Origin: a virus | Length of the DNA stretch: 64,000 nt | Virus record (IMG/VR): IMGVR_UViG_3300023179_006341 | Coordinates: 15,520-79,519 of that record | Strand: one strand, 5' to 3' | In this document: piece by piece, positions 1-64,000 of the stretch | Layout of the letters: each line of letters opens with the position of its first letter | Numbering within the stretch: position 1 is the first letter of the stretch | Translations under genes and position numbers: made by a program | The notes under the pieces: generated by a model | The model's input: only the letters and a program-made list of their open reading frames with translations | The model's database searches: none | What the model was told of the DNA's origin: nothing

Positions 1-21
1 TAATTTAATTGAGCCTAAAAA

Positions 22-171
22 ATGAATAACATTTCTAAAGATAATTTATTTATTGGTGTGTTTGTAGCATCATTAGTGTTGATAGGTATATTTTTTGATA
101 TTGGAGAAACATGCATGATAGGATGGAACCCAATGTTAGGTGAATGTTCTGATATTGTTAAACCTAAATAA
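22..171 (+). CDS. small membrane protein (49 aa)
   Basis: Read by hand: MNNISKDNLFIGVFVASLVLIGIFFDIG...KPK*; one hydrophobic stretch. Confidence 0.55.
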   Translation: MNNISKDNLFIGVFVASLVLIGIFFDIGETCMIGWNPMLGECSDIVKPK

Positions 172-175
172 CGTG

Positions 176-268
176 ATGGATTGGTACACACTAGGTTTAC
201 TTTTGTTTGTATGTATTGCAGTGTGGATTATAGAAGATATAATTTTACCAAAGTATCAAAATAAATAA
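176..268 (+). CDS. small membrane peptide (30 aa)
   Basis: MDWYTLGLLLFVCIAVWIIEDIILPKYQNK*, follows the previous ORF directly. Confidence 0.5.
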   Translation: MDWYTLGLLLFVCIAVWIIEDIILPKYQNK

Positions 269-336
269 TAGTATTGTTGTATGAAGTTGATGGAAAAGTG
301 CTGCGGACGAGGGTTCGAATCCCTCCCACTCCACCA
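268..336 (+). ncRNA. ssrA: two-piece (permuted) tmRNA, acceptor piece
   Basis: GGAC-GAGGG-TTCGAAT-CCCTC T-arm then CCACTCC-A-CCA ending at 336; 5' boundary approximate. Confidence 0.9.
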
Positions 337-348
337 TAAATAGATTGA

Positions 349-450
349 ATGACTGAAGAAGAGATTAATAAAAGAAATTTTAAAATTAATGTTGTAATAA
401 TTTTATTAGTTTATGTAATAGGTATTACTGTTAATATAGTCTTTTTATGA
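349..450 (+). CDS. 33-aa hydrophobic peptide inside the tmRNA intervening segment
   Basis: MTEEEINKRNFKINVVIILLVYVIGITVNIVFL*; preceded by CATAAATA (335-342). Confidence 0.5.
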   Translation: MTEEEINKRNFKINVVIILLVYVIGITVNIVFL

Positions 451-451
451 T

Positions 452-640
452 GGGGTGGTATTAGGTTTCGACGGGGTAACAAGTACGGATATGGACAACA
501 CGATAGGCGAAGAACGTAATTCTAGCAAATCAAATAATCGCAAATGACGATTACTTTGGAGAAGTTCGCTTAGCTGCGTAACCTCCACGAGGTAGGAAAG
601 ACCTTGTAACCAAACTACCTAGGGGCATTTGTGCCCCTAT
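452..640 (+). ncRNA. ssrA: two-piece (permuted) tmRNA, coding piece; tag (A)ANDDYFGEVRLAA at 540-581
   Basis: 5' GGGGTGG pairs with CCACTCC (326-332) including the G3:U70 alanine determinant; GGTTTCGAC D-loop-like motif; tag frame ends LAA-stop. Confidence 0.92.
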
Positions 641-646
641 TTTTTT
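620..646 (+). terminator. intrinsic terminator
   Basis: TAGGGGCA-TTTG-TGCCCCTA followed by T-run. Confidence 0.75.
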
Positions 647-653
647 ATAAATA
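646..653 (+). promoter_or_regulatory. T4-type late promoter TATAAATA
   Basis: Exact motif; also at 1787, 2793, 20630 and 30116, with NATAAATA variants before many late genes. Confidence 0.75.
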
Positions 654-672
654 TCTTATAAGGGAGATATTT

Positions 673-1098
673 ATGTACATATATCGTTGTAGAATAAACA
701 AGGTTGTAGATGGTGATACGGTTGAAATTGATTTAGATTTAGGTTTTAACATCATTTTAGCTAATCAAAAAGTTCGTATGGCAGGTATAGATACCCCTGA
801 AAGTAGAACATCTATTGCTGAAGAAAAAGTACGTGGTATGCTATCAAAGAAAAAATTAGCAGAAAAGTTGCCTGTAGGTAGTTGGCAAAGCATACAAACA
901 ATGAAAGCTGACAATAATGATGATAAATTCGGACGCATACTTGGTGTATTCATTATGGAAGATGGTTCTAGTTTAAATCAATGGATGATTGATAATAACT
1001 ATGCTGTACTGTATCAAGGTGAAAATAAAGAATTAGTACAAGAAGGTCATCGTTACAATAAACAAAAGTTGATTGAGCGTGGTGAGCTAAAAGCATAA
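673..1098 (+). CDS. thermonuclease (SNase) family nuclease
   Basis: VVDGDT, VRMAGIDTPE and KFGRIL motifs; start set at the ATG after the GGAG RBS. Confidence 0.85.
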   Translation: MYIYRCRINKVVDGDTVEIDLDLGFNIILANQKVRMAGIDTPESRTSIAEEKVRGMLSKKKLAEKLPVGSWQSIQTMKADNNDDKFGRILGVFIMEDGSSLNQWMIDNNYAVLYQGENKELVQEGHRYNKQKLIERGELKA

Positions 1099-1108
1099 AT
1101 ACATAATC

Positions 1109-1762
1109 ATGCTTACAAGAGAGTTCATTCAAGAAGGTGTCAACGATCCTAATATTTTTAAAGCTGTGTTTATGGCAGGTGGGCCTGGCTCAGGTAAGAG
1201 TTTTGTCGCACGTCAGTTAGGATTACAAGCAGCAGGGTTACGCACCATCAATAGTGATGATGCATTTGAGTACCTACTAAGAAAACATCAACTTGACCCT
1301 AAAATGCCACCTGAAGAACAGGAAAAACGTGATATTATTAGACAACGTGCTAAAGATATTACTTCTACTAAACGATCACTTGCCATACAGGGTCGTTTAG
1401 GATTAATCATAGATGGTACTGCTAAAAATCCCGAAAAGACAGCATCAGTTAAACAAGGATTAGAAGCACTAGGTTATGACACCATGATGATATTTGTTAA
1501 TACAAGTTTACCTGTTGCTTTAGAGCGCAATCGTATGAGAGCAAGAAGCGTACCTAATGAAGTTGTAAAAAAAGCACATGAAGAAGTTCAACTAGGCAAA
1601 GAAGGATTAGAAAAAGTTTTTGGTAGCAGTTTTGTACAAGTTTTAAATGATATGGAACCTGATTTTAAACCTGCATACAAAAAATTACAATCATTTTTAA
1701 GAAAACCATTATCACCAAATGCCCAAGAATGGGTAAACATGCATACACAGCCCAAAAAATAG
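1109..1762 (+). CDS. P-loop kinase (zeta-toxin/AAA_33-like) with capsid-targeting-like N-terminus
   Basis: GGPGSGKS Walker A, IIDGT, RNxxR lid; N-terminus MLTREFIQE. Confidence 0.75.
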   Translation: MLTREFIQEGVNDPNIFKAVFMAGGPGSGKSFVARQLGLQAAGLRTINSDDAFEYLLRKHQLDPKMPPEEQEKRDIIRQRAKDITSTKRSLAIQGRLGLIIDGTAKNPEKTASVKQGLEALGYDTMMIFVNTSLPVALERNRMRARSVPNEVVKKAHEEVQLGKEGLEKVFGSSFVQVLNDMEPDFKPAYKKLQSFLRKPLSPNAQEWVNMHTQPKK

Positions 1763-1827
1763 TAATTTTTTTGTGCAGTTGCAAAATATAAATATTAGCT
1801 TATGTAAGTTTATTATAAGGAACTATT

Positions 1828-2730
1828 ATGACAATTACTACAAAATTAACCATTGCTGACAAAGCTGTGGATACAACTTACCAAGATGTAACAGGAACGA
1901 CAAGTGGTGCAGGTACAGGGGCAAAATTCGATGTAACCAAAACCAATGGTGTATATACAGTAAAATTAGATTCTGCAACAGCAAGTTCAGGAACAGGTTA
2001 TGTAGCAGGTGATACTATCACTATCCCAGGCGCAACCCTTGGGGGCACATCAACTAATAACTTGATTGTAACGGTAGCTACCGTAGGAACAAGTGGTAAA
2101 ATTGCAACATTTGGTGCAGTTGGAACAGGACGTGTAGGTGATGGTGACATTGATGTAATGTTTGAAGTAACAGGAAGCAATGCCAAAGCTGAAGTATATG
2201 CACTAACAGGCAAAAAAGCTGACTTTAGTGTTACAGTTGGTGAGACAGGTGTTGTTACTGTAACACATCCTGATCTTGACAATGTTGAACTCACTATGAA
2301 AGACATTGAACGTCTATCATTTACAGACTCATCGATTGCTTTTGATGTAAAAGGTAGTGCAGGTGAAGTATACGCTTTATTATGCGCAGCACTTGGTAAA
2401 AATGATGTTACTCCTGCTTTAGTTGGTAAATATCTTAAGTTGGCTGATTCAGGTATGACAGATACACAGATAGCTGCTGAAATACTTTCCTCAAAAGACT
2501 ATGAACTAGATGCATTAGGTTTAGGTAACGAAACCTTTGTTAAACAAGTATGGAAAAATGTTACAGGTGAATTGCCTAGCTTAGAAAATCTAAGAGCATT
2601 TACTAAAGTTTTAGATGATAAAGTTTATTCTAAAGCAGAATTACTTGAAGCTGCTTCTAACTTAACAGTTTTCCGTGATGAAGATCATATTGACTTAGTT
2701 GGTATGACAAAAATTGATTTTATCCCCTAA
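1828..2730 (+). CDS. Gly/Thr-rich surface-type protein with C-terminal DUF4214-like domain
   Basis: GTGY-x-GD-x-I repeats; IERLSFTD..AFD..AGEVYAL and FVKQVWKNV resemble DUF4214/S-layer C-termini. Confidence 0.6.
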   Translation: MTITTKLTIADKAVDTTYQDVTGTTSGAGTGAKFDVTKTNGVYTVKLDSATASSGTGYVAGDTITIPGATLGGTSTNNLIVTVATVGTSGKIATFGAVGTGRVGDGDIDVMFEVTGSNAKAEVYALTGKKADFSVTVGETGVVTVTHPDLDNVELTMKDIERLSFTDSSIAFDVKGSAGEVYALLCAALGKNDVTPALVGKYLKLADSGMTDTQIAAEILSSKDYELDALGLGNETFVKQVWKNVTGELPSLENLRAFTKVLDDKVYSKAELLEAASNLTVFRDEDHIDLVGMTKIDFIP

Positions 2731-2754
2731 AAATTTTGGATAAAATCAATTCCC

Positions 2755-2782
2755 AAAAGGGTAGTGTTTACTACCCTTTTTT
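2755..2782 (+). terminator. intrinsic terminator
   Basis: AAAAGGGTAGT-GTTT-ACTACCCTTTTTT. Confidence 0.8.
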
Positions 2783-2859
2783 ATTGTAACAATATAAATA
2801 GTATGTAAATATTACGTCCTAGACAAAAATTTTATTCACACACACAAGGAGAAAATAAA

Positions 2860-3393
2860 ATGAAAACAGTAGGTGATCGATTAGAATCCTTTACAATAAC
2901 AGGTGTAAACCCAAGTAGTGATCAGTTTTTTGATATTACTGAAAAGTCATACGCAGGAAAATGGAAAATTATCGTATACTATCCAAAATCTTTTACTTTT
3001 GTTTGTCCTACAGAGATTGTTGGATATGACAAATTATATCAAGATTTTGAAGATCGTGATACAGTTCTTCTTACAGGATCCACAGATAATGAATTTTGTG
3101 TACTAGCTTGGCAAAATAGTCATTCAGATTTAAAAAAAATTAGACATACTCAATTTGCTGATACACAAAGGGGCAACTTAAGTTTAGTCGAACAACTAGG
3201 AATATTTTACGCTCCCGCAGGAGCACCACTTAGAGCAACATTTATTATTGATCCTGACAATGTAATTCAACATGTTACAGTAAATAACTTAAATGTTGGT
3301 CGTAGTCCTGAAGAAACATTACGAATTTTAGATGGATGCCAAACCAATGAACTTTGCGCTTGCAATCGTGCTGTAGGCGGCGAAACTTTATAA
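2860..3393 (+). CDS. ahpC: peroxiredoxin AhpC
   Basis: FTFVCPTEI peroxidatic motif, RATFIIDP, GRS, C-terminal LCACN. Confidence 0.93.
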   Translation: MKTVGDRLESFTITGVNPSSDQFFDITEKSYAGKWKIIVYYPKSFTFVCPTEIVGYDKLYQDFEDRDTVLLTGSTDNEFCVLAWQNSHSDLKKIRHTQFADTQRGNLSLVEQLGIFYAPAGAPLRATFIIDPDNVIQHVTVNNLNVGRSPEETLRILDGCQTNELCACNRAVGGETL

Positions 3394-3427
3394 ATCAGTA
3401 GGGCAGACATAAATACTCTAAAAAGGA

Positions 3428-4183
3428 GTGTTTATGTCTCAAAGAATACCTTATACATATTATGTCTTTCATAAACCAACAGGTTTAAAATACTATGGTT
3501 CAAAGTATGGAAAAAATGCTGATCCTAATAGTTTTTGGAAACCTAATGGATACTATACTTCTTCAAAAAAAGTTAAAAAGCTTATTTTAGAATATGGAAT
3601 TAATTCATTTAATGCCGAGGTGAGGAAAATTTTTGACAGTCCTGAAAAAGCATTGATTTACGAATACAAATTTTTAAAAAAAGTAAAAGCTTTATCAAAA
3701 GATGATTGGTTAAATGATAATTACGGAGGAGAAAAATTTAGAAATATTGGTCCTGCTAGCGAAAAAACTTTGCAAGCACAAAAAAATAAAAAACAATCAC
3801 CTGAAAGTAATATAAAAAGATCTAATTCTTTAAAAGGCAGAATTATTTCTGATGAAACAAGAAAAAAAATGTCAGAAGTTCAAAAAAATAGATCTGAAGA
3901 AAATGAAATGCTTAGGCGAGACAAAATTAGACAACATGCTTTAGGAAGAAATCAAAGTGAAAAAGTTAAAAAACAATTGTCTCATATAGTTAGTAACACA
4001 AGATGGGTTCATAATGGCAAAATGCAAAAAAAAGTTGGTAAAGATGAGTTACAAATATATATAGATAATGGTTGGCATAATGGTAGAATTTTGTCTATAG
4101 TTACTTGTCCACATTGTGATCAAAGTGGTGTAAAACATAATATAGCTAGAAAACACTTTGATAAATGCCAATCTAAAAAATAG
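3428..4183 (+). CDS. free-standing GIY-YIG homing endonuclease with NUMOD3-like repeats
   Basis: YTY-x10-YYG N-terminal domain; SDETRKKMS repeat; C-terminal CPHC..HFDKC. Confidence 0.75.
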   Translation: MFMSQRIPYTYYVFHKPTGLKYYGSKYGKNADPNSFWKPNGYYTSSKKVKKLILEYGINSFNAEVRKIFDSPEKALIYEYKFLKKVKALSKDDWLNDNYGGEKFRNIGPASEKTLQAQKNKKQSPESNIKRSNSLKGRIISDETRKKMSEVQKNRSEENEMLRRDKIRQHALGRNQSEKVKKQLSHIVSNTRWVHNGKMQKKVGKDELQIYIDNGWHNGRILSIVTCPHCDQSGVKHNIARKHFDKCQSKK

Positions 4184-4199
4184 CAAAGGTTGGTTAATA

Positions 4200-5375
4200 A
4201 TGAGTAATATATTATTGATAATTGCAGCCATGGTTTTTATACCATGGCTGTTTTTAAAGTTAACTAAGCTAGACAAACATATACCACTGCCAATGGCTCA
4301 GATTGCTTTTGGTATATGCTTTGGTCCTAGCGCATTAGGTTCAGCATTTCCTGAATTATGGTCAAACGTTTTTACGCAACCTGTTCGATTTGGTTTAGAC
4401 GCTATACAAATATTAGCGATTAGCGTATTTGCATTTATTGCAGGTATTGAATTAAAACCAAAAGAAATTATTGAACGTGAAGGTCATGCAATATGGAAAC
4501 AAGCATTTCATGTCATACTCATACCTATTCTTTTGGCAGGTTTAAGTTTCATCGTATTTTTTGATGATCCAATTTGGCATAATCCTGATATACCATTTTG
4601 GAAATATGCATGGACAATGGGTGTAGCAACTTGTATTACTGCTATGCCTATGTTGGTAGTTGCATGTAAATCAATGGGTATATGGGGCACACATACTGCT
4701 AAAAAATTGCTAGGATTGGTAACTTTTGATGATTTAGTATTATGGTTGACTGTAGCTGTAATTGTCAGTGTAGGCAAATATGCTGTAAATGCATCTATAT
4801 TTTTTGCAGTATTGGTAGCATTATGGTATCTTTGGCCTAAGATATTACAAGTCGCAGGTGAAAATGCTTATCCAACCTTGACTGTTGCTTTAGCTTTAAT
4901 CATGGCAAGTTTTAGTCATTGGGCAGGATTGCATTATGTTTTAGGTGCATTTTTTGCAGGTATGATTACGCCAAGACATGCTATTAAATGGAATGAAGGC
5001 ATGGAACTTCAACAAATGTATTGGTTGATGCCTGTATTTTTTATTTGGACAGGATTGAAATCACAATGGACATTAGACTTTGAAGTAATCCTTATGGGTG
5101 CATTGGGTATGTTTGTTGTTGCCATAATAACAAAATTTGTAGGTGTATGGTTGGCTTATCGTGAACAAGGTATGCGACTAGTGTGCTTTAAAACTGCACT
5201 ACTTCAAAATAAAGGGTTAATGGAAATATTTTTAGTATCCATGTTATTGAGTGCAGGAATTATTAGTGATAATATGTTTGCTGCGGTGGTTATTATGAGT
5301 TTAATGAGCACTATTGTTGCTGTGCCTTTAGCAAAACTCTTTTACAAACCTGAATACATTGAACACAAAATTTAA
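4200..5375 (+). CDS. cation:proton antiporter (CPA2/KefB-like)
   Basis: Multi-TM; GICFGPS, FIAGIE, FDD, GAFFAG, PVFF, KG motifs. Confidence 0.85.
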   Translation: MSNILLIIAAMVFIPWLFLKLTKLDKHIPLPMAQIAFGICFGPSALGSAFPELWSNVFTQPVRFGLDAIQILAISVFAFIAGIELKPKEIIEREGHAIWKQAFHVILIPILLAGLSFIVFFDDPIWHNPDIPFWKYAWTMGVATCITAMPMLVVACKSMGIWGTHTAKKLLGLVTFDDLVLWLTVAVIVSVGKYAVNASIFFAVLVALWYLWPKILQVAGENAYPTLTVALALIMASFSHWAGLHYVLGAFFAGMITPRHAIKWNEGMELQQMYWLMPVFFIWTGLKSQWTLDFEVILMGALGMFVVAIITKFVGVWLAYREQGMRLVCFKTALLQNKGLMEIFLVSMLLSAGIISDNMFAAVVIMSLMSTIVAVPLAKLFYKPEYIEHKI

Positions 5376-5384
5376 GGAGCTAAT

Positions 5385-5519
5385 ATGTTTAACTATGAAA
5401 CAATTTGGGATGTTTATGAAGTTAAATTCGTAATATTTTTTATTTCAGTTGTTTTAGCTATCGTTCTTACTACTTGGTTATACGATAAGAAAAAAGACAA
5501 GGATGTAGATAATGATTGA
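5385..5519 (+). CDS. small membrane protein (44 aa)
   Basis: AAGGAG RBS; MFNYETIWDVYEVKFVIFFISVVLAIVLTTWLY... Confidence 0.6.
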   Translation: MFNYETIWDVYEVKFVIFFISVVLAIVLTTWLYDKKKDKDVDND

Positions 5520-6201
5520 ATTTTTATGGGCACTTGGTGCTATTATTTTAATTGATGTTGTTTTAGGTGGTGAAAATGCACTAGTGATTGCTATGGCATC
5601 AAAAAATCTACCTGAACATTTGCGCAAACGTGCTATGTTTTGGGGTACTTTTGGTGCAGTAGCTGTACGCTTTGTTTGTGTGGCAGCATTAACTTACCTG
5701 CTGATGATACCTGGGCTAAGGTTGGTGGGTGGATTATTATTAATTTGGATTGCATGGCGACTGACTTCAAATAATAACGATCATACTGATATTAAAGCAT
5801 CTATGACATTTTGGGGTGCTATGGGAACTATTGTCATGGCAGATGCTGTTATGGGACTAGATAATGCTTTAGCTATCGCAGGAGCAGCAGGTGGTAATTG
5901 GACATTAATCATTATTGGGTTGTTAGTCAGTGTTCCAATTATATTGTTTGGTAGCACCATGGTGTCTAAGATTTTAGAAAAATATCCTGATACTATTTTT
6001 ATTGGTGCATTTGTATTATATGCGGTTGCGTTTAAAATGATAACAGGTGAACCATTTGTAGATACTTATATTGACCCTTTACATGATTGGTCAGAATATG
6101 GTTTACCTTATGTATTAGCTTTAGTATTAACATTGAAGCAATACTATAGAACAAGAATTAGAAAAATTAAAGGAGAAAATAACAATGGCACAATGGCTTG
6201 A
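5512..6201 (+). CDS. TerC/YjbE-family integral membrane protein
   Basis: IDVVLGGENALVIA and ADAVMGLDNALAIA motifs. Confidence 0.88.
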   Translation: MIEFLWALGAIILIDVVLGGENALVIAMASKNLPEHLRKRAMFWGTFGAVAVRFVCVAALTYLLMIPGLRLVGGLLLIWIAWRLTSNNNDHTDIKASMTFWGAMGTIVMADAVMGLDNALAIAGAAGGNWTLIIIGLLVSVPIILFGSTMVSKILEKYPDTIFIGAFVLYAVAFKMITGEPFVDTYIDPLHDWSEYGLPYVLALVLTLKQYYRTRIRKIKGENNNGTMA

Positions 6202-6700
6202 AGTATTAAAACAGGGTTTACCTGATTATGCAAAAGATATTCGTTTAAATTTAGATGCAGTAATTTTGCGATCAACACTAGACCCAATAGTGGCTGAAGG
6301 ATGTGCACTAGCAGCAACTGTTGCAACAGGTAATGGTGGTATGGTAGGTAGAATTTATCCTGCTATACAAGATGAAGTCGAACGTAATGCAGCAATGGCA
6401 GCAGCAAGTTTAATGGCTCAAAATAACGTATGGTATCCTTTTGTTGAAATGACAGGTGATGAAAATTTGAAAGGATTACCTGCACAGTTAAGAATGAATG
6501 CTATTACTTCACATGGTGGTACTACTAAAGTACGATTTGAAGCGTATAGTTTATGTGCTAGCATAGTTGGTAAGTGTCATTTTTGTGTAAAGGCACATTA
6601 TGAAACATTGAAAAAAGAAGGATACACTGTTGAACAATTGCGGGATATAGGACGTATTGCAGCAGTCATGACAGCAGTGTGTAAACTTTTGGTGGGTTAG
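6185..6700 (+). CDS. ahpD: alkyl hydroperoxide reductase AhpD
   Basis: LPDYAKDIRLNL, MAQNNVWY, CHFCVKAH. Confidence 0.92.
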   Translation: MAQWLEVLKQGLPDYAKDIRLNLDAVILRSTLDPIVAEGCALAATVATGNGGMVGRIYPAIQDEVERNAAMAAASLMAQNNVWYPFVEMTGDENLKGLPAQLRMNAITSHGGTTKVRFEAYSLCASIVGKCHFCVKAHYETLKKEGYTVEQLRDIGRIAAVMTAVCKLLVG

Positions 6701-6967
6701 GTGGATTATAGATCCTTAAAAGAGTGTGATCATTGTGGTACTAATGTTTCAAAGTATCACCCTGTATGCGCTCAGTGCGGTAGAGATCATTCGGAAGAAT
6801 GGTTGTATATTCCCCCACCACCCCCACCTCCAATTTATCCCGAAGGTTTTAAATTTCATGATATTCCCCCTTATAAACCTGAAATAATTCCTGAATGGTT
6901 ACAAATTGGATTATGTCTTGTGGCAATACCATTTGTTGTTTGGTTTCTTGCTAATCTTATAAATTGA
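6701..6967 (+). CDS. zinc-ribbon, Pro-rich, C-terminal TM protein
   Basis: CxxC-CxxC, poly-Pro, hydrophobic tail. Confidence 0.6.
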   Translation: MDYRSLKECDHCGTNVSKYHPVCAQCGRDHSEEWLYIPPPPPPPIYPEGFKFHDIPPYKPEIIPEWLQIGLCLVAIPFVVWFLANLIN

Positions 6968-6975
6968 AGGATTTT

Positions 6976-8145
6976 ATGAAAATCGCAATTATTGGTGCAG
7001 GTATAGCAGGAATATTACCTGCTTATTATTTGGCAAAACGTGGTCATGATATTACCATTTACGATCAAGAACATTATGCTGCTATGCGCACTAGTTATGC
7101 TAATGGTGGACAAATTAGTGTAAGCAATAGTGAAGTATGGACAACTTGGGCAAATGTTATAAAGGGTTTAAAATGGTTACTTAAAAAAGATGCACCATTA
7201 TTAATTCGTCCCCAACTTGATTATGATCAACTTAAATGGATTGCTAAGTTTTTACACCATACTGCATCTAATGTATATCGCCAAAATACTATTGATACCA
7301 TTACATTAGGCTTAGAAAGCAGAACTTTATATCAAGAAATTATTGATGAAGAAAACATAACTTTTGACCATAGTGCATGTGGTATTCTTCATATTTACAA
7401 AAGTGACAAATATTTTCAACCAACCTATGAGGTCAAAGAATTATATGAATCACATGGTTGTAGTTGGCAAATACTAGACAATGAACAACAACTACTTGAT
7501 ATTGAACCCAACCTGAAATATTTTAAAAATTTAGTTGGTGGTGGATGGACAGCAGAAGATTGGGTGGGGGATATTCATAAATTTTGTAATGAATTGTTAA
7601 AAGTATTAGTATCAAAATATTCAGCTTGCGTAAGTTTTAATAATGAAATAAATGATGCAAGACAATTAACAAGCATTCATGATGCAGTAATTATTGCTGC
7701 GGGTGCAGAAACTACACATTTATCAAAATTATTGGGTGATAGTATTGATGTATACCCTGTAAAAGGTTATAGTATAACAATTAATGATTGTCATATTGAT
7801 GAATTACCCAAAGTAAGTTTACTCGATGATGAATCTAAAATTGTAACTTCAACATTAGGAAATAGGTTAAGAGTGGCAGGTACAGCAGAATTGTGTGGGC
7901 ACAATCGTGATATTACAAGAAGTAGAATTGAACCATTATTAAATTGGGTCAACGAAAATTTCCCACATCTTGATACTAGAAATTATAGTAGTTGGGCATG
8001 TTTGCGTCCTATGACACCAAACATGATGCCTATTGTTTGTGAAAGTAAAGTAAAAAATATTTACTATCATACAGGACATGGGCATTTAGGATGGACAATT
8101 AGTCCTGCAACATCTAAAAAACTTGTTTCTTTGATTGAAAAATGA
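6976..8145 (+). CDS. dadA: D-amino acid dehydrogenase (FAD-dependent)
   Basis: GAGIAG Rossmann motif, TSYANGGQIS, YPVKGYS, CLRPMTP, GHGHLGWT. Confidence 0.88.
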   Translation: MKIAIIGAGIAGILPAYYLAKRGHDITIYDQEHYAAMRTSYANGGQISVSNSEVWTTWANVIKGLKWLLKKDAPLLIRPQLDYDQLKWIAKFLHHTASNVYRQNTIDTITLGLESRTLYQEIIDEENITFDHSACGILHIYKSDKYFQPTYEVKELYESHGCSWQILDNEQQLLDIEPNLKYFKNLVGGGWTAEDWVGDIHKFCNELLKVLVSKYSACVSFNNEINDARQLTSIHDAVIIAAGAETTHLSKLLGDSIDVYPVKGYSITINDCHIDELPKVSLLDDESKIVTSTLGNRLRVAGTAELCGHNRDITRSRIEPLLNWVNENFPHLDTRNYSSWACLRPMTPNMMPIVCESKVKNIYYHTGHGHLGWTISPATSKKLVSLIEK

Positions 8146-8414
8146 TAAATATGTATATGAGCGAAGAATACGACAAGTTTAAACATAGTCGTCGTAGGCA
8201 GCAAAAAGAAAACTATGTTCATAGACAAGCTGATATTTTAAAAGCATATCATCTTGAGCCAAAGAATGGTCAAGAGCATCGTTATGCAAAACATAGTTCA
8301 ATGAACTGTGGTAATCCAAAGTGCATACTATGTTCTAATCCTAGAAAGATTTTTAATGAAAAAAAGATACAAGAGCAACGTCACGAACAGTCAAAATTAT
8401 GGGATGAAGAGTAG
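8142..8414 (+). CDS. basic hypothetical protein with CxxxxCxxC motif
   Basis: CGNPKCILCSNPRK. Confidence 0.6.
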   Translation: MINMYMSEEYDKFKHSRRRQQKENYVHRQADILKAYHLEPKNGQEHRYAKHSSMNCGNPKCILCSNPRKIFNEKKIQEQRHEQSKLWDEE

Positions 8415-8525
8415 TATCTATAGTTATTACGTAGTAAACAAGTTTATTTTCAGATAATTTACATCATAAGTAAATATCTACGCACACATTTTAATGTGTT
8501 TTTTAATTTCTAAGAGGAAAGAAGC

Positions 8526-9545
8526 ATGAAGAAACTTTTATTTGCAACATTATTTGCAACAGCGACAGGGGTAGCAACTGCACAAACATCGATTTATGGT
8601 TTAGCAGATGCTTTCTACGGTCACTCATCAGGTAAGCAATCTGTAAATCGTGTTGAATCAGGTGGTATGACTACTAGTTATATTGGTATTCGTTCTACTG
8701 AAAAACTAGGTGATGTTACAGCATCAGCGGTACTTGAAACATTTTTACGTCCTGACACAGCAGCAAATGGTCGTTTTAATGGTGATACATTTTATGCACG
8801 TAACGCATATGTTAGCTTAGCTAATAAAGCAGGTGAAGTACAAGTTGGTCGTGTAACAACACCAATGTTTATTTCAACCATTGCTTTTAATGCGTTAGCT
8901 GATAGTTTTGTATTCAGCCCAATGGTTACTGCACGTTATGGTGTTAATAACTTTAACTTAGGTGGGGGTGGTTCAGACACAGGTTGGAGCAATAGTGTAT
9001 TAGTTAAAACTAATGCAGGACCTTTAGCGGTAACAGGTGTTTACAGTGCAGGAGTAGCCGATGATGCTGCAGGTACAAAGCAAGCAGGTAAAAGTGTTGG
9101 TGCTATGTATTTTGCAGGACCTGTTGGTTTAACTGCAACATGGCAAGATGTTGAGCAAGGTGCAGGTAAGCCAAGCATGGTATCAACGATTGTTGGTGGT
9201 TCAGTTGACATGAAAGTAGCAAAGTTTTTTGCACAATGGAATCGTGTTGAGCACAGTGATGCAGTAACTAAAGAAGACAAAGGTTATAGCATTGGAGCAA
9301 CTATGCCATTAGGTGGTGGCAACACTGCTATGGTAAGTTATGCTAAGCATGATCATTCATTTGTTAATCGTAAATCAGCAGAGACAGCATCATGGGCAGT
9401 TGGAGTGTCACATGCTTTAAGCAAGCGTACAGACTTGTATGCAGCAGTGCGTGATACAAACTATACTAATGATGGTATTAACCGTACAAATGCATCATGG
9501 ACAGATAGTCGTGTAACAGGTGTTGGTGTACGTCACCGTTTCTAA
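8526..9545 (+). CDS. Gram-negative trimeric porin (betaproteobacterial type)
   Basis: Signal peptide, SIYG, LSKRTDLY, C-terminal GVRHRF beta-signal. Confidence 0.9.
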   Translation: MKKLLFATLFATATGVATAQTSIYGLADAFYGHSSGKQSVNRVESGGMTTSYIGIRSTEKLGDVTASAVLETFLRPDTAANGRFNGDTFYARNAYVSLANKAGEVQVGRVTTPMFISTIAFNALADSFVFSPMVTARYGVNNFNLGGGGSDTGWSNSVLVKTNAGPLAVTGVYSAGVADDAAGTKQAGKSVGAMYFAGPVGLTATWQDVEQGAGKPSMVSTIVGGSVDMKVAKFFAQWNRVEHSDAVTKEDKGYSIGATMPLGGGNTAMVSYAKHDHSFVNRKSAETASWAVGVSHALSKRTDLYAAVRDTNYTNDGINRTNASWTDSRVTGVGVRHRF

Positions 9546-9567
9546 TTTATAAAACCTAGAAACAATT

Positions 9568-9592
9568 AAGGGAGCATAGTGCTCCCTTTTTA
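9568..9592. terminator. bidirectional intrinsic terminator
   Basis: AAGGGAGCA-TAG-TGCTCCCTTTTTT between convergent genes. Confidence 0.75.
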
Positions 9593-10930
9593 TTATGGAT
9601 TAAATCTACTTTGGAAAGCGTTATAATTTTGTGCAACTTCATTTCCATTTAGTATAGAACTATACATTCTAGCAGCATTTATTCTCCCGTTTAAAAAATT
9701 TTCAGGTACGCTATAAATTGCACCAATATTTAATTGCCCTGTACCACCATACGGACCCTGTGTTGCCTGATTTTGTAAAACACCGTTTGCATAAAATTGT
9801 TTTCTATATGTGGTATGATTATATGTAAACACAAATTGATACCATGTGTTTAAAGTTAACACGTAAGCTGTATCCATATCATTAGCAAAAAATGAAAAAC
9901 TTATATACCGAGTAGGTCCAAAGTACAGTATCTGAAATCCATTGTTGTTGGTTAATGGACCCTGACCAAAATAGCCACTACCGTTTGCGGAAGTATAAAC
10001 CCATATTTCTAAACTCCAATTTCTTAGTAAGTTTAAACTACCCATGTTAACGTATTGATTGCTACCATTAAAGGTAAAATATGAGGTTGCTCCTGAACTA
10101 GTAAATGTAGGTGAATTTACTAATGTACCATTACTTGTGCCCGTTAAGTCTGTCCAAGTAGTTCCTGAGCCTCCATAACTTGTACTAATACCTGCGTCCA
10201 AGTTAAATAATAAATTACTTGTTACAATATTAGTATATCTACTCTGTAAAGCTGCATAATTTTGTGCAACTTCAGGTGCAGTTAAAACTGTGCTATACAT
10301 TCTAGCAGCAGCTATTCTTCCATTGATAGGAGTACTAGCCGAACTGTACGTACCGCCTATGTTAAATTGTCCTGACCCACCATATGCAGCACCTGTATTA
10401 CTATTTTGGAAAACACCATTTGCATAAAATTGTTTTAAATATGTACTATGGCTATATGTAAAAACAAATTGATACCATGTGTTATAAGTTAATACATATG
10501 AGGTATCCAAGTCATTGGCATACATACCAAAAATAATATATCGTCCACCTGATGCTAGATATAAAATATGTAGTCCAACGTTTGTTGATGTTGTACCTTG
10601 CCCAAAAAACCCACTATTGTCTGCTGTAACCCAAGCCCATAGTTCTAACGTCCAAGTACGCTGTAAGTTTAAACTACCCATGTTAACGTATTGATTGCTA
10701 CCATTAAAGGTGAAGTAAGAACTTACTCCTGCATTAGTAAATGTGGGTGTATTGACTAATGTGCCATTACTCGTGCCTGTCAAATCTGTCCAAGTACTAC
10801 CTGTACCTGAATAGCTTGCTTTGTTACCTGCGTCTAAATTAAATAGCAAATTACTTGTGACAGGCGAAATAATACTTCTAAAATTAATGCCACTGCCAAA
10901 AGAAATGCCTGGACTAACTGTAAAACCCAT
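9593..10930 (-). CDS. tandem LamG/ConA-like lectin domain virion protein
   Basis: Two ~212-aa repeats LLFNLDAG..SY.G.G..W.DL....EVAQNY. Confidence 0.8.
   Translation of the reverse strand: MGFTVSPGISFGSGINFRSIISPVTSNLLFNLDAGNKASYSGTGSTWTDLTGTSNGTLVNTPTFTNAGVSSYFTFNGSNQYVNMGSLNLQRTWTLELWAWVTADNSGFFGQGTTSTNVGLHILYLASGGRYIIFGMYANDLDTSYVLTYNTWYQFVFTYSHSTYLKQFYANGVFQNSNTGAAYGGSGQFNIGGTYSSASTPINGRIAAARMYSTVLTAPEVAQNYAALQSRYTNIVTSNLLFNLDAGISTSYGGSGTTWTDLTGTSNGTLVNSPTFTSSGATSYFTFNGSNQYVNMGSLNLLRNWSLEIWVYTSANGSGYFGQGPLTNNNGFQILYFGPTRYISFSFFANDMDTAYVLTLNTWYQFVFTYNHTTYRKQFYANGVLQNQATQGPYGGTGQLNIGAIYSVPENFLNGRINAARMYSSILNGNEVAQNYNAFQSRFNP
10027..10711. repeat. 49-bp identical direct repeat (10027-10075 / 10663-10711) within the duplicated LamG domains
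   Basis: GTAAGTTTAAACTACCCATGTTAACGTATTGATTGCTACCATTAAAGGT occurs twice, 636 bp apart. Confidence 0.9.
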
Positions 10931-10932
10931 AA

Positions 10933-11691
10933 TTAATTTCCAAAATATGATTTATAATAATTATAATTACTTAAGCATTCACTATCGGTTAAATATTTGT
11001 TATACATCATAAAAACAGAAATATCACCCCAATATTGTGAAGCACTTGATGGGTCAGTGTTTCCTTCATGATACGCACCAATTGAACCAAAACCTCTATC
11101 AAAATTTGCTGATCCGCTTGCAATACTGCCTCTGATGGTGCCTGGGGTATCGTTGTAGGAAATTTGGTAATATGGATCAAAATTTTGCCAACGCCAAAAT
11201 ATTACAACCCAATTTGAAGTACCCCAATTTGGCAATTGATATTGATAAAATCCACTTCCTAAAAAACCTGCCCCATCATTATCATACATGCCTATTTGAT
11301 ATCCAGCATATTCAATAATTACGTGATGATCGTTAACATAAGATCTTGTTAAGGTTCTCCAATTAGAGGTATCTGCGCTTACTCTTGTCCATACACAAAA
11401 CGTTACTCCTGATGCACTACTAATTGATATATCTGATCCATTTTTGGCACAGCCGTAGCTACCATTAAAATCCATGTATTTTACTGCACCCGCTGCATTA
11501 TAAGCTGATGCAAGTATATTAAAATTATTTCCGTTCCCACTTCTGTCATACCAAATTGTTCCTGAACCACTATAACTAGCAGAATTAGTGGCATCAAGCC
11601 AAAGAACTAAATTTGATGGAGCAGCAATTGCATATGAAAATATACCAAGACCCCCTCTAAGGGTTACACCTGTTCCAATAATTGAACCCAC
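10933..11691 (-). CDS. LamG/ConA-like domain protein
   Basis: LVLWLDA..SYSGSG..WYD.SGNGN; GTG start after GGAG. Confidence 0.75.
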   Translation of the reverse strand: MGSIIGTGVTLRGGLGIFSYAIAAPSNLVLWLDATNSASYSGSGTIWYDRSGNGNNFNILASAYNAAGAVKYMDFNGSYGCAKNGSDISISSASGVTFCVWTRVSADTSNWRTLTRSYVNDHHVIIEYAGYQIGMYDNDGAGFLGSGFYQYQLPNWGTSNWVVIFWRWQNFDPYYQISYNDTPGTIRGSIASGSANFDRGFGSIGAYHEGNTDPSSASQYWGDISVFMMYNKYLTDSECLSNYNYYKSYFGN

Positions 11692-11761
11692 TTTTAGTTT
11701 CTCCTGATTTGTATTTAACTATTTTTAAACTCTTACTTTTTAATGATAGCAATTTACATGT

Positions 11762-12298
11762 TTAATTTAATCCACTTCCACGATATCGTATAAAACTATC
11801 AATGCTTGTTGTATATGAAAAATCAGAGGTAGCTACCCCAAAAGCAAAATCCCAAGGACCATCGAAATTTCCAAACTGTATTCTCAATGCAGTATATGTG
11901 CCTTTATACATGTATATTGAATTGGATATTGCACGTGACGCATGTCTGCCACCATTGTTTATAAAAGCATTACCTGTTGTAAAATTAATTGTCGCCTCAG
12001 GCCCTAACCATAGATAACTAGCATCATCTGAAGTTAACGTAAAAGTATATGTATTGCTTTTTGTCGCATACCAATATCCTAACCACTGTACACTAAAATC
12101 TCCCGTTCTAAATAAGTCATTTGGAAATATTGGGCTAGTATTTGTGTTGGTTGGTACTGATACTGTAGCGGTAGCAAACCAATTAGGATCATCTCCAAAA
12201 TAATTGTTATACTCTGTTCGTCTTAATCCAACTCCTGTCATAGCAGGAAAATCAATAGTCACTCCGCTTACACTAACTCCACCGAAAAAACCTGGCAT
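11762..12298 (-). CDS. PA14-domain protein
   Basis: WLGY..YTF.L.SDDAS.LW..NNGG.H; start moved to MPGFF after GAGG. Confidence 0.75.
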   Translation of the reverse strand: MPGFFGGVSVSGVTIDFPAMTGVGLRRTEYNNYFGDDPNWFATATVSVPTNTNTSPIFPNDLFRTGDFSVQWLGYWYATKSNTYTFTLTSDDASYLWLGPEATINFTTGNAFINNGGRHASRAISNSIYMYKGTYTALRIQFGNFDGPWDFAFGVATSDFSYTTSIDSFIRYRGSGLN

Positions 12299-12394
12299 TT
12301 TTATATTATCCTCATTTAATATTGTAAAACTATATTGGCAAATAAAAAGCAATTAAAATCATAATTTTTTGTATTAAGTAAACCAAAAATATAT

Positions 12395-12913
12395 TTACCC
12401 CATCCCATTTCCATACCAAATTAGGTCAGTAAAGTAAATGGTTGCTGAGGTGCCTGGACGGTACCATTTCCAATAAAACTCTCCTGTGCCTGTATAATTT
12501 CCCCATTGAAGTCGTACAGGATAGTAAAAATTTGCTGCAAGGGCTATACTTGCCTCAACTGTTTGCGTTGCGTGTAAACCTCCATTATTGATTAATGAAT
12601 TACCTGTTGTAAAACCTCTTACAGCATTGTCACCTATCCACATATAACTAGCATCATCTGAAATTGTTTGAAAAGTATATGTGGCAGTAACAAGTGGCTT
12701 AAACCAACCCAACCATTGATACGAAATACCTTCAGTTGTTGTCCCTGATAGATAAGGGTATACTGTATATACTCCTGTAGGTGTATTTGATGCAAAGTAA
12801 TTTACGTTATCAGAAAAATAACCATTGTATATCGAAAGTCTTAAACCTTGGTCTGTTATAGCAGGAAAATCTATGGTAATATTTTCTAATGAAAAACCTG
12901 TTGCTAATTGCAT
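12395..12913 (-). CDS. PA14-domain protein
   Basis: WLGWF..YTF..SDDASYMW..NNGGLH..YYPVRLQW. Confidence 0.78.
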   Translation of the reverse strand: MQLATGFSLENITIDFPAITDQGLRLSIYNGYFSDNVNYFASNTPTGVYTVYPYLSGTTTEGISYQWLGWFKPLVTATYTFQTISDDASYMWIGDNAVRGFTTGNSLINNGGLHATQTVEASIALAANFYYPVRLQWGNYTGTGEFYWKWYRPGTSATIYFTDLIWYGNGMG

Positions 12914-12957
12914 AATTACATCCTTATATACTATTTAACAATTTAATTTAAAATAAA

Positions 12958-13239
12958 ATGCTTTTTAAAATAAGTAATACTATGATACAAAGCACCTATG
13001 AATGGGCAGATAAAAGACATGATTTTTTAACGCAAATAAGAAATTTAAATCGTTATTATGCTGATGCGCACGTTTTGTTAAAAAATATAGATAAACTTGT
13101 ACGTGAACTAACCATACTAAATGTTGAATACCGTAATCGAGTTACCCCCACTATTAAACAAAAAGAAAAACTGTCGGAAATAAACAACGCTATTGATATC
13201 TTGGAAAAATGGTTACTTGTCATCACCTTAACCGAATAA
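12958..13239 (+). CDS. hypothetical helical protein
   Basis: ORF fills the intergenic space; start uncertain. Confidence 0.55.
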   Translation: MLFKISNTMIQSTYEWADKRHDFLTQIRNLNRYYADAHVLLKNIDKLVRELTILNVEYRNRVTPTIKQKEKLSEINNAIDILEKWLLVITLTE

Positions 13240-13245
13240 AACCTC

Positions 13246-13274
13246 TTGACAATGGTAGGAATTAGCGTTAATAT
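13246..13274 (+). promoter_or_regulatory. sigma70-type promoter
   Basis: TTGACA-17-TAATAT. Confidence 0.65.
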
Positions 13275-13324
13275 ACGCTTATTGCTTAGGGCAATACACA
13301 AGTCAACTTCAAAAGGATTTTGCA

Positions 13325-14479
13325 ATGTCAAAGATTGATACTAGTTTTAGCTTTACGCTTGATGAAGCAGAGGATGCTCTACATAGCCTTATCAAGACCA
13401 AACTTTCTATGTTTCTATGGGGTCCACCAGGGATCGGTAAATCTGACCTCATTCGTTCTATCGCACGTAAAAATGCTTGGGCAGTACGTGAAGTGCGCCT
13501 TGGTCAAATCGACCCTACAGATATCAAAGGAATTCCATTCTTTAACTCTGATAAGTCATATTATGCGTTTAATGAGCACACTAAAGAGTTTGAAGAAACC
13601 AAAGGTACTCTAGATTGGGCACCACCATCAGAATTTCCTGATGCCAAATTTGCTGAACAATATGAGCAAGTTATTCTATTTCTTGATGAAATGAATGTTG
13701 CTGCCCCCACTGTTCAAGCTGCTGCTTATCAACTTGTTCTTGATCGTCGTGTTGGTAAATATAAAGTTCCTGAGAACGTAATTATCGTTGCTGCAGGTAA
13801 CCGTGATAGTGATAAAGGTGTAACTTATCGTATGCCATCACCACTATCTAACCGTTTTATCCATATGGATATTCGCCCTGATTTCAACGTATGGCAAAAT
13901 TGGGCAGTACAAAACAATATACACAAAGATGTAGTGGGTTACTTGTCATTCGCTAAAAATGACTTGTATGATTTTGATGGTCGCAGTAGTGGACACGCAT
14001 TTGCTACACCACGTAGTTGGTCAGCAGTAAGTAAAATTCTAGAGGATGCACCAACCATTCCAAGTGAATTGTTAACTAAAATTATCGCAGGTACTGTTGG
14101 TGATGGTCTTTCAGTCAAGTTTATGGCGCACCGTAAGCTTGTTGACAAAATGCCTGATCCTATGGACATTCTACAGGGTAAAGTCACTGAGCTTGCAGTA
14201 AAAGAAGTTAGTGCTATGTACTCACTTACTGTAAGTATGTGCTACGAATTAAAAGACATGAGCGATAGCAAAAAAGTAGAAGGTAAGAAATTTCACGAAA
14301 TGTGCGACAATTTCTTCAAATTTATGATGGAAAATTTTGAAACTGAGTTGGTTATTATGGGTGCAAGAATTGCCCTGAAAACCTACAAATTGAATATTGA
14401 TCCTACACAGTTGAAAACTTTGACTGATTTCCATAAGAAGTATGGTAAGTACATTAAGGAAGCCATTAACACTAAGTAA
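13325..14479 (+). CDS. MoxR/AAA_5-type AAA+ ATPase
   Basis: GPPGIGKS, LFLDE, AAGN, NRF. Confidence 0.88.
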   Translation: MSKIDTSFSFTLDEAEDALHSLIKTKLSMFLWGPPGIGKSDLIRSIARKNAWAVREVRLGQIDPTDIKGIPFFNSDKSYYAFNEHTKEFEETKGTLDWAPPSEFPDAKFAEQYEQVILFLDEMNVAAPTVQAAAYQLVLDRRVGKYKVPENVIIVAAGNRDSDKGVTYRMPSPLSNRFIHMDIRPDFNVWQNWAVQNNIHKDVVGYLSFAKNDLYDFDGRSSGHAFATPRSWSAVSKILEDAPTIPSELLTKIIAGTVGDGLSVKFMAHRKLVDKMPDPMDILQGKVTELAVKEVSAMYSLTVSMCYELKDMSDSKKVEGKKFHEMCDNFFKFMMENFETELVIMGARIALKTYKLNIDPTQLKTLTDFHKKYGKYIKEAINTK

Positions 14480-14489
14480 AATGTAGGAA

Positions 14490-14512
14490 AAGTGGGGTGA
14501 AATTCCCCACTT
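14490..14512 (+). terminator. stem-loop, possible terminator
   Basis: AAGTGGGG-TGAAATT-CCCCACTT. Confidence 0.55.
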
Positions 14513-14565
14513 GATTAAAAATAGTTATTGTGTTATCATGATGCTATTATATCAAAGGAAAGTTT

Positions 14566-15861
14566 ATGACTATTACCGCTAATACCAAAGAAAACAAAAA
14601 AATTAAAAAAGAGTTTGAAGATTTGATCGGTCCGTTCGACCCTGTTCTTGATCGTGAAGCACGTGACATTATTACAGGCGCACGTGTTGCCCTACTGCTT
14701 AAACATTCATTTTTTGGTAACTTAGCTACACGTCTTAAACTAATTAATGGTGATGAGTGGTTACCTACTGCCGCTACTGATGGTAAGCGATTCTATTATA
14801 ATAGTCGTTTTATCAAAAAACTTACACGTGGTGAGGTTGAGTTTCTTGTTGGTCATGAAGTACTTCATGTTGTTTATGATCATATTGGTAGGATTGGTCA
14901 TCGTGATCGTCAAATGTTTAACATTGCCAATGACTATGCTGTTAACGCAGACCTGAAAAAACATAATGTAGGTACGTTTATTACTACAGTACCATGCTTA
15001 TACGAACCCAAATATGAAGGTAAATCATCTGAAGAAATTTATGATGATTTAATGAAAAATATCCAAACCATCAGTATGGATGCACTGATCGATAAAATGA
15101 TCGATGAACACCTTGAAGGTGATAGTGAGGGTGATGAGGGTGATGATGATGGTGATATGGATAAAACAGGACGTAGCAAGAACGGTCCTAAGAAAATGAC
15201 CGATGAAGAACGTGAACAACTTCGCCAAGAAATTAAACAAAATATTATCAATGCAGCACGTAGTAGTGAAGCAGGATCTATCCCTAAAGGTGTAGAGCGT
15301 TTAATTAAGGATATTACTGATCCTAAAATGCCTTGGAGAGAATTGCTTCAAACCAACATTGTTTCAACGTTGCGTGATGACTATACTTTTATACGCCCAA
15401 GCAAGCGTGGTTGGCATCTTGATGCTATCTTACCTTCACTGAATTTTAGTGAGCTAATCGACATATGCGTAGCTATTGATATGAGTGGCAGTATTAGTGA
15501 TAAACAAGGCAAAGATTTCTTAAGTGAAATTCAAGGTATCATGGACATGTTTAATAACTACAAGATTCACGTGTTTTCATTTGATACACGTTGCTACAAT
15601 TTAAAAGAATTTAATTCTGAAAATATGGATAGTATTGTTGATTATGAACTAAAAGGTGGTGGTGGTACTGACTTTGATGCAATTTTTGATTTCTTAAAAA
15701 ACCAAGCTATCGAACCAAAACGTTTAGTAGTGTTTACTGATGGATATCCTTGTGGATCATGGGGTGATGCAAATTATTGTGATACAACGTGGATTATTCA
15801 TGGTGATTCCAACCCAAACCCACCTTTTGGAACATGGGCAATTTATGATGACCACAAATAA
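14566..15861 (+). CDS. HExxH metallopeptidase-like + vWA domain protein (DUF2201-type MoxR partner)
   Basis: TAATDG, HEVLH, DMSGS MIDAS, GGGGTDF, FTDG. Confidence 0.88.
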   Translation: MTITANTKENKKIKKEFEDLIGPFDPVLDREARDIITGARVALLLKHSFFGNLATRLKLINGDEWLPTAATDGKRFYYNSRFIKKLTRGEVEFLVGHEVLHVVYDHIGRIGHRDRQMFNIANDYAVNADLKKHNVGTFITTVPCLYEPKYEGKSSEEIYDDLMKNIQTISMDALIDKMIDEHLEGDSEGDEGDDDGDMDKTGRSKNGPKKMTDEEREQLRQEIKQNIINAARSSEAGSIPKGVERLIKDITDPKMPWRELLQTNIVSTLRDDYTFIRPSKRGWHLDAILPSLNFSELIDICVAIDMSGSISDKQGKDFLSEIQGIMDMFNNYKIHVFSFDTRCYNLKEFNSENMDSIVDYELKGGGGTDFDAIFDFLKNQAIEPKRLVVFTDGYPCGSWGDANYCDTTWIIHGDSNPNPPFGTWAIYDDHK

Positions 15862-16114
15862 TATAATCTATAAATCACAAGATATTAATCAGTACAATGT
15901 TTATACATCAAGTAATAGCACAGATGAAGTCATTGTTAAAAATTTAAGTCATGGTGCAATTAGTAATTTAAAAACTTGGGTCTTTAAAAATGAAGACTCA
16001 GGTTTAAATATTGATGATTATATTAAATGCAGAGAGTCTGCAAAGTATGATCAGCGTTTAGCAAATTTATTAGATGAACTAAAAACCATATATCTATTAT
16101 TGAAAAATGAGTAA
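15845..16114 (+). CDS. hypothetical protein
   Basis: Coupled ORF; start moved to MMTTNN. Confidence 0.55.
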   Translation: MMTTNNIIYKSQDINQYNVYTSSNSTDEVIVKNLSHGAISNLKTWVFKNEDSGLNIDDYIKCRESAKYDQRLANLLDELKTIYLLLKNE

Positions 16115-16430
16115 CTATATTGCTAGTTGGGATGAATTTGGTTTAGAAGCGTTGTTCAATGTTACAAACATTGATGAAAACAATGTTTGGAAAATCTTAA
16201 AAGATGAAAGAACACAAACGGTTCCATTACGTAATTTAATTTTGCGAGCACAATTTAATCCGCAACGTGCATACGAAATATATGCATTTGCATCTGATTT
16301 AAGCGAAGATGAAATAGTGTATTGTTTCGAGCATACTCCACAAACTATAGTTGAACAAATTAGGCAAGTTGGTCATAAGTTTTTTTCTAACTATAATCCA
16401 CATGATAAAAGTAAAATAAAAATAACATAG
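16107..16430 (+). CDS. hypothetical phage protein
   Basis: Overlapping start/stop coupling. Confidence 0.65.
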   Translation: MSNYIASWDEFGLEALFNVTNIDENNVWKILKDERTQTVPLRNLILRAQFNPQRAYEIYAFASDLSEDEIVYCFEHTPQTIVEQIRQVGHKFFSNYNPHDKSKIKIT

Positions 16431-16478
16431 GTACATCCTCCTAAATATTTGTGGTAGAAACACGTTTAGGAGAATACC

Positions 16479-17189
16479 ATGGCAAGATTTATTAAACACG
16501 TTGGATTACATGGAGACCGTAAAGTAGCGGTTGTTTTTAGGCAAGTTCCTAATGAGGAGCATATGTGCCTAGTTGTTTATACCCAACTGTTAAATCAAAA
16601 TATTCATGACCCACTAATGGCTACCATTGAAAGTGATATTGGTCAAGTTAGTAAAGAACTCGCAGATGCATTAAATCGTACACATACTCGTGATGGTAAA
16701 ATTATTTTACAAGTTTTACATAGTGAAGGTATGCTTAAAAAAGTTAACACTGAACAAATTGTAATGACTCCTGCTCCAAGACAACATATACGATTAAATG
16801 AATTAAATAAGCTGTTAAACGAAATGGAGCAAGGTGAAGCAGCAGTACGTAGATTGGCTGAAATTGATGCTAGTAAGGGCTTACAAGATCCTGCAGATAT
16901 TGCCAAACGTATGCGTGGAGAACAACCTGCAGCAGACCGTATGTTTGGTGCTAAGGATGCATTAGGTGATAATGAATTAGCAAATAATTTACGTCAACAA
17001 GCAGCTAAAATGAGTGCTGAGGCTAAAGGATTGCTTGCTGAGGCTGATCGTTTAATAAAAGAAGCTGCAAGCATGGAAGGGGTAATGATTGAAGAACCTG
17101 CACCAAAGGCAAAAGCAACCAAGAAAACTGCTACAAAAGCACCTGCAAAAAAATCAACTCGTTCTAAAGTGAGCCAACTAGTAAGCTAA
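16479..17189 (+). CDS. hypothetical phage protein, coiled coil with Lys/Ala-rich tail
   Basis: AGGAG RBS, upstream CTAAATA. Confidence 0.75.
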   Translation: MARFIKHVGLHGDRKVAVVFRQVPNEEHMCLVVYTQLLNQNIHDPLMATIESDIGQVSKELADALNRTHTRDGKIILQVLHSEGMLKKVNTEQIVMTPAPRQHIRLNELNKLLNEMEQGEAAVRRLAEIDASKGLQDPADIAKRMRGEQPAADRMFGAKDALGDNELANNLRQQAAKMSAEAKGLLAEADRLIKEAASMEGVMIEEPAPKAKATKKTATKAPAKKSTRSKVSQLVS

Positions 17190-17193
17190 TATT

Positions 17194-17490
17194 ATGTCTC
17201 CCGAAGTATTCAAGAAGTGGGAAGAAATTGTTGATGATGTTGACAAAATAAAAATACCTGTTGAGTTTATTAAGAAAATAATCATCAAAATGGAAGGTCG
17301 TAGGCAACGAACGTTAAACATACAATCGTTGGTACGATCAGGACATGATAATGATGAAATTGAAGAAATCATAGCATCTAAGTTAAAAGAACTTGATGAT
17401 GAAATGATTAGTATAGAATTTATACTAGATATTGAAAACATTGCAGAAACAGTTCAACCCACAACCGATCATCTATTAAGAAAATTATAA
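17194..17490 (+). CDS. hypothetical phage protein
   Basis: Operon context. Confidence 0.7.
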   Translation: MSPEVFKKWEEIVDDVDKIKIPVEFIKKIIIKMEGRRQRTLNIQSLVRSGHDNDEIEEIIASKLKELDDEMISIEFILDIENIAETVQPTTDHLLRKL

Positions 17491-17557
17491 AACTAGATAA
17501 ACTCATGTTGATTTTATAGAATTTTGCTAGTATGATTGCACCATTTAAGGAATCAAC

Positions 17558-18247
17558 ATGAATGTAACGTTATTATCTTACTCACAACCAACCAAAGATT
17601 TTAGAAAACTTGGTATAGAGGATGCACAAGACTTAATTGCATATTGCGCTAGAGTAAGTAATCCATCTAACCAACTCAATATTGAAACTAGCCAAAAACT
17701 CATACGCTATCTTATTAAAAACGCACATTGGTCACCATTAGAAATGGTCAGTGCATGTATGGAAATCACAACCACACGTGATATTGCTAGACAAATATTG
17801 CGTCATCGTTCTTTTTCATTCCAAGAGTTTTCACAACGTTACGCTGACCCAACTAAAGATTTAAATTTTTTAGTGCGTGAAGCACGTTTGCAAGACCCAA
17901 AAAATCGTCAAAATAGTATTGAATTAGATAATACGGTTGAACATGGCATAATGCAAGAAGAATGGGCACTTAAACAACTAGAAGTCATTGTCTCAGCAAA
18001 AAATGCTTATACATGGGCAGTTAAGAATGGTATTGCTAAAGAACAAGCACGTGCTGTACTTCCTGAAGGATTGATAGAAAGCAAACTTTATGTCAACGGA
18101 ACAATTAGGTCATGGGTACATTTTATTCAACTACGAAGCGGTAATGGTACACAAAAAGAGCACCAATTAATCGCACTAGAATGTGCAAAGGTTATCGCAA
18201 ATGTCTTTCCTATGGCAACAGAATTGGTCAACAACACCAATGATTAA
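17558..18247 (+). CDS. thyX: FAD-dependent thymidylate synthase
   Basis: HWSPLE, RHRSFSFQEFSQRY, ARAVLP, QKEH. Confidence 0.95.
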   Translation: MNVTLLSYSQPTKDFRKLGIEDAQDLIAYCARVSNPSNQLNIETSQKLIRYLIKNAHWSPLEMVSACMEITTTRDIARQILRHRSFSFQEFSQRYADPTKDLNFLVREARLQDPKNRQNSIELDNTVEHGIMQEEWALKQLEVIVSAKNAYTWAVKNGIAKEQARAVLPEGLIESKLYVNGTIRSWVHFIQLRSGNGTQKEHQLIALECAKVIANVFPMATELVNNTND

Positions 18248-18533
18248 AAACTTACTTTACCCTACTAATGGTACAGTACCGCACCTTATGCAAAATGTAA
18301 CCTATGTTGAGGTTTGCAATTTTAGGATGGGTGATGTAGAAGATCCTGAATTATATGCATCAATACCATTAGGTGAATGGTTAACCACGGAAAAAGGTAA
18401 GTGGGTAAAAGACTATAGTAGCGACATGGTATACGCAATAATGGTTGATGTTGAATCTTATGGTTATCGTTGTGTTGTACGTGCAGCATTTGATGAAGCA
18501 ACATTAAATTTATATATTTTAAAGTGGAAATAA
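18240..18533 (+). CDS. hypothetical protein ending x-L-K-W
   Basis: Coupled to thyX; start approximate. Confidence 0.6.
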   Translation: MIKNLLYPTNGTVPHLMQNVTYVEVCNFRMGDVEDPELYASIPLGEWLTTEKGKWVKDYSSDMVYAIMVDVESYGYRCVVRAAFDEATLNLYILKWK

Positions 18534-18534
18534 T

Positions 18535-19503
18535 ATGATTTTTGTAACAGGTGGATTAGGGTTTATAGGACATAATGTAGTAAGACAATTAGAGAAACGT
18601 AAGCATGAAGTACGCATTATTGATAATTGTACTAATTATGGTTTTGTGCCTAAAGACGAACTTTCTTATCTTGTAAAAGAACGTAAAAAACAGTTTAGTT
18701 CTATTCTACACAATTTTCACGTTGCTGATTCAAGGTTGCACATGGTGTTTAGCACACTTAAACCTAAAACTGTTATACATCTTGCTTCGATGCCTAGAGC
18801 AAAAATTGTAAACAATACTCCTACTATAGCAGCACGTACTATGATTGAAGGATTACTTAACTTACTTGAATTATGTACAAACAACAATGTCAAAAGATTT
18901 GTCTATGTTAGTAGTAGTATGGTATATGGTGATTGGGATGGTATTATTGATGAACATTACCCATGTAACCCAAAAGATATCTATGGCACACTAAAACTTA
19001 CAGGTGAAAAATTAGTTGAAATATGGGCACGTGATAACAACCGTGAATATAGTATATTGCGACCAAGTGCGGTGTACGGTCCGTTAGACGTAGAGGATAG
19101 AGTGCTCAGTAAATTCTTACTCAATGCAATGCGTGGACAAGATATTGTGGTAAAAGGAGAACAGGAAGTTTTAGATTTTACCTATGTTGAAGATGTTGCT
19201 TGGGGTATAACCAATGCAGCATTAAGTAATGTAGCAGTAAATAAAATTTATAATGTTACAAGAAATCAAGCAGATAGATGTACATTGCTAGATGTTGCAA
19301 ATATGGTGGTAGAAATGGTAGGAAAAGGTAATGTACGTGTTGAACCAAAAGACCCACGCTATCCAAGTCGTGGCAAGCTAAATTCAGAATTAGCTAAACA
19401 AGATTTTAATTTTAATCCTTATGTTGACATTGAAAACGGTTTGGAATGCTATTACAAGTGGCTCACAGAAAGCACCTATTGGCAATCAAAACTTAGCAAA
19501 TAG
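18535..19503 (+). CDS. NAD-dependent nucleotide-sugar epimerase/dehydratase
   Basis: TGGLGFIG, SSSMVYG, YGTLK, DFTYVED. Confidence 0.92.
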   Translation: MIFVTGGLGFIGHNVVRQLEKRKHEVRIIDNCTNYGFVPKDELSYLVKERKKQFSSILHNFHVADSRLHMVFSTLKPKTVIHLASMPRAKIVNNTPTIAARTMIEGLLNLLELCTNNNVKRFVYVSSSMVYGDWDGIIDEHYPCNPKDIYGTLKLTGEKLVEIWARDNNREYSILRPSAVYGPLDVEDRVLSKFLLNAMRGQDIVVKGEQEVLDFTYVEDVAWGITNAALSNVAVNKIYNVTRNQADRCTLLDVANMVVEMVGKGNVRVEPKDPRYPSRGKLNSELAKQDFNFNPYVDIENGLECYYKWLTESTYWQSKLSK

Positions 19504-20638
19504 TATACCATTTCATCGTTTAGACAGACAGTATGATTTGATAAAGGATGAGTTATTGTATGTCACCAATGAAGTATTAAAAAGTGGCAAGCTAGTCAAT
19601 GGTAGGTACAAGTTTGACTTAGAAGAATACTTTAGTAATTACTTAAATTTTAAACATGTATATGCAGTGCACAGTGGCACACAAGCCTTAGAAATTATTG
19701 CTGAGGCTAATAAATTAGCTACATCATACAGAAAACATGAATATCATATTCTTATACCTGATGTTAGCTATAAAGCTACATTACATGCTTTTGTCAGACA
19801 TGGTTATAAAGTTACATTAGTTGATGTTGACGCATATGGTATGATGAAGTGGGATGAAGTAACCAAAATAGTTGAATCTAATCCTGATACCATTTATGAT
19901 ATTTGTATTGTGGGGTTATATGGAGCAAAACCATACTATAATAATTATAAAGAAAGTGAGTTACGATTTAAAGCATTAAGCACAATTAGTATACGTGGTG
20001 GTAAAATATTTGAAGATGGTGCGCAACATTGGTTAAGTGGTAGAAATGAAATGTCCACTGCTATGGCAATAAGTTTAGATCCTACAAAAAACCTAAATGC
20101 TAGTGGTAATGGTGGTGTAATTTGTACTAGCTATGATAGTTTAGCGCATCATATTGAATCAATTTGTAAAAATGGTTCAGAAAATAATATACTTGCTACG
20201 CAGATAGGAACTAATAGTAAGTTAAGTGAAATTGATTGCGCACACGTTTTAGTACGTTCTAAGTATATTGAAGCATGGCAACAACGCAGAAAAGATATTG
20301 CTGCATACTATATGCGTGAATTTACTAAGCATGATATTGAAAACCTATGTGAATCTAAAGAAGAGCGTATGTATGCTTATCACAGCGTAAATAAGTTTGC
20401 CATTAGTATAGAAAATCGTGACCGTTTACAAGAATACCTTACATTAAATGGTATAGAGACTAAAATACATTATAAACGAAACTTATCAAGATATAGACTA
20501 GCTTATAATAATTGTTCTTTGTTAGAAAATTCTTGGCAATTTTGTGCGCATACATTATCTTTACCAATCTATCCTGAATTAACTGATGGTGAAGTTGAGC
20601 ACATAGTGCAAACAATTATTAAGTTCTTGTATAAATAA
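19421..20638 (+). CDS. DegT/DnrJ-family PLP sugar aminotransferase
   Basis: SGTQAL, EDGAQ, SLDPTKNL (PLP Lys), LSLPIYPEL; start uncertain. Confidence 0.88.
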   Translation: MLTLKTVWNAITSGSQKAPIGNQNLANSIPFHRLDRQYDLIKDELLYVTNEVLKSGKLVNGRYKFDLEEYFSNYLNFKHVYAVHSGTQALEIIAEANKLATSYRKHEYHILIPDVSYKATLHAFVRHGYKVTLVDVDAYGMMKWDEVTKIVESNPDTIYDICIVGLYGAKPYYNNYKESELRFKALSTISIRGGKIFEDGAQHWLSGRNEMSTAMAISLDPTKNLNASGNGGVICTSYDSLAHHIESICKNGSENNILATQIGTNSKLSEIDCAHVLVRSKYIEAWQQRRKDIAAYYMREFTKHDIENLCESKEERMYAYHSVNKFAISIENRDRLQEYLTLNGIETKIHYKRNLSRYRLAYNNCSLLENSWQFCAHTLSLPIYPELTDGEVEHIVQTIIKFLYK

Positions 20639-20642
20639 CAAT

Positions 20643-21149
20643 ATGTGGATATTATCTCTTTTACCTGAGTGGGCTATTCATGCAATATTTGCTGCGGGAG
20701 CAGTTGGTATCATTCTAGGATTTGTACTAGGATTCATTCCATTCGTAAATAAATACAAACTTCCTATACAGATTATAAGCATTTTAGTATTTGCTTTTGG
20801 TGTATATCTTGAAGGTGGGTATGCAAATGAAATGATTTGGCAAATGAAAGTCAAAGAAATGGAAGTAAAAATTAAAGAAGCTGAAGTAAAAGCAGCACAA
20901 AAGAATGTAGAAATTCAAGAAAAAGTAGTCACTCAAACTCAAATTGTAAAAGAAAAAGGTCAAGATATTATTAAATATGTGGATAGGTATAGAGACCGTG
21001 AAATTCTCAAAACAGTAGAAGGACCTGAACGTGTTAAGATTGAAGAAGTCATTAAGTTTGTAGAAAATTGTCCTATTCCACAAGATATAATTGATGCGCA
21101 TAATACTGCTGCCAAAATGAATGAAGCAGCAAAAGGTGATAAAAAATGA
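20643..21149 (+). CDS. putative i-spanin (Rz-like)
   Basis: N-terminal TM helices, coiled coil, late promoter at 20630, overlaps a lipoprotein gene. Confidence 0.65.
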   Translation: MWILSLLPEWAIHAIFAAGAVGIILGFVLGFIPFVNKYKLPIQIISILVFAFGVYLEGGYANEMIWQMKVKEMEVKIKEAEVKAAQKNVEIQEKVVTQTQIVKEKGQDIIKYVDRYRDREILKTVEGPERVKIEEVIKFVENCPIPQDIIDAHNTAAKMNEAAKGDKK

Positions 21150-21454
21150 CAATCTCCAATGATGTTCGTTTTTTGATTGCTGTATGTTTTATCATGTTAT
21201 TGATTACTTTAGGTGGATGTTCACTATTTGAAAAGCAACCTATCCCTGTAAAACGTGAATTTCCACAAGCCACGCCTGAATTAATGAAAAAATGTGAGCA
21301 ACTTAAAACCATACAAGGTGACAAAGTTGCTATTACAGAAATGTTAAAAACTGTAGTAGAAAATTATACGTTATATTATCAATGCTCAACTAAAGTAGAA
21401 GGTTGGCAAGAATGGTATACAGAACAGAAAAAGATTTTTGATGAAGTAAAATAA
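21146..21454 (+). CDS. putative o-spanin lipoprotein (Rz1-like)
   Basis: LGGC lipobox; P..LM..C and YYQC..W motifs. Confidence 0.7.
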   Translation: MTISNDVRFLIAVCFIMLLITLGGCSLFEKQPIPVKREFPQATPELMKKCEQLKTIQGDKVAITEMLKTVVENYTLYYQCSTKVEGWQEWYTEQKKIFDEVK

Positions 21455-21463
21455 GGACATAAA

Positions 21464-21718
21464 ATGAACAAATTACTAGTTATTGGTGCAGTAGTTTTGT
21501 TAGCAGGATGTGCATCAAGCAAAGATCAACTATACTATGATGCTGCTAAAGCTATTAGCAAAGACAATACCATGAGTCAAACTGCTTGTTGGGCAGCTAT
21601 TTCAGATATTGCCAAAGGTGGTGGTGAAGGTGCTAAAGTTGGTGCAATTAGTCTTGCTGACAAGTGCAAGAACGAAACCATGAAGATTGAACGTCCTAGA
21701 AATTGGATTGGATTATAA
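21464..21718 (+). CDS. small lipoprotein
   Basis: LAGC lipobox, AAGGA RBS. Confidence 0.7.
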   Translation: MNKLLVIGAVVLLAGCASSKDQLYYDAAKAISKDNTMSQTACWAAISDIAKGGGEGAKVGAISLADKCKNETMKIERPRNWIGL

Positions 21719-22474
21719 TAGTTTAGCTATTTGTATAGCTAGTTCATCATTACGTGGTGCATCAGGTAAATCGTTATCGTTAATATCACGATATCCAATG
21801 ATTGGAAACTCTACGTTTTCATTTCTAATAAATCGTTGTATTAGTTCTTTTGGTGCAGCAATACCATCAGCATCCATTAATTGACCATTAGGCAATTCTA
21901 ACACAGCATGATCTGCACGTTTGCCATACGGTGTGTCTGCAATTAGTACAACCACTTTACCGCCATATTTTTTCTGTAGTGCTTGGGCAAAAACTACACA
22001 CCCACCGTCAAACGGTCCGCTATCCGTGTGGTGTACTAATAATGTATATATTTTGTTCTTATTTTTAAATGGAAATTTACCTTCATGTATGATTTTTCTA
22101 GCTATTATACCATGACCAACAGGATATTCTTTATTAAACCTAATAGGTTGTAGCATAGGGTATAGGTATTTTGTTGTACCACATTGTATATCAAACTTAG
22201 AACCACGTGGTACAAGGTGTTTACGCTCTAGTTTTCTAAATGTTTCTTCATCTACAACAATAGGTTCGCCAACAATGACTGAACCTATAGCAACTGCCTT
22301 ACCTGTACCTGTACGAACGATGCCAACACGTTTACCTATGTATGGGTTTAAAGATGGTCCACGCCTACTTTCGTAATACTTTTTACCATCTACAATAAGA
22401 TCAGCATAGTGTATATCACCATCGCTACGTATGTTTATGCCAATGGATGGTATATCAAACTCATTAAACTTCAT
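21713..22474 (-). CDS. ASCH-like domain + papain/transglutaminase-like domain protein
   Basis: YADLIVDGKK..ESR (ASCH); after IHE: GGCVVFAQAL..HAV..DADG (Cys-His-Asp). Confidence 0.6.
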   Translation of the reverse strand: MKFNEFDIPSIGINIRSDGDIHYADLIVDGKKYYESRRGPSLNPYIGKRVGIVRTGTGKAVAIGSVIVGEPIVVDEETFRKLERKHLVPRGSKFDIQCGTTKYLYPMLQPIRFNKEYPVGHGIIARKIIHEGKFPFKNKNKIYTLLVHHTDSGPFDGGCVVFAQALQKKYGGKVVVLIADTPYGKRADHAVLELPNGQLMDADGIAAPKELIQRFIRNENVEFPIIGYRDINDNDLPDAPRNDELAIQIAKLL

Positions 22475-22494
22475 TTATTATAGCTTTCGTTTTA

Positions 22495-23355
22495 TTAAAT
22501 TACAAATATTTTACCAACACTAGAGTTTAAAACGTCATCAAACATATAATTCATATCATTAGCTAATCGTTCAGATGCTTCCTTTCGTTCATTTTCATCA
22601 CGATATTCAGGTTTAATATTTAAATACTGTGTTGGATTACCAAAAACTTTACGTCCATATCCTAGGTTAGTTGGTAAGGGATTTAGTGTTACAGTGCCTG
22701 TACCTAAATATTGTGCAAATAATTCATACAAAAATTCATAAGGTCTACGAATTTGTCCTGTGCGACTACTGCGCTGTGTACCAATAGCATTGAATAATGC
22801 ATTGTATTCAGGAGTTAATTCTAAACTAAAGTTAGTATTAAATCTTGCTGATATCCTGCTGTAGTATTCTGCGAGCATATTGTTTACAGCACTAAAAAAA
22901 TGCTTTTCAGCTTCTGACCAAGTACTCCATCCTCTATTGTTTCTTGTACCTGCTTGTATAGCATGTCCAAAACGATGTGCCATTATCCATGGTGTAAGCA
23001 TCACTCTAGCATCACCTTTATTACCAACAAAGACTACGGTTATTGCGTCATCACTTCCATCAATGATTTGATCAGATTGCTTTCCAAAAATAGTTCTAAT
23101 TTGATCAGTTGTCATTGGGCCATATTCTATATATTTGCCTGTGCCACTGATGTTACTAAAAAATAATCTAAAATCATATGGAGTTTTTTCAAAAAACTTT
23201 TGTGTTTTTAACTTATTAGTAGGATGTGGAACTAATCTTCTATCAACAGGATTAAATGGTCCTGATTTTGCAAAATCCCCCATCGGTTGGTAAGTGGACA
23301 ATGCCATTTCATCAATGTCATCACTTGATTCAGTAATAAATTCAGTAGCTCTCAT
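22495..23355 (-). CDS. putative internal head protein with degenerate HxxxH zincin motif
   Basis: N-terminus MRATEFITE; TPWIMAHRFGHA..ELFAQY. Confidence 0.6.
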   Translation of the reverse strand: MRATEFITESSDDIDEMALSTYQPMGDFAKSGPFNPVDRRLVPHPTNKLKTQKFFEKTPYDFRLFFSNISGTGKYIEYGPMTTDQIRTIFGKQSDQIIDGSDDAITVVFVGNKGDARVMLTPWIMAHRFGHAIQAGTRNNRGWSTWSEAEKHFFSAVNNMLAEYYSRISARFNTNFSLELTPEYNALFNAIGTQRSSRTGQIRRPYEFLYELFAQYLGTGTVTLNPLPTNLGYGRKVFGNPTQYLNIKPEYRDENERKEASERLANDMNYMFDDVLNSSVGKIFVI

Positions 23356-23387
23356 TTATATATTTATGAACAACGCTAAATATTATA

Positions 23388-24851
23388 ATGGATAAAAAGC
23401 ACAAAAAATTACTAAAGTTTACTGATTGGGTTATTGGTCGTTTAGGCATAAAAAATAAACCACAGATACGCTTTAGTGATGACAAATCGGAAGTTACCAA
23501 ACATAGAACATTTGGTTCGACCACCCCTAATAATACCATATGGGTGCATGTTGGTGACCGTAATACAGCAGATGTTATGCGTACATTATGCCATGAATTA
23601 GTACATGCAAAACAATTTGAAATTGGTACCGCTAAAGCAAAGATGGCTCCAAAGCGTGAACAAGGCATAGAAGATGAGGCCAATGCAGTAGCAGGACGTA
23701 TGATGCGTAAGTATGGTAAGATGGATGCCACCATTTATGAGAGTAAAGAACGTGCATGTTGTGCAGAATTACGTCAAGGTTTACTTAAGTTAGAAAAGAC
23801 TGATTACGATACGATTGATCGTTTAATGAAGAAAATAGCCAAAAAGCATAACATTACTCCAAAACAATTACATGATTACTTTGTTGAAACACATGGTGTT
23901 ATACCTGATACATGGATTAAAAACAAGAAGAAAGAGTTAAAAGAAAGTGATTTAGGCGAATATAAAATTGTTAATATTCCTGAATTTAGGATACAGGAGT
24001 TGATTAAAAGCGGTAATGAACACAAAGATACGATGAAAATTATTAAATCACCTGTAAGTGATTTATTTAGAGTGAGATTAGATATAGAACATCCATATCG
24101 TGATTATTTTTTATATGATAAGAAAAATGATGTGTGTGTTGGTGCAGTATCTATTGAAACTGTTACTTCAATCCCAAGAAAAGCTTTTAATGCTATATTA
24201 AAAACTAATGTAGCTGTTGTTAGCCCACATATTGTATTGGATAAAGCATACCGTCAAAGTGGGTTAGGCAGTAGAATATATTCTAGTTTTTTATATAGTA
24301 AAAATTGGGTGTTTATTACGGATAGACATACTGAAGCAGCATCTAAGTTATGGAATGCTTTAAGTAGTAAAAATGGTTTTGTGACATTATTTTATGATGT
24401 TGTCCAACAGAAAGTAGTTAATGATGTAAACGAAAATACCTTTCGTTTAATTGGTGCACCTGAACATTTTAAAATTAAGTTATCAGAAAGTCGTGAAGGG
24501 TCATTAACGCATGAAGTAGCAGATAGTTTACCACATGCTTATGTATTACCTGACATTAATAGTGGTAATCCATATTTACAATACAAGTTTGGGGTGGCTA
24601 TTGCTTCAGCACGTGGCGCACAATCACGTAAAGATGATAATATTAACCCATTTGATGAAAACGGTATGACAGACGTATTTTCAGATAAAGAATTTGTAGT
24701 AAGTTTTGACCCACATATTGATGAAATTATTACTGCAGCATTGAAAAAAATTGGTATGCCTAATAACAAAAAGCAAGTTGGGGTAAAAGGTAGTAAAGAA
24801 AGCAATGATGTTGCCAAAGTAAGCCCTGTTATAGGATTTAAGGGGTTCTAA
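23388..24851 (+). CDS. modular protein: HExxH peptidase-like / helical / GNAT-like / C-terminal module
   Basis: TLCHELVH..E.EANA; YRQSGLGSRIY and AASKLW; modules separated by IYES, LKES, LSES. Confidence 0.7.
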   Translation: MDKKHKKLLKFTDWVIGRLGIKNKPQIRFSDDKSEVTKHRTFGSTTPNNTIWVHVGDRNTADVMRTLCHELVHAKQFEIGTAKAKMAPKREQGIEDEANAVAGRMMRKYGKMDATIYESKERACCAELRQGLLKLEKTDYDTIDRLMKKIAKKHNITPKQLHDYFVETHGVIPDTWIKNKKKELKESDLGEYKIVNIPEFRIQELIKSGNEHKDTMKIIKSPVSDLFRVRLDIEHPYRDYFLYDKKNDVCVGAVSIETVTSIPRKAFNAILKTNVAVVSPHIVLDKAYRQSGLGSRIYSSFLYSKNWVFITDRHTEAASKLWNALSSKNGFVTLFYDVVQQKVVNDVNENTFRLIGAPEHFKIKLSESREGSLTHEVADSLPHAYVLPDINSGNPYLQYKFGVAIASARGAQSRKDDNINPFDENGMTDVFSDKEFVVSFDPHIDEIITAALKKIGMPNNKKQVGVKGSKESNDVAKVSPVIGFKGF

Positions 24852-24852
24852 A

Positions 24853-25527
24853 ATGAAAATCGTAGAAATTATTAATGAAGATACAGTTAATGAAATAAAT
24901 TGGCGTAAAGCTGCTGCTACAGGTGCAACCGCATTGGCTGCGATGGGTGCATTAGGCAAAGCAGATGCAAGCGACAATACTAGAAGGGTAAGTCCACAAG
25001 CAGATGGCTCAATGAGCCAAAGTTTTGCACAGCAAGTTGCTGCAAACGCACCGAAGATACAAGTAGTTAAACCATTAGCCAATGATTTTGAACAAATTGT
25101 CTATAAAGATACACATAGTAATAGATTTCTTAATGGGGTAAGAGATACTGCAGATGGTACTATTATATTACAAAGTGGTGCTGATAGTTTTCAAATTATA
25201 AGAGTTGCTAATGGTAAGGAAACAATTGATTATGTTAGTTCTAGAGTTTTGGGAAATGATACAAAAGCAGCTTTACAATCAATAGCTAACAAATCAGATT
25301 CACAGCCAATGGCTCAACCTACTCAAAATGTTTCAGTTAAAGGAAATACACTAAGCTACAATGGAAAAGACTATAACATTGTTAGAATTAACAAAGATGG
25401 TTTACAGCCAAGGATAAGCAGGTTTGATGCTAAAGTATTAGTAGCATATCCTGATTTAGGAATTAGAAGCTTAGGATCTGCTAATGCAACTTTAGCAGGT
25501 GATACTGCTTACGTTTATATGGACTAA
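24853..25527 (+). CDS. putative internal head protein with cryptic hydrophobic helix
   Basis: MKIVEIINE..VNE-INWRKAAATGATALAAMGALG. Confidence 0.65.
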   Translation: MKIVEIINEDTVNEINWRKAAATGATALAAMGALGKADASDNTRRVSPQADGSMSQSFAQQVAANAPKIQVVKPLANDFEQIVYKDTHSNRFLNGVRDTADGTIILQSGADSFQIIRVANGKETIDYVSSRVLGNDTKAALQSIANKSDSQPMAQPTQNVSVKGNTLSYNGKDYNIVRINKDGLQPRISRFDAKVLVAYPDLGIRSLGSANATLAGDTAYVYMD

Positions 25528-25528
25528 C

Positions 25529-25963
25529 ATGAGAATATACGAAATATTAAAAGAAGATGCGGAAGACCGCCCACATTTATCAAAAGATCAGCTTGATGCG
25601 GTTGAACGTTTTGCTGATAAGTTATGGGAAAAATTAGGTATCGATGTAAAATTTGGTAGTCATTTTTTAGAACGATTATATCGTCGTGAAAATGATCCAC
25701 CCATTTCAGGGGCAGAATTAGTTCGTTTATTTAAACAAGAGTATCAAAAATATGGTAAAGAGATTGCATCATTACCACCTGAAACTGAAGGTGTGTTTAT
25801 GGATTTATTGACTAACGTAAACTTACCCTTTGTTATTAAGCAACGTGACGAAGATGAACCAAAGAAAATATTAGGGCAAACGATTATGCGTAAACCTAGT
25901 AATACAGTAAAGGGTGAATTTGTGCCTAAAGGTAAACCTTATAAAATTGGTAGAACGGATTAA
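25529..25963 (+). CDS. putative internal head protein
   Basis: Start at MRIYEILKE; HFLERL..R.N. Confidence 0.65.
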   Translation: MRIYEILKEDAEDRPHLSKDQLDAVERFADKLWEKLGIDVKFGSHFLERLYRRENDPPISGAELVRLFKQEYQKYGKEIASLPPETEGVFMDLLTNVNLPFVIKQRDEDEPKKILGQTIMRKPSNTVKGEFVPKGKPYKIGRTD

Positions 25964-25970
25964 ATACAAT

Positions 25971-26342
25971 ATGCGAGCAAAAGAATTTATAACAGAACAA
26001 AACAGTATTGGCGAACCACCTGTTCGTGCAAAAGAAGCTTCACGTGGTTTACATAAATTTCGTGACTTAGAAGGTATGGATCGTATTTACGAACTTAACC
26101 GTGTGATGATGGCAGTTGCCTGTACTGATGGAACTAAACCCGTAACGCTAGATTCTGAAAGTTATACAGGGCGTTACAATACTGCACATCCTTATACAAA
26201 ACAAGAACAAGATATGTTAAAAGTGGCATATGCTGCCGTAGGGTCAGATATGCATGATTTTAATGATGGTGATATGCGTAGTTTAGAAGTTAAAGATACA
26301 AATAAAACAAGCCCAATTCAGTCATTCAAAGGCTTCAAGTAA
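25971..26342 (+). CDS. putative internal head protein, paralogous to the last module of 23388..24851
   Basis: MRAKEFITE; ends SPIQSFKGFK. Confidence 0.65.
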   Translation: MRAKEFITEQNSIGEPPVRAKEASRGLHKFRDLEGMDRIYELNRVMMAVACTDGTKPVTLDSESYTGRYNTAHPYTKQEQDMLKVAYAAVGSDMHDFNDGDMRSLEVKDTNKTSPIQSFKGFK

Positions 26343-26392
26343 AAAATTATCTCCGTCATGCAACAGCATAAGTAGTTACACAGAGGACTACT

Positions 26393-27088
26393 ATGAAAAA
26401 TATTGATATTAACAAAACAATCGATGGTGTTAAATTAAAATGGTACCATGAATGGTTAGCTACTCATATCTATGATGAAGGTGAAAGTGGCTTTCATGAA
26501 CAACTTACAAGACAGGTTGTAACAAAGTATGTTGACCCTATTCAATTACCTAAAGATGCTAAAATTTTAGACATGGGCTGTGGTCCAGGCTACTTTATGA
26601 ACGAAATGAAGCAACGTGGTTATACCAATTACCTTGGTATTACCTTAAGTCAAGGTGATATTGATATATGTAATAAAAATGGACATAAAGTTGAGTCATA
26701 CGATTTGAGCTTTTTACCTCAAGAAAAGGGATATATAGATGAGTCAGTTGATTTTATCTTTTGTCGCCATGCATTAGAACATAGCCCATATCCATTGTTT
26801 ACTTTGGTTGAATATAATCGTGTGCTAAAACAAGGTTCTAAATTATATATTGAAGTACCCGCACCTGATTGTGAACGTATGCATGAATTTAACATTAATC
26901 ACTATAGCATTTTTGGTGAACGTATGTTAGCAGCTTTACTACAGCGTACAGGATTTACAATTAATTTGTTTGAAAATTTAGAATTTGATCTTAATATGGG
27001 TCAAAATGAAGATGGTACACCACGTGCAGTACGTGAAAAGTTTTACTGTATCGTTGCTACAAAGGCTAGACCACTCGATTTAAAATAA
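26393..27088 (+). CDS. class I SAM-dependent methyltransferase
   Basis: ILDMGCGPG, DFIFCRHALEH, RVLKQG. Confidence 0.88.
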   Translation: MKNIDINKTIDGVKLKWYHEWLATHIYDEGESGFHEQLTRQVVTKYVDPIQLPKDAKILDMGCGPGYFMNEMKQRGYTNYLGITLSQGDIDICNKNGHKVESYDLSFLPQEKGYIDESVDFIFCRHALEHSPYPLFTLVEYNRVLKQGSKLYIEVPAPDCERMHEFNINHYSIFGERMLAALLQRTGFTINLFENLEFDLNMGQNEDGTPRAVREKFYCIVATKARPLDLK

Positions 27089-27105
27089 CACTCATAAATA
27101 TCTTT

Positions 27106-27300
27106 ATGAGTGATTTAGATGATTTAAGAAAATTGGCAGGTATTACCCTGCCAAATTCTTCTGATTATGGTGCAGCGATTAGTATGTCTGCTACCCAAAA
27201 AGCGCAAATAATGCGAGAGAAAAATATTAGGCCTGGCGATCCTGCATGGTTTAAGTTATGGTTTTCCCAAACACATCTAACAGGAGAAAAACCAATTTAG
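27106..27300 (+). CDS. small late protein
   Basis: CATAAATA upstream; LRKLAGI; IRPGDPAWFKLWF. Confidence 0.65.
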   Translation: MSDLDDLRKLAGITLPNSSDYGAAISMSATQKAQIMREKNIRPGDPAWFKLWFSQTHLTGEKPI

Positions 27301-27326
27301 ATAAATAAATTAATAGAGAAACTATT

Positions 27327-29168
27327 ATGGCAGAACCTAATCCATCAAATGTAGCCCCATGGTATTTACGTAATATCAATCAAGCACTAGCTTTAGATGA
27401 AGATAGTGGAAATGTTTTTGTAAGAACGGGATTTCAGGGTAATATAATTATTTCAGGTAATGTAAATATTCCTGGCACTGTTACGGTAGATAGTTCTCCC
27501 GAAGATCCTGTGCATGTTCACTTAGATGAAATCGGAACATCGGGTATTCTTAATGTACCTTATATGCCAATCGGAGGTAATGTAGTAGTAACATCAGGCA
27601 ATGTCAACGCTAATGTATCGGGAAATGTAGGTATTACAGGTAATGTTAACATCGGTACTATGCCAAATGTTAACGCAAACATTACTAGTAATGTAACAGT
27701 AGTTGATGGAGGTGGTAGTTTAACAGTTGATGGTAATGTAGGTATTACAGGCAATGTTAATATTGGTACAATGCCAAATGTTAATGCTTTAGTAACAGGA
27801 AATGTAACTTCCACATTAAGTGGCAATTTAGCAGGTATTACAGGAAATGTAACAGTAGTTGATGGAGGTGGTAGTTTAACAGTTGATGGTAATGTTGGTG
27901 TGACAGGTAATGTCAATATAGGCACCATGCCTAATGTTAATGCCAGCGTATCAGGCAATGTAAGCATAACTAACAATGCTAATGTAGTATTAGGTGGTAC
28001 TAATTTAGACGCATTTGGTCGTTTGCGTGTAAGTAATCCTGTTACATTATTTGATTCTCAGAATCGTTACTTAGATGGTCAACAATTTAGCACTATAACT
28101 GCAGGTGGTGGCTTAAGAACTTATGTTCAAAATGAGAGTAGTTTTAATTTAGCAGTGGGAACTGCCAATGGTGATAGTGTTATCACGCAATCATATACAA
28201 CACAAGCGTATCAACCTGGTAAAAGTTTATTAGCACTCAATACATTTGCGTTTGCTAGTGCTAAACCAAATTTAAGACAACGAGTGGGATATTTTACAAG
28301 TCAAAATGGTGTATTTTTTGAACAAGATGGTAGCACATTGTATATGGTAGTTAGAAGTTATACTACAGGTGCTGCTGTAGACACTAGAGTAGCACAAAGT
28401 AGTTGGAACGGTGATGCACTAGATGGAAATGGTCCTAGCGGAATTACATTAGATCCTACACTTGTTCAAATATTTTGGTTAGACATTGAGTGGTTGGGTG
28501 TAGGCAACGTACGCACAGGCTTTGTGATAAATGGACAATTTATAGTTTGCCATACATTTACACATGCTAATGTCGTAGGAAATACAAAAGTATACATGAC
28601 AACTGCTACTCTGAACCCAAGATATGAAATTACTAATACAGGAATAACAGGTAGTGCTAGTACGATGAAGCAAATCTGTAGCACAGTAATGAGCGAAGGT
28701 GGCTATAATCCTAGCGTAAGCATACAATATAGCACCAATGGCACAAATGTAACTAGAGTATCAGGGTCAAATACGTTAACAAGTTTGACAAGCATAAGAT
28801 TGAACCCTAGTTATCCTGATGCAGTTGTACTTCCTGCGCAAGTTGATTTATTATTAATTGATACAAGGTATGGGCAGTTTCAATTGATCGAAAATGCTAC
28901 ATTAGGTAATGCAGTATGGAGCAATGCTAGTGCCACAAGTGTAGTTCAAACTAGCGTTACTACCGATATAATAACTAATGGTAATGTAGTTTATGCAGGG
29001 CTTACTAGTAGTAGAGACAGCCTTGAGATCAGCGAGGACATAGCAAAAAGATTACAATTAAAAAGGTATGCGAACGGTAGTCCTATAACATTGACATTAG
29101 CCGTTTCTTATACAGGGACTAATACTGATGTACTATGGAAGCTAGGTTGGGAAGAAATTACTAATTGA
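27327..29168 (+). CDS. putative virion structural protein with GNV repeats
   Basis: GNVGITGNVNIGTMPNVNA repeats, DAFGRLRVSNP, C-terminal WEE. Confidence 0.7.
   Translation: MAEPNPSNVAPWYLRNINQALALDEDSGNVFVRTGFQGNIIISGNVNIPGTVTVDSSPEDPVHVHLDEIGTSGILNVPYMPIGGNVVVTSGNVNANVSGNVGITGNVNIGTMPNVNANITSNVTVVDGGGSLTVDGNVGITGNVNIGTMPNVNALVTGNVTSTLSGNLAGITGNVTVVDGGGSLTVDGNVGVTGNVNIGTMPNVNASVSGNVSITNNANVVLGGTNLDAFGRLRVSNPVTLFDSQNRYLDGQQFSTITAGGGLRTYVQNESSFNLAVGTANGDSVITQSYTTQAYQPGKSLLALNTFAFASAKPNLRQRVGYFTSQNGVFFEQDGSTLYMVVRSYTTGAAVDTRVAQSSWNGDALDGNGPSGITLDPTLVQIFWLDIEWLGVGNVRTGFVINGQFIVCHTFTHANVVGNTKVYMTTATLNPRYEITNTGITGSASTMKQICSTVMSEGGYNPSVSIQYSTNGTNVTRVSGSNTLTSLTSIRLNPSYPDAVVLPAQVDLLLIDTRYGQFQLIENATLGNAVWSNASATSVVQTSVTTDIITNGNVVYAGLTSSRDSLEISEDIAKRLQLKRYANGSPITLTLAVSYTGTNTDVLWKLGWEEITN
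27690..27895 (+). repeat. 50-bp identical intragenic repeat (27690-27739 / 27846-27895)
   Basis: AATGTAACAGTAGTTGATGGAGGTGGTAGTTTAACAGTTGATGGTAATGT twice. Confidence 0.85.
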
Positions 29169-29174
29169 CTGTAA

Positions 29175-30107
29175 ATGAATCATTCAAACACTGTAAAATT
29201 AATTAAAAATCCATACGAAGCAACAGTTTTTAAAAACGACAACGAATTACAAGATTTTATAAAATGTTGTGACCCACAAACAGGTTATCTATATTTTATG
29301 GATAATTTCTTTATTATTCAACACCCAACCAAAGGTAGTATGAATTATCATCCGTGGTCATATCAAAAACGATTAATAGAAACTTATCATAATTATAGAT
29401 ATTCAATAGCGTTGATGCCACGTCAAAGTGGTAAAAGTACAAGTGCAGCAGGTTATCTTTTATGGTATGCAATGTTTGTTCCTGATAGCACAATTTTAAT
29501 AGCTGCACATAAGTATGCAGGTTCACAAGAAATTATGCAACGTATACGATATGGTTATGAAAATTGTCCATTACACATTAAAGCAGGGGTTGTTACATAT
29601 AATAAAGGATCACTAGATTTTGAAAATGGCAGTAGGATTATTTCCGCTACTACAACAGAAACTACAGGTCGTGGTCTCTCAATATCATTATTATACTTAG
29701 ATGAGTTTGCGTTCGTAAGACCAAGCATTGCTAAAGAATTTTGGACTTCTATTGCACCAACCTTAGCAACAGGTGGTAAAGCAATCATAACAAGCACACC
29801 AAATAGTGATGAAGATCAATTTGCTATAATTTGGAAAGGTGCAAATAAAACACAAGATGAATATGGTAATACAACAGAATTGGGAGTAAATGGATTTAAA
29901 GCATATAAAGCACATTGGAGCGAACAACCAGGTCGTGACACCGCTTGGGCTGACAACATGAAAGCACAATTAGGTGAAGAACGTTTCAGACGAGAAATTG
30001 GGTGTTTTTCGGGTAAGACAAATATAAGACTTAAAGACTCAACAGGTAAAATATTTACAACAACCATGGAAGAATTAGAAAAAATGTTAGCAATTCGTAA
30101 TAGCTGA
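29175..30107 (+). CDS. terL: terminase large subunit N-fragment (ATPase) fused to a 34-aa N-intein
   Basis: PRQSGKS Walker A, LDEFAF Walker B, TSTP; FRREIG|CFSGKT intein start at 30003. Confidence 0.92.
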   Translation: MNHSNTVKLIKNPYEATVFKNDNELQDFIKCCDPQTGYLYFMDNFFIIQHPTKGSMNYHPWSYQKRLIETYHNYRYSIALMPRQSGKSTSAAGYLLWYAMFVPDSTILIAAHKYAGSQEIMQRIRYGYENCPLHIKAGVVTYNKGSLDFENGSRIISATTTETTGRGLSISLLYLDEFAFVRPSIAKEFWTSIAPTLATGGKAIITSTPNSDEDQFAIIWKGANKTQDEYGNTTELGVNGFKAYKAHWSEQPGRDTAWADNMKAQLGEERFRREIGCFSGKTNIRLKDSTGKIFTTTMEELEKMLAIRNS

Positions 30108-30115
30108 TGAAATAG

Positions 30116-30123
30116 TATAAATA
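30116..30123 (+). promoter_or_regulatory. late promoter for the HNH gene and the IntC-TerL fragment
   Basis: Exact TATAAATA. Confidence 0.7.
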
Positions 30124-30128
30124 AATAT

Positions 30129-30950
30129 ATGTTACAAAATAAATATCAAAAATGGTATATGAAAATAATATATCATGCTACAAATCAAAAAAGACCACAA
30201 AAAGGTCATGAAATGCATCATATCATCCCAAAATGTATGGGTGGTTTAAACAAAAAAGAAAATTTAGTTAGACTTACATTACGAGAACATTATATTTGTC
30301 ATTTGTTATTGCCAAAGTTTACAACAGGCGATGACCAAAGAAAATTAAAATTTGCTCTTTGGTGTTTTATTAATAAGTGGGGAAGAAAATCTTGCAAATT
30401 TAAAATGAATAGTAAAATGTACGAAAAATTAAAGATTGAAATTTCTGATCAAATTTCTAAACTTAACAAAGGTAAAATTAACCCCCCTTTAAGCGTGGAA
30501 ATGATTAAAAAATTTTCTGAACGAATGAGAGGTGATTCTAACCCCATGTATGGAAAATTGGGTTCTGAAAATCCAAATTTTGGTAAGAAACGGCCTGGTA
30601 TAGGTGGTAGAAAAAAAGGCACTACATGGTCAGACGAAGAGCGTTCTATACATCTTAAGATACGATCAGAAATAGGATATTATAATTATTTAAAAGATCC
30701 GAAAAGAGGAGAAAAAATAAGTAATTCACAACGAGGAAGAATTGGGACAGCTTTGGGAAAAGTTTGGTATAACGATGGTATTAATGAATACTATGGAAAT
30801 CAAGTTCCTATAGGATTTAATAAAGGTAGATTGATTTCAAATTCTTCTAAAAAAGGCATGAAATGGTTTACTAATGGGGTAGTAAGTAAACAGTTTAAAG
30901 AAGATATGCAACCACAGGATTTTATTCGTGGAAGAATTATTAAAAAATAA
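30129..30950 (+). CDS. free-standing HNH homing endonuclease with NUMOD3-like motifs
   Basis: HHIIPKCMGG..NLVRLT.REH..H; NPMYGK; W(Y/F)xxG repeats. Confidence 0.88.
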   Translation: MLQNKYQKWYMKIIYHATNQKRPQKGHEMHHIIPKCMGGLNKKENLVRLTLREHYICHLLLPKFTTGDDQRKLKFALWCFINKWGRKSCKFKMNSKMYEKLKIEISDQISKLNKGKINPPLSVEMIKKFSERMRGDSNPMYGKLGSENPNFGKKRPGIGGRKKGTTWSDEERSIHLKIRSEIGYYNYLKDPKRGEKISNSQRGRIGTALGKVWYNDGINEYYGNQVPIGFNKGRLISNSSKKGMKWFTNGVVSKQFKEDMQPQDFIRGRIIKK

Positions 30951-32013
30951 CTTAGGGCTACAAATACTTACTGATACAGGTTGGCAATCTTTTAGCGGCA
31001 TTGTCAAAAAAGGTATTAAACACACTATAACTATAGAATTAGAAAATATCTCAGTAACTTTAACACCCGATCATAATGTTTTTTTGGAAAATTTGACAAA
31101 AATACCTGCGAACAACCTTAGAAAGGGTGACAGTGTTTGTACATTAAATGGGCCGCAAATTGTAAAAAATATTTATGAGCATTGTTTAGAAGTTGTTTAC
31201 GATATAGTTAATGCAGGTTCCAATAAAAGATTTTATGCAGATGATATACTTTGTTCAAACTGTGAATTTATTATTGGTGATGAAACACTTATTAATCCTC
31301 TTATATTGAATACTCTTGAAGGTATTGAACCAATTGAAAGAATGGGTCAAGTACGTTGGTTTTCTAAACCGCAAAAGGGTAATATTTATTGTGTAGGATT
31401 AGATCCAAGTTTAGGTACAGGAAGTGATCCTGCTGCAATACAAATATTTGAGGCTAATACAACTAAACAAGTTGGTGAATGGAAACATAATCGTACTACA
31501 ATACCTGAACAAATTAAATTATTAGCTAAGATCATTGATTATATTGTAGATATCACAAAAGAACCAAATAATTTATATTATAGTTTAGAAAATAATACTA
31601 TAGGTGAAGCAGCATTGATCTCATTAGCAGAATATGGTGAAGAAAACATCAAGGGAACAATGTTAAGTGAACCTAAACAAGTAGGATCGACTAGAAGATA
31701 TCGTAAAGGATTTAATACCACACAAAAAAGTAAATTAGCAGCATGTTCAAAGTTAAAAAATTTAATTGAAAGTGGAAAAATGTCACTTAAGAGTAATGCT
31801 TTGATATCTGAATTAAAGTCATTTGTTGCTGCAGAAGGTAGTTATGCTGCTAAAATTGGAGAAACTGATGATTTAGTTATGGCAACATTATTAGTTGTAA
31901 GAATATTTCAACATTTACAAAACTATCATAGTGATTTAGACACGCATCTTAAAGATCATAGTGAATATATTGAACCAATGCCTTTTATAATGACATTAAG
32001 TTCTGTAAGCTGA
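30928..32013 (+). CDS. terL: 111-aa C-intein fused to terminase large subunit nuclease domain
   Basis: TPDH block B, VYD block F, LCSN|CEF junction (Cys+1 at 31261); GLDPSLG, LENN, DDLVMA RNase H motifs. Confidence 0.9.
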   Translation: MEELLKNNLGLQILTDTGWQSFSGIVKKGIKHTITIELENISVTLTPDHNVFLENLTKIPANNLRKGDSVCTLNGPQIVKNIYEHCLEVVYDIVNAGSNKRFYADDILCSNCEFIIGDETLINPLILNTLEGIEPIERMGQVRWFSKPQKGNIYCVGLDPSLGTGSDPAAIQIFEANTTKQVGEWKHNRTTIPEQIKLLAKIIDYIVDITKEPNNLYYSLENNTIGEAALISLAEYGEENIKGTMLSEPKQVGSTRRYRKGFNTTQKSKLAACSKLKNLIESGKMSLKSNALISELKSFVAAEGSYAAKIGETDDLVMATLLVVRIFQHLQNYHSDLDTHLKDHSEYIEPMPFIMTLSSVS

Positions 32014-32040
32014 TAAATACACTATAAAAGTGGATTTATC

Positions 32041-34344
32041 ATGCCAAAAAATAACGATTTAATTAATGTAGATTTAGAAAAATTTCTTGATGCTAATAAT
32101 TTAAATGCTATTCCATATGATAGTAGTGGAAAACAAGTACCCATTCCCGATGAAGCAGAATTATTTCAATTTAAATTTGCTTCCAATGGTGATGAAAAAG
32201 GTACAGCTACTGTATCGATTGATGGTACAAAAACTTTAAATGTTTATTACGATGATGCAATTATGACAGAAAACAATGCCTCTGACGATTGGTTTGATTT
32301 TATTAAACGATTAAAACGATTTGCAATGACGCATCAGTTAGATTTTAAAACTAAAAATATGGATAGGTTAGCTACTGATATGAAAAAACGTGAACATCAA
32401 AAAAAATTAGATGAAGGTTATTATGGGACACGCCATACTAGTTATAGCGATAAAAACCCAGGCACCGTCAAAATGATTCTTAAACACAATCGCCCACTTG
32501 AAGAAACTGATGCAAGATTTAGAAACATTCAAAAGATTTTTTTAGAAACTGATACAGGAGAACGTTTTTTACTTGATACAAAAAAGCCAAATATAGCTAG
32601 AGCATTTGCAAGACATTTAGCTGAAGGTGGTCGTTATAATGATGAAAGATGGAATCATATTACTCAAATAGCTGAAGATATTAATCGTTTAGGTGGTTTT
32701 GTACGTGCTACACGTAATAAACAATTTAATGAAAGTGCAGTAAAATTAGTTAATGAAGCACAAAATCATTATCAATCTTTGCGTGAAACAATAAAACAAA
32801 TACAAGGTTCACGAGGATATAACAAATATTTTGAAAGTTGGAAACCGACTTTAAATGAAGATGATCATGATAATTCAATATCAGAAATGTTTTTAACACA
32901 GAGACTTGATCCACGAGTTGAAAGTGCAATACCTGTATTAAATCGTTTATCAAAAAATATAACAGAAATGTCTGAAGTAAATGAATTTACTGAATGGGCA
33001 AGTAATATAGTTCATGAAGTATTACATCCAACTGCAGAAGGTTCACTTGATGATTTAGTAGATTTAGTTGGTGCTGATAGTGAGTTTATGACTCTTGGTC
33101 CTGATGGAAAAAATGCAATCAATGAAATAGAAGGTATTATTAATGAACCTGCATTAAATTCACGCTTACAAAAAGCGGGAATGAGTAAACCTGATCAAGA
33201 CGCACGTCCTATAATTATTGGTTGGATGCAAGAAAATGCCAAGGATAAACATTATGAAGAAATTTTGGCTAAAATTGAAACTGAGCAACCTGCACCTAAA
33301 ATAACTAAACCTGCACCCCAACCTAAAAAAGAAACCCCACCTGATATACCTCCACCCCCACCTCCTGAAGTAGCTAGGGAAGACTATGATCCACGTTTAT
33401 CACAAAAAACACAGATTGCAGGTACATTGCCAACATATCGCCACGCTAAAGCTGTACTAGACAAGTTAAACGGTGTTGAAGGTAAAACACTTGACTTTGG
33501 TGCAGGACTTGGTTTAGGTTCAGCAGAAATTGGTGCAGATAGTTATGAAATGCATCCTAAAGCAGGGTTCAAACCTAATTTTGATCGTGTAGATTCTATT
33601 CCCGATGAATCATATGCTAAAATTGTCTCGCTAAATGTTCTTAATGTCATACCAAATGACAAGGGATGGCGTGACGCAGCAGTTAAAGATATTGGTCGTA
33701 TTTTGATGCCAAATGGTACTGCCTTAATTACTACTCGTGGCAAAGATGTATTAGCTGCAAAAGGTGAACCACAAGATGAACCAAATAGTATTATCACAAG
33801 TGCAGGAACTTTCCAAAAAGGATTTACTCCACAAGAGTTAGCAAGTTATGTACAAAATGTATTAGGTAGTGGGTTTAAAGTTAAAGCAGTTAAAGTTGGT
33901 AGCGCACCTGCTGCTATCTTAGTTACAAAAGGTGGAGAACAAGTTAACGAACTCAAGGGTAAATTACCAACACCTGATGAAATGAGAACATTGTTACAAA
34001 AACAAAAGAAACGCTTTGATGATCAAGGTTTTGTACGTGCTGCTGATGATACAGATAAATTAGCAAAAACTTTTTATAAGCCTGAACCATCTAAAAAAAT
34101 AGATACAATAATGAAAGAATTTGCTGAATCATTAGATGAAGCTAAGGATAAAGAACCATCTGTGAAAATACGTAATCCTGTAGCAAAAAATGCTATGGCA
34201 GGTATTGGGGGTGGTGCGGCAGGACAACATAAAGATAAGAAAAAAGCTGATCAACGTGGTGATGTAAAGCATAAAAAAGATAGAATCCCAATGGATCTTG
34301 ATGAAGGTTCACTTGATAGGATCAGAAAACTATCAGGGTTATAA
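32041..34344 (+). CDS. large modular late protein with an inserted SAM-methyltransferase module
   Basis: LDFGAGLG..NVLNVI module at about 33382-33951; many [LIV]xE sites; ends RIRKLSGL. Confidence 0.7.
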   Translation: MPKNNDLINVDLEKFLDANNLNAIPYDSSGKQVPIPDEAELFQFKFASNGDEKGTATVSIDGTKTLNVYYDDAIMTENNASDDWFDFIKRLKRFAMTHQLDFKTKNMDRLATDMKKREHQKKLDEGYYGTRHTSYSDKNPGTVKMILKHNRPLEETDARFRNIQKIFLETDTGERFLLDTKKPNIARAFARHLAEGGRYNDERWNHITQIAEDINRLGGFVRATRNKQFNESAVKLVNEAQNHYQSLRETIKQIQGSRGYNKYFESWKPTLNEDDHDNSISEMFLTQRLDPRVESAIPVLNRLSKNITEMSEVNEFTEWASNIVHEVLHPTAEGSLDDLVDLVGADSEFMTLGPDGKNAINEIEGIINEPALNSRLQKAGMSKPDQDARPIIIGWMQENAKDKHYEEILAKIETEQPAPKITKPAPQPKKETPPDIPPPPPPEVAREDYDPRLSQKTQIAGTLPTYRHAKAVLDKLNGVEGKTLDFGAGLGLGSAEIGADSYEMHPKAGFKPNFDRVDSIPDESYAKIVSLNVLNVIPNDKGWRDAAVKDIGRILMPNGTALITTRGKDVLAAKGEPQDEPNSIITSAGTFQKGFTPQELASYVQNVLGSGFKVKAVKVGSAPAAILVTKGGEQVNELKGKLPTPDEMRTLLQKQKKRFDDQGFVRAADDTDKLAKTFYKPEPSKKIDTIMKEFAESLDEAKDKEPSVKIRNPVAKNAMAGIGGGAAGQHKDKKKADQRGDVKHKKDRIPMDLDEGSLDRIRKLSGL

Positions 34345-34345
34345 T

Positions 34346-36247
34346 ATGTCAGAACTAATATTGTTGGAATCATCTAAACCATCTGTTGGTCGTGAATTCC
34401 AACACTTAGAGGATCTTATATACATTGAAGGTAAACGTGGTATTAAACGTGTACTAGAATGTATAGCAGGTATTATTAAGCGTCAACCACTTGAAGTAAA
34501 ATGGGATGGAAGTCCTGCAATATTATTCGGTAGAACTGATAATGGGCGTTTTCATTTTGGTGACAAGTATAGTCGTGATATTGTAGATAATCCACGTGCA
34601 GTATATGAGCAATATATTGGACGCAAGCCTAAAAAAACATTTGAGCGTGAACAATTTGCACGTGATATGGCTGCATTGTTTGAAGTATATGAAGCAGCAA
34701 CACCAAAAGATTTTCGTGGTTTTTTAGAAGCAGGATTATTATATAAGAATTCACCTGCACTAACTGAAGATTGTTTTCAATGTAATCCAAACACAGTAAT
34801 TTACAAAATTAATAACAGTAGTAACTTGGGTAAGCGTGTTGCCAATAGTAAGAGTGGATGTGCGGCTACAGCATATTTTCAACATTTACCTGCCACAGGT
34901 GGTAGAAGATATCCTGTAGGCGATCATTCCAATCATTTTAATAGTAATGATGTAGTTATTATACCACCTTTGCACACAAGTGATACGGTGAGATTAGACC
35001 GTAGCATGTTAGAAAAATTATGGAATTTTGCTAAACAAAAACAACATAGTATTGATCAGTTTGTTGGACCACAAAACATTAAAAAAATGATTTATGAGTA
35101 TGTAAATAGTCAAGTAAGTGAAAATGAATTAAGTGCATTACATAATTTAGGTGATAATTTTACAAGATGGTCACGTGATAGTTTATCTGCAAAAGAACAA
35201 AATATATTGGCTGAACATTTAAAACAACACATAGATGGTGCCAATGATACGTTTAGGTTAGTACGTGCAACAATGAAATTAAAAGATATGATTGTTGACC
35301 AATTAGAAGAATCGACATTAAGTAAAATTGGTATACAAGCAGAATTACCTGATGGACAACGTGGTGGTGAAGGATTTGTCTATGATATTAATGAAGGTAT
35401 TAATCCTATCAAATTAGTTAAACGTGGATCATTTACACGAGCAAATAAATTTAAGAATGAGTCAAAATATTTAAAAGAGTCATTAAGTAGAAGTGGTAAA
35501 AGTGATCGTGCTGTCATTACTTTTGGTCGTTGTATGGGTCATCGTGGACATATGTATTTGGCTAATAGTGTGTTTACAACTGCTAAAGAACAAGGTGCAG
35601 ATCCATATATTATTGTAAGTCGTACATTGGGTGATGATGATCCACTGACTCCGAATGAAAAATTATCTATCTATCATAAAGTATTTCCAAATCATAAGCA
35701 TTGTTTTCAAGCTTCAGACGATAGTATGCCAACATTAATGAGTGCCTTAAAGAAATTAAATGAATTAGGATACAAGCATATTACTGCTATCTTTGGTAAT
35801 GATCGTGCTGATAGTATGAGTCATATTAAAGAATATAATGGGCGCAGTTATCAATTTGAAACATTAAACGTAATAAGTCGTCAACAAACTAATGATCCAT
35901 ACCGTAATATAAATGGACCACGTGGTACGGATATGCGTAATGTATTAAATAATCCAAATTTATCTGAAAAAGAAAAATTTGGATATTGGCGTAAATGTAT
36001 GAGTCCACAATTAAGTGATGATGATGTACAATATATAATGGATATAGTAAAAAAACGTATTGGACATAATTTAAATGAAGCAGATAATCCAATGTATATT
36101 GGTGGTAACACTAATAGCCCCATCCCAGGCACCCCTGAAGATTTAGCCGATACTAGAACACCTGAACAAAAACGCAAAGATGCCAAGCGAGCGATTAAGC
36201 AGGCACGAGAATTACGCAAATTTATGGGTCATAATGAAGTTCGTTAA
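34346..36247 (+). CDS. ligase-like (KxDG) domain + HxGH cytidylyltransferase-like domain
   Basis: KWDG, EGFV, KLV; FGR..HRGH, GNDR; start moved to MSELILLE. Confidence 0.72.
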   Translation: MSELILLESSKPSVGREFQHLEDLIYIEGKRGIKRVLECIAGIIKRQPLEVKWDGSPAILFGRTDNGRFHFGDKYSRDIVDNPRAVYEQYIGRKPKKTFEREQFARDMAALFEVYEAATPKDFRGFLEAGLLYKNSPALTEDCFQCNPNTVIYKINNSSNLGKRVANSKSGCAATAYFQHLPATGGRRYPVGDHSNHFNSNDVVIIPPLHTSDTVRLDRSMLEKLWNFAKQKQHSIDQFVGPQNIKKMIYEYVNSQVSENELSALHNLGDNFTRWSRDSLSAKEQNILAEHLKQHIDGANDTFRLVRATMKLKDMIVDQLEESTLSKIGIQAELPDGQRGGEGFVYDINEGINPIKLVKRGSFTRANKFKNESKYLKESLSRSGKSDRAVITFGRCMGHRGHMYLANSVFTTAKEQGADPYIIVSRTLGDDDPLTPNEKLSIYHKVFPNHKHCFQASDDSMPTLMSALKKLNELGYKHITAIFGNDRADSMSHIKEYNGRSYQFETLNVISRQQTNDPYRNINGPRGTDMRNVLNNPNLSEKEKFGYWRKCMSPQLSDDDVQYIMDIVKKRIGHNLNEADNPMYIGGNTNSPIPGTPEDLADTRTPEQKRKDAKRAIKQARELRKFMGHNEVR

Positions 36248-36282
36248 GAATATATATTTTTTGCGTATGTGGTTATCCTAAA

Positions 36283-36392
36283 TACTTTTATCACAGAAAG
36301 AAATAAAGTAATATTCAATCTGTGTGTTGTTCTCACAATTACACTTAGGTCTCAATTTAGCTACACTTTTAACTTTATAAGGAGAATACAAA
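36283..36392 (+). promoter_or_regulatory. gene 32 leader with H-type pseudoknot (putative autogenous operator)
   Basis: TACTTT(36283-88)/AAAGTA(36305-10) crossed with CACAGA(36292-97)/TCTGTG(36319-24). Confidence 0.5.
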
Positions 36393-37364
36393 ATGTCACT
36401 AGCTGCTATTCGTGCAAAATTGGCTGCACAAGAAGCCAAATCAAATTCCCAAGCAACAAATATAGGCGATAATGCCATATATCCATTTTGGAACATGGAA
36501 GAAAACACAACAACAACGGTTCGTTTTTTACCTGACGCTGATGGACTAAATGATTATTTTTGGGCTGAACGTAATTTAATTACGTTAGAATTTAGTGGAA
36601 TAAAGGGTCAATCATCATCAAACAAAGTATTTGTAAAAGTACCTTGTGTTGAGATGTTTGGTGAAAACTGTCCTATTTTATCTGAAGTACGAACATGGTA
36701 TAAAGATGCGTCATTAAAAGAAATTGCAAACAAGTATTGGAAAAAGCGCACTTATATTTTTCAAGGATTTGTACGAGATAGTAAAATGAAAGAAGATATT
36801 TTACCTGAAAATTCAATTCGCAGATTTATTATTTCACCACAAATTTATGGTGTTATTAAAAATAGTTTAATGGATCCTGATATTGAAGAAATTCCCACAC
36901 ATTATTTGCGTGGTTTAGACTTTAAAATTATTAAATCATCAAAAGGTGGTTATGCAGATTACAGTACAAGTGGGTGGTCACGTAAAGAATCCGCATTAAC
37001 TGAATCTGAACAAGCTGCCATTGAAAAATATGGATTATTTAACTTAAAAGAATTTTTACCGAAGAAACCTAGTGAAAGCGAACTACGTGTAATGAAAGAA
37101 ATGTTCGATGCTAGTGTTAATGGTGAAGAATATGATACCGATAAGTGGGGAGCATATTTTCGTCCACGTGGTGTACAGTCAACTAGTAATGCTGACCACG
37201 ATGATGATACATATGTATCACCAAGACAAGTTTCAACTCCTGTCGTGGATGAGGATGACGAGCCTGTTGTGACTTCCGAAGTTAAAGTTACAACACCTCA
37301 AACCTCTGATTCAACTGCTAATATTCTTGCTATGATTCGTAGTAAGAAAACATCGCAAGCGTAA
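36393..37364 (+). CDS. T4 gp32-like single-stranded DNA-binding protein
   Basis: VRFLPD, CPI, DFKI, YADYSTS.W, acidic C-terminal region; adjacent to uvsX. Confidence 0.88.
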   Translation: MSLAAIRAKLAAQEAKSNSQATNIGDNAIYPFWNMEENTTTTVRFLPDADGLNDYFWAERNLITLEFSGIKGQSSSNKVFVKVPCVEMFGENCPILSEVRTWYKDASLKEIANKYWKKRTYIFQGFVRDSKMKEDILPENSIRRFIISPQIYGVIKNSLMDPDIEEIPTHYLRGLDFKIIKSSKGGYADYSTSGWSRKESALTESEQAAIEKYGLFNLKEFLPKKPSESELRVMKEMFDASVNGEEYDTDKWGAYFRPRGVQSTSNADHDDDTYVSPRQVSTPVVDEDDEPVVTSEVKVTTPQTSDSTANILAMIRSKKTSQA

Positions 37365-37378
37365 ATAACAGTGCTAAA

Positions 37379-37401
37379 AGTGGTGGAATTTTTCCACCAC
37401 T
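37379..37401 (+). terminator. stem-loop after gene 32
   Basis: AGTGGTGGAA-TTT-TTCCACCACT. Confidence 0.6.
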
Positions 37402-37420
37402 AACACTTAAGGAGAACACA

Positions 37421-37654
37421 ATGACATTACCTGATGAAAGATACAGGGCATTAAAACAAGGTAAAAAATTGTTGGAAGAGTTATGCGATCCTGGTCGCAC
37501 CCCACGTGTACCAAGTTCAGTACGTGATCGAGCTAGAGCAACACTAAAACATTTCCCAAATGATTTTGATATTGATTGTCTTGCTGATTCAGCACCAACA
37601 ATTTTAGATAAACAGTTATTTAAAGTATATACAAATAATACAATTGCAAAGTGA
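37421..37654 (+). CDS. hypothetical phage protein
   Basis: AAGGAG RBS; MTLPDERYRA..TPRVP..LKHFP. Confidence 0.75.
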   Translation: MTLPDERYRALKQGKKLLEELCDPGRTPRVPSSVRDRARATLKHFPNDFDIDCLADSAPTILDKQLFKVYTNNTIAK

Positions 37655-37660
37655 TAAGCT

Positions 37661-38725
37661 ATGGGAAAACCATTCGACCTCAGTAAGTTTCGTAAAGACG
37701 TTACAAAAAGTATAGACGGTATTAGTATAGGATTTCATGATCCCACTGATTGGATTTCAACAGGTAATTATGCCCTTAATTATCTTATCAGTGGTGATTT
37801 TAATAAAGGTGTACCACTTGGAAAAGTTACTGTATTTGCAGGTGAAAGTGGTAGCGGCAAATCATATATTTGCAGCGGTAACATCGTAAAAAATGCACAA
37901 GAACAAGGCATATTTGTTGTTCTTATTGATAGCGAAAATGCATTAGATGAAAGTTGGTTACGTGCGCTTGGTGTTGATACAAGTGAAGATAAACTATTGA
38001 AATTAAACATGGCAATGATTGATGATGTTGCTAAAACTATTTCAACTTTTATGAAGGATTATAAAGAAACACCTGCAGCAGATAGACCAAAAGTGTTATT
38101 TGTTATTGATAGTCTTGGTATGTTGATGAGTCCAACTGAAGTTAATCAATTCGATAGTGGTGATATGAAAGGTGATATGGGGCGTAAAGCCAAAGCACTT
38201 AAAGCACTTGTTACAAATTGTGTAAACATGTTTGGTTCATATAATGTAGGATTAATTGCTACTAACCATACCTATGCATCACAAGATCCATACAATCCTG
38301 ATCCTAATGTAAGTGGTGGACAAGGATTTGTATTTGCTAGCAGCATTCTTGTTGCAATGAAAAGATTAAAACTAAAAGAGGATGAAGAAGGTAATAAAAC
38401 ATCTGATGTACTAGGTATACGTGCAGGATGTAAAGTTATGAAAACACGTTTTGCTAAACCATTTGAAGATGTTGAAGTACAAATACCCTATACAACAGGT
38501 ATGAATCCTTATAGTGGATTTTTTGATTTAATTGAGAAAAAAGGATTTGTAACAAGAGAAGGAAATCGTTATCTTTATACAGACTTGAACGGTGAAGTGC
38601 ATCGTTATTTTAGAAAAGAATGGTCTAAGAACGAAAATGGTATTATGGATTTGGTGATGAATGAATTCAACCAACGTGAAAAACAAGTAAATACTGAGTT
38701 AGCGGAGGAAGAACAAAATGCTTGA
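37661..38725 (+). CDS. uvsX: RecA/UvsX-like recombinase
   Basis: GESGSGKS, DSENALD, VIDSLG, TNHTY, SGG. Confidence 0.93.
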   Translation: MGKPFDLSKFRKDVTKSIDGISIGFHDPTDWISTGNYALNYLISGDFNKGVPLGKVTVFAGESGSGKSYICSGNIVKNAQEQGIFVVLIDSENALDESWLRALGVDTSEDKLLKLNMAMIDDVAKTISTFMKDYKETPAADRPKVLFVIDSLGMLMSPTEVNQFDSGDMKGDMGRKAKALKALVTNCVNMFGSYNVGLIATNHTYASQDPYNPDPNVSGGQGFVFASSILVAMKRLKLKEDEEGNKTSDVLGIRAGCKVMKTRFAKPFEDVEVQIPYTTGMNPYSGFFDLIEKKGFVTREGNRYLYTDLNGEVHRYFRKEWSKNENGIMDLVMNEFNQREKQVNTELAEEEQNA

Positions 38726-38972
38726 TACAGTAGCAGCAGTTTATGAAGTATTTAAACGATACGTTAGTGCTAGTGATATGCGTGATGCAGCAGAGGATGT
38801 GCTCAATGTTTTAATTGACCATGATTTTAGCCATGATGAATTAAAAGAAGCTTTTAGTGGTGAAAAAGAAATGGTAAACGCATTGAAAGCATATGATGAA
38901 GAAATAGAATGGGATGATGATGAGGACTTCGCAGATGAAGAAGCTTATGATGATTGGAACGATGATGAGTAA
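38718..38972 (+). CDS. acidic hypothetical protein
   Basis: Coupled ORF, D/E-rich tail. Confidence 0.7.
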   Translation: MLDTVAAVYEVFKRYVSASDMRDAAEDVLNVLIDHDFSHDELKEAFSGEKEMVNALKAYDEEIEWDDDEDFADEEAYDDWNDDE

Positions 38973-38975
38973 ATC

Positions 38976-39437
38976 ATGGCATGGTTTAGTAAAATAACGC
39001 AAGATATCTCATCATTACCTGAATTTATCGAACATTACCAAACGGAACTTAACCAAGCAAAATATGAAGTAAAAATTATTAAAGGTGAGCGTGTTGAAAA
39101 AATGCTTGCAACGCTCCCAGGCGTCACAGAGCATCGTTTCAATCAACTACAAGAAATAGAAGCTGTACTAGATTATATGAATGGACAACTTCGTAAAACA
39201 CGTAGTATCGCCTTTAAAAAATATTTAGAAAACTATCCACGTCAATTAACATCACGGGATGCTGAACGATATTCTGATGCTGAACAAGATGTTATTGATA
39301 TGGAAACATTAGTTAATGAAATTGCGTTAGTTCGTAATCAATGGTTAGGTATCATGAAAGCATTAGAAAGTAAAAACTTCATGCTTGGGCATATCGTGCG
39401 TCTACGTGTTGCAGGTATGGAAGATATTACCATTTAG
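38976..39437 (+). CDS. uvsY: UvsY-like recombination mediator
   Basis: Helical protein after uvsX; C-terminal LRVAGMED. Confidence 0.65.
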   Translation: MAWFSKITQDISSLPEFIEHYQTELNQAKYEVKIIKGERVEKMLATLPGVTEHRFNQLQEIEAVLDYMNGQLRKTRSIAFKKYLENYPRQLTSRDAERYSDAEQDVIDMETLVNEIALVRNQWLGIMKALESKNFMLGHIVRLRVAGMEDITI

Positions 39438-39453
39438 CAAAAACACAACATGC

Positions 39454-39482
39454 TTGACACATATCCTAATTTTTGTTAATAT
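39454..39482 (+). promoter_or_regulatory. sigma70-type early promoter
   Basis: TTGACA-17-TAATAT. Confidence 0.7.
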
Positions 39483-39512
39483 ATGTCTATGGTAAAAATT
39501 CAGGAGCAAGAG

Positions 39513-39743
39513 ATGACCAAGCAATACACTGTATATATGACAAACTTTGGGTTGAACAAGGGAAGCTTTCCTACGCTTGAAGAAGCGATTGCTCATGCAA
39601 AAGCTTTGGGGTTCGAGTGCTCGATCAATGTTAAAGAGGAAAGTAAACGTCCTCTCCATGTTTGTAGGGTTAGACCTTATATTACTGAAGCATTAAAAAT
39701 TGACCACACAGTGCGTCATGTTTGTAATGTAACCCCATACTAG
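39513..39743 (+). CDS. small early protein
   Basis: AGGAG RBS before MTKQY; duplicated HVCxVxPY. Confidence 0.6.
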   Translation: MTKQYTVYMTNFGLNKGSFPTLEEAIAHAKALGFECSINVKEESKRPLHVCRVRPYITEALKIDHTVRHVCNVTPY

Positions 39744-39751
39744 GAATAATC

Positions 39752-39949
39752 ATGAAACTAAATGGTCGTAAAGTTGTTGATGCACAAGTTGATGGTATCG
39801 ATGCTAGTGATTACCCTGACTTCTGCGATGCTTATTTTTCTTACGCTGTATTTCTTGATACAGGTGTAGAACTTACTGAATTTGAACTTGACAAACTTAC
39901 TGAAAAATATCCTGATGTAATCTATGAAAAAGCTGTACAATTTTGCTAA
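39752..39949 (+). CDS. small early protein
   Basis: DGID..DYPDFCDAY motif. Confidence 0.7.
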   Translation: MKLNGRKVVDAQVDGIDASDYPDFCDAYFSYAVFLDTGVELTEFELDKLTEKYPDVIYEKAVQFC

Positions 39950-40145
39950 TAAATATTGGAGATATTGTGAATTATCTTAAACTAGCTCAGGTTTATGTTG
40001 ATGAACGCAATGATACCGATTGGTTTTCCTTACATTATACCAATGCTCGTGAATGGTTTAATGTACAGGATTCAGTTTACAAAGTGTTAACTTTTTTGTA
40101 TAATGAAAATGTTGCAAAAAAGCTATTAGAACTTTCAAAAAAGAG

Positions 40146-40174
40146 TTGATTTAAATTTATCTTTGATATATAAT
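40146..40174 (+). promoter_or_regulatory. sigma70-type early promoter
   Basis: TTGATT-17-TATAAT. Confidence 0.7.
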
Positions 40175-40205
40175 AGCTGTATAGTGAATAACAAGGAGCT
40201 ACAAA

Positions 40206-40916
40206 ATGCAACTTAGCGCACATGATACCGAGTTGATGATTTTTGTACGGTCTTTAATCAAGTATTCTAACGGTGCCTTTAAAACTACAGGTCAACGTTG
40301 GTTCTATATGGATCGTACTAAAGACCTTACTGAAAAAGAAGATGGTGTTACTCCCTACGGTGTAACCTTCAAAAAAGGTGAGCGTATCATTTCAATCGAT
40401 GGTATTGTGTCATGGGCAGGTTATGGTGTACGTAGCCAAATGCCTGTTGTTCATGTTGCCATTCTTGACCGTGTTGGTGTACGTGCTTTCTACAAGCTAG
40501 GTGGTCGTGGTAACCTGCGTGATGGATGGGGACCTGATCCCAAGAAAACAAAATTAATTTGGGAGCGTCCTGCTCATGTTGTAGGATTGCCTGAAGAAGT
40601 TAAAGTAGAGACCAAATCCTCAAAAGTAGGTGAAGTTGGTGAAGCGATTACTGTAGAAGGTACGGTAATCAAATATGAATTAGTTACTACTCCATACGGT
40701 ACTGCTCATAAGTTTGTTATTAAAGATAGTGCTGATAACTTGTACATGTATCGTGGTACAAAATACTTAACTGAGCGTGGTGGATATGTTAAGTTAGAGA
40801 CTAAAGTAAAAGATCACTTTGAAATGGGTACAGATTCGGGTAGTTGGATGACTATCTTAGGTGGTAAGGGTAAAAACTCAATGAACGTTATTATTGCGGA
40901 GAATTTTAAATTATGA
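40206..40916 (+). CDS. early protein with C-terminal OB-fold-like domain
   Basis: AAGGAG RBS; VGEVGE..V..YG..D..N OB-like pattern. Confidence 0.65.
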   Translation: MQLSAHDTELMIFVRSLIKYSNGAFKTTGQRWFYMDRTKDLTEKEDGVTPYGVTFKKGERIISIDGIVSWAGYGVRSQMPVVHVAILDRVGVRAFYKLGGRGNLRDGWGPDPKKTKLIWERPAHVVGLPEEVKVETKSSKVGEVGEAITVEGTVIKYELVTTPYGTAHKFVIKDSADNLYMYRGTKYLTERGGYVKLETKVKDHFEMGTDSGSWMTILGGKGKNSMNVIIAENFKL

Positions 40917-41052
40917 AATTGTTAATAAAAAATAATAAATTTACATGGTTAGGGTTATTCCTAGCCTTACTTTTTGCCGCATTATATATACCCATTTGGG
41001 CATTGTTTCACCCCAAAGAATTTCTTGTAGAATGTAAGAAAGCATGGTTTAG

Positions 41053-41265
41053 ATGAATGACCATTTAAGAAATATAGCGACTAAAGCGAGTCGTGACGTT
41101 GACCTAGTATATATGGGTGATGCCTATGCTAGGTCATTGACAAAAGCTATTATTAAAGACCTTACTGATGATCTTAGTAAGATTAAGTGGGTAGGCGATG
41201 ATGATGGATGGAATAAAGCTATTGATGCAGTCAAGGCTGAGTTAAAAAAACGTTATGGTGTTTGA
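41053..41265 (+). CDS. hypothetical protein
   Basis: ORF in early region. Confidence 0.6.
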   Translation: MNDHLRNIATKASRDVDLVYMGDAYARSLTKAIIKDLTDDLSKIKWVGDDDGWNKAIDAVKAELKKRYGV

Positions 41266-41660
41266 ATTTGTTCAGATAATTCATTATACATTTTTATAAT
41301 TTCTAACTTTGTTGGGTCGTGTTTATCATCATAGGGAACAGGGGTATCTTGCCATTAAATTAAATTGGAGATGTTATTATGTTCAATTTGTTTGTAAGTA
41401 TGTGTTGTTTGCTGATAGCAACTAATGATTTTAAAGAGGGTTCTAATAAAGCAGGGTGGTTTGGTCTTATTGTGTCTGCTTGCAACTTTTCTGTATTCTT
41501 ATTTAATTTTTTCTAAATACGAACATGGGCAATTTTATTTGGATGTTATTGTGTGCTTTATTATGTATCCTACTAGGATTTATTATTGGATTTTGGATTG
41601 AAGTTTTTACATATTCACCATTAACAAAGGGTTTTTACGAATGCAAAGGATGTTGGTAAA

Positions 41661-41888
41661 ATGAAAATGTTTAATACGTTTGAAGTTGTAGAAGAGATGA
41701 AATCATGTGTGAAACGACCAATTGTTGTTCATGCTGTACAAGTTAATGAAGAATTCAGAGTAAATAGTTTAGAGGGTGATTATGCACAAGGTAAGGCAGG
41801 TGATTATCTTATGCGTGGTATAAAAGGTGAACTTTATATTTGTGATAAAGAAATCTTTGAACAGACCTATGATTTTATTGAAAACTAA
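41661..41888 (+). CDS. PGDYG-like small protein
   Basis: SLEG..AGDYL.RG..GELY..IFEQTY. Confidence 0.65.
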   Translation: MKMFNTFEVVEEMKSCVKRPIVVHAVQVNEEFRVNSLEGDYAQGKAGDYLMRGIKGELYICDKEIFEQTYDFIEN

Positions 41889-42067
41889 ATACTAAAATGA
41901 AACCCGTACTAATCCAATCATTAATTAGGCATAATCAAAGACGTAAAGCATTAAAAGAACACGATGTAGATCATGCTCATGGTGGTCATAAGGATCGTTC
42001 AGGTTTTATTGTAATGTTAATATTAGTAATATGTGTAATACTTGCAATGGGTTTTAGTTAGAACAAT

Positions 42068-42304
42068 ATGAGCGATAAATTAAACGAAATAATCAAACGT
42101 GCAGGATTTAGTAGTACATATGAAATAGTGCGTCTTGAACGTTTGATATGGCTAACTGCTTTAGAAATTAGCCCATTGTTATCTGCTGAGGATTGGGCAA
42201 AAGTTAAGGAATTATTAAAAATTCCTGATGATGCGTTACAACGTAAAAACTTTAATTATTTGACAAAATTAAAGCAAGAACAACCTGAAGAATACATGAA
42301 ATAG
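42068..42304 (+). CDS. hypothetical protein
   Basis: ORF in early region. Confidence 0.6.
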   Translation: MSDKLNEIIKRAGFSSTYEIVRLERLIWLTALEISPLLSAEDWAKVKELLKIPDDALQRKNFNYLTKLKQEQPEEYMK

Positions 42305-42319
42305 TTGTTAAAATACAAC

Positions 42320-42348
42320 TTGACAATATATCTAATTTTTACTATAAT
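42320..42348 (+). promoter_or_regulatory. sigma70-type early promoter
   Basis: TTGACA-17-TATAAT, perfect consensus. Confidence 0.85.
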
Positions 42349-42377
42349 ATCTTTATAGTCAGATATAGGAGATTGTT

Positions 42378-42731
42378 ATGCCACTAGTTCAATACATGGA
42401 TCATACCCACCCTGATGCATTCGTTGATTTTCCTGAAAAACTTGAACCCATGCATGGTTACACCAAACCATGCCCTATGTGTCAGTGCTACGGTGGTTGG
42501 AATCTTAAACTCCACGCATATCCACTCCATTATCCAAACACCCCCGAAAATCGTCATCGGTACTCCCATTTTCGTTCTAACTGCTCACATTGTAACGGAT
42601 GGGGTTACACACTACCTACCGAAACCTGCGATGGACATGAGTGGGAGAAAAAGTACAATCTTGGTAAATGTTTAAATTTGTACGTGTGTAAAAAATGCAA
42701 CAAGAATTGGGAAGTTGATTCTAGCGATTGA
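42378..42731 (+). CDS. Cys/His-rich zinc-binding early protein
   Basis: CPMC, CSHCNG.G, CKKC; AGGAG RBS. Confidence 0.75.
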   Translation: MPLVQYMDHTHPDAFVDFPEKLEPMHGYTKPCPMCQCYGGWNLKLHAYPLHYPNTPENRHRYSHFRSNCSHCNGWGYTLPTETCDGHEWEKKYNLGKCLNLYVCKKCNKNWEVDSSD

Positions 42732-42749
42732 CAAATAATTGAGGTAAAA

Positions 42750-42977
42750 ATGAAAGTACACTCCGTAGGTTCAGTAGATTCAAGTAATACTCGCAACGTC
42801 ATGATGGAGTTATGGCGTATGACCATGACTCAACGTGTTCAACATGATTTACAGCAACGTGTATCAGGTAGAAAAGTTGATCCTGAACCACGTAGGGTAG
42901 AACCTGCTGTAAAAGTTGAAATTAGTGATTCAGCACGTTATATTTTAGCAACACAAGCAGTTGACAAAAATCATTAA
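42750..42977 (+). CDS. hypothetical protein
   Basis: GAGG RBS; VEISDSAR. Confidence 0.65.
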   Translation: MKVHSVGSVDSSNTRNVMMELWRMTMTQRVQHDLQQRVSGRKVDPEPRRVEPAVKVEISDSARYILATQAVDKNH

Positions 42978-43087
42978 TATTGATAAACTTATTTCTATCA
43001 GATAACTAGTGAGGAATAAATGACTGAAACTCAAATGCACGATGCCATTATTAGCTAGTAAATTTTAAATTTTTATGGATTAAAATA

Positions 43088-43288
43088 ATGCAAGAAAAAA
43101 TTACACTAAATTTTAATGACTTGAACACTATTATGGAAGTATTGAAAGAATTTGAAATTAATCACTTTACAATTATCAAAAATGGTGATAGTGGTATTGG
43201 TTACGATGTTGATTTACAATTTACCGCAGATTTTAAGGGTAAAATGGCAACAATTTGTATCCCAATTACAACAACTGATAATTGGTAA
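43088..43288 (+). CDS. hypothetical protein
   Basis: SGIGY motif; ORF context. Confidence 0.6.
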   Translation: MQEKITLNFNDLNTIMEVLKEFEINHFTIIKNGDSGIGYDVDLQFTADFKGKMATICIPITTTDNW

Positions 43289-43296
43289 AAAAGTAC

Positions 43297-43325
43297 TTGA
43301 CATGATGTCCTAATTCATTTATAAT
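43297..43325 (+). promoter_or_regulatory. sigma70-type early promoter
   Basis: TTGACA-17-TATAAT. Confidence 0.85.
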
Positions 43326-43364
43326 TATTTCTGTAGTGATTGATAAACATCTTGGAGAAAAAAC

Positions 43365-43772
43365 ATGGCATACATGAGTCAGGAAAAGAAAGCAAAGTTA
43401 GCCCCTGCAATCAAATATATAATGAAAAAATATGGTGTCAAGGGTACGCTTGCAGTGAATCATTACTCGACTTTGGTGCTTAATATTAAGTCGGGTAAGA
43501 TTGATTTTCTTAAATCCTACAATGAAACATGCGGTTTCCGCCCTAGCTATGTAGAAGCAGGGTTTAAGCCTCGTGTTGACTATGTTGATGTAAATCCTTA
43601 TTGGTACCATGAACACTTTGATGGTGTAGCAAAAGAATTCCTAACAGAAATTTTTGAAGCAATGAATGTTGGTAATCATGATAGAAGCGACGCTCAGATT
43701 GATTACTATGATGTAGGTTGGTACGTAGATGTTAATATCGGTAAGTGGAATAAACCATACCAACTAGCGTAG
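43365..43772 (+). CDS. phage early protein
   Basis: GGAG RBS; SDAQIDYYDVGWY..IGKWNKPY. Confidence 0.8.
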   Translation: MAYMSQEKKAKLAPAIKYIMKKYGVKGTLAVNHYSTLVLNIKSGKIDFLKSYNETCGFRPSYVEAGFKPRVDYVDVNPYWYHEHFDGVAKEFLTEIFEAMNVGNHDRSDAQIDYYDVGWYVDVNIGKWNKPYQLA

Positions 43773-44045
43773 TAAATTTAAATTTAAATCACTTTGGGGC
43801 GTAATGCCCCTACAATTTTATGGAGAAATTATGGAAGAAAACCCAAATAAAACTAGTACACTTCCCCCTTATTATACTCGTTATATTCGCAATGAAAATG
43901 GTAAGTTAGTGCTTGATCCTGAATGTGTAGCATTAGCAAAAAAATATTATTGGAAAGATAGACCTGCTTATGATCCTAATGATCGACGAGTTATGATTGG
44001 ACGATATGATGAAAATGGTACACTAATTCCTTTTTCTAAACCAAG

Positions 44046-44393
44046 ATGAGTGGGTATAGTTTAGTTAAAAGAATACATTCTTTAGAAGAAGAATGTGTTA
44101 AATTAGGTTTTACTATGTGTTATGCTAAACAATATCACAATACTTTTGGGGATGTGGTTGCTATAAAACCAAAAGACCAAGATAGCCTACCTGTTTACAG
44201 CAGAGATGCTGAGTTATTTGTTGGAACCTTAGATGGTTTAGAACAATGGCTAAAAGGGATTGAGTGGGCTAGAAGATATGATACAATGTTATTCGGTTCT
44301 AAACATAATGAGCGCAGGATAAAGAAAGAGCAAGAGCATAGAAACGTTGAAATTTTTAATATTATTAAGAATGAAAGGAAAGAGGAATTATGA
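44046..44393 (+). CDS. hypothetical protein
   Basis: ATGA-coupled ORF. Confidence 0.65.
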   Translation: MSGYSLVKRIHSLEEECVKLGFTMCYAKQYHNTFGDVVAIKPKDQDSLPVYSRDAELFVGTLDGLEQWLKGIEWARRYDTMLFGSKHNERRIKKEQEHRNVEIFNIIKNERKEEL

Positions 44394-44899
44394 TTACGTT
44401 AAAAGAATTTATGGAAGTCAATGACTACAAAGTGACAGAAGGTAACGACTATCTTTGGGATAGTTTTGGTCGTAATGCTTATATGTTATCTTATTGGAAT
44501 GGTAGCCATGATGGGTTTAATATGTCCATTCTCTTTGATACTGAAACACAAGTTGTCTACAAAGTAGAAGTATGTGATTATAAGAATGAACGTGCTTATC
44601 GTTTGATTAATCCTGAATACAAACAAGGTTACATGGATGAAGCAAAACGTAAAAATGTTAAGCATGATGAAGCTTGGGATAATGTAAATTATGTTGACCT
44701 TGAAACTTCTGAGGATTGGATAGTAAAAGCAGTTGCAATCAAAGAAGGAAAAGTGTATGATACTAGGGTGCAACTACCTATTGAATTAAGTGATGAAGAA
44801 TTCGCCACTATTGCTAGAATGGCGCATGATCGTGATATCACCTTTAACCAAATGGTTGAGCAAATTCTTATGCAATTTATTGAATCTCAAAAGGAATAA
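44390..44899 (+). CDS. hypothetical protein with C-terminal RHH-like segment
   Basis: IELSDEEF..AHDRDITFNQMVE. Confidence 0.7.
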   Translation: MITLKEFMEVNDYKVTEGNDYLWDSFGRNAYMLSYWNGSHDGFNMSILFDTETQVVYKVEVCDYKNERAYRLINPEYKQGYMDEAKRKNVKHDEAWDNVNYVDLETSEDWIVKAVAIKEGKVYDTRVQLPIELSDEEFATIARMAHDRDITFNQMVEQILMQFIESQKE

Positions 44900-44901
44900 A
44901 C

Positions 44902-46236
44902 ATGCTAGAATCATGGGTTTATAAGTTAAATGAAAGCAATAGCCGTTTACATAAAGAATCAGTATTGCAAGAAGTACTTAATTTAGAAACATTGGGAGAT
45001 GAAAATTGTAAAATGTTTTTAAAATTAATTCATTTGACTTATAACCCATTTTTTACTTTTGGAGTAACTACATCACAAATTACTCAAGGAGTTGAAAACG
45101 AAGAAAATCCTTGGGATGATTTTGTTAGTATGCTATCTTTACTTAACGGTAGAAATTTAACAGGTAATGCAGCACATAGTGCAATTCAAACAATGAGCTA
45201 TCGTTTTAATAGTTCGACATGGAATGATTTTTGTGTAAATGTCATTAACAAAGATTTGCGCTGTGGAATTAGCGATAAAACAATTAATAAAATTGTTAAA
45301 AATACCAAGTATGAAATTCCTATGTTTGGATGCCAACTTGCTACTGATAGCGAGGGTCGTCCTGAAATGTGTGGTAGAAAACGTCTAGAACCAAAGCTTG
45401 ATGGTGTACGTGTGCTGATGATATGTACTCCAACTGATGTAGGAGTCACAGTTACAAGCTATAGTCGTAACGGTAAAGTATTCGAAAACTTTAGCCATAT
45501 TGAAAACCAAATTAAAGGTAATTGGAATCAAATAGTACGCAATATTGCATCAAGTAATGTTAGCATGGGATTAGTACTTGATGGTGAAGTTATGGGTGAA
45601 TCATTTCAAGCACTGATGCGACAAGCAAGAAGAAAAGAAAATGCGAATGCTTCAGACAGTGTTTACCATATATTTGATTTAATTCCACTCAATGATTTTA
45701 ACCGTGGATATTGGAACGCACAATTGTTTAAACGTATTAATATGTTAAATGATATTAGGGAAATTATTGATACAATGCCTAATGTTGAATTATTACCTAG
45801 TATTAAAGTAGATTTAGATTTGGCTGAAGGAGTTGATCAATTACATCGTTATGCAAATGATTGTGTTGCCCAAGGATACGAGGGTATCATGATTAAAAGC
45901 CTAGATGCACCATACGAATGTAAACGTAATCGTTTTTGGTTAAAATGGAAACCAACTATCACAGTGGATTTGGAGGTGATCGGTGTTGAAGAAGGTACGG
46001 GAAGAAATGTTGGACGCTTGGGAGCATTGGTTTGCCAAGGAATCGACAACGAGAGAGAAATTACAGTCAATGTGGGTAGTGGTTTTAGTGACATTGATAG
46101 AAATGAGTTTTATATTAATCGTAATATTATCATTGGTCGCACTGTAGAAATTCTTTCTGATGCAATAACACAAAATCAAGATGGTTCATATTCGTTGAGA
46201 TTTCCAAGATTTTTGAGGTTTAGAGATGATAAATGA
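44902..46236 (+). CDS. lig: ATP-dependent DNA ligase
   Basis: KLDGVR, LDGE, FD, EGIMIK, KWK, VGSGF, SLRFPRF. Confidence 0.95.
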   Translation: MLESWVYKLNESNSRLHKESVLQEVLNLETLGDENCKMFLKLIHLTYNPFFTFGVTTSQITQGVENEENPWDDFVSMLSLLNGRNLTGNAAHSAIQTMSYRFNSSTWNDFCVNVINKDLRCGISDKTINKIVKNTKYEIPMFGCQLATDSEGRPEMCGRKRLEPKLDGVRVLMICTPTDVGVTVTSYSRNGKVFENFSHIENQIKGNWNQIVRNIASSNVSMGLVLDGEVMGESFQALMRQARRKENANASDSVYHIFDLIPLNDFNRGYWNAQLFKRINMLNDIREIIDTMPNVELLPSIKVDLDLAEGVDQLHRYANDCVAQGYEGIMIKSLDAPYECKRNRFWLKWKPTITVDLEVIGVEEGTGRNVGRLGALVCQGIDNEREITVNVGSGFSDIDRNEFYINRNIIIGRTVEILSDAITQNQDGSYSLRFPRFLRFRDDK

Positions 46237-46478
46237 TGGTGAAATTATTCTATCCTCCTGTACGTGAATGGTTTATGGAACATCATTTTAAAGAATTTTG
46301 TATATTTGAAAATGAAACGTTTAAAAATTCAACACAAAGTCTATTTAACTTAGCATTAGAAATTAGGTTTAGGGATTATTTTGATCAATTTAATTATCCT
46401 ATTGAATTGATTGATGGTGAAATATGTATTAATATGCCCGAATCTGAATTAACTTATATAAATTTAAAATACACTTAA
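46233..46478 (+). CDS. hypothetical protein
   Basis: ATGA-coupled. Confidence 0.55.
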   Translation: MMVKLFYPPVREWFMEHHFKEFCIFENETFKNSTQSLFNLALEIRFRDYFDQFNYPIELIDGEICINMPESELTYINLKYT

Positions 46479-46490
46479 AGGAATAATATT

Positions 46491-47708
46491 ATGGTAATGG
46501 TTGTTAAAAGCGAATGGCATCAAGTTGAACGAAGAGATGGTATTGACATTGATGTTGATATTTTACAGGAAATTTATCCTGATTATGATGAAGAACAAAT
46601 TCAAGAAATTTTAGATGGTCTTGAATCAGGAGAGCATGATATTGATGAAATTATTAGTGATGCATTTGATAATGATGTTGAACTAGATTGGCAATATCTT
46701 AACCAAGATGATTGGTGGACTGATCGAAAAGGTGGATATGAGATTACATATAAGGTTGAAGATTGGGAATATCGTAAAGAATATGAATCACCAAAAACAC
46801 ATAAATGTACTAAGTGTCGTTGGACAGGTACTAGATGGGAAACTCGTACACTTCATTTAAATGAAGATGGTTCTATACATCAAGAAGATGATTTAGAATT
46901 TGATTCAACTAAAGATGTTTGTCCAATGTGCGATAGTGATGTTGAGCTTACACCTGAAGGTATTGAAATCCAAGAAAAAAGCAATAAGTTAAGCAAAGAA
47001 TTAGACGAAATGTATCCTGACGAAGCAGATGAATCTGAACAGGTTGAAGAAACTGTAGAAACTACTTACCAACGTGTACATCCTGCGGGTGAATATACCA
47101 TTCGTATATGGGGTCGTACATTAGAAGCAGGAATCGGTAATATCACTGAAGCGCAATATGAGTATTGGAGCGATGATGATCACATGTATGACTTAAGTGA
47201 TGCGTTAGATGGTAGTTATGATTACGAAGAAAATAAAGCACCTGAAGATGCAAAGTTTGAGTGTGAAGGGTATTATGATTTTAATGATGTAGCTGATTTT
47301 TATGGATACGAAGAAGATGATGTTCTTATAACCATTACAGATTCAAATAATAATGAAATTTATAGAGGTAATTTTTCAGGTATTTTTGAACTTGGTCATG
47401 GTGATGAGGATACTTATTGGGATTGTAGTGAAGAGGTTGATGAAATGTATCCTAATTCATACGGTAATGGATTTTTCCTCATGTACAAACAAGGTGGAAA
47501 GGGATCTTGTATGCAACATACTATTACTGTAACAGAGGAATTTGATTTAGCTAAATTTAAGATCCATACGGTTGATGTAGATGGAATTAGTCATGTAAAA
47601 ACTGTTTTTTATGGTGATGAAGAACTTGATGATCAAGGTATGGATTCTGAGCATGATAATTGGCGTGGACAGTGGTCTGATTTTCAAGTTCATAAAATCA
47701 ACAGATAA
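46491..47708 (+). CDS. highly acidic protein with CxxC...CxxC zinc finger
   Basis: D/E-rich; CTKC and CPMC. Confidence 0.75.
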   Translation: MVMVVKSEWHQVERRDGIDIDVDILQEIYPDYDEEQIQEILDGLESGEHDIDEIISDAFDNDVELDWQYLNQDDWWTDRKGGYEITYKVEDWEYRKEYESPKTHKCTKCRWTGTRWETRTLHLNEDGSIHQEDDLEFDSTKDVCPMCDSDVELTPEGIEIQEKSNKLSKELDEMYPDEADESEQVEETVETTYQRVHPAGEYTIRIWGRTLEAGIGNITEAQYEYWSDDDHMYDLSDALDGSYDYEENKAPEDAKFECEGYYDFNDVADFYGYEEDDVLITITDSNNNEIYRGNFSGIFELGHGDEDTYWDCSEEVDEMYPNSYGNGFFLMYKQGGKGSCMQHTITVTEEFDLAKFKIHTVDVDGISHVKTVFYGDEELDDQGMDSEHDNWRGQWSDFQVHKINR

Positions 47709-47765
47709 TTATTAATTGTATTAAAAGATGGTTATATAACCACCTTATTATTTTAGGGCTAAAAA

Positions 47766-48017
47766 ATGGGATCGTTTAATCGTAAAATTGTTGAATCGTT
47801 AGATTTACTAAACAAAATATTAGCAGCAATTTTTTTTGTTATGGCTATTACTACCCTTTATGGTGAAATGTTTGATAATTTTACAACAGCAGTAATTTCT
47901 GCTCTTGGTATACTTGTTGTTGGAATTGTTACTTGTGGATACACTGCAATCCTTATTAACGTTAATCAAAACATAGAAGCAATACGTGAACATTTTACTC
48001 CATCCGAAAAGGAATAA
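47766..48017 (+). CDS. two-TM membrane protein
   Basis: Hydrophobic helices. Confidence 0.65.
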   Translation: MGSFNRKIVESLDLLNKILAAIFFVMAITTLYGEMFDNFTTAVISALGILVVGIVTCGYTAILINVNQNIEAIREHFTPSEKE

Positions 48018-48019
48018 TA

Positions 48020-48262
48020 ATGCGTAAATATGTTGATTTTTTAATTTGGCAAGTTAGTCAATTTGATAAAATTACTTGGGTATTTTGGTTGACTTTTACA
48101 CCTGCTATTATAGCTATGCTATTCGGTGAAATTGTTATTGGAACAGTTCTTGTAACAGGTTTTCTTTTAGTTGCAAGTGGTGCAATGCTTACTGAACGTA
48201 TTAAAAGCAATTACGAAAAGTATAAACGTATTAAAGATGCTACTGAACAAAGTCCTTTCTAA
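48020..48262 (+). CDS. two-TM membrane protein
   Basis: Hydrophobic helices, AAGGA RBS. Confidence 0.65.
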   Translation: MRKYVDFLIWQVSQFDKITWVFWLTFTPAIIAMLFGEIVIGTVLVTGFLLVASGAMLTERIKSNYEKYKRIKDATEQSPF

Positions 48263-48708
48263 TGAGCGAAACAATTTATAAAAAAGTTGGTAGGAAATAT
48301 GTACCAATCAAAGAATTTGACTCTGCATACAATGCAGGATTCCCAAAAGGATGTCATCTTGTTATTTGCGAACCAGGCAAACATCTTTACAAATACAATA
48401 TAGAACCTGAACTCGCTCCACTGATAGCAGCATCAACCTATGCTAGAGAGGCAATAAGCAAAACTATACAAGAATCATTAGCAATGCGCCCATCTAGTGT
48501 GCTTCTTACTGAAGAACAAAAAAATGCGTGGGTAGAACTATCCAAAGCATTTGGTGATGAATGTCATCCGCTACAATATCCTAGCATCTATGAAGCAGTT
48601 GAAAATGGATTATATGCTATGGTAAAAGAAGCTTCGGCTAAACTTCAAAACCCAACAGTCAAAGCTGCATATGATAATTTTATGCTAGTTTATCAACTCA
48701 CAAAATGA
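48262..48708 (+). CDS. hypothetical phage protein
   Basis: Coupled ORF; YKKVGRKYVP. Confidence 0.7.
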   Translation: MSETIYKKVGRKYVPIKEFDSAYNAGFPKGCHLVICEPGKHLYKYNIEPELAPLIAASTYAREAISKTIQESLAMRPSSVLLTEEQKNAWVELSKAFGDECHPLQYPSIYEAVENGLYAMVKEASAKLQNPTVKAAYDNFMLVYQLTK

Positions 48709-48914
48709 TATCCTTTTTATATAGGATAATGTTTTTTTGTATTATTGCACTTGCCATGCGCAATTTATTATTGTTTTTTGATAAAAATTATGCAGACAAA
48801 AAAGTTTTACCTCAGAATGAATTAAGATATTATCATACAGATAACTCGGCACTTTGTGCCGATGGTGTAAGAAAGTATGGCTTTTGCAGTCAAAAACATG
48901 ATAAATAATATTCT

Positions 48915-50510
48915 ATGTTCAAAGATTTTTTTACTTATAGTAGGTTTACTTTATTTGTTGCTTTAGCCATTAGTGTAATTGCTGCTTATTATAGTATAAT
49001 TGGATTGACTGCAATTTTTGCAGGTGCATTTATATCTATTATTGTGATGGGCAGTGTACTTGAAGTAGCTAAAGTAACCACTACAGTGTGGTTACACATG
49101 TATTGGAACCGTTCAGGATGGGTTATTAAAACTTATCTTACGAGTGCAGTAATTTCCTTAGCTTTTTTAACAAGTATGGGCATTTTTGGTTACTTGTCAA
49201 AAGCACATATTGATCAGGGTATACCCACAGGTGATGTTGCTGCACAAGTTGCTTTATTAGATGAAAAAATTAAAACAGAACGTGAAAATATTGAAACTGC
49301 AAGAAAAGCATTACAGCAAATGGATAGTCAAATTGATCAATTGTTATCACGTGGTACAACTGAACAAAATGCTGAACGAGCAGTTACGATACGTAGGCAA
49401 CAAGCGAAAGAACGTACTGCTTTACAAAATGACATTGCAAAATCACAACAAGTTATAAAACAATTTAATGAAGAACGTGCACCTATTGCTACTCAATTAC
49501 GTCAAGTTGAAGCGGAAGTTGGTCCAATTAAATACATTGCAGCACTAATATATGGTGATAACCCTGATGCATCATTACTAGAACGTGCAGTACGTTGGGT
49601 AATTATATTAATTGTAGCAGTATTTGATCCTTTAGCTATAATATTAATTTTAGCTGCTAATAATTCACTTAAATGGGAACGTGAAGATCGAATACAAAAA
49701 CGTAAAGAAGAAGATGAAGAAAGTTATAAACCTGATGCATGGGTAGCTGACGTAGGTGCACCTCCTACAAAAGAGGAGCTAGAAGAACCTAAATACGAAC
49801 CCGATGATGGTCCGTTATCTCAAGAACAATTAGATCAGATTAAAGAATCTGTTGAAGAAAACCTTAAACCAAAACAAGTTGAACAAGTATATTTAAACAA
49901 ACCATGGATTGATAGGGTTCCTGGTATAAGCTTTCCACCACAAGTTTACAAACCAAAAGAAGATGAATTAACAAAAGAAGATGAATTAACAATAGATTCA
50001 GAATTAACCGCTGATTCAACCAATATACCTCAGAATGATGATTTTAAATTTAAACCTGTGCCCCTAACTAAAAACAATGATGATATTATTACAGAAAACA
50101 TTACTAAACTTAAACCATTATTTAAGTCTACAGATGAATATGTATCTTTTGAGGGTAAAAGCACAAGTATGGCTGCATTAAAAGGATTACGCCCTGATTT
50201 AATTTATCCTGCAGATAAATCGTGGCCTAATCAAATAAATTTTGGTGCTAAATTTCCTGATGAAGCGTTGAGCGGTGATACATTTATACGTATTGATAGA
50301 ATTCCACATATAGTATATAAATTTAATGGAAGTAAATGGATTGTAGTAGATAAACAACAAAACAGTACCTATCTATCTAATCAAAACTATGTTGAATTTA
50401 TTGTAGAATGTTTAAAACATGGTACTTTAGACATTGATTCACTTACTGAAATTGAAAGAGATGAAGTTGAACATCATCTTTCACTTGACAAAATATCTAA
50501 AATAAACTAA
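48915..50510 (+). CDS. membrane protein with coiled coil and Pro/Glu-rich linker
   Basis: 3 N-terminal TMs, GIFGYLSKAH, VGPIKYIA, VFDPLA. Confidence 0.78.
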   Translation: MFKDFFTYSRFTLFVALAISVIAAYYSIIGLTAIFAGAFISIIVMGSVLEVAKVTTTVWLHMYWNRSGWVIKTYLTSAVISLAFLTSMGIFGYLSKAHIDQGIPTGDVAAQVALLDEKIKTERENIETARKALQQMDSQIDQLLSRGTTEQNAERAVTIRRQQAKERTALQNDIAKSQQVIKQFNEERAPIATQLRQVEAEVGPIKYIAALIYGDNPDASLLERAVRWVIILIVAVFDPLAIILILAANNSLKWEREDRIQKRKEEDEESYKPDAWVADVGAPPTKEELEEPKYEPDDGPLSQEQLDQIKESVEENLKPKQVEQVYLNKPWIDRVPGISFPPQVYKPKEDELTKEDELTIDSELTADSTNIPQNDDFKFKPVPLTKNNDDIITENITKLKPLFKSTDEYVSFEGKSTSMAALKGLRPDLIYPADKSWPNQINFGAKFPDEALSGDTFIRIDRIPHIVYKFNGSKWIVVDKQQNSTYLSNQNYVEFIVECLKHGTLDIDSLTEIERDEVEHHLSLDKISKIN

Positions 50511-50545
50511 TATTATTGTCAGTTAATCAATTTATGGAGATTCAA

Positions 50546-51229
50546 ATGAAAAAAGCATTGCTTGGTCTTTCAGTAATGGCAGTATTTCTTGGTGGTTGTT
50601 CTACTGCAAATAAGCTGATGAGTGACGGAGGTATCTCAAGTGGACCACAAACGGCAATAAGTGAACAACGTATTACCCAAGATTTTAAAAGACGTGGTAT
50701 TAAAGTTGAATATAGTATGTTTTTCCGTGAAATCAAATCTATCGAGGTAACAGGATACGCACCTGTATGGGGTAATAGTCCAAGTGCTACAGAAAGTGCA
50801 TATAAAGTTGCTGAACTTGATGCTAAGAAAAAACTTATTGATTTTATTTACAAAGAAATAGTTAATAGTGATACTAGTGTTAATATGATTAGTAAAGCAC
50901 TTGAACGTGGACGTGACCAAAAAACTAATCGTATTGCTAGTAACTATGATAATCAAAGTGTATCTATTAGTGACATTGATGTTGAAGGTAAATCTACTCA
51001 ACCTCAAGGTTCTCCGCAAAATATTAATGTAGCAACTCGTAATGATGCAGTTGAAATTGCTACTACTATGAATAGTTTTATTCGTTCTAATAACAAGGGA
51101 ATTCTAAGTGGGTTACGATTGGTTGATAATGCGGTTCTTGATAGTGGTAAAGTAGTTAGTGTTGTATATCGTTGGGACGCAAAACATACAGGTGATATTC
51201 AGGACATTCGTCGTATGATGACTAGATAA
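50546..51229 (+). CDS. lipoprotein (LPP20-like)
   Basis: LGGC lipobox after GGAG RBS; A...A.LDAK..L. Confidence 0.7.
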   Translation: MKKALLGLSVMAVFLGGCSTANKLMSDGGISSGPQTAISEQRITQDFKRRGIKVEYSMFFREIKSIEVTGYAPVWGNSPSATESAYKVAELDAKKKLIDFIYKEIVNSDTSVNMISKALERGRDQKTNRIASNYDNQSVSISDIDVEGKSTQPQGSPQNINVATRNDAVEIATTMNSFIRSNNKGILSGLRLVDNAVLDSGKVVSVVYRWDAKHTGDIQDIRRMMTR

Positions 51230-51230
51230 T

Positions 51231-52322
51231 ATGAAAAAGTTACTTGCTAGTTTATTGATAATAGTGCCAACCATAGTTTTTGCTGACGCTTGGATTGTGA
51301 TTAGTGTAACTAAATTCATTGTTGAAAACCTACCAAATACGCCACTTACACAAAAAGTACGTGTTAAAGGTGAATCTGATACTGCTGATAATGCGTTACA
51401 AGGTGGGTTTCGTGAAGCATGTAATCAAACATGGGGTAGTAGTGTAATTAGTGATCGTAGTGCGGTGAATGGTCGGTTGAGTACGGATCGTGTAGCCTCA
51501 AGTAGTAGTTGCTTTGTGAAAAATTATACAATTTTGGATAGATCATCTTATACTAATAACGTGGGAGATAAACGTTACGTAATCGAAATGGAAGTAGTAA
51601 CATCACCAAATAGTATCGATAGTAGATTACTTGGTGATAGTAATAAAATGAATAATATTCAAGGTGATCAACACCAAGCTGCTATACAATCATTATTAAA
51701 CAGTAGAAAAAACCAAGATAATTTAATTAAAGCCTATTTTAATTATTATCCTGAAGGTGCATTTGATATCACTGTTCATAATTTAGAAAGTGGAGTCAAT
51801 AATAGGCAATCATTTCTTAAAATTAATTATGAATATAAATTAAGTTATAAATTTATGCATGGATTATGGTCATTATTACACATAATGAAAGTACCAACTA
51901 ATTTCACCATGTTTGATCAACGATGTAATGATCCTGCATGTGTTGCACATTATGCAAGAAATTCAAATGGTATTCGTAGCGTGAAATTAACTATGCGGGA
52001 AAGTGGTAATATTATTGGTGAATCTGATTTGATTACCCTAAATGAAGGTAATTATAAAGAATTGCAAAATTCGATGAAACAATCAAGTGCAAGTATCCAA
52101 TTTAGTTTTCTAGATGCATCAAATAATATTTTAATCCAAGTTTGTGATCGTAATATTCAAAATAATAATGTATTATTAGAAGGTAATGGAACAGGATTAA
52201 TTCGTGGTGATCGTTGGGAAAAAAATTCACTTATGATTATGTTATCGAATAGTGATTTAAACAATCTAAAAAATTATCACAGGTTAGAAACAAAAGCAGT
52301 ACGCAATTGTCAAGGAAGATAA
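51231..52322 (+). CDS. secreted/periplasmic hypothetical protein
   Basis: Signal peptide MKKLLASLL..VFA. Confidence 0.7.
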   Translation: MKKLLASLLIIVPTIVFADAWIVISVTKFIVENLPNTPLTQKVRVKGESDTADNALQGGFREACNQTWGSSVISDRSAVNGRLSTDRVASSSSCFVKNYTILDRSSYTNNVGDKRYVIEMEVVTSPNSIDSRLLGDSNKMNNIQGDQHQAAIQSLLNSRKNQDNLIKAYFNYYPEGAFDITVHNLESGVNNRQSFLKINYEYKLSYKFMHGLWSLLHIMKVPTNFTMFDQRCNDPACVAHYARNSNGIRSVKLTMRESGNIIGESDLITLNEGNYKELQNSMKQSSASIQFSFLDASNNILIQVCDRNIQNNNVLLEGNGTGLIRGDRWEKNSLMIMLSNSDLNNLKNYHRLETKAVRNCQGR

Positions 52323-52330
52323 GTAAATAT

Positions 52331-53587
52331 ATGGGAGATGTATATCATTTTCAAGAATGTAGTTTTTGTGGAAAACACAAAAATGTTGTTAAAAAACTTA
52401 TAGTAGGTGAAGGTACGGCTATTTGTAGCGATTGTGTAGAATTGTGTAATGATTTATTAAAAGATGAAGAACCAATTGAGGAAAATATTCCTCGAAAAGT
52501 AAGTTTTTATGCTGATGATATCAAAGTATTTTTAGATAATTATATTATTGGTCAAGATGCTGCTAAAATATTACTTAGTGTAGCTGTAGCTAATCATTAT
52601 AAACGTATTACTGCAGATACTAAAGAATTAGAAATTCAAAAAGCAAATGTACTAATTCTTGGTCCTAGCGGTGGTGGTAAGACGTTAATGGCAAAAACTG
52701 TAGCAAAATATTTAGATGTTCCTTTTGTCATTGCAGATGCAACATCATTGACTGAGGCAGGTTATGTAGGTGATGATGTTGAAAGCATGATTCAAAGATT
52801 AGTTGCCGCTGCTGATGGAGATATTGAAAGAGCACAACGAGGAATTGTTTTTGTCGATGAAGTTGATAAGATTGCACGTAAAAGTGAAAGTGCAAGTATT
52901 ACACGTGATGTAAGTGGTGAAGGAGTTCAACAAGCATTATTAAAACTTGTTGAGGGTACATTATGTCGTGTTCCACAACAAGGAAAACGCAAACATCCTA
53001 ATAACGATATGTTAGAAATTGATACAAAAAATATATTGTTTATTGCAGGAGGAGCATTTGTAGGATTATCTGATATTATTTCAAGAAGAATGCATGGCAA
53101 TAGTATTGGATTTTCTGCACAAGTTGGACATACAGTGACAATGGATGAAATTCTTTCACAGGTTACACCTGATGATTTAACAAAATATGGCATGATTCCT
53201 GAATTTACAGGAAGATTTACTTGTAGAGTATCAATTAATGAATTAACTAAAGAACAATTGATACAAATTTTAACTCAAGTTAAGAATAATTTTATTGAAC
53301 AATATCAATATTTGTTAAGTCTTGATGAAATAGAATTAAAATTTACACCCTCTGCTATCGAACAAATTGCTGAAAATTGTCTTGCATTAAAAACAGGTGC
53401 ACGTGGCTTACAAAGTGAAGTTGAGCGTGTTTTATTAAATATTATGTTCAATAGTAAATATTTAAAAGGTAAAAAAATTCAAATTGATAAAATGGATGTG
53501 ATCAATCCTGAATTGCTAAATAAACATTGGGAACTTAAGCAAAATGAAACATACTTAGGTTCTATTTTAAAAAAAGGTAAAAAATGA
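52331..53587 (+). CDS. clpX: ATP-dependent Clp protease ATPase ClpX
   Basis: CSFC..C..C zinc domain, [28 protein letters not shown]. Confidence 0.95.
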
Positions 53588-53793
53588 AAGTAGTTATTCG
53601 TGAAGGGCAATCTTTTGAAAGTGGAATTCGTAAATTCAAGAAAAAAGTTCTTGAAAGTGGAATTCTACAAGAATTACGTGATAGACAAGAATACATAAAA
53701 CCAAGCATTGCTCGTAAAATTTCTAAAGGAAAAGCAGTTAGTCGTTGGAGAAAATATTTAAGAACCCAGGAATTACCAACTAAAATGTATTAA
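53584..53793 (+). CDS. rpsU: ribosomal protein bS21
   Basis: FESGIRKFKKKV..LRDRQEYIKPS. Confidence 0.88.
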   Translation: MKVVIREGQSFESGIRKFKKKVLESGILQELRDRQEYIKPSIARKISKGKAVSRWRKYLRTQELPTKMY

Positions 53794-53951
53794 TTTTAAG
53801 GAGATTATTATGAATGAACAATCTTTGAAATATGTTAACTTAGAAGTTACTCCCGAAGAAGAAGAAGCATGGCAAAACTTTTTAGTAAAATTTTATGATA
53901 ATCCTCCAAAAAAAGATTATATAGACATAATTATACCTAAGGAGAGTAACA

Positions 53952-55346
53952 ATGGCATACAGTAGCCAAGTATTAGATCATTATGAAAACCCAAGAAATG
54001 TAGGTTCATTTAGCAAAGATGATGAATCTGTTGGAACAGGAATGGTGGGAGCACCTGCTTGTGGTGATGTAATGAAGTTGCAGATTAAAGTAGAAGATGG
54101 CGTTATCACCGATGCAAAGTTTAAAACATATGGATGTTTAACGAGCAATGCAGAAGTAAATACTCCAACAAAAGCAATCAAAATTTCAAATCTTAGAGTT
54201 GGTGATGAGGTACTTGCTTGGAATGGGAAAAATATAGTTAATCAAAAAATACGAGAAATAATAAAACATTCAGTTACTCCTAGTGATTTATTAAAAATAA
54301 CATTTCAAAGAGAAAGTTATAGAAAAAATACAAACCCAAATACTTTTTCCATAATATGCACAAAAGAACATGTTTTTTGGAATTCAGACAATAATCCAAT
54401 TTTAGCCGAAGATTTAAAACTTGGACAAGAATTATACGAAATTACGGAATACGAATTAAGAAAATTGACAAATATCAGGCATAGGTCTGAATTAAAAACT
54501 AAAAATAGTAATAGAATGAAAAAATTTAATAAAAATTTTGACCATTCAGTATTGCCACAAAATCAAAAAGGCTATAAACATAGCGAAGATTTTTGCCAAA
54601 AAATTTCAAATGCATCGATTAAATTGTGGCAGAACCCTAACTATAAATTAAATTGGGCTAAAGGCATGTCGAAAATAGATTATTCTCAACCTACTTCTCT
54701 TGAAAAAAAATTTATAGATTTATTTGAAAAAAATAATATAGGGGCCAAATATACTGCAGGAAAAATTTGGATACAAACAAATAGTGGGCCTGCTAGTCCT
54801 GATTTTATAATCCCTGGTAAAAAAAAATGTATTGAAGTATATACAAAGCAACTTCCAACTTTTATGCAGGATAGATCAGAAACATCAAATTATATTTCAG
54901 AAAGAAGCAAACAATTAAGTACTGCAGGGTATGAAAGTTTATTTATAGCGGTTGAAGATATTGATAATTGTTTATCATCAATTCAAAATTTTATTCATAA
55001 TGGAATGAAAATAGTGGGTATTAAACCAATTTCACACTTTAATGAATTACGTGGTTGCCTTCGTGATAATAAAAATGTAATTGTTTATGATCTTAAGTTA
55101 GAAGATGGGGCACATGTATTTTTTACAAATCGTGTCGGTTCGCATAATTGTGGATCAGCTATAGCAAGTAGTTCATTGGTTACAGAATGGGTCAAAGGAA
55201 AAACTATTGACCAAGCATCTACTATACGAAATACTCATATAGCTGAAGAATTGGCTCTCCCGCCAGTCAAGATCCACTGTTCGATCCTAGCAGAGGATGC
55301 TATTAAAGCGGCAATTGAAGATTACAAAAATAAACACAATGTGTGA
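53952..55346 (+). CDS. iscU: Fe-S scaffold IscU with a 338-aa endonuclease-containing intein
   Basis: DHYENPRN, APACGD, KTYG|C...HN|CGSAIASSS, LPPVKIHCS; spliced product 126 aa. Confidence 0.93.
   Translation: MAYSSQVLDHYENPRNVGSFSKDDESVGTGMVGAPACGDVMKLQIKVEDGVITDAKFKTYGCLTSNAEVNTPTKAIKISNLRVGDEVLAWNGKNIVNQKIREIIKHSVTPSDLLKITFQRESYRKNTNPNTFSIICTKEHVFWNSDNNPILAEDLKLGQELYEITEYELRKLTNIRHRSELKTKNSNRMKKFNKNFDHSVLPQNQKGYKHSEDFCQKISNASIKLWQNPNYKLNWAKGMSKIDYSQPTSLEKKFIDLFEKNNIGAKYTAGKIWIQTNSGPASPDFIIPGKKKCIEVYTKQLPTFMQDRSETSNYISERSKQLSTAGYESLFIAVEDIDNCLSSIQNFIHNGMKIVGIKPISHFNELRGCLRDNKNVIVYDLKLEDGAHVFFTNRVGSHNCGSAIASSSLVTEWVKGKTIDQASTIRNTHIAEELALPPVKIHCSILAEDAIKAAIEDYKNKHNV
54135..55148 (+). mobile_element. 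intein with Vsr/DUF559-like endonuclease
   Basis: CLT start, CTKEH block B, VYDL block F, SHN end; internal TSLE..PDF..IEV. Confidence 0.9.
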
Positions 55347-55399
55347 TTAGCTCCTAATATGGGGTGTAAAGCCAAAAATGACTTTATGTAAAAGTTAAA

Positions 55400-55600
55400 A
55401 TGATCATATTCTTTGTAGTATTTTTTATTATTGGTATTATATTTTTAATGAGTTCAAAGTGGAATGTTGATGCTCAAGTAAAACTTAGTATGCCACCACA
55501 AAATGTAGAAATGATAAACCAAGAACTTGATAAACGTGAAGAAGTTGGTGTATTATTTCTACTCTTATCAGCATTTTTTCTTATTTTTTTAATTATTTAA
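55400..55600 (+). CDS. small two-TM protein
   Basis: Two hydrophobic ends. Confidence 0.55.
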
Positions 55601-55610
55601 AAGGATTTCT

Positions 55611-56690
55611 ATGCGTATAGAAGATGAAATCAAGCTTGATTTCAAGGATGTATTAATTCGTCCAAAACGTAGTACTCTATCAAGTCGCAAACAAGTTGAG
55701 TTAACAAAATATTATAAGTTTAAACACAGTCGTTATGAATACACAGGTGTTCCTATTATAGCTGCAAATATGGATGGTGTTGGTACACCACAAATGGTCA
55801 CTGCACTATCTAAACAACAAATGTTTGTGTGTCTTGTAAAAACATTAGAATTAGCTGATTATAAATCTATAGTTGATAATCATCATCCCGATAGTTACGC
55901 TGTAAGTACGGGAACTAGTGAAAAAGATTTTGTTAGGTTATCCTCAATATTAAATGAATATTCAAAAATACAATTTATCTGTATCGATGTTGCCAATGGT
56001 TATAGTGAACATTTTGGCGATTACGTTGAAGAGGTACGTAATGCATACCCCGATAAAACCATTATTGCGGGTAATGTTGTTACCGCAGACATGACGCAAG
56101 AATTAATATTACGTGGAGCAGATATTGTAAAGGTAGGGATTGGTCCAGGCAGTGTCTGTACAACTCGTTTGCAAACAGGTGTAGGATATCCTCAATTATC
56201 AGCAATCATCGAATGTGCAGATGCTGCTCATGGTTTGGGTGCTCATATCATTGCAGATGGTGGATGCACCTGCCCAGGCGACGCCGCTAAGGCATTTGGT
56301 GCAGGAGCGGATTTTGTAATGCTTGGTTCTATGTTAGCAGGACATGATGAAGGTGGCGGTAAAGTAATACATAAATCATATTTGTTAAATGAATTAAGCA
56401 ACCAAGAAGGCACACAATACGTTGAAACTAAAGATTTCGTACAATTTTATGGTATGAGTAGTAAGACTGCCATGGATAAACATCATGGTGGTGTAGCAGA
56501 ATATCGTTCATCAGAAGGTAGAACAGTTGAAATACCATACAAAGGTGCAGTAAAAAATACCATACAAGATATTTTAGGTGGTTTACGTAGTACATGCACT
56601 TACGTTGGCGCAGAAAACCTAAAACAACTACCAAAATGTACTACATTTATTCGTGTCAATCGTCAAATTAATGACGTTTATCTAAAATAA
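55611..56690 (+). CDS. guaC: GMP reductase
   Basis: [38 protein letters not shown]. Confidence 0.95.
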
Positions 56691-56724
56691 TAGCATTTAT
56701 TGCGAAAATATGAATAATATATAA

Positions 56725-56791
56725 GGGTGTAGATGCCAATGGTTGGGTCTACATTTAAAAGTCATCTTGCTTAATAAAAAGGAGAAATAAT
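56725..56791 (+). promoter_or_regulatory. ROSE-like RNA thermometer in the hsp20 5' UTR
   Basis: TCTTGCTT (56765-72) pairs with SD AAGGAGA (56779-85) with a bulged G; upstream hairpin 56725-56756. Confidence 0.7.
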
Positions 56792-57241
56792 ATGACAAAT
56801 CTTACACTTCGTTCGTTTGATATTCCTACAATCACAAAATTTGGTATTGGTTTTGACCGTATGTTTGATGAGCTTTCACGTTTACAAGAAGGCACAGTAA
56901 CAACCAATTATCCTCCATATAATATCATTGAGGTAACTGATGATAAGTATATTATTGAACTTGCAGTAGCAGGTTTTAAAGAGGGTGATATTGATATTAC
57001 GGTACATAATCGTCAGTTGACTATAAAAGGACAACGCAAAGTAGCAACCATAGAGGGTGAAGAAACCAAATACATACATCAAGGAATTGGGTCACGTTCA
57101 TTTGTTCGTAGTTGGCCTATTGCTGAGTATGTTGAGGTAACAAGTGCCATTCAAGAGAATGGTATTTTAAGTGTAACTTTAGAGCGTAAAGTTCCTGAAG
57201 AAAAGAAACCAAAATCTATTGAAATCACTTATACAAAGTGA
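56792..57241 (+). CDS. small heat-shock protein Hsp20/IbpA-like
   Basis: IGFDRMF, NYPPYNI, ELAVAGF, HQGI..R.F, NGIL, IEI tail. Confidence 0.93.
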   Translation: MTNLTLRSFDIPTITKFGIGFDRMFDELSRLQEGTVTTNYPPYNIIEVTDDKYIIELAVAGFKEGDIDITVHNRQLTIKGQRKVATIEGEETKYIHQGIGSRSFVRSWPIAEYVEVTSAIQENGILSVTLERKVPEEKKPKSIEITYTK

Positions 57242-57311
57242 TAAAATAATAAATACAGAGGTAAACAACGTATTTTTATACGTTGTTTCCTCATAATTAA
57301 GAGGGATTTTT

Positions 57312-57629
57312 ATGGCTAAAATTGATGTAAAACAAGAAGTAAAAACAAAAATTAAACCAAATTTAAGTTTGGATGAACCTCCATTTTATAAAATTATATA
57401 TATTAATGATAACGTAACTACAATGGAATTTGTTATCGCTACATTAATTAGTCATTTTCAATATACAATGGAATCTGCATTGGATATTACAAAAAATATA
57501 CATGAAACAGGTAGTGCTGTTGTAGCAGTTTTACCTTATGAAATAGCTGAGCAAAAGGGAATTGAAGTTACTATGGAAGCACGTTCAAATGGATTTCCTT
57601 TACAAGTAAAATTAGAAATGAATAGTTAA
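57312..57629 (+). CDS. clpS: Clp protease adaptor ClpS
   Basis: IIYIND..T.MEFV, IHETG.A, EIAE.K, FPL. Confidence 0.9.
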   Translation: MAKIDVKQEVKTKIKPNLSLDEPPFYKIIYINDNVTTMEFVIATLISHFQYTMESALDITKNIHETGSAVVAVLPYEIAEQKGIEVTMEARSNGFPLQVKLEMNS

Positions 57630-58330
57630 CCTAATTCAACTCTTTTAGGCCAATATGGTTGACTATTAATTTTTGGATTGTTAACATATCGTCTGCCATT
57701 ATAAACACCATCAATAATTTTATCGTAATTACCAAATATCCAATGATCGACCTTGTGTTCAGTATCTGCCATTAGTGCAGTTATGATACCAATCGGATCA
57801 GGTAAATTTTGTTCAGGATCTTTTAATGTTAATTGTTCACTTGGTACACTGTTTGTTATAATACATATACGTTTTGCATCATGATGATGTTGTAAATTTT
57901 TAATAGTTTTAGTTAAAAAATCTACATCTTGAAGTCTTAACTCATCAATATACATACGTTCGTGAGCATCAAACTTATTATAGTTTGATGGATACCAACC
58001 ATTAATACCAATAAAAGCTATACTATTTAAAATAATTACATGTTTATTTAAATAAATTACATTTTGTATAGGAGAACAAATCATTTTAATCTGTTCAATT
58101 CTTGACTCATAATTTGCTAAATTTAAGTGTTCAACCAATCCATCAATATATAATACTCCTCTGTATAATGTACCTAAATGTGTCAATACTTGATGTAATT
58201 TTTTAAGATTGGATGTAATATTTCCTGTAACTACACAAAATAATGAAGTAGGATTCCCCGTCCAATCAAAAAAATCATTTTCTGATAAATTTAAATCACT
58301 AATAATGTCTAACGAAAAGGGAATATCCAT
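57626..58330 (-). CDS. calcineurin-like metallophosphoesterase fold with degenerate motifs
   Basis: ISDLNL, VTGNI, IDGLVEH, WIFGN; likely start MDIPF. Confidence 0.65.
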   Translation of the reverse strand: MDIPFSLDIISDLNLSENDFFDWTGNPTSLFCVVTGNITSNLKKLHQVLTHLGTLYRGVLYIDGLVEHLNLANYESRIEQIKMICSPIQNVIYLNKHVIILNSIAFIGINGWYPSNYNKFDAHERMYIDELRLQDVDFLTKTIKNLQHHHDAKRICIITNSVPSEQLTLKDPEQNLPDPIGIITALMADTEHKVDHWIFGNYDKIIDGVYNGRRYVNNPKINSQPYWPKRVELG

Positions 58331-58334
58331 TAAA

Positions 58335-58613
58335 CTATTTTTTAGGAGTAGTAGTTTTTCTAGCTCTAGTAACTTTAGGTTTAGCAACTTCATTAACAAT
58401 AGGAGTAGTATCAGGATTTTTAGTAGCTCGTTGCTTTTTAATTGGTGCAACTACGACATTATCATTAGAAGGATTTTTTTCTTCAACTTTTGGTGCAGAT
58501 ACTTCTACTTTGTCATTGATAGGTTTACCAACTTCTGCTACAGGTTTATTGTCTCTTGGTTGTGTTCCGTGAACAAATAAATCACGTATAATTTTACCTA
58601 GTTTTTCTAGCAT
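58335..58613 (-). CDS. low-complexity basic hypothetical protein
   Basis: AAGGAG RBS on the minus strand. Confidence 0.65.
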   Translation of the reverse strand: MLEKLGKIIRDLFVHGTQPRDNKPVAEVGKPINDKVEVSAPKVEEKNPSNDNVVVAPIKKQRATKNPDTTPIVNEVAKPKVTRARKTTTPKK

Positions 58614-58742
58614 TTTTTTCTCCTTAATATCCTATTTAATATAATTAAATATGGATTTATATATTTAGGTAAATATTTTATAATGTATTAAATTTGGATA
58701 TATGTTTAATAGTTTTTTGTAAAATTCAAGGTATAATAATTT

Positions 58743-59222
58743 ATGTCTCAAGATAAAAAACCAAATTTAATGAAGGGTCGCACAAGCTATGATAGCAATA
58801 TTGGTGGTTTACCTGCAATTTTTATTAACAGAAATGTAACAGAATATCCTGTAGAAGTTAGTGCACCAAAGTTTGACCTTGTGCCAATTACTCAACAAAA
58901 AGATATAATGTTAAATGTTGCTAATTTGCATGCACAACAAGAGTATGATAGAATTATGCAACTTGTAAAAGTTTTACAGGATCAAGCAGCACAAATTAAA
59001 CGCAGATTAGATGTAACAAATTGGGTTCACGCAGCAGAATATAAGTTTCAGATTGCACACGGTCATACGTATTGGTTACTCTATGACAGTGAAATTCAAA
59101 AAACTAGGCTATCAATGCATGGTCCAAATGATTGGAGTACAGGTGTACCACAAAGTTATGAATACCTGTGTAAAGTAAAGTGGTTAGGTGATTATACTTG
59201 GATTGAAGTCGAAGGAGATTAA
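58743..59222 (+). CDS. DUF2452-like protein
   Basis: YP....PKF..V; A.Y.F....G.TYWL; LS...P.DW; D.TW. Confidence 0.6.
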   Translation: MSQDKKPNLMKGRTSYDSNIGGLPAIFINRNVTEYPVEVSAPKFDLVPITQQKDIMLNVANLHAQQEYDRIMQLVKVLQDQAAQIKRRLDVTNWVHAAEYKFQIAHGHTYWLLYDSEIQKTRLSMHGPNDWSTGVPQSYEYLCKVKWLGDYTWIEVEGD

Positions 59223-59822
59223 ATGAGTCTTGTACCTATTGTAATTGAACAAACTAGTCGTGGTGAACGTAGCTACGACATATATAGTAGATTATTACGT
59301 GATCGTGTCGTTATTCTTAATGGGGAAGTTAATCATGTCACAGCGAATTTAATTGTGGCACAATTATTATTCCTTGAAAGCGAAGATAATGAAAAAGATA
59401 TTAGTTTTTACATCAACAGCCCAGGCGGTTCTGTCACCGATGGCATGAGTATTTACGATACCATGCAATTCATTAAACCCAATGTGTCTACTATCGTTAT
59501 GGGACAAGCCTGCTCTATGGGTTCGTTTTTAGCTCAAGCAGGTGCTGCGGGTAAACGTTATATTCTTCCTCATGCACGTCACATGATACATCAACCTAGT
59601 GGTGGTGCACGTGGTATGGCAAGTGATATGGAAATATCCCTCAAAGAAATTCTTAAAATGAAACGTATGCTGACTGAACTGTACGTTAAGCATAATTCAG
59701 TCGGTATGTCTTTCAATGATTTCCAACGTGACATGGATCGTGATAAGTTTATGTCTGCTCAAGAATCAGTTGATTACGGTTTGGCAGATAAAATTATTAC
59801 TAAACGTGAAAATAATGCCTAA
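59223..59822 (+). CDS. clpP: Clp protease proteolytic subunit
   Basis: [18 protein letters not shown] (Ser), MIHQP (His), DRD (Asp). Confidence 0.96.
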
Positions 59823-60873
59823 TATTTTAACATCTACAGTTGTTGTTGATGACATGGTAAAAGCAGTAAGCACTGCTTTTGATTATGAATTTACAGGTAT
59901 ATCAACCTTTAATGTACCTGAATTTACTCTACCAACTGATTATCAAATTGGTTTAATTGTTGGACCAAGTGGTAGTGGTAAGTCAAGTATTCTCAAAACA
60001 ATTGGTCATATTGATACACCACAATGGGATCAGCATAAAGCAATTTGCAGCCATTTTACTAGACTTGATGAGTTACATGCGGTTGGATTAAATAGTATTC
60101 CAACATTGTGTAGACCATATCATGTGTGTAGTAATGGCGAACAACATCGTGCAGATATGGCTAGGCAATTAAAAAGCGGTGCTGTGATTGATGAATTTAC
60201 TAGCGTCGTAGATCGTAACGTAGCTAAAAGTTTAAGTAATGCTATTCATCGTTATATTAAAGCAGAACATTTGCAAAGTGTTACGTTTGCAACTTGTCAT
60301 TATGACATTATTGAGTGGCTTCGTCCTGATTGGGTATTTGATACTGCAACGGGCGAACTCACAAGGGGGTTACTTTGGCAACGTCCAACAATCACTATGG
60401 AAATCATACCTGCTGACAGAAAATTGTGGACAGCCTTCGCTCCGCATCACTATTTAAGTGCATCTATGAACAAATCCTCTAAATGTTGGGCAGCAGTATG
60501 GAATGATATCATTATTGGTTTTGCTGCGGTTCTGCCACAACCTAGTGGAACGTTAAAAAATGCATATCGTGGTCATCGTACAGTTATTCTACCTGATTTT
60601 CAAGGTCTAGGAATCGGTGTAAGATTTAGTGATGCCATTGCTAAAATGCATGTAGAACAAGGTAAACGTTATTTTAGTAAAACTGCTAATCCAAGAATGG
60701 GTGGCTATAGAGATAACTCTCCTCTATGGAAACCTACAAGTAAGAACAAGATGAAACGTAAAGATTATTTGTTGAGTGGTACACAACATGAGAATCAAAT
60801 GCTTTCAGTACAATCTTTACTTGCGCATGCTAATCGAGAGTGTTGGTCACATGAATATATTGGAGAAAAATAA
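59815..60873 (+). CDS. ABC-type ATPase fused to GNAT (Mom-like) acetyltransferase
   Basis: [23 protein letters not shown]; HHYL and [14 protein letters not shown]. Confidence 0.8.
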
Positions 60874-61388
60874 TGATTTTAAGTGATGAAAATTTTGAGA
60901 AAGTTGAAAAATTATTAGAATATGTTGTTAATGATTTATGGACACCACATCCCGATGAATTAGAACGTGGTACAGATTATAGCGACACGCCAGGCGTAAA
61001 AGCTATTTTTGAAAGCTATGCTGATCTTGAAACTGAAGATGAAGATGGCAATTATGTTTATGAAGAAGGTGGTAATCGTAATATGCACTGTTATGCCATT
61101 TTTATTCACAAAGATTCAAAAAGTGGTGAATTCCCCGAACATGATACTGCATATAATATGATTATACATCGTATCAAAGAGGAAATTTGTGTTTATGCTT
61201 GGTATGATGTTGAAAATGATAGTTGGGAATTTGTAAATGTTTGGGACAATGATAGCGAAATGGATGAAGATGTGCTAATGGATGTGGTAGACTATTTACT
61301 TGAAACTTATTATCCTGATGAGGATGAGAATGAAAATACTGAACTTGTACAAAATGATGTAACTGCATGGCCTTTTGGTAAAAAATGA
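60873..61388 (+). CDS. acidic hypothetical protein
   Basis: D/E-rich; ends AWPF. Confidence 0.7.
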   Translation: MILSDENFEKVEKLLEYVVNDLWTPHPDELERGTDYSDTPGVKAIFESYADLETEDEDGNYVYEEGGNRNMHCYAIFIHKDSKSGEFPEHDTAYNMIIHRIKEEICVYAWYDVENDSWEFVNVWDNDSEMDEDVLMDVVDYLLETYYPDEDENENTELVQNDVTAWPFGKK

Positions 61389-62143
61389 GCACTATTGTTA
61401 TAAAAACAATTCAAAAATTTATCGATATATATGGACTACCCAAAGAAATTGGTACTACAGGTTGGATTTCAGAATCCCAATACTATGATTATAAAAATAA
61501 ATATATAGGTACTGCAACCGAAGAATCTAAAGGTTGGATATTTGTAAATCATTTTAATCATGAAAATCAATATTATAACTATAATGATGTTAAATCTATT
61601 TTTGCTATAGCTTGTGCTATGATAGAAAATAAAAGTAATAGTATGGAATTGCTTGTTGAAATGGAAGATAAAGAATTTTATGTTGATTTAATTAATGAAG
61701 ATTATGATGGTAAAGGTTGGAATTGGGAACCTGAGCCTGTCGATACAGAATATGTTGCTAGATCTAATAAACTTATTGCCGAAGATGAAGAATTTGACAT
61801 ACATACTTTTCTAGACGAACATTGCGAAATTAGTGAGATTGAAACTGAATATTCTTTACCTTATCATACAGCATTTATTAAATGGTCTGATGAGAAATAT
61901 ATTGAATTAGGTACTAAAAGGAATAAAATAATTCTCAAACAAACTGTAAATGAACAAAAACCAATGAATTCAGTAATGATTACTTTAGGTGATGAAAAAA
62001 GTTTAGAAGAAATTACTAATTGGTTAAAGTCAAATGTAATATCAAAGTATTCAATCACATTTAAACCTGTTCCTTATAGTACTATTATAGTAAATTTTGA
62101 TAATGAAGAAGAGGCTACAATGTTTTCTTTAAGGTGGGTATAA
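61385..62143 (+). CDS. hypothetical protein, C-terminal F-x-L-x-W domain
   Basis: Coupled ORF; ends MFSLRWV. Confidence 0.65.
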   Translation: MSTIVIKTIQKFIDIYGLPKEIGTTGWISESQYYDYKNKYIGTATEESKGWIFVNHFNHENQYYNYNDVKSIFAIACAMIENKSNSMELLVEMEDKEFYVDLINEDYDGKGWNWEPEPVDTEYVARSNKLIAEDEEFDIHTFLDEHCEISEIETEYSLPYHTAFIKWSDEKYIELGTKRNKIILKQTVNEQKPMNSVMITLGDEKSLEEITNWLKSNVISKYSITFKPVPYSTIIVNFDNEEEATMFSLRWV

Positions 62144-62263
62144 TGATATACGCAATCATTGGTTGTATATGTGCAGTGATTTTATGTAATTATTTGTTAA
62201 GAAACATAAAAGGTTGTAGTGGAAATTGTATGCAAGGTAGGTTACCATGTGATTGTGGCAAAT

Positions 62264-62292
62264 TTGACAATTAATAAATTTAGGCATATAAT
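62264..62292 (+). promoter_or_regulatory. sigma70-type promoter
   Basis: TTGACA-17-TATAAT. Confidence 0.8.
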
Positions 62293-62325
62293 TCTTCTAT
62301 TACTTTAATAAATAGCGGGTAAGAA

Positions 62326-62502
62326 ATGCACGAAATTGCTGTCACTGTACAAGATATTCCACAAATTCATGCCATAATTGAATGGTTAAAAACTAAATGT
62401 GTAGGTAAGTATTCCTATGAGACAGGATTGCCCACTAATGTACGTGTTGTAAAATTTCAACTAGAGAGTGATTTCATCAATTTTACGCTTACATGGTCTT
62501 GA
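62326..62502 (+). CDS. small F-x-L-x-W family protein (58 aa)
   Basis: Read by hand: MHEIAV..IIEWLK..FINFTLTWS*. Confidence 0.65.
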   Translation: MHEIAVTVQDIPQIHAIIEWLKTKCVGKYSYETGLPTNVRVVKFQLESDFINFTLTWS

Positions 62503-62550
62503 CAATAAATCATTTTTAAATTACTATAATAACTTCTTAAGGAGATTGAC

Positions 62551-62769
62551 ATGGGTTACAAAGTTTTTCCATCAATGCCTTCACGCTACACAAAAATGAA
62601 AGGATTAGAAGGTCCTTTTATGTACGAATCGGGGAAAGTTCTCTATTATGATCCTAAAGCAGGTCAATACTATGACCGTGATAGTGACTTCTATCTTGAC
62701 CATGAAGAAGCAGAGTACCATGTCAATTATGGTGCACGTAAAACTTTTAACATCTTACAAACATTATGA
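62551..62769 (+). CDS. small early protein
   Basis: AAGGAG RBS; GLEGPF..LYYDPKAGQYYD. Confidence 0.75.
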   Translation: MGYKVFPSMPSRYTKMKGLEGPFMYESGKVLYYDPKAGQYYDRDSDFYLDHEEAEYHVNYGARKTFNILQTL

Positions 62770-62952
62770 GTAGAGCAATTATAGCAGCATTTGGTTTTAT
62801 TTTTGGAACTGTTCTTAGTTCTATGTATACCTATCAAAAATTTATGTTGGAATGTGACCTTCATAAAAGTATTGTTATACGAAGTTATGTATATGAATGT
62901 AATAAAAAGCAAGTGAAGAATGAAGTTTAAACGAGCAAACTCGGAGGCTAGA

Positions 62953-63390
62953 ATGGGTCTAGATCAATACGCTTATGTTGCAATGAAAAATAATGAATGG
63001 GATGAGTATTGGCAAGCACGTGAAGAAAATTCTGTATTGTCAAAACCACGTCAAATTGCCTATTGGAGGAAGCATCCGAATTTGCAGGGGTGGATGGAAC
63101 GACTTTGGTTGAAAAAAATAAATGCCCACATTCATGAAGGTGATAGGTTCGAACAAAATAATTATCCACCTCATGACTTTAATGGGGTTGAACTTGAACT
63201 AACGTGGGAAGATTTAAATGCTTTAGAGCAAGATATTCGCAATGGTAGGATGGCAATTTTAGATACTAAAGGGTTTTTCTTTGGTAACCCAAGTGACGAC
63301 TATTATCGTGACCAAGATTTACAATTTATAGCAGATGCAAAAGCTGAGTTAATTATTGGTCTTAAAGTTTTTTATAATTCTAGTTGGTAG
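62953..63390 (+). CDS. hypothetical phage protein
   Basis: GGAGG RBS; MGLDQY..YWRKH..L.GWM..GFFFG..Y.SSW. Confidence 0.75.
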   Translation: MGLDQYAYVAMKNNEWDEYWQAREENSVLSKPRQIAYWRKHPNLQGWMERLWLKKINAHIHEGDRFEQNNYPPHDFNGVELELTWEDLNALEQDIRNGRMAILDTKGFFFGNPSDDYYRDQDLQFIADAKAELIIGLKVFYNSSW

Positions 63391-63409
63391 TTTTTAAATA
63401 ACCACACAG

Positions 63410-63438
63410 TTGACTTGGGTATTGGTTAGTGCTATACT
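63410..63438 (+). promoter_or_regulatory. sigma70-type promoter (extended -10)
   Basis: TTGACT-17-TATACT with TG. Confidence 0.7.
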
Positions 63439-63465
63439 ACTCACATACTGATTAATAAGGAGTTT

Positions 63466-63693
63466 GTGATGAAAGTTCTTTACACTAGCCCCCTCAATGA
63501 TCAACAATTCATGGTTCCGTTAGCAGGATTAGCGACTTATCAAAAACGTGATGCTGCTCTACTGAAAATGAAAGAAATGGGTGGTATTCATGCACCACCC
63601 ACACCTGAGTTTTTAAAACAGCATAAAATTTTAATGTCTGCCAAGCGTAAGATCGAGCGTGAAGGTTGGTTTTGTGCCACAGTCACTGCTTGA
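63466..63693 (+). CDS. small early protein
   Basis: AAGGAG RBS. Confidence 0.7.
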   Translation: MMKVLYTSPLNDQQFMVPLAGLATYQKRDAALLKMKEMGGIHAPPTPEFLKQHKILMSAKRKIEREGWFCATVTA

Positions 63694-63718
63694 CTTAAAT
63701 TAAGTTTTCTCCTATAAT
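63690..63718 (+). promoter_or_regulatory. sigma70-type promoter
   Basis: TTGACT-17-TATAAT. Confidence 0.75.
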
Positions 63719-63745
63719 ATCTTTATTACTTGATAAGGAGTTTTG

Positions 63746-64000
63746 ATGAAACTACTGATTACCACCCAAGTACGTGAAAACTACGGTTCTATAGAGAACC
63801 CACATTGGAAAAGCAAGGGTGTAAACCACTATGTGGTTAAGAACGTAGACGAGTGCGATATGATCGAAGTGATGCTATACCGTCTCCGTGACCAAATCGA
63901 AACCGACAATCCGTTCTTTTCTGAACTTATAATAGGTTATAACCTAGAAGCTGATGACTATCTAACTCGTGATGAACGACTTCAGTTAGAATTTGATGGA
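63746..64000 (+). CDS. early protein, truncated by the window end
   Basis: AAGGAG RBS; MKLLITTQVRENYG..HWKSKG. Confidence 0.7.
   Translation, partial: MKLLITTQVRENYGSIENPHWKSKGVNHYVVKNVDECDMIEVMLYRLRDQIETDNPFFSELIIGYNLEADDYLTRDERLQLEFDG

What the first reader, a model, noticed from the sequence alone, without database searches (positions are those of the whole stretch)
268..640. Phage-encoded circularly permuted, two-piece tmRNA
Seen: the tmRNA 3' end (T-arm plus CCACTCC-A-CCA, ending at 336) lies upstream of the 5' end (GGGGTGG at 452). The two form a 7-bp acceptor stem with G3:U70. A tag frame ANDDYFGEVRLAA* follows at 540-581, then a terminator. Known: permuted two-piece tmRNAs occur in alphaproteobacteria, some cyanobacteria and a few betaproteobacteria. 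Inference: a phage copy under late-promoter-like control (ATAAATA at 261) may supplement or replace host ribosome rescue. Standard tRNA or ORF annotation would miss it.
Basis: partly seen in the sequence, partly recalled or inferred. Interest (0 to 1): 0.82.

Follow-up and report, generated by a model that had tools for sequence, protein, structure and literature searches.

The report
Phage two-piece tmRNA with nested gene
A large uncultured freshwater phage carries its own split (two-piece) ribosome-rescue RNA, a kind of phage gene already described, but here the spacer that is cut out during maturation also holds a small conserved membrane-protein gene, and the phage brings its own ClpX and ClpP protease genes.

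Summary
ARAGORN calls a permuted tmRNA at 244-672 with tag ANDDYFGEVRLAA. Rfam tmRNA_permuted scores 108.7 bits against a cut-off of 47.

- **tRNA-like domain:** in 15 related sequences the 7-bp acceptor stem between the two pieces is paired in all. Three pairs show compensatory changes, and G3:U70 is invariant.
- **Tag:** it evolves mostly by synonymous changes.
- **Genome:** a 79.5-kb IMG/VR phage record, 23% complete, so about 350 kb. It occurs in lake and other freshwater metagenomes.
- **Type and host:** the RNA is of the betaproteobacterial structural type. No near-identical bacterial donor was found and the host is unknown.
- **Promoter motif:** ATAAATA behaves as a real promoter-like motif in this phage. 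The copy at 261 is conserved in five of seven close relatives that show that region.

Three things go beyond it:
- The 115-nt spacer holds a 33-codon membrane-protein gene under purifying selection.
- A leader-trailer helix closes the spacer and includes the gene's stop codon.
- The phage encodes ClpX and ClpP, which would degrade LAA-tagged proteins.

This scan has already noted spacer genes in phage tmRNAs on many other genomes. RNA ends, charging and tagging remain untested.

The parts
259..267 (+). Promoter-like motif AAATAAATA (T4-type late NATAAATA). It ends 8 nt before the first modelled base of the tmRNA.
   Evidence: Motif statistics. Conserved upstream of the tmRNA in L125, L126, L313-L316 and others.
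275..336 (+). Acceptor piece: P2 strands (275-305), T arm (309-325), acceptor 3' strand (326-332), discriminator A333 and encoded CCA (334-336).
   Evidence: Rfam alignment. Covariation in T stem and acceptor stem.
337..451 (+). Intervening segment (115 nt), absent from the mature RNA. Its ends (337-344 and 440-451) pair with each other and with ACCA, extending the acceptor stem in the precursor.
   Evidence: Leader-trailer pairing is 10 of 12 here. It is 9 to 11 of 12, with covariation, in 33 of the 36 other phage-type permuted tmRNA genes tested.
349..450 (+). 33-codon ORF with a charged N-terminus (MTEEEINKRNF...) and one hydrophobic helix. Its stop codon TGA at 448-450 lies 1 nt before the mature 5' end of the coding piece.
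   Evidence: Kept in 8 distinct sequences. Arg9 uses 5 different codons. pN/pS is 0.13 over all codons and 0.27 for codons 12-32, which lie outside the search pattern.
452..646 (+). Coding piece: acceptor 5' strand (452-458), GGTTTCGAC D-analogue, P2 strands (472-500), PK1 region (501-539), tag frame, 3' pseudoknot and terminator.
   Evidence: RF04321 and RF01850 alignments.
540..581 (+). Tag reading frame with resume codon GCA, reading ANDDYFGEVRLAA then stop.
   Evidence: Relatives L125 and L316 differ mainly at synonymous sites.
587..619 (+). Post-tag pseudoknot. A stem (GGUAG with CUACC) encloses the conserved loop CCUUGUAACCAAA, and the loop's CCUUG pairs with the upstream CGAGG.
   Evidence: beta_tmRNA model alignment. 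Fold z-score -2.64. Stem covariation was read by eye in relatives.
620..646 (+). Intrinsic terminator: 8-bp GC-rich hairpin followed by a T run.
52307..53587 (+). Phage ClpX homologue, the unfoldase that recognises LAA-ended ssrA tags in bacteria.
   Evidence: Pfam zf-C4_ClpX, AAA_2 and ClpB_D2-small. About 50% identical to ClpX of jumbo phages G, Atu_ph07 and Phosso.
59223..59822 (+). Phage ClpP homologue.
   Evidence: PF00574 at 258.7 bits over positions 2-181 of 182. Also present in 3 of 5 related records.

Best explanation
This is a functional, phage-encoded, circularly permuted (two-piece) tmRNA gene of the betaproteobacterial structural type. It lies in a freshwater phage of about 350 kb.

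Inferred course of events:
- Transcription starts a few bases after the late-type motif at 259-267 and ends at the terminator at 620-646, giving a precursor of about 370 nt.
- In the precursor, the acceptor stem (326-332 with 452-458) is extended by pairing of ACCA plus 337-344 with 440-451. This closes the 115-nt spacer as a loop.
- Host RNase P cuts before G452 and 3' trimming stops at the encoded CCA336. The products are a 62-nt acceptor piece and a coding piece of about 195 nt, held together by the acceptor stem and P2.
- Host AlaRS charges the RNA through G3:U70, and host SmpB and EF-Tu deliver it to stalled ribosomes. Translation resumes at GCA540 and adds ANDDYFGEVRLAA.
- The LAA end hands the product to ClpXP, which the phage also encodes.
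- The likely benefit is to keep ribosomes free late in infection, when many broken messages exist.
- The spacer additionally encodes a conserved 33-residue membrane protein, so the precursor is also a messenger.

Shown here: gene anatomy, covariation, selection on the tag and on the spacer ORF, motif statistics and phage context.

Inferred only: transcription start, processing, charging, tagging and the benefit to the phage.
For: - Detection: ARAGORN and Rfam hits.
- Subtype: beta_tmRNA scores 77.7 bits, against 26.8 for alpha and 28.6 for cyano.
- Structure: the acceptor stem is paired 100% across 15 sequences with 3 compensatory pairs and an invariant G3:U70. The T stem is 97% paired and inner P2 82% paired with 2 covarying pairs.
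- Tag: window against L316 shows 4 synonymous and 1 conservative change. All relatives keep an AND- or AK- start and an AA, NA or FA end.
- Phage context: hallmark genes, a virus record 23% complete, and relatives at 158 kb for 45%.
- Composition: the gene has the phage's low GC (one search gives 0.35), while bacterial genes of this type sit in DNA of 0.51-0.70 GC.
- Promoter motif.
- Terminator.
- Leader-trailer helix.
- ClpX and ClpP.
- Spacer ORF under selection.
Against: - There are no RNA data. No true RNA run holds the stretch and only contigs could be laid, so the ends at 336 and 452, and expression itself, are unproven.
- No SmpB was found in this record or in five related partial records, so function depends on an unknown host's SmpB and AlaRS.
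- The beta_tmRNA score is below that family's cut-off (77.7 against 84).
- The Rfam mid-P2 pairing is not supported (25% paired).
- Most phages that share the neighbouring nuclease gene have no tmRNA within 3 kb, so the gene is dispensable in the wider group.
Confidence: 0.9

Rival explanations
1. The RNA is a decoy. It binds host SmpB, AlaRS or ribosomes and blocks host trans-translation rather than carrying it out, as reported for the tag-less tmRNA-like gene of mycobacteriophage DS6A.
For: The tmRNA database paper PMC11915505 cites a phage tmRNA form that inhibits the endogenous tmRNA. No phage SmpB was found.
Against: A complete tag frame with resume codon and stop is kept and changes mainly synonymously between relatives. 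The phage also carries ClpX and ClpP, which fit a tag-and-degrade route.
Confidence: 0.04
2. It is a host-derived remnant, a tmRNA gene or attachment-site fragment picked up by imprecise prophage excision, with no function in the phage.
For: tmRNA genes are common prophage integration sites, and fragments occur in prophages (stated in PMC9004378).
Against: Both pieces are complete. Stems covary within a clade of phage contigs. Its composition is the phage's. The exact phage-clade PK1 string has 0 hits in 185,579 bacterial species. The closest 'bacterial' matches are low-GC, phage-like contigs in MAG bins. No integrase was seen among the ORFs scanned.
Confidence: 0.03
3. The locus is kept mainly as an expression cassette for the spacer gene, and the tmRNA parts serve chiefly as a processing and stability scaffold.
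For: The spacer ORF is as conserved as the tRNA-like domain (82-85% against 80-89% identity to the window). It is far more conserved than the tag and post-tag parts, which are 30-88% identical.
Against: Close relatives L129 and L131 keep the tmRNA with a 67-nt spacer and no ORF. Every member keeps a tag frame, and tag variability is normal for tmRNAs.
Confidence: 0.03

Closest known systems
Two-piece tmRNA (ssrA) of OM43 phage Melnitz and pelagimyophages (PMC9004378)
   Same: A permuted tmRNA gene in a large aquatic T4-related phage, found by ARAGORN and next to transcription signals. The same paper counted 53 two-piece forms among 133 unique phage tmRNAs, mostly aquatic. Melnitz's gene scores 113.4 bits on RF04321 and has the same TTATGAT|GGGG junction.
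   Different: Melnitz's RNA is reported as alphaproteobacterial-type, behind an early promoter, with a glutamine riboswitch in its 3' part. Here the type is beta, the motif is late-type, and no riboswitch is found. The host genome here is a phage of about 350 kb that also encodes ClpX and ClpP. No gene is annotated inside the Melnitz tmRNA.
Betaproteobacterial two-piece tmRNA (Rfam RF01850; mainly Rhodocyclaceae such as Thauera, Azoarcus, Dechloromonas)
   Same: Same gene order, the same PK1 core (CAACNCGNNAGGCGA) and the same post-tag loop CCUUGUAACCAAA.
   Different: The score is below the family cut-off (77.7 against 84). Spacers in 116 such genes in bacterial records have a median of 28 nt (interquartile range 24-31). 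None has an ORF of 20 or more codons except two phage-like contigs. Here the spacer is 115 nt and coding. Bacterial carriers have 0.51-0.70 GC, against 0.33-0.35 here.
Caulobacter two-piece tmRNA (Keiler, Shapiro and Williams 2000, as cited in PMC9004378)
   Same: The processing logic: one precursor is cut by tRNA-processing enzymes into an acceptor piece and a coding piece held together by base pairing.
   Different: Caulobacter is the alpha lineage and a cellular gene. Processing has been shown by experiment there and has not been shown here.
ORF inside the intervening sequence of Coxiella burnetii 23S rRNA (PMC4990558)
   Same: An excised spacer of a stable-RNA gene carries an open reading frame.
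   Different: That one is in rRNA, not tmRNA, and belongs to a selfish element in a bacterium. By the abstract, its product is probably not made. Here the ORF shows purifying selection.

Membership tests
tmRNA (SsrA), permuted two-piece form (RF04321) | Covariance-model score above the curated cut-off | tested here: met
   108.7 bits against 47, matching model positions 1-213 in full.
tmRNA (SsrA), permuted two-piece form (RF04321) | tRNA-Ala-like acceptor stem with G3:U70, discriminator A and a CCA end | tested here: met
   Read directly. G:U is present in 15 of 15 relatives and the stem is 100% paired with 3 compensatory pairs.
tmRNA (SsrA), permuted two-piece form (RF04321) | Permuted order: T arm and 3' acceptor strand lie upstream of the 5' acceptor strand and the tag | tested here: met
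   CCA ends at 336 and the 5' strand starts at 452.
tmRNA (SsrA), permuted two-piece form (RF04321) | Tag reading frame that resumes on an Ala codon, ends in a hydrophobic xAA degron and has a stop | tested here: met
   GCA at 540, tag ending ...RLAA, TAA at 579-581. Changes in relatives are mostly synonymous.
tmRNA (SsrA), permuted two-piece form (RF04321) | Pseudoknot PK1 between P2 and the tag | tested here: inconclusive
   The model's hairpin aligns at 501-516 with one mismatch. The pseudoknot partner was not tested.
tmRNA (SsrA), permuted two-piece form (RF04321) | Maturation into two RNAs, and alanine charging | not testable with these tools
   No RNA holder was listed, and only contigs could be laid.
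tmRNA (SsrA), permuted two-piece form (RF04321) | Dedicated partner SmpB available | tested here: inconclusive
   No SmpB in this record (23% of the genome) or in 5 related partial records. It is presumably supplied by the host.
Betaproteobacterial tmRNA subtype (RF01850) | Score above the curated cut-off | tested here: not met
   77.7 bits against 84. It is still far above alpha (26.8) and cyano (28.6). I call it beta-type in structure, not a member by score.
Betaproteobacterial tmRNA subtype (RF01850) | Post-tag stem enclosing the CCUUGuuACcaAA loop | tested here: met
   Aligned at 591-619. The loop is conserved and the stem varies with pairing kept in relatives (read by eye).
T4-type late promoter | (T)ATAAATA motif enriched just upstream of late (virion) genes on the coding strand | tested here: met
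   27 copies against 50.7 expected. 21 are on the + strand and 14 of those are intergenic. Copies lie before virion genes at 27327, 32041 and 48915.
T4-type late promoter | Phage gp55-type sigma and gp33-type co-activator present, and a mapped transcript start | not tested
   Not searched. Only 23% of the genome is held.
ClpXP protease | ClpX domain set and a full-length ClpP domain | tested here: met
   zf-C4_ClpX, AAA_2 and ClpB_D2-small. PF00574 at 258.7 bits.

The most novel reading that the evidence does not exclude
The precursor of this phage tmRNA has two jobs. It matures into the two tmRNA pieces, and its stem-closed spacer is the messenger for a conserved 33-residue membrane protein. 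The gene's stop codon, and in relatives its ribosome-binding stretch, are paired in the same helix that guides maturation. Translation of the spacer gene and maturation of the tmRNA would then be coupled. After RNase P cutting, the message ends 1 nt past its stop codon, so its product could itself depend on trans-translation. More widely, phage permuted tmRNA spacers act as exchangeable slots for small genes. Six or more unrelated ORF families were seen here, and none in true bacterial genes of the same type.
Probability: 0.35. Interest if true: 0.75.

Novelty: new variant of a known kind. Interest (0 to 1): 0.45.

Why it matters
The tmRNA alone adds one more phage to a published list. The details are more useful than that.

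- **Full tagging route:** the phage brings nearly the whole tag-and-degrade route, with tmRNA, ClpX and ClpP, and only SmpB not seen. This argues that controlling ribosome rescue and tagged-protein turnover matters late in infection by very large phages.
- **Spacer gene:** a conserved protein gene in the part of a stable-RNA precursor that is thrown away shows that such spacers can be coding. Gene callers and RNA annotators both tend to skip them.
- **Experimental handle:** the arrangement gives a compact natural case for studying how translation and RNA processing compete on one transcript.
- **Lineage:** the beta-type RNA in a 33% GC phage, with no close bacterial counterpart, shows that phage tmRNAs form long-lived lineages of their own. 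tmRNA type is therefore a weak guide to the host.

Tried and rejected
- **Isolate phages:** blastn of the gene against 50,697 phage records gave no match. Short T-arm and L116 queries there were uninformative.
- **Bacterial donor:** the exact phage-clade PK1 string has 0 hits in 185,579 species. The broader pattern hit mainly Rhodocyclaceae at about 76-80% identity over 55 nt. The host is left open.
- **Glutamine riboswitch, as in Melnitz:** nothing was found at E up to 10.
- **SmpB:** none in the record or in five related records, all of them partial.
- **RNA evidence:** no RNA holder was listed. The two runs labelled RNA-Seq behaved as DNA, and only contigs could be laid, so nothing can be said about ends or expression.
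- **Second ATAAATA at 336-342 as a conserved internal promoter:** rejected. Relatives read ATAAAGA or ATAAGGT there, and the G pairs in the leader-trailer helix.
- **Rfam mid-P2 pairing (287-290 with 487-490):** only 25% paired, so not adopted.
- **Searches with the 33-residue protein:** The full-library phmmer search found a single cluster, P0001.
- **tRNA genes:** none in the window or in the 15.6 kb upstream.
- **One mistyped call:** a Pfam call failed because I mistyped the frame of a small upstream ORF.

Full report
**Observation**

- The T arm is at 309-325.
- The acceptor 3' strand CCACTCC is at 326-332, followed by A333 and CCA at 334-336.
- The 5' strand GGGGTGG is at 452-458. It gives a 7-bp stem with G454:T330 as G3:U70.
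- The tag frame at 540-581 reads ANDDYFGEVRLAA and then a stop.
- A terminator hairpin lies at 620-639 with a T run after it.

ARAGORN calls a permuted tmRNA at 244-672 with that tag, and it is the only tRNA-like gene in the window. Rfam's tmRNA_permuted model matches 275-581 end to end at 108.7 bits against a cut-off of 47.

**What genome this is**

The window is bases 15520-79519 of a 79.5-kb linear IMG/VR virus record that CheckV rates 23% complete. Related records give 158 kb for 45%, so the genome is about 350 kb.

The window holds these phage genes:
- a large terminase split by a NUMOD3 nuclease gene
- virion proteins about 44% identical to T4-like cyanophage proteins
- UvsX, SSB and a DNA ligase.

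GC is 0.30-0.36 throughout. Near-identical DNA occurs in lake-water, freshwater, aquaculture and estuary metagenomes from 11 studies. Contigs from two other studies match long stretches with 0-2 differences.

**Which kind of tmRNA**

The lineage-specific models separate clearly. beta_tmRNA scores 77.7 bits and covers the gene to the terminator. alpha_tmRNA scores 26.8 and cyano_tmRNA 28.6. The beta score is below that family's cut-off of 84, so I describe the RNA as beta-type in structure rather than as a member by score.

It shares two features with the beta type: the PK1 core, and a post-tag stem that encloses the loop CCUUGUAACCAAA.

A pattern for this type hit 120 or more bacterial records, almost all Rhodocyclaceae, in DNA of 0.51-0.70 GC. 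The exact string shared by the phage clade has no hit in 185,579 species. The best 'bacterial' matches are low-GC contigs in unrelated MAG bins, and one of them carries an endolysin. No donor and no host can therefore be named.

**Evidence that it works**

I found close relatives in two ways: through the neighbouring nuclease gene, and through DNA patterns.

On an alignment of 15 sequences the pair counts are as follows:

| Helix | Cells paired | Covariation |
|---|---|---|
| Acceptor stem (between the two pieces) | 100% | Double-sided changes at 3 of 7 pairs; G3:U70 in 15 of 15 |
| T stem | 97% | 1 pair with double-sided changes |
| Inner P2 | 82% | 2 covarying pairs |
| Rfam mid-P2 | 25% | Not supported, dropped |

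The covariation score is 0.262. Shuffles give 0.092 (0 of 500 reach the observed value) and slid partners give at most 0.114.

The tag is also under selection. Between the window and L316 it shows four synonymous changes and one Glu-to-Asp change. More distant relatives carry other tags (ANDELFAMAA, ANDSSFLLAANA, ANDDYFTQDFKLAA and one 33-residue tag), all with a normal start and a hydrophobic end.

A remnant or a pure decoy would not keep these features.

**Transcription signals**

ATAAATA is rarer in the window than chance predicts, at 27 copies against 50.7.
- 21 copies are on the strand that carries most genes.
- 14 of those 21 fall in the 10.6% of the window that is non-coding.
- Most lie 2-60 nt before an ORF start, including virion genes at 27327, 32041 and 48915.

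This is how a T4-type late promoter element behaves. The copy at 261-267 ends 8 nt before the first modelled base. It is conserved in five of seven close relatives that show that region, and a sixth has a CTAAATA variant.

A second copy at 336-342 is peculiar to this window, because relatives read ATAAAGA there. The sigma and co-activator genes were not sought, and no transcript start is mapped. 'Late' is therefore an inference.

**The spacer**

The 115 nt between CCA336 and G452 are not a neutral linker. An ORF at 349-450 fills them. It encodes 33 residues, with a charged start and one hydrophobic helix.

Evidence that the ORF is a real gene:
- Eight distinct sequences keep the frame, the start and the stop position. 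One has 32 codons.
- Arg9 is written with five different codons.
- Variable sites by codon position number 6, 4 and 14.
- Mean pS is 0.30 and mean pN 0.040.

Codons 1-11 were fixed by my search pattern, so I repeated the count on codons 12-32. That gives pS 0.233 and pN 0.062, a ratio of 0.27. L125 was found independently of the ORF and gives pS 0.42 and pN 0.086 against the window.

The ORF is 82-85% identical to the window across relatives, as conserved as the tRNA-like domain. The tag and post-tag parts fall to 30-88%. A search of 1.84 billion representative proteins found one cluster only.

**The helix that closes the spacer**

The 12 nt before the mature 5' end pair with the discriminator, CCA and the next 8 nt. 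Here 10 of 12 positions pair. In 33 of the 36 other phage-type genes tested, 9 to 11 of 12 pair, always with an A-C mismatch at the second position and with covariation further out.

This helix extends the acceptor stem in the precursor. The ORF's stop codon (448-450) lies in it, opposite CCA. In relatives the purine-rich stretch before the start codon lies in the other strand.

**How general the spacer gene is**

| Set | Spacer length | Spacers with an ORF of 20 or more codons |
|---|---|---|
| 116 beta-type genes in bacterial records | Median 28 nt | Only the two low-GC, phage-like contigs |
| 42 distinct viral or metagenome spacers | Median 77.5 nt | 13, of which 12 beat 95% of shuffles |

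The viral ORFs belong to several unrelated families: 83, 50, 41, 33 and 32 codons, and perhaps 21. A second family (L116 and L043, 50 codons) gives a pN/pS of 0.25.

Close relatives L129 and L131 keep the tmRNA with a 67-nt spacer and no ORF. L126 has a 273-nt spacer with a different 83-codon ORF. The spacer therefore behaves as a variable slot.

Two literature checks bear on novelty. The tmRNA database paper calls a tRNA gene in one spacer a unique feature and mentions no protein gene. My paper searches found no report of one. This scan's own notes describe the same thing on many other genomes. Those notes agree with my results, but they are not independent literature.

**Partners**

The phage encodes a ClpX with its zinc finger and AAA module. 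It is about 50% identical to ClpX of jumbo phages G, Atu_ph07 and Phosso. The phage also encodes a full-length ClpP, which three of five related records share.

From established knowledge of bacterial ssrA tags, the C-terminal LAA is the ClpX recognition signal. Tagging and degradation could therefore both be phage-supplied. No SmpB is seen, but all the records are partial.

**Verdict**

Its novelty was overrated, because two-piece tmRNAs in aquatic phages are published (PMC9004378) and standard tools find this one. The parts worth keeping are the selected gene in the spacer, the closing helix that holds its stop codon, and the co-encoded ClpXP. Processing, charging and tagging remain to be shown.

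Noticed in passing
window 1095, 20631, 27094, 30117, 48901 and 336: ATAAATA followed by 6-8 nt and then an ATG recurs six times. If transcripts start a few bases after the motif, these genes would have leaderless or near-leaderless messages.
   Followed up: partly
L319:285-737 (Melnitz MZ577097, 45984-46436): The published Melnitz tmRNA has a 142-nt spacer with an unannotated ATG frame behind a GGAG ribosome-binding site. The frame has 61 codons and runs about 40 nt into the coding piece. The junction TTATGAT|GGGG is the same as here, and locus tags 87 and 88 are missing from the record.
   Followed up: partly
L312:2858-3233: A close relative with the same spacer gene has an unusually long 33-residue tag (AKAST...VAFA) in place of the 13-residue one.
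   Followed up: no
L126, L129, L131 compared with window 640-672: In relatives about 1 kb lies between the tmRNA terminator and the SNase-like nuclease gene, while here the two are adjacent. Most of the 63 phage contigs that share the nuclease gene have no tmRNA within 3 kb.
   Followed up: partly
L250, L291, L297: Low-GC contigs (0.36-0.39) with phage-type permuted tmRNAs are filed in MAGs named Bifidobacterium, Alteromonadales and WWE3. They are probably mis-binned phage DNA. L291 carries an endolysin.
   Followed up: partly
window 29175-32013: The large terminase is in two ORFs, with a NUMOD3 nuclease ORF (30129-30950) between them.
   Followed up: no
window 53952-55346: A NifU/IscU-like protein is interrupted by a Hint-type (intein-like) insert with a homing-endonuclease hit.
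   Followed up: no
window 673-1762: Directly after the tmRNA come an SNase-like nuclease and an AAA_33/zeta-toxin-like kinase, each behind its own ATAAATA motif. A nuclease next to a ribosome-rescue RNA may be more than coincidence.
   Followed up: no
P0001: The only database protein matching the spacer product is 44 residues long, because the TGA stop is read as W and the frame continues into the tmRNA 5' end. This is likely a gene call under another genetic code.
   Followed up: no
window 339-342 (run X2): Contigs from another aquatic metagenome share the acceptor piece and then diverge right after CCA into other spacer contents. One begins GGAG...ATG, which hints at further spacer genes in co-occurring relatives.
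   Followed up: no

Follow-up and report, generated by a model that had tools for sequence, protein, structure and literature searches.

Can the segment that is cut out of a permuted tmRNA be a protein gene in its own right? The question is raised by a locus in a 64,000-nucleotide stretch of phage DNA (the window; positions 15520-79519 in an IMG/VR virus record of 79.5 kb), in which the intervening segment (IVS) between the two pieces of a tmRNA is filled by an open reading frame. CheckV rates the record as 23% complete, and the source is thus a large phage. DNA holding the window stretch comes from lake, river, aquaculture and estuary metagenomes in 15 studies, in keeping with a freshwater phage, and BLAST searches of GenBank phages with window positions 1-4000 and with the tmRNA region returned no match.

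The Rfam model RF04321 matches positions 275-581 on the + strand with 108.7 bits (gathering score 47; model positions 1-213), and ARAGORN also calls a permuted tmRNA here, with the tag ANDDYFGEVRLAA. The gene is circularly permuted in that the acceptor piece lies upstream of the coding piece. According to the RF04321 alignment, ARAGORN and the sequence, the acceptor piece (275-336, + strand) comprises the 3′ half of the tRNA-like domain with the T-arm; it ends in the acceptor 3′ strand (326-332), the discriminator A333 and an encoded CCA (334-336). The coding piece (452-619, + strand; Rfam and ARAGORN) contains the 5′ acceptor strand (452-458) and the mRNA-like domain, whose tag reading frame (540-578, stop codon 579-581) is supported by ARAGORN and by translation. 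The tag frame resumes on an alanine codon and is closed by a stop, and its hydrophobic C-terminus ends in LAA. The two acceptor strands form a 7-bp stem (452-458 with 326-332) that places G454 opposite T330, the G3-U70 pair of alanine identity. An intrinsic terminator with an 8-bp GC-rich stem and a T run follows at 620-646 (+ strand). Judged by its score of 108.7 bits, the G3-U70 pair, the encoded CCA, the LAA tag and the terminator, the tmRNA looks intact. Furthermore, the window encodes both ClpX (52307-53587, with zinc finger and AAA_2 domains) and ClpP (59223-59822), which speaks for a tmRNA still in use and against a decaying one. The phage has a tagging RNA together with a protease that reads LAA tags.

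The + strand motif AATAAATA at 260-267, which ends 8 nt 5′ of the tmRNA gene start, resembles a T4-late-type promoter (NATAAATA) and is likely the promoter of the tmRNA precursor; the promoter scan found no sigma-70-like promoter upstream of the window tmRNA. Among the matches listed, the sequences upstream of related tmRNA genes comprise 104 distinct regions, of which 36 carry a sigma-70-like promoter at a fixed place and a further 26 carry ATAAATA, which in 17 cases starts at exactly -15/-16 relative to GTTGTATGAAG. The window tmRNA belongs to this ATAAATA class, through the motif at 260-267. A metatranscriptome contig from run X19 is identical to 464-615. The contigs of runs X19 and X20 touch the tmRNA pieces with nothing over 339-463, and two runs that are probably DNA continue across the IVS; as assembled contigs, these are silent on expression and excision.

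The IVS itself (337-451, + strand) lies between the CCA end and G1 of the coding piece, is 115 nt long, a length kept in relatives, and is absent from the mature two-piece tmRNA. Its G+C content is 17%. An ORF at 349-450 (+ strand), consisting of 33 sense codons and a TGA (448-450), fills this segment so completely that T451 stands alone between the stop codon and G1, as an earlier note on the sequence had recognized. The product, P0001, is a predicted single-pass membrane peptide of 33 residues with a charged N-terminus, first acidic and then basic, followed by approximately 21 hydrophobic residues. The note had described a basic N-terminus and one transmembrane helix; the hydrophobic stretch is present, and the description of the N-terminus was rough.

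Exact-pattern scans recovered the same IVS family in two other viral contigs (L002 and L003) and in five metagenome contigs (L155, L156, L157, L168 and L169), after 10 of the 15 matches from the metagenome scan had been discarded as chance hits with unrelated, GC-rich inserts. In all eight independent sequences, which come from different samples, the IVS measures 115 nt with no insertion or deletion; the codon count is 33 in seven and 32 in one, and in one relative TGA is replaced by TAA at the same place. The 33 codons hold 28 distinct variants across the eight sequences, of which 19 are synonymous, eight are replacements and one, in the last codon, creates a stop. All replacements are conservative except two (S/L at codon 19 and V/T at codon 16). 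Nineteen synonymous changes compare with 7.7 expected, a number reached in none of 20,000 random-placement trials (P<5e-5). Pairwise dN/dS within the family is 0.06-0.25; the sequences are only 15-18% diverged, and the selection test is therefore based on these 28 variants. ORF 349-450 evolves under purifying selection on its protein. The earlier note had proposed this comparison of ORF conservation and dN/dS, and it has come out on the side of a gene. The tag regions of the same tmRNAs differ in nearly every sequence, so the constraint on the IVS ORF exceeds that on a portion of the mature RNA.

A search with a profile built from the eight peptides retrieves a single cluster, P0003, from among 1.84 billion representatives (E = 5e-19). 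In P0003, which is encoded by a gene in a public assembly, the peptide is the same, but TGG replaces the TGA and read-through adds 11 residues. As the sole cluster found, it indicates that the peptide has already been called by gene callers and is without distant relatives. Searches with P0001 itself gave nothing below E = 0.04 in PHROGs, and in a protein atlas the best value was about 0.80, for clusters of small membrane proteins and under the level at which a match is meaningful.

Two further small ORFs lie just upstream of the tmRNA gene. The first (22-171, + strand) encodes a small membrane protein of 49 aa and is a conserved neighbor outside the tmRNA, with a homolog of 73% amino-acid identity at 3981-4130 of L008. 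The second (176-268, + strand) is a hydrophobic ORF of 30 codons and of uncertain reality, with no convincing counterpart in the relatives' loci that were compared. The earlier note regarded both as similar to the IVS ORF; they do exist and do encode small hydrophobic peptides, but this is all they share with it, there being no sequence similarity. The idea that the upstream ORFs are relics of older tmRNA ends was rejected, as local alignment of 1-274 with the tmRNA was no better than that of shuffled sequences. Beyond them, just upstream of the window, is a gene for a substrate-binding lipoprotein of the PnrA/Bmp family (L001:2-1057; PF02608, 194 bits). It adjoins the tmRNA gene in many relatives (L006-L028, 42-96% identity) and probably serves the phages in nucleoside uptake, as an auxiliary metabolic gene.

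The upstream PnrA/Bmp-like gene and a pattern for the tmRNA 5′ end were used to collect related loci, which gave at least 120 viral contigs. Among the matches listed, 129 tmRNAs yield 109 unique IVSs, 83 of them shorter than 98 nt; most measure 50-97 nt, form short hairpins, are higher in G+C and contain no ORF. The longer segments are different. Among the matches listed, 16 of the 26 unique IVSs of at least 98 nt hold a single ATG-initiated sense ORF that covers at least 70% of the segment, as against none of 26 on the antisense strand and a mean of 0.49 (maximum 4) in shuffled sequences. These ORFs are placed alike: among the matches listed, 13 of 16 start at IVS nucleotides 10-13 (range 10-72) and 13 of 16 end exactly 1 nt before G1, mostly with TGA.

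The cargo of these segments is mutually unrelated. It includes several membrane peptides (32-83 residues) and soluble proteins (43-65 residues), among others. One protein of 122 residues gives weak hints of GNAT and wHTH folds. A 531-nt IVS holds the gene for an HNH homing endonuclease of 152 residues (L076:2268-2726, - strand; phrog_655, 2.6e-15), and another IVS encodes a GNAT domain (L153:13648-13905; PF00583, 25.7 bits, above the cut-off) in an ORF that is cut by the contig end. In other cargo for which two diverged copies are available, dN is lower than dS. Taken together, the comparison supports the view, first put forward in the earlier note, that the IVS acts as a cargo slot, which in related phages holds unrelated small ORFs that are under selection.

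Several loci deserve separate mention. An IVS ORF at L138:538-906 weakly matches a GNAT-type acetyltransferase. The HNH gene of L076 is preceded by two copies of TATAAATA and its own AGGAG, and still uses the TGA located 1 nt before G1. The TGA before G1 is not in frame with the IVS ORFs of L056 and L024 (IVS of 143-144 nt) and L096 (117 nt), and in L104 (174-nt IVS) G1 is preceded by TGTT and the TGA is lost; these four ORFs run 27-81 nt into the 5′ region of the mature tmRNA, and may represent gene overlap, cargo in decay or misassembly at T runs. The coding piece of a group-A tmRNA at approximately 3130-3235 of L155 has a tag frame of apparently 33 codons that ends in AFA, while the tags of its relatives have 10-14 residues. 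ARAGORN misread the tag in L002/L009 and L026, and missed the permuted tmRNAs of L006, L007, L011, L014, L028 and others, which Rfam RF04321 found.

The tmRNA subtype that starts with GTTGTATGAAG occurs in at least 120 viral contigs, compared with two MAG contigs in 185,579 species genomes. The two MAG carriers were binned as Burkholderiales and Flavobacteriaceae, and the IVS is ORF-free in both. This near-confinement to viral contigs gives the subtype the appearance of a tmRNA lineage that phages maintain, and not of one captured recently from hosts.

A closing stem that extends the acceptor stem joins the two ends of the IVS. Its 5′ strand (335-347, + strand), assigned from the fold and from pairing across the family, covers the site at which relatives carry a Shine-Dalgarno-like motif; its 3′ strand (437-449, + strand), assigned from the fold, carries the final codons together with T448 and G449 of the TGA, and A450 is left unpaired. 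In the fold of 326-458 (MFE -31 kcal/mol, z = -3.5), CATAAA (335-340) pairs with TTTATG (444-449), the extension of the acceptor stem that the earlier note had pointed out, and AGATTG (342-347) pairs with TAGTCT (437-442). The stop codon is thereby tied to the CCA end, T448 pairing with A336 and G449 with C335. Folded by itself, the IVS is unremarkable (z = -0.14), which matches the expectation for coding RNA.

The closing stem is a property of the family. IVS nucleotides 1-11 pair with nucleotides L-4 to L-14 in 84-100% of 104 unique IVSs among the matches listed, and the 11 bp covary, with as many as six kinds of pair at a position, whether or not the segment carries cargo. Pairing drops sharply when the partner strand is taken from another IVS or shifted by one nucleotide. 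The sequence TGAT is found 5′ of G1 also in ORF-free IVSs and in phages HTVC008M and Ruegeria V10. Its presence there indicates that the stop codon is a by-product of the processing stem that cargo genes have adopted.

The purine-rich 5′ strand of the stem appears, from its sequence, to be used likewise by the cargo genes, as a ribosome-binding region. The window has no recognizable Shine-Dalgarno motif, its ATG being preceded by TAAATAGATTGA, and to this extent the earlier remark that no clear motif is visible stands. It does not extend to the relatives: all seven have the Shine-Dalgarno-like AAGAG 5 nt before the ATG, within CATAAAGA. Among the matches listed, a motif of this kind falls in the first 14 nt of nine of 15 ORF-bearing IVSs and of 12 of 94 ORF-free IVSs; TAAGGA or TAAGGTGA precedes other cargo ORFs. 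Once the precursor has folded, the would-be ribosome-binding region is base-paired.

These observations can be combined into a model for expression and maturation. We consider it likely that ORF 349-450 is a real membrane-peptide gene, located in the IVS of a functional tmRNA, expressed from a single precursor and carried in an exchangeable cassette. The precursor would run from the promoter motif at 260-267 to the terminator at 620-646, through acceptor piece, IVS and coding piece in that order. A single precursor is the simplest arrangement, given the promoter class at 260-267 and the covarying stem, which needs both ends of the IVS in one RNA. Pairing of the IVS ends would lengthen the acceptor stem by about 12 bp and so form the conserved processing architecture, from which tRNA-type processing would free the two pieces, with RNase P predicted to cut at G452 and the 3′ end trimmed to the CCA at 336. 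The ORF would borrow this architecture, taking its ribosome-binding region from the 5′ strand of the stem and placing its last codons and TGA in the 3′ strand. Translation would most likely begin while the precursor is still being transcribed and lacks the 3′ strand of the stem; alternatively, it may start on the released IVS. The excised tmRNA spacer thus probably also acts as a messenger.

It is conceivable that the ORF is expressed mainly from an internal late-type promoter of its own, CATAAATA (335-342, + strand), as a leaderless or nearly leaderless mRNA that continues into the coding piece. The ORF would then be an ordinary late gene lying by chance between the tmRNA halves. We regard this as unlikely, though it is compatible with the model above. 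As the earlier note observed, the motif is present, overlaps the CCA end and fits NATAAATA. It ends 6 nt 5′ of the AUG, and a transcription start site 6-7 nt downstream would fall on the AUG itself (349). The wider distribution of such motifs lends this proposal some weight. The window has 21 copies of NATAAATA on the + strand and six on the - strand, and an ORF often starts 5-60 nt downstream of the motif; two copies of CATAAATA in the window lie 7 and 12 nt before start codons; late-type motifs stand at the fixed -15/-16 position upstream of 17 related tmRNA genes among the matches listed; and the HNH-bearing IVS of L076 has its two TATAAATA copies and AGGAG. Examples of NATAAATA on the + strand are those at 1095, 1788, 2794, 3409, 20631, 27301, 30117, 32013 and 48901. 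The distribution fits a putative T4-late-type promoter. PHROG scans of 20 large ORFs gave no clear sign either way as to whether the phage is T4-like.

Other observations speak against the internal promoter. All seven that carry the ORF read CATAAAGA at this place, which does not match NATAAATA, so the motif is outside the conserved design and an internal promoter is at most a peculiarity of the window phage. Furthermore, exact TATAAATA is rarer in the window than chance predicts (6 versus 15 expected), and covariation in the closing stem speaks for both ends of the IVS belonging to one RNA. At position 341 (IVS nucleotide 5), a lone G-to-T difference from all seven relatives removes AAGAG and at the same time creates the match to NATAAATA. 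This difference may be a switch between expression led by a Shine-Dalgarno motif and leaderless expression, or it may be noise.

In the preferred reading, a single precursor that yields both peptide and tmRNA, the gene and the tmRNA might also be coupled, and in two ways: a translating ribosome would block maturation, and the cleaved message would feed the tmRNA/ClpXP pathway. We offer this only tentatively and think it rather improbable. If it were true, a ribosome sitting on the 3′ strand of the stem and G1 would prevent formation of the acceptor stem and of the RNase P substrate, and less translation initiation would result in more tmRNA output. A message cut by RNase P would end 1 nt past the stop codon and would produce near-non-stop complexes, potential substrates for the phage tmRNA and ClpXP, and the membrane peptide would be restricted to a short pulse.

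It might even be the act of translating the IVS, more than the peptide, that matters, with the ribosome delaying folding and RNase P cleavage and in this way tuning the tmRNA supply. The geometry is suggestive, with the stop codon 1 nt before G1 and the ribosome-binding site and last codons in opposite strands of one stem, and the layout is repeated with unrelated cargo. We nevertheless judge this improbable, since the peptide sequence itself is under purifying selection and cargo with enzyme domains points to products that matter. Moreover, among the matches listed the 83 of 109 unique IVSs below 98 nt are mostly without an ORF, so such control is not needed for tmRNA function.

That the IVS is kept solely as a structured or processing RNA, with the open frame as an untranslated by-product, is very unlikely. 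Its ends do form a conserved stem, and the TGAT in ORF-free IVSs, HTVC008M and Ruegeria V10 means that the stop is there for RNA reasons. Against it, folding in the interior of the segment is ordinary (z = -0.14), 19 of the 28 variants are synonymous, sense ORFs exceed antisense ones (16/26 versus 0/26 among the matches listed) and recognizable protein domains are found in the same slot. Finally, chance openness in AT-rich DNA, which the earlier note had named as the way its idea could fail, deserves almost no credence: a single ORF of 33 codons in a segment of 17% G+C is not rare, but the comparative data contradict it, with no indels in eight sequences, P<5e-5 for the substitution pattern and sense ORFs in 16 of 26 long IVSs versus antisense ORFs in 0 of 26 among the matches listed.

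Window positions 275-640 align with L014:4082-4400 in 33 of 35 positions at the 5′ end of the acceptor piece and in 150 of 156 positions of the coding piece, including an identical tag, but show no relationship in the T-arm, in either acceptor strand or in the IVS, which is ORF-free in L014. The comparison with L002:4360-4802 has the opposite form, the center matching in 27/27, 98/115 and 12/12 positions and the flanks in 28/35 and 129/156. This mosaic relationship to L014 and L002 indicates that a module of T-arm, acceptor stem and IVS has been swapped by recombination in the conserved flanks, and the three elements would accordingly travel together as an exchangeable cassette. The HNH gene in the IVS of L076 suggests an additional exchange route, driven by the endonuclease.

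Phage-encoded two-piece tmRNAs are known from the OM43 phage Melnitz and from pelagimyophages, and a two-piece form has been suggested for 53 of the 133 unique tmRNA structures found in 402 phages (PMC9004378). The 2025 tmRNA database, with 79 phage sequences, lists as unusual contents of a permuted IVS only a tRNA-Ala gene and a repetitive element (PMC11915505). The window tmRNA shares with the described permuted tmRNAs (RF04321; clade models RF01849 and RF01850) the order of acceptor piece, IVS and coding piece, an IVS closed by a stem and an LAA tag, and with the permuted tmRNAs of aquatic phages it shares being phage-borne. It differs in that their IVS is treated as a discarded spacer, whereas that of the window holds a protein gene under selection; in HTVC008M, Ruegeria V10 and Brevundimonas Bajun, the IVS is ORF-free. 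Our full-text literature search found no paper on protein genes in the IVS of permuted tmRNAs, in agreement with the earlier note, whose author was not aware of such a description.

Group I introns in the T-loop of tmRNA are known (PMC11915505). As with proteins encoded in such introns, among them homing endonucleases, the window gene lies in the removed part of a stable-RNA gene, and the IVS of L076 even contains an HNH homing endonuclease, as group I introns do. The Rfam scan of the window, however, detected no intron family that would point to self-splicing. Unlike a group I intron, the window IVS would be removed by end-processing and its flanks are not rejoined, the tmRNA gene being permuted and not interrupted. 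The cargo also differs, being a membrane peptide in the window and not an endonuclease.

Other systems resemble the locus in part. The tRNA cluster of phage T4 contains small ORFs and the segB homing endonuclease gene between separate RNA genes. The likeness lies in protein genes that are co-transcribed with stable RNAs cut by tRNA-processing enzymes, and in endonuclease-driven exchange in a region of RNA genes. Unlike in T4, the window ORF is inside one RNA gene, between halves that pair with each other, and relies on the processing stem for its stop codon. In type I toxin systems such as hok/sok, the mRNA encodes a short hydrophobic peptide, and its 5′ and 3′ ends pair over the ribosome-binding region. 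The window IVS has both the small hydrophobic peptide and the paired ends, but this is a resemblance only: ORF and promoter scans revealed no antisense element at the IVS, and in relatives the same slot holds cargo that is not membrane-associated. In dual-function RNAs such as SgrS/SgrT and RNAIII/hld, one transcript is both a functional RNA and a messenger. The window transcript differs from these in that its coding part is cut away from the functional RNA.

Permuted phage tmRNAs are therefore not new in themselves; what is new here is that the excised spacer of one is a slot for protein genes. The consequences for annotation are direct. Tools that impose a limit on IVS length when searching for tmRNAs miss genes of this kind, pipelines under-report them, and the slot is a new place to look for small phage proteins that gene callers and RNA annotators alike skip. 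The locus also provides a natural system in which translation and RNA processing would compete on one transcript, and it adds a new example of a gene nested in a stable-RNA gene. For the phages concerned, the IVS of the permuted tmRNA, so far seen as disposable, would be in use as a gene slot by a whole phage tmRNA lineage, one that supplies its occupants with a ribosome-binding strand and a stop codon from within the processing stem.

Follow-up and report, generated by a model that had tools for sequence, protein, structure and literature searches.

In phage T4, the capsid targeting sequence (CTS) is found on Alt and a few small proteins. IPI, IPII, IPIII and Alt carry this sequence and are processed by the prohead protease gp21 (Mullaney & Black 1996; PMC3012670, PMC9026906). 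Within the CTS, targeting depends on residues 4 and 7, and processing on residues 8 and 10 (PMC9026906). In phiKZ, 201phi2-1 and SPN3US, many internal head proteins are cut after the glutamate of a three-residue motif by a homologous protease, and the propeptides are presumed to direct these proteins to the prohead (PMC5694885, PMC10052503). Unlike the system described here, phiKZ-like phages use an A/S/G-x-E motif, and their propeptides are mostly longer than 100 residues, with no shared short leader. Loading in phage P1 rests on an ordered protein-protein hierarchy, and its Dar system is not known to use a common short cleavable leader or protease-delimited polyproteins. DarA, DarB, Hdf and other proteins are packaged in the P1 head (PMC9024508, PMC12810830).

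The window analysed here is a 64,000-nucleotide stretch from an uncultured T4-related jumbo phage known from metagenomes (IMG/VR record IMGVR_UViG_3300023179_006341, positions 15,520 to 79,519). Its contig is a 79.5-kb fragment with 115 ORFs, about 23% of a phage genome of ~355 kb. UvsX is closest to the proteins of Atu_ph07, CBB and GAP32 (64-68%), and the replication and head genes of the lineage are T4-like, the head genes being read in the complete relatives G001 and G002. The comparison set comprises 54 related metagenomic loci, amounting to 866 kb with the window contig; G003 is a further relative with a head protease. Judging from its genes, this phage most likely packs ready-made enzymes, as a changeable set, into its virion, because a CTS-like tag stands on unrelated proteins and modules are joined at the head-protease motif. 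The whole reading, comprising a CTS-like leader, protease-cut joints, multi-module enzyme cargo and ejection with the DNA, appears probable; packaging, cleavage, ejection and the enzyme roles in the host are the parts that we infer. A literature search found no publication on such leader and polyprotein systems in uncultured T4-like phages.

All seven N-termini listed in the original prediction as sharing one short signal, MKFNEF being listed as partial, are present in the window (Table 1). Five of them fit a nine-residue pattern (strictly ^M.{3}E[FILV][ILV].E, of the M-x3-E-[FI]-[IL]-x-E type), and MSELILLE and MKFNEF do not; their position-weight scores are -22 and +1.0, and the five clear leaders score 12-26. 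The strict pattern opens 5 of the 115 contig ORFs against 0.024 expected, reaches a mean of 0.034 and a maximum of 2 in 2000 shuffles, and has 0 occurrences inside contig ORFs. Across the 866 kb, the motif is found 89 times, every time at an ORF start 0-28 residues from the upstream stop, and is borne by 19 cargo clusters. A register control with a slightly looser pattern returned 111 matches for nine residues, 0 for eight and 1 for ten. The consensus reads M-[RK]-A-x-E-[FI]-[IL]-x-E, with synonymous variation at every conserved codon. Among 75 unique leaders, P3 is I in 41, L in 30 and V in 4, and P1 is E in all; only the I/L/V split at P3 counts as a finding, because P3 and P1 were required by the search pattern. 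The register control and the synonymous codons bear out the predicted CTS-type signal as position-fixed, N-terminal and acting at the peptide level.

The leader resembles the T4 CTS, MKTYQEFIAE. As in the T4 internal proteins, a short N-terminal leader is common to unrelated proteins, its core E-F-I-x-E/ is almost that of MKTYQEFIAE/ (a slash marks the cut, predicted in the present phage), and the [LI]-x-Glu motif is that of the S77 prohead protease. Unlike the ten-residue T4 sequence, the present leader is nine residues long and fixed in register, and some members retain only its targeting half.

Alternatively, the shared N-terminus might reflect how short-leader late mRNAs start translation, or be a recombination cassette, or mark proteins for a modifying enzyme (a radical-SAM maturase, for example); we regard this group of readings as highly improbable. 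A late-promoter-like ATAAATA, a consensus match only, lies ≤30 nt upstream of ORFs 1109, 22495(-), 27327 and 32041, which would fit late expression of cargo, and stands only 5-7 nt before some leader ATGs (7 nt for ORF 1109). Conserved 5' ends could also favour recombination, and the contig holds four radical-SAM ORFs. However, the conservation is at the amino-acid level, other genes with equal promoter spacing have no motif, and ATAAATA is absent upstream of leader genes 24853, 25529 and 25971. Nor would these explanations account for fused homologues carrying [ILV]xE at their joints. The radical-SAM-linked tag was rejected: the radical-SAM ORFs lie ~30 kb or more from the cargo, and the sole one in G002 is at least 136 kb off.

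The lineage has a gp21-family protease and a T4-type head module, as genes found in relatives. PF03420 (gp21-family protease) matches in G001, G002 and G003 at about 3e-28, and in G002 the protease neighbours include Portal_T4 (1.5e-104) and Gp23 (1e-100). As in T4, portal, protease, scaffold and gp23 form a module in this lineage; no protease, scaffold or capsid gene was found in the window contig, which is 23% complete. The G002 scaffold contains 26 [ILV]xE in 366 aa (7.1/100 aa against a background of 1.2), and of the 6 [ILV]xE sites of the G002 capsid protein, 4 lie within the 42 residues that precede the Gp23 domain. Family membership and these motif-rich substrates suggest the cutting specificity of the relatives' protease. 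Processing of the phiKZ type was rejected, P3 being aliphatic, the leaders nine residues long, and the replication and head genes T4-like.

Table 1. Features of the window (positions in the window; a slash marks a predicted cut)
Position	Strand	Feature	Description
1109..1762	+	ORF 1109	leader MLTREFIQE/G, then P-loop kinase of AAA_33 / Zeta-toxin / polynucleotide-kinase type
21713..22474	-	ORF 21713	half-leader MKFNEF (without cleavage Glu), ASCH domain, IHE131/G, conserved 'SGPFDGGC' domain
22495..23355	-	ORF 22495	leader MRATEFITE/, spacer SSDDIDE/, 270-aa module with invariant AHRFGH
23388..24851	+	ORF 23388	487 aa, without leader; modules H-IYE118/S-G-LKE186/S-X-LSE367/S-C
24853..25527	+	ORF 24853	leader MKIVEIINE/D, Ala/Gly-rich hydrophobic stretch, then domain without assigned function
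25529..25963	+	ORF 25529	leader MRIYEILKE/D and 135-aa module
25971..26342	+	ORF 25971	leader MRAKEFITE/Q and 114-aa module
27327..29168	+	ORF 27327	virion structural protein adjoining the cargo cluster (phrog_1645, 2.5e-101)
29175..32013	+	large terminase	two ORFs with endonuclease ORF between (Terminase_6N, NUMOD3, Terminase_6C)
32041..34344	+	ORF 32041	767-aa late protein without leader; N-terminal virion-structural-type domain, methyltransferase-like domain, C-terminal tail
34346..36247	+	ORF 34346	degenerate leader MSELILLE/S, ligase-like DUF6267, LKE378/S, cytidylyltransferase-like module, tail after LNE578/A
1109	+	MLTREFIQE	leader, read from sequence
22474	-	MKFNEF	half-leader
23355	-	MRATEFITE	leader, read from sequence
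24853	+	MKIVEIINE	leader, read from sequence
25529	+	MRIYEILKE	leader, read from sequence
25971	+	MRAKEFITE	leader, read from sequence
34346	+	MSELILLE	degenerate leader
22082-22084		E131 codon	ORF 21713
23739-23741	+	IYE118	joint, ORF 23388
23943-23945	+	LKE186	joint, ORF 23388
24486-24488	+	LSE367	joint, ORF 23388
35477-35479	+	LKE378	joint, ORF 34346

The kinase encoded by ORF 1109, 20 kb away from the main cargo cluster, matches AAA_33 (4.5e-13, 50.2 bits against a cut-off of 27) and Zeta_toxin (1.9e-12, 47.5 bits against 22.3) in Pfam, and weakly T4 PNK in the PDB (1e-3). Its homologue in locus L020 is the first module of a 1092-aa protein behind MRALEFINE/, and homologues stand behind comparable leaders in RsoM2USA (MTTFKEYLLE/) and HTVC008M (MIPFILKE/). 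The ASCH domain of ORF 21713 reaches 21.9 bits (cut-off 21.2) when scanned alone, and the related protein P0173 carries the full leader MRAKDFITE/. ORF 34346 matches DUF6267 over residues 19-367 (4.6e-22, 79.3 bits against a cut-off of 27) and the cytidyltransferase family phrog_3041 (1e-28); the DUF6267 protein of HTVC008M begins MYNDLLVE/. Homologues of ORF 24853 in L001 and L002 retain the leader, as do those of ORF 25971 at 43-46% identity (MKIREIITE/ in G002, MRAREFISE/ in L053). Some mature phiKZ-like ejection proteins start with a transmembrane segment, and the hydrophobic stretch behind the leader of ORF 24853 is comparable.

ORF 23388 had been counted among the cargo polyproteins, and its start has no leader. 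It consists of a HELVH metallopeptidase-like module (residues 1-118), a helical module G (119-186), a GNAT-like module X (187-367) and module C (368-487). The calls of an M78-type zincin and a GNAT on this protein were overstated: the matches are seen, and their scores lie under the Pfam cut-offs. Residues 1-118 contain HELVH and reach 17.7 bits for M78 (E 0.003; cut-off 22) and 22.6 bits for DUF3920 (cut-off 27.3), and three homologues have a precomputed PF06114 match. Residues 187-367 reach 13.8 bits for GNAT (E 0.07; cut-off 20.7), in a region where the AF2 model is unusable.

A further possibility, which we consider very unlikely, is that leader proteins reach the prohead core yet act only in assembly, like T4 gp67 and gp68, and are degraded or expelled at maturation. 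In G002, small core-type ORFs beside the protease do start with short Glu-terminated leaders (MNIFE/, MNKYEKLIE/). However, the cargo proteins are built from folded domains of enzyme type (kinase, DUF6267, nucleotidyltransferase, HExxH module) and have no excess of internal sites, in contrast to the scaffold. Modules also turn over fast between near-identical phages: the 286-aa ORF 22495 product is 99% identical between L001 and L002, while ORF 23388 has only its first 212 residues in common with its L002 homologue. Such turnover fits host-interaction genes.

The predicted internal motif sites are also present (Table 1). Taken as a whole, the cargo proteins show no enrichment of bare [ILV]xE: they have 0.5-2.5/100 aa (1.3-2.5 in most), and the contig has 1.6. 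The signal is where the motif sits, not its frequency; on its own the motif predicts nothing, because many copies lie inside folded domains. A junction test took modules that stand alone behind a leader in one phage and are fused in another, and aligned them to the leader P1. [ILVM]xE falls exactly on the aligned residue in 12 of 30 junction events (null 1.4%) and ≤5 residues from it in 23 of 30 (null 15%). This coincidence of joint and leader extends over at least eight module families and includes the window sites IYE118, LKE186, LSE367, IHE131 and LKE378. Together with the nested insertions and fused representatives described below, it upholds the claim that the motif marks module boundaries.

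Module shuffling in related phages, a check named beforehand, is seen as a nested series around ORF 23388. In the alignment, about 20 relatives have the form H-IYE/[SG]RTGSL-C, P0014 reads H-IYE/-G-KLDE/-C, and the window protein has G and X inserted precisely between IYE/ and LSE/. Module G also stands directly behind a leader in relatives, as in MRYTEFIIE/SPALELAK. Across 20 sequences at 48-63% identity, the linker keeps E118 without exception and I116/Y117 at 90% conservation or more, and confidence in the AF2 model dips at 111-120 and about 185-190. For ORF 21713, the DGGC domain stands alone in relatives behind MNIAEIITE/SWPGRNRNRIY, MKVNDIILE/S or MRAKEFVAE/T and follows a nucleotidyltransferase at ITE/S in P0175; these leader and joint points align with the window site IHE/GKFPFKNKNKIY. 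The ORF 25529 module, which matches positions 488-595 of the 602-position phrog_23027, lies elsewhere at the C-terminal end, or close to it, in proteins of 425-1016 aa, preceded in fused copies by LDE/, FRE/, FKE/, VTE/, TNE/ or AVE/. In L025, the two halves of ORF 34346 are separate genes, the DUF6267 gene with the canonical leader MRVSDLLLE/A and the transferase behind MRYTEFNE/A, fused to modules G and H.

The 270-aa module of ORF 22495 belongs to a family of 1297 clusters at 50% identity and is always C-terminal. Of 48 fused representatives in which the module start was located, 46 have [ILVM]xE directly before it; an aliphatic P3 is seen in 59 of 67. In the AF2 model of ORF 22495 (pLDDT 88), disorder covers the leader and spacer, residues 1-15, and the fold begins just after IDE16. 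A zincin fold of the lethal-factor / PPEP type was considered for this module; such a fold would call for an HExxH metal site, and all 25 aligned members read H-R-F-G-H. The module has no Pfam, PHROG, PDB or cultured-phage match, and Foldseek gave none at E 0.001 or better; VIA reached Z ≤4, its whole-length alignments to PPEP-2/3 and LF scoring Z 2.9-3.6, and the Atlas lead is weak. Its constant C-terminal place fits insertion at joints and also fits a requirement unrelated to cleavage.

It is also conceivable, though unlikely, that the leader is genuine and the internal joints stay uncut, making these proteins ordinary multi-domain cargo in which each joint motif is the relic of a downstream leader fused after stop loss. 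The cargo genes are arranged head to tail, their stop codons directly adjoining the start of the following gene, so read-through fusions would be easy; MDATIYE/S of ORF 23388 aligns with the leader MRATEFLSE/S of a standalone homologue, and the overall motif density in cargo equals background. Against this, the joint Glu and an aliphatic P3 are kept over deep divergence while flanking linker residues vary, as in the invariant E118, and the 46 motif-bearing fused representatives come from separate 50%-identity clusters. Moreover, many joints (QGVAE/, TVDE/, LKE/, LSE/) are unlike leader relics, and no complete internal leader was found in the contig and related loci. Tandem double sites such as GVAE/DTVDE/ and IYEGKLSE/ resemble the window spacer FITE/SSDDIDE/.

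In the preferred reading of cut joints, the leader would act like the T4 CTS, drawing unrelated late proteins into the prohead scaffolding core, and the gp21-family prohead protease would remove it after the final Glu. Several cargo genes encode strings of kinase, ASCH, HExxH peptidase-like, GNAT-like, DUF6267, cytidylyltransferase-like and very widespread 270-aa modules, linked by short unstructured stretches that end in [ILV]-x-E. These joints are most likely cut by that protease as well, and one leader would thus load several separate proteins. The joints may double as permissive points at which modules are inserted, lost or exchanged between phages. By analogy with T4 IPI and Alt, the proteins, once matured, would exit the head together with the DNA.

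A more specific proposal, tentative but quite possible, treats the joints as both cut points and insertion sites, so that a single leader would load an enzyme set in fixed proportions, acting in the next host before phage gene expression. The 270-aa module would then be the ancestral resident cargo, with others inserted behind it. The enzyme set would include an RNA-repair-like group (PNK-type kinase, DUF6267, nucleotidyltransferase) together with peptidase-like and acetyltransferase-like modules.

The window system seems to extend the T4 internal-protein principle to modular enzyme delivery across a widespread lineage of uncultured jumbo phages, with the protease motif as punctuation. As in T4, the cargo is diverse and turns over fast, and Alt is a precedent for an enzyme as cargo. 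Unlike the small basic proteins of T4, the cargo here is largely made of enzyme-type modules, with several behind one leader, conserved putative cleavable joints, and insertion or exchange at those joints; the T4 system is known by experiment, the present one is predicted from genes. Likewise, P1 Dar packages large enzymes in the capsid and delivers them with the DNA for counter-defence, a packaging route predicted for the present phage. If this holds, virion-delivered effectors could be predicted by sequence, from leader and joints, in thousands of metagenomic phages, and new counter-defence or host-takeover enzymes would come into view, including the roughly 1300-cluster unannotated family. 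The natural arrangement would also serve as a model for single constructs that load several foreign proteins into T4-type capsids.

Two further genes were overstated as cargo. ORF 32041 has no leader, and its N-terminal domain matches a virion structural family instead (phrog_13484 'virion structural protein'; 25% identity to a PA5oct structural protein); its methyltransferase match is under the cut-off. Its L002 homologue has a 170-aa insert ending VKE/A where the window has LDE700/A, and ORF 32041 is a doubtful member of the cargo set. The methyltransferase at 26393 bears neither a leader nor any other cargo sign. ORF 27327 matches structural proteins of cyanophages and HMO-2011. In RsoM2USA, ORF257 is one of ten abundant virion bands (PMC8504454). 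This gene lies inside an array of leader-bearing genes, 254-258, and its virion band is an indirect experimental hint that leader-bearing proteins are packaged.

Several putative cargo genes of this phage begin with a nine-residue N-terminal tag ending in Glu, the leader, which resembles the capsid targeting sequence (CTS) of T4; arrows mark the presumed cut point after Glu. The N-termini and internal sites quoted in the original prediction all occur at the coordinates given there, and the strict leader pattern M-x3-E-[FILV]-[ILV]-x-E at Met1 occurs in five of the 115 contig ORFs, namely 1109, 22495(-), 24853, 25529 and 25971 (ORFs are named by window start). The expected count is 0.024, 2000 shuffles gave a mean of 0.034 and a maximum of 2, and the same 115 ORFs hold no internal occurrence. 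MSELILLE (ORF 34346) and MKFNEF (ORF 21713) fall outside the nine-residue pattern. Querying with the 286-aa product of ORF 22495 gathered 54 related metagenomic loci, which together with the contig (866 kb) contain 89 leader instances, all 0-28 residues from an upstream in-frame stop, with the consensus M-[RK]-A-x-E-[FI]-[IL]-x-E and belonging to 19 cargo-sequence clusters (single-linkage). Counting a looser pattern by register across 2353 ORFs gave 111 nine-residue, no eight-residue and one ten-residue matches, showing that the distance from Met1 is fixed.

The leader could instead be a nucleotide-level feature of the start region or an enzyme tag, a reading that fits poorly. Each conserved position is encoded by several synonymous codons (GAA/GAG, TTT/TTC, ATT/ATA/ATC/TTA/CTA, AGA/CGA/AAA), placing the constraint on the peptide. 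The starts of 1109, 22495(-), 27106, 27327, 32041 and 48915 are preceded, at 5-21 nt, by the late-promoter-like element ATAAATA; for several genes it ends just 5-7 nt from the ATG, a gap that would allow at most a minimal 5' leader, too short for a Shine-Dalgarno sequence. Genes with the same spacing but without the peptide leader exist, and three leader genes lack ATAAATA, so the leader does not simply follow from the sequence around the start. A linkage of leader genes to radical-SAM enzymes was likewise rejected, the four radical-SAM ORFs (5.4-9.5 kb of the contig, upstream of the window) being unlinked to cargo genes.

The principle of a CTS removed by the prohead protease gp21 dates back to the 1990s, with Alt as an enzyme that serves as cargo. 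The T4 sequence, MKTYQEFIAE, shares the core E-F-I-x-E↓ with the leader described here, which is one residue shorter. In T4 the first ten residues are enough for loading; residues 4 and 7 act in targeting and 8 and 10 in processing, while Asp at position 10 blocks cutting and preserves loading (PMC9026906). The CTS-bearing internal proteins of T4 are diverse, with only the leader in common (PMC3012670). We infer packaging, leader removal, cutting at joints, ejection and all enzymatic roles for the proteins discussed here.

No gp21 homologue was found on the contig, a linear IMG/VR viral sequence of 79.5 kb whose bases 15520-79519 form the window; it is 23% complete (CheckV), covering about a quarter of the genome. 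Two of the 54 loci are complete genomes, G001 (359.6 kb) and G002 (355.0 kb, terminal repeats); these and a further relative, G003, each contain a gene of the gp21 family Peptidase_S77 (about 3e-28). In G002 it is flanked by Portal_T4 (1.5e-104) and Gp23 (1e-100). The presumed scaffold, encoded between the protease and the capsid protein and known from this relative (about 50% identity) alone, contains 26 [ILV]xE among its 366 residues (7.1 per 100, versus 1.2 for the genome). In the capsid protein, four of these sites fall in the 42 residues before the Gp23 domain and two in the other 355, and two small ORFs adjoining the protease start MNIFE↓ and MNKYEKLIE↓. These features fit a presumed gp21-like specificity. 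At 277.3 kb (ORF G002|+2|92429), close to its terminase gene, G002 also has one ten-residue leader, MKSLKEYIAE↓S, whose pattern nearly equals that of the T4 CTS.

The original prediction that polyproteins are split at [LIV]xE is supported by the placement of the motif and not by its abundance. The bare [ILV]xE tripeptide is no commoner in cargo proteins than elsewhere, so overall enrichment is rejected and site counts prove nothing. A junction test instead takes modules that lie directly behind the leader in one phage and internally in another, and examines the internal copy at the position that matches the last Glu of the leader. [ILVM]xE ends exactly at this residue in 12 of 30 junction events (null 1.4%) and at most five residues away in 23 of 30 (null 15%), with the events spread over independent module families (see table).

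Coordinates and sequence features of the window and of related phages
Feature	Position (window unless stated)	Detail
ATAAATA upstream stretches	1095-1108, 20631-20642, 23356-23368, 27094-27105, 48901-48914	end 5-7 nt before ATG
Permuted (two-piece) tmRNA	244-672	tag ANDDYFGEVRLAA* (ARAGORN call)
Minus-strand two-gene block	21713-23387	within plus-strand region
Divergent spacer (32 nt)	23356-23387	TAAATA on both strands
Ala/Gly-rich hydrophobic stretch	24880-24975	WRKAAATGATALAAMGALGKADA, right behind ORF 24853 leader
Large terminase, two ORFs	29175-32013	Terminase_6N ORF and Terminase_6C ORF
NUMOD3 endonuclease ORF	30129-30950	between the two terminase ORFs
gp32-like SSB	36393	T4-type gene
UvsX	37661	T4-type gene
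UvsY	38976	T4-type gene
DNA ligase	44902	T4-type gene
NifU/IscU-like ORF	53952-55346	family match in two separated stretches, homing-endonuclease match in between
HTVC008M array (four genes side by side)	HTVC008M 104818-109011	DUF6267 (MYNDLLVE↓), 171-aa ORF, kinase (MIPFILKE↓), 597-aa cytidylyltransferase-like protein
270-aa module		joints ...PIDE↓MAL, ...ELNE↓APL; leader FITE↓APL
INPDI module		joints GVTE↓A, TVVE↓K; leader FINE↓E
WSQKYK module		joint QGVAE↓E; leaders FINE↓G, DFLNE↓K
DVPNExWL module		joints KLRE↓S, QGVAE↓G; leader FITE↓S
TTLxxLY module		joint LMKE↓D; leader FLKE↓N
SPExxLAK module		joint SMYE↓S; leader FLRE↓S

The 270-aa module of ORF 22495 belongs to a very large unannotated cargo family that is new here: a profile search over 1.84 billion representatives returned 1297 clusters (374 with values below 1e-30). 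Among the best 150 of the 1297, 84 consist of the module by itself and 66 have 100-900 further residues in front of it, and in nearly all it ends at the protein C-terminus, the few exceptions being fragment-like. This constant place is as expected if new modules enter at the leader-module joint. Sixty-one of these 150 proteins start M-[RK]-x-x-[DE]-[FILV], almost all with [ILVM]xE by residue 8-14. In 46 of 48 fusions with a located start, [ILVM]xE directly precedes the module; P3, the aliphatic position, carries Leu, Val or Ile in 59 of 67 cases, and many joints are double, such as GVAE↓DTVDE↓MAL, matching FITE↓SSDDIDE↓MAL in the window. The AF2 model of ORF 22495 (pLDDT 88) leaves residues 1-15 disordered, with the fold beginning just after IDE16. 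An AHRFGH motif is invariant. The module has no match in Pfam or PHROGs, nothing credible in a PDB profile search and nothing at E 0.001 or better by Foldseek against PDB; a VIA wide structural search reached Z of 4 or less, with weak whole-length rows to PPEP and lethal-factor type zincins, and Atlas gave a weak ATLF lead.

ORF 23388 combines a HELVH metallopeptidase-like module (H), a helical module (G), a GNAT-like module (X) and a C-terminal module (C) in the order H-IYE118↓-G-LKE186↓-X-LSE367↓-C. Its homologue P0014 reads H-IYE↓-G-KLDE↓-C, about 20 relatives (about 245 aa) join the HELVH module to module C through IYE↓[SG]RTGSL, and P0008 and P0013 retain an empty tandem joint, IYEGKLSE↓S and IYEGAKHEKIVSE↓G. 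Module G stands directly behind leaders in many relatives. The AF2 model, informative for residues 1-188 only since X lacks alignment depth, gives high confidence to H (1-112) and to G (120-188) and dips at both joints. The strongest rival to cleavage holds that joints are uncut fusion scars, and MDATIYE of ORF 23388 does align with a leader. However, P1 (the Glu) and P3 are deeply conserved within otherwise variable linkers (in this family E118 is invariant and I116/Y117 at least 90% conserved, beside variable residues), many joints are unlike leaders, and tandem sites are present. Multi-module cargo whose conserved joints, predicted to be cleavable, double as exchange points is a new arrangement. 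The minus-strand block next to ORF 23388 may be a local inversion that parted it from a leader.

On contigs carrying a 99%-identical 286-aa module (L001/L002), the ORF 23388 homologue is a 305-aa protein whose similarity to it is limited to the first 212 residues (83% identity), indicating that module content turns over very fast. Such turnover between near-identical phages, and cargo consisting of folded enzyme domains, fit poorly with the alternative that leader proteins act in assembly only.

The C-terminal SGPFDGGC domain of ORF 21713 occurs alone behind MNIAEIITE↓S, MKVNDIILE↓S, MKIHTIVNE↓R, MRAKEFVAE↓T and MRAQEFITE↓Q, and in P0175 after a nucleotidyltransferase at ITE↓S; IHE131↓G of ORF 21713 aligns with all these sites. 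The same ASCH-DGGC protein occurs as P0173, there with the complete leader MRAKDFITE↓ and a WSNKYK mini-module; together with the aligned relatives it identifies MKFNEF as a leader minus its cleavage half. ORF 34346 has no phmmer match in PDB. In the related locus L025, DUF6267 is a separate gene with the canonical leader MRVSDLLLE↓A, and VAE↓ links a cytidylyltransferase-like module behind MRYTEFNE↓A to modules G and H in one fused protein, which ties ORF 34346 into the same module network and puts LKE378↓S at the boundary. Elsewhere, the ORF 25529 module is found in proteins of 425-1016 aa, at their C-terminal end or close to it, and is preceded by LDE↓, FRE↓, FKE↓, VTE↓, TNE↓ or AVE↓. Its long multi-module homologues P0182-P0186, from another lineage, carry the leader type MSSIMKGI[TV](D)E↓, truncated in one form to MKGIVDE↓.

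The predicted cargo list needs revision. ORF 32041 has an N-terminal domain matching a virion structural protein family, and its homologue in L002 carries 170 inserted residues that end with VKE↓A, at the point occupied by LDE700↓A in the window. ORFs 32041 and 23388 are both doubtful as loaded proteins because they have no leader, and methyltransferase 26393 is to be removed. The hydrophobic stretch of ORF 24853 is similar to the transmembrane segment with which the SPN3US ejection protein gp47 begins in its mature form.

The nearest UvsX proteins are those of the jumbo phages Vibrio 2.275.O, Atu_ph07, CBB and GAP32 (64-68% identity). Among cultured phages, megablast found no match to window 22000-37000 and tblastn none to the 286-aa protein. 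The strict pattern is scarce in cultured relatives (one match in CBB, none in GAP32), so the published virion proteomes of these two are not directly transferable. Full-text literature searches found no paper describing such a leader or multi-module cargo system, and a nine-residue leader shared across a clade of uncultured jumbo phages (about 355 kb) is new here. Elsewhere in these genomes, the G002 terminase is one ORF of 527 aa, versus the split gene of the window, and the interrupted NifU/IscU-like ORF looks like an intein-like arrangement, its G002 homologue being uninterrupted (130 aa).

Comparable leaders occur in cultured phages. Genes in an array of the jumbo phage RsoM2USA start MTTFKEYLLE↓ (a kinase homologue), MNQTFKQFLTE↓, MKFSDYILE↓ and MRLKQFLME↓. 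ORF257 lies inside this array, and LC-MS/MS identified its product as one of the ten abundant bands of the virion (PMC8504454; the ORF numbers of that paper were checked to equal the locus tags). The 17.57 kDa quoted for ORF257 was considered as a sign of MFDMLKGLINAPITE removal from the full-length 19.65 kDa, but the numbers agree too poorly to be usable. In Pelagibacter phage HTVC008M, the ligase-like, PNK-like and nucleotidyltransferase genes together look like a nucleic-acid repair set.
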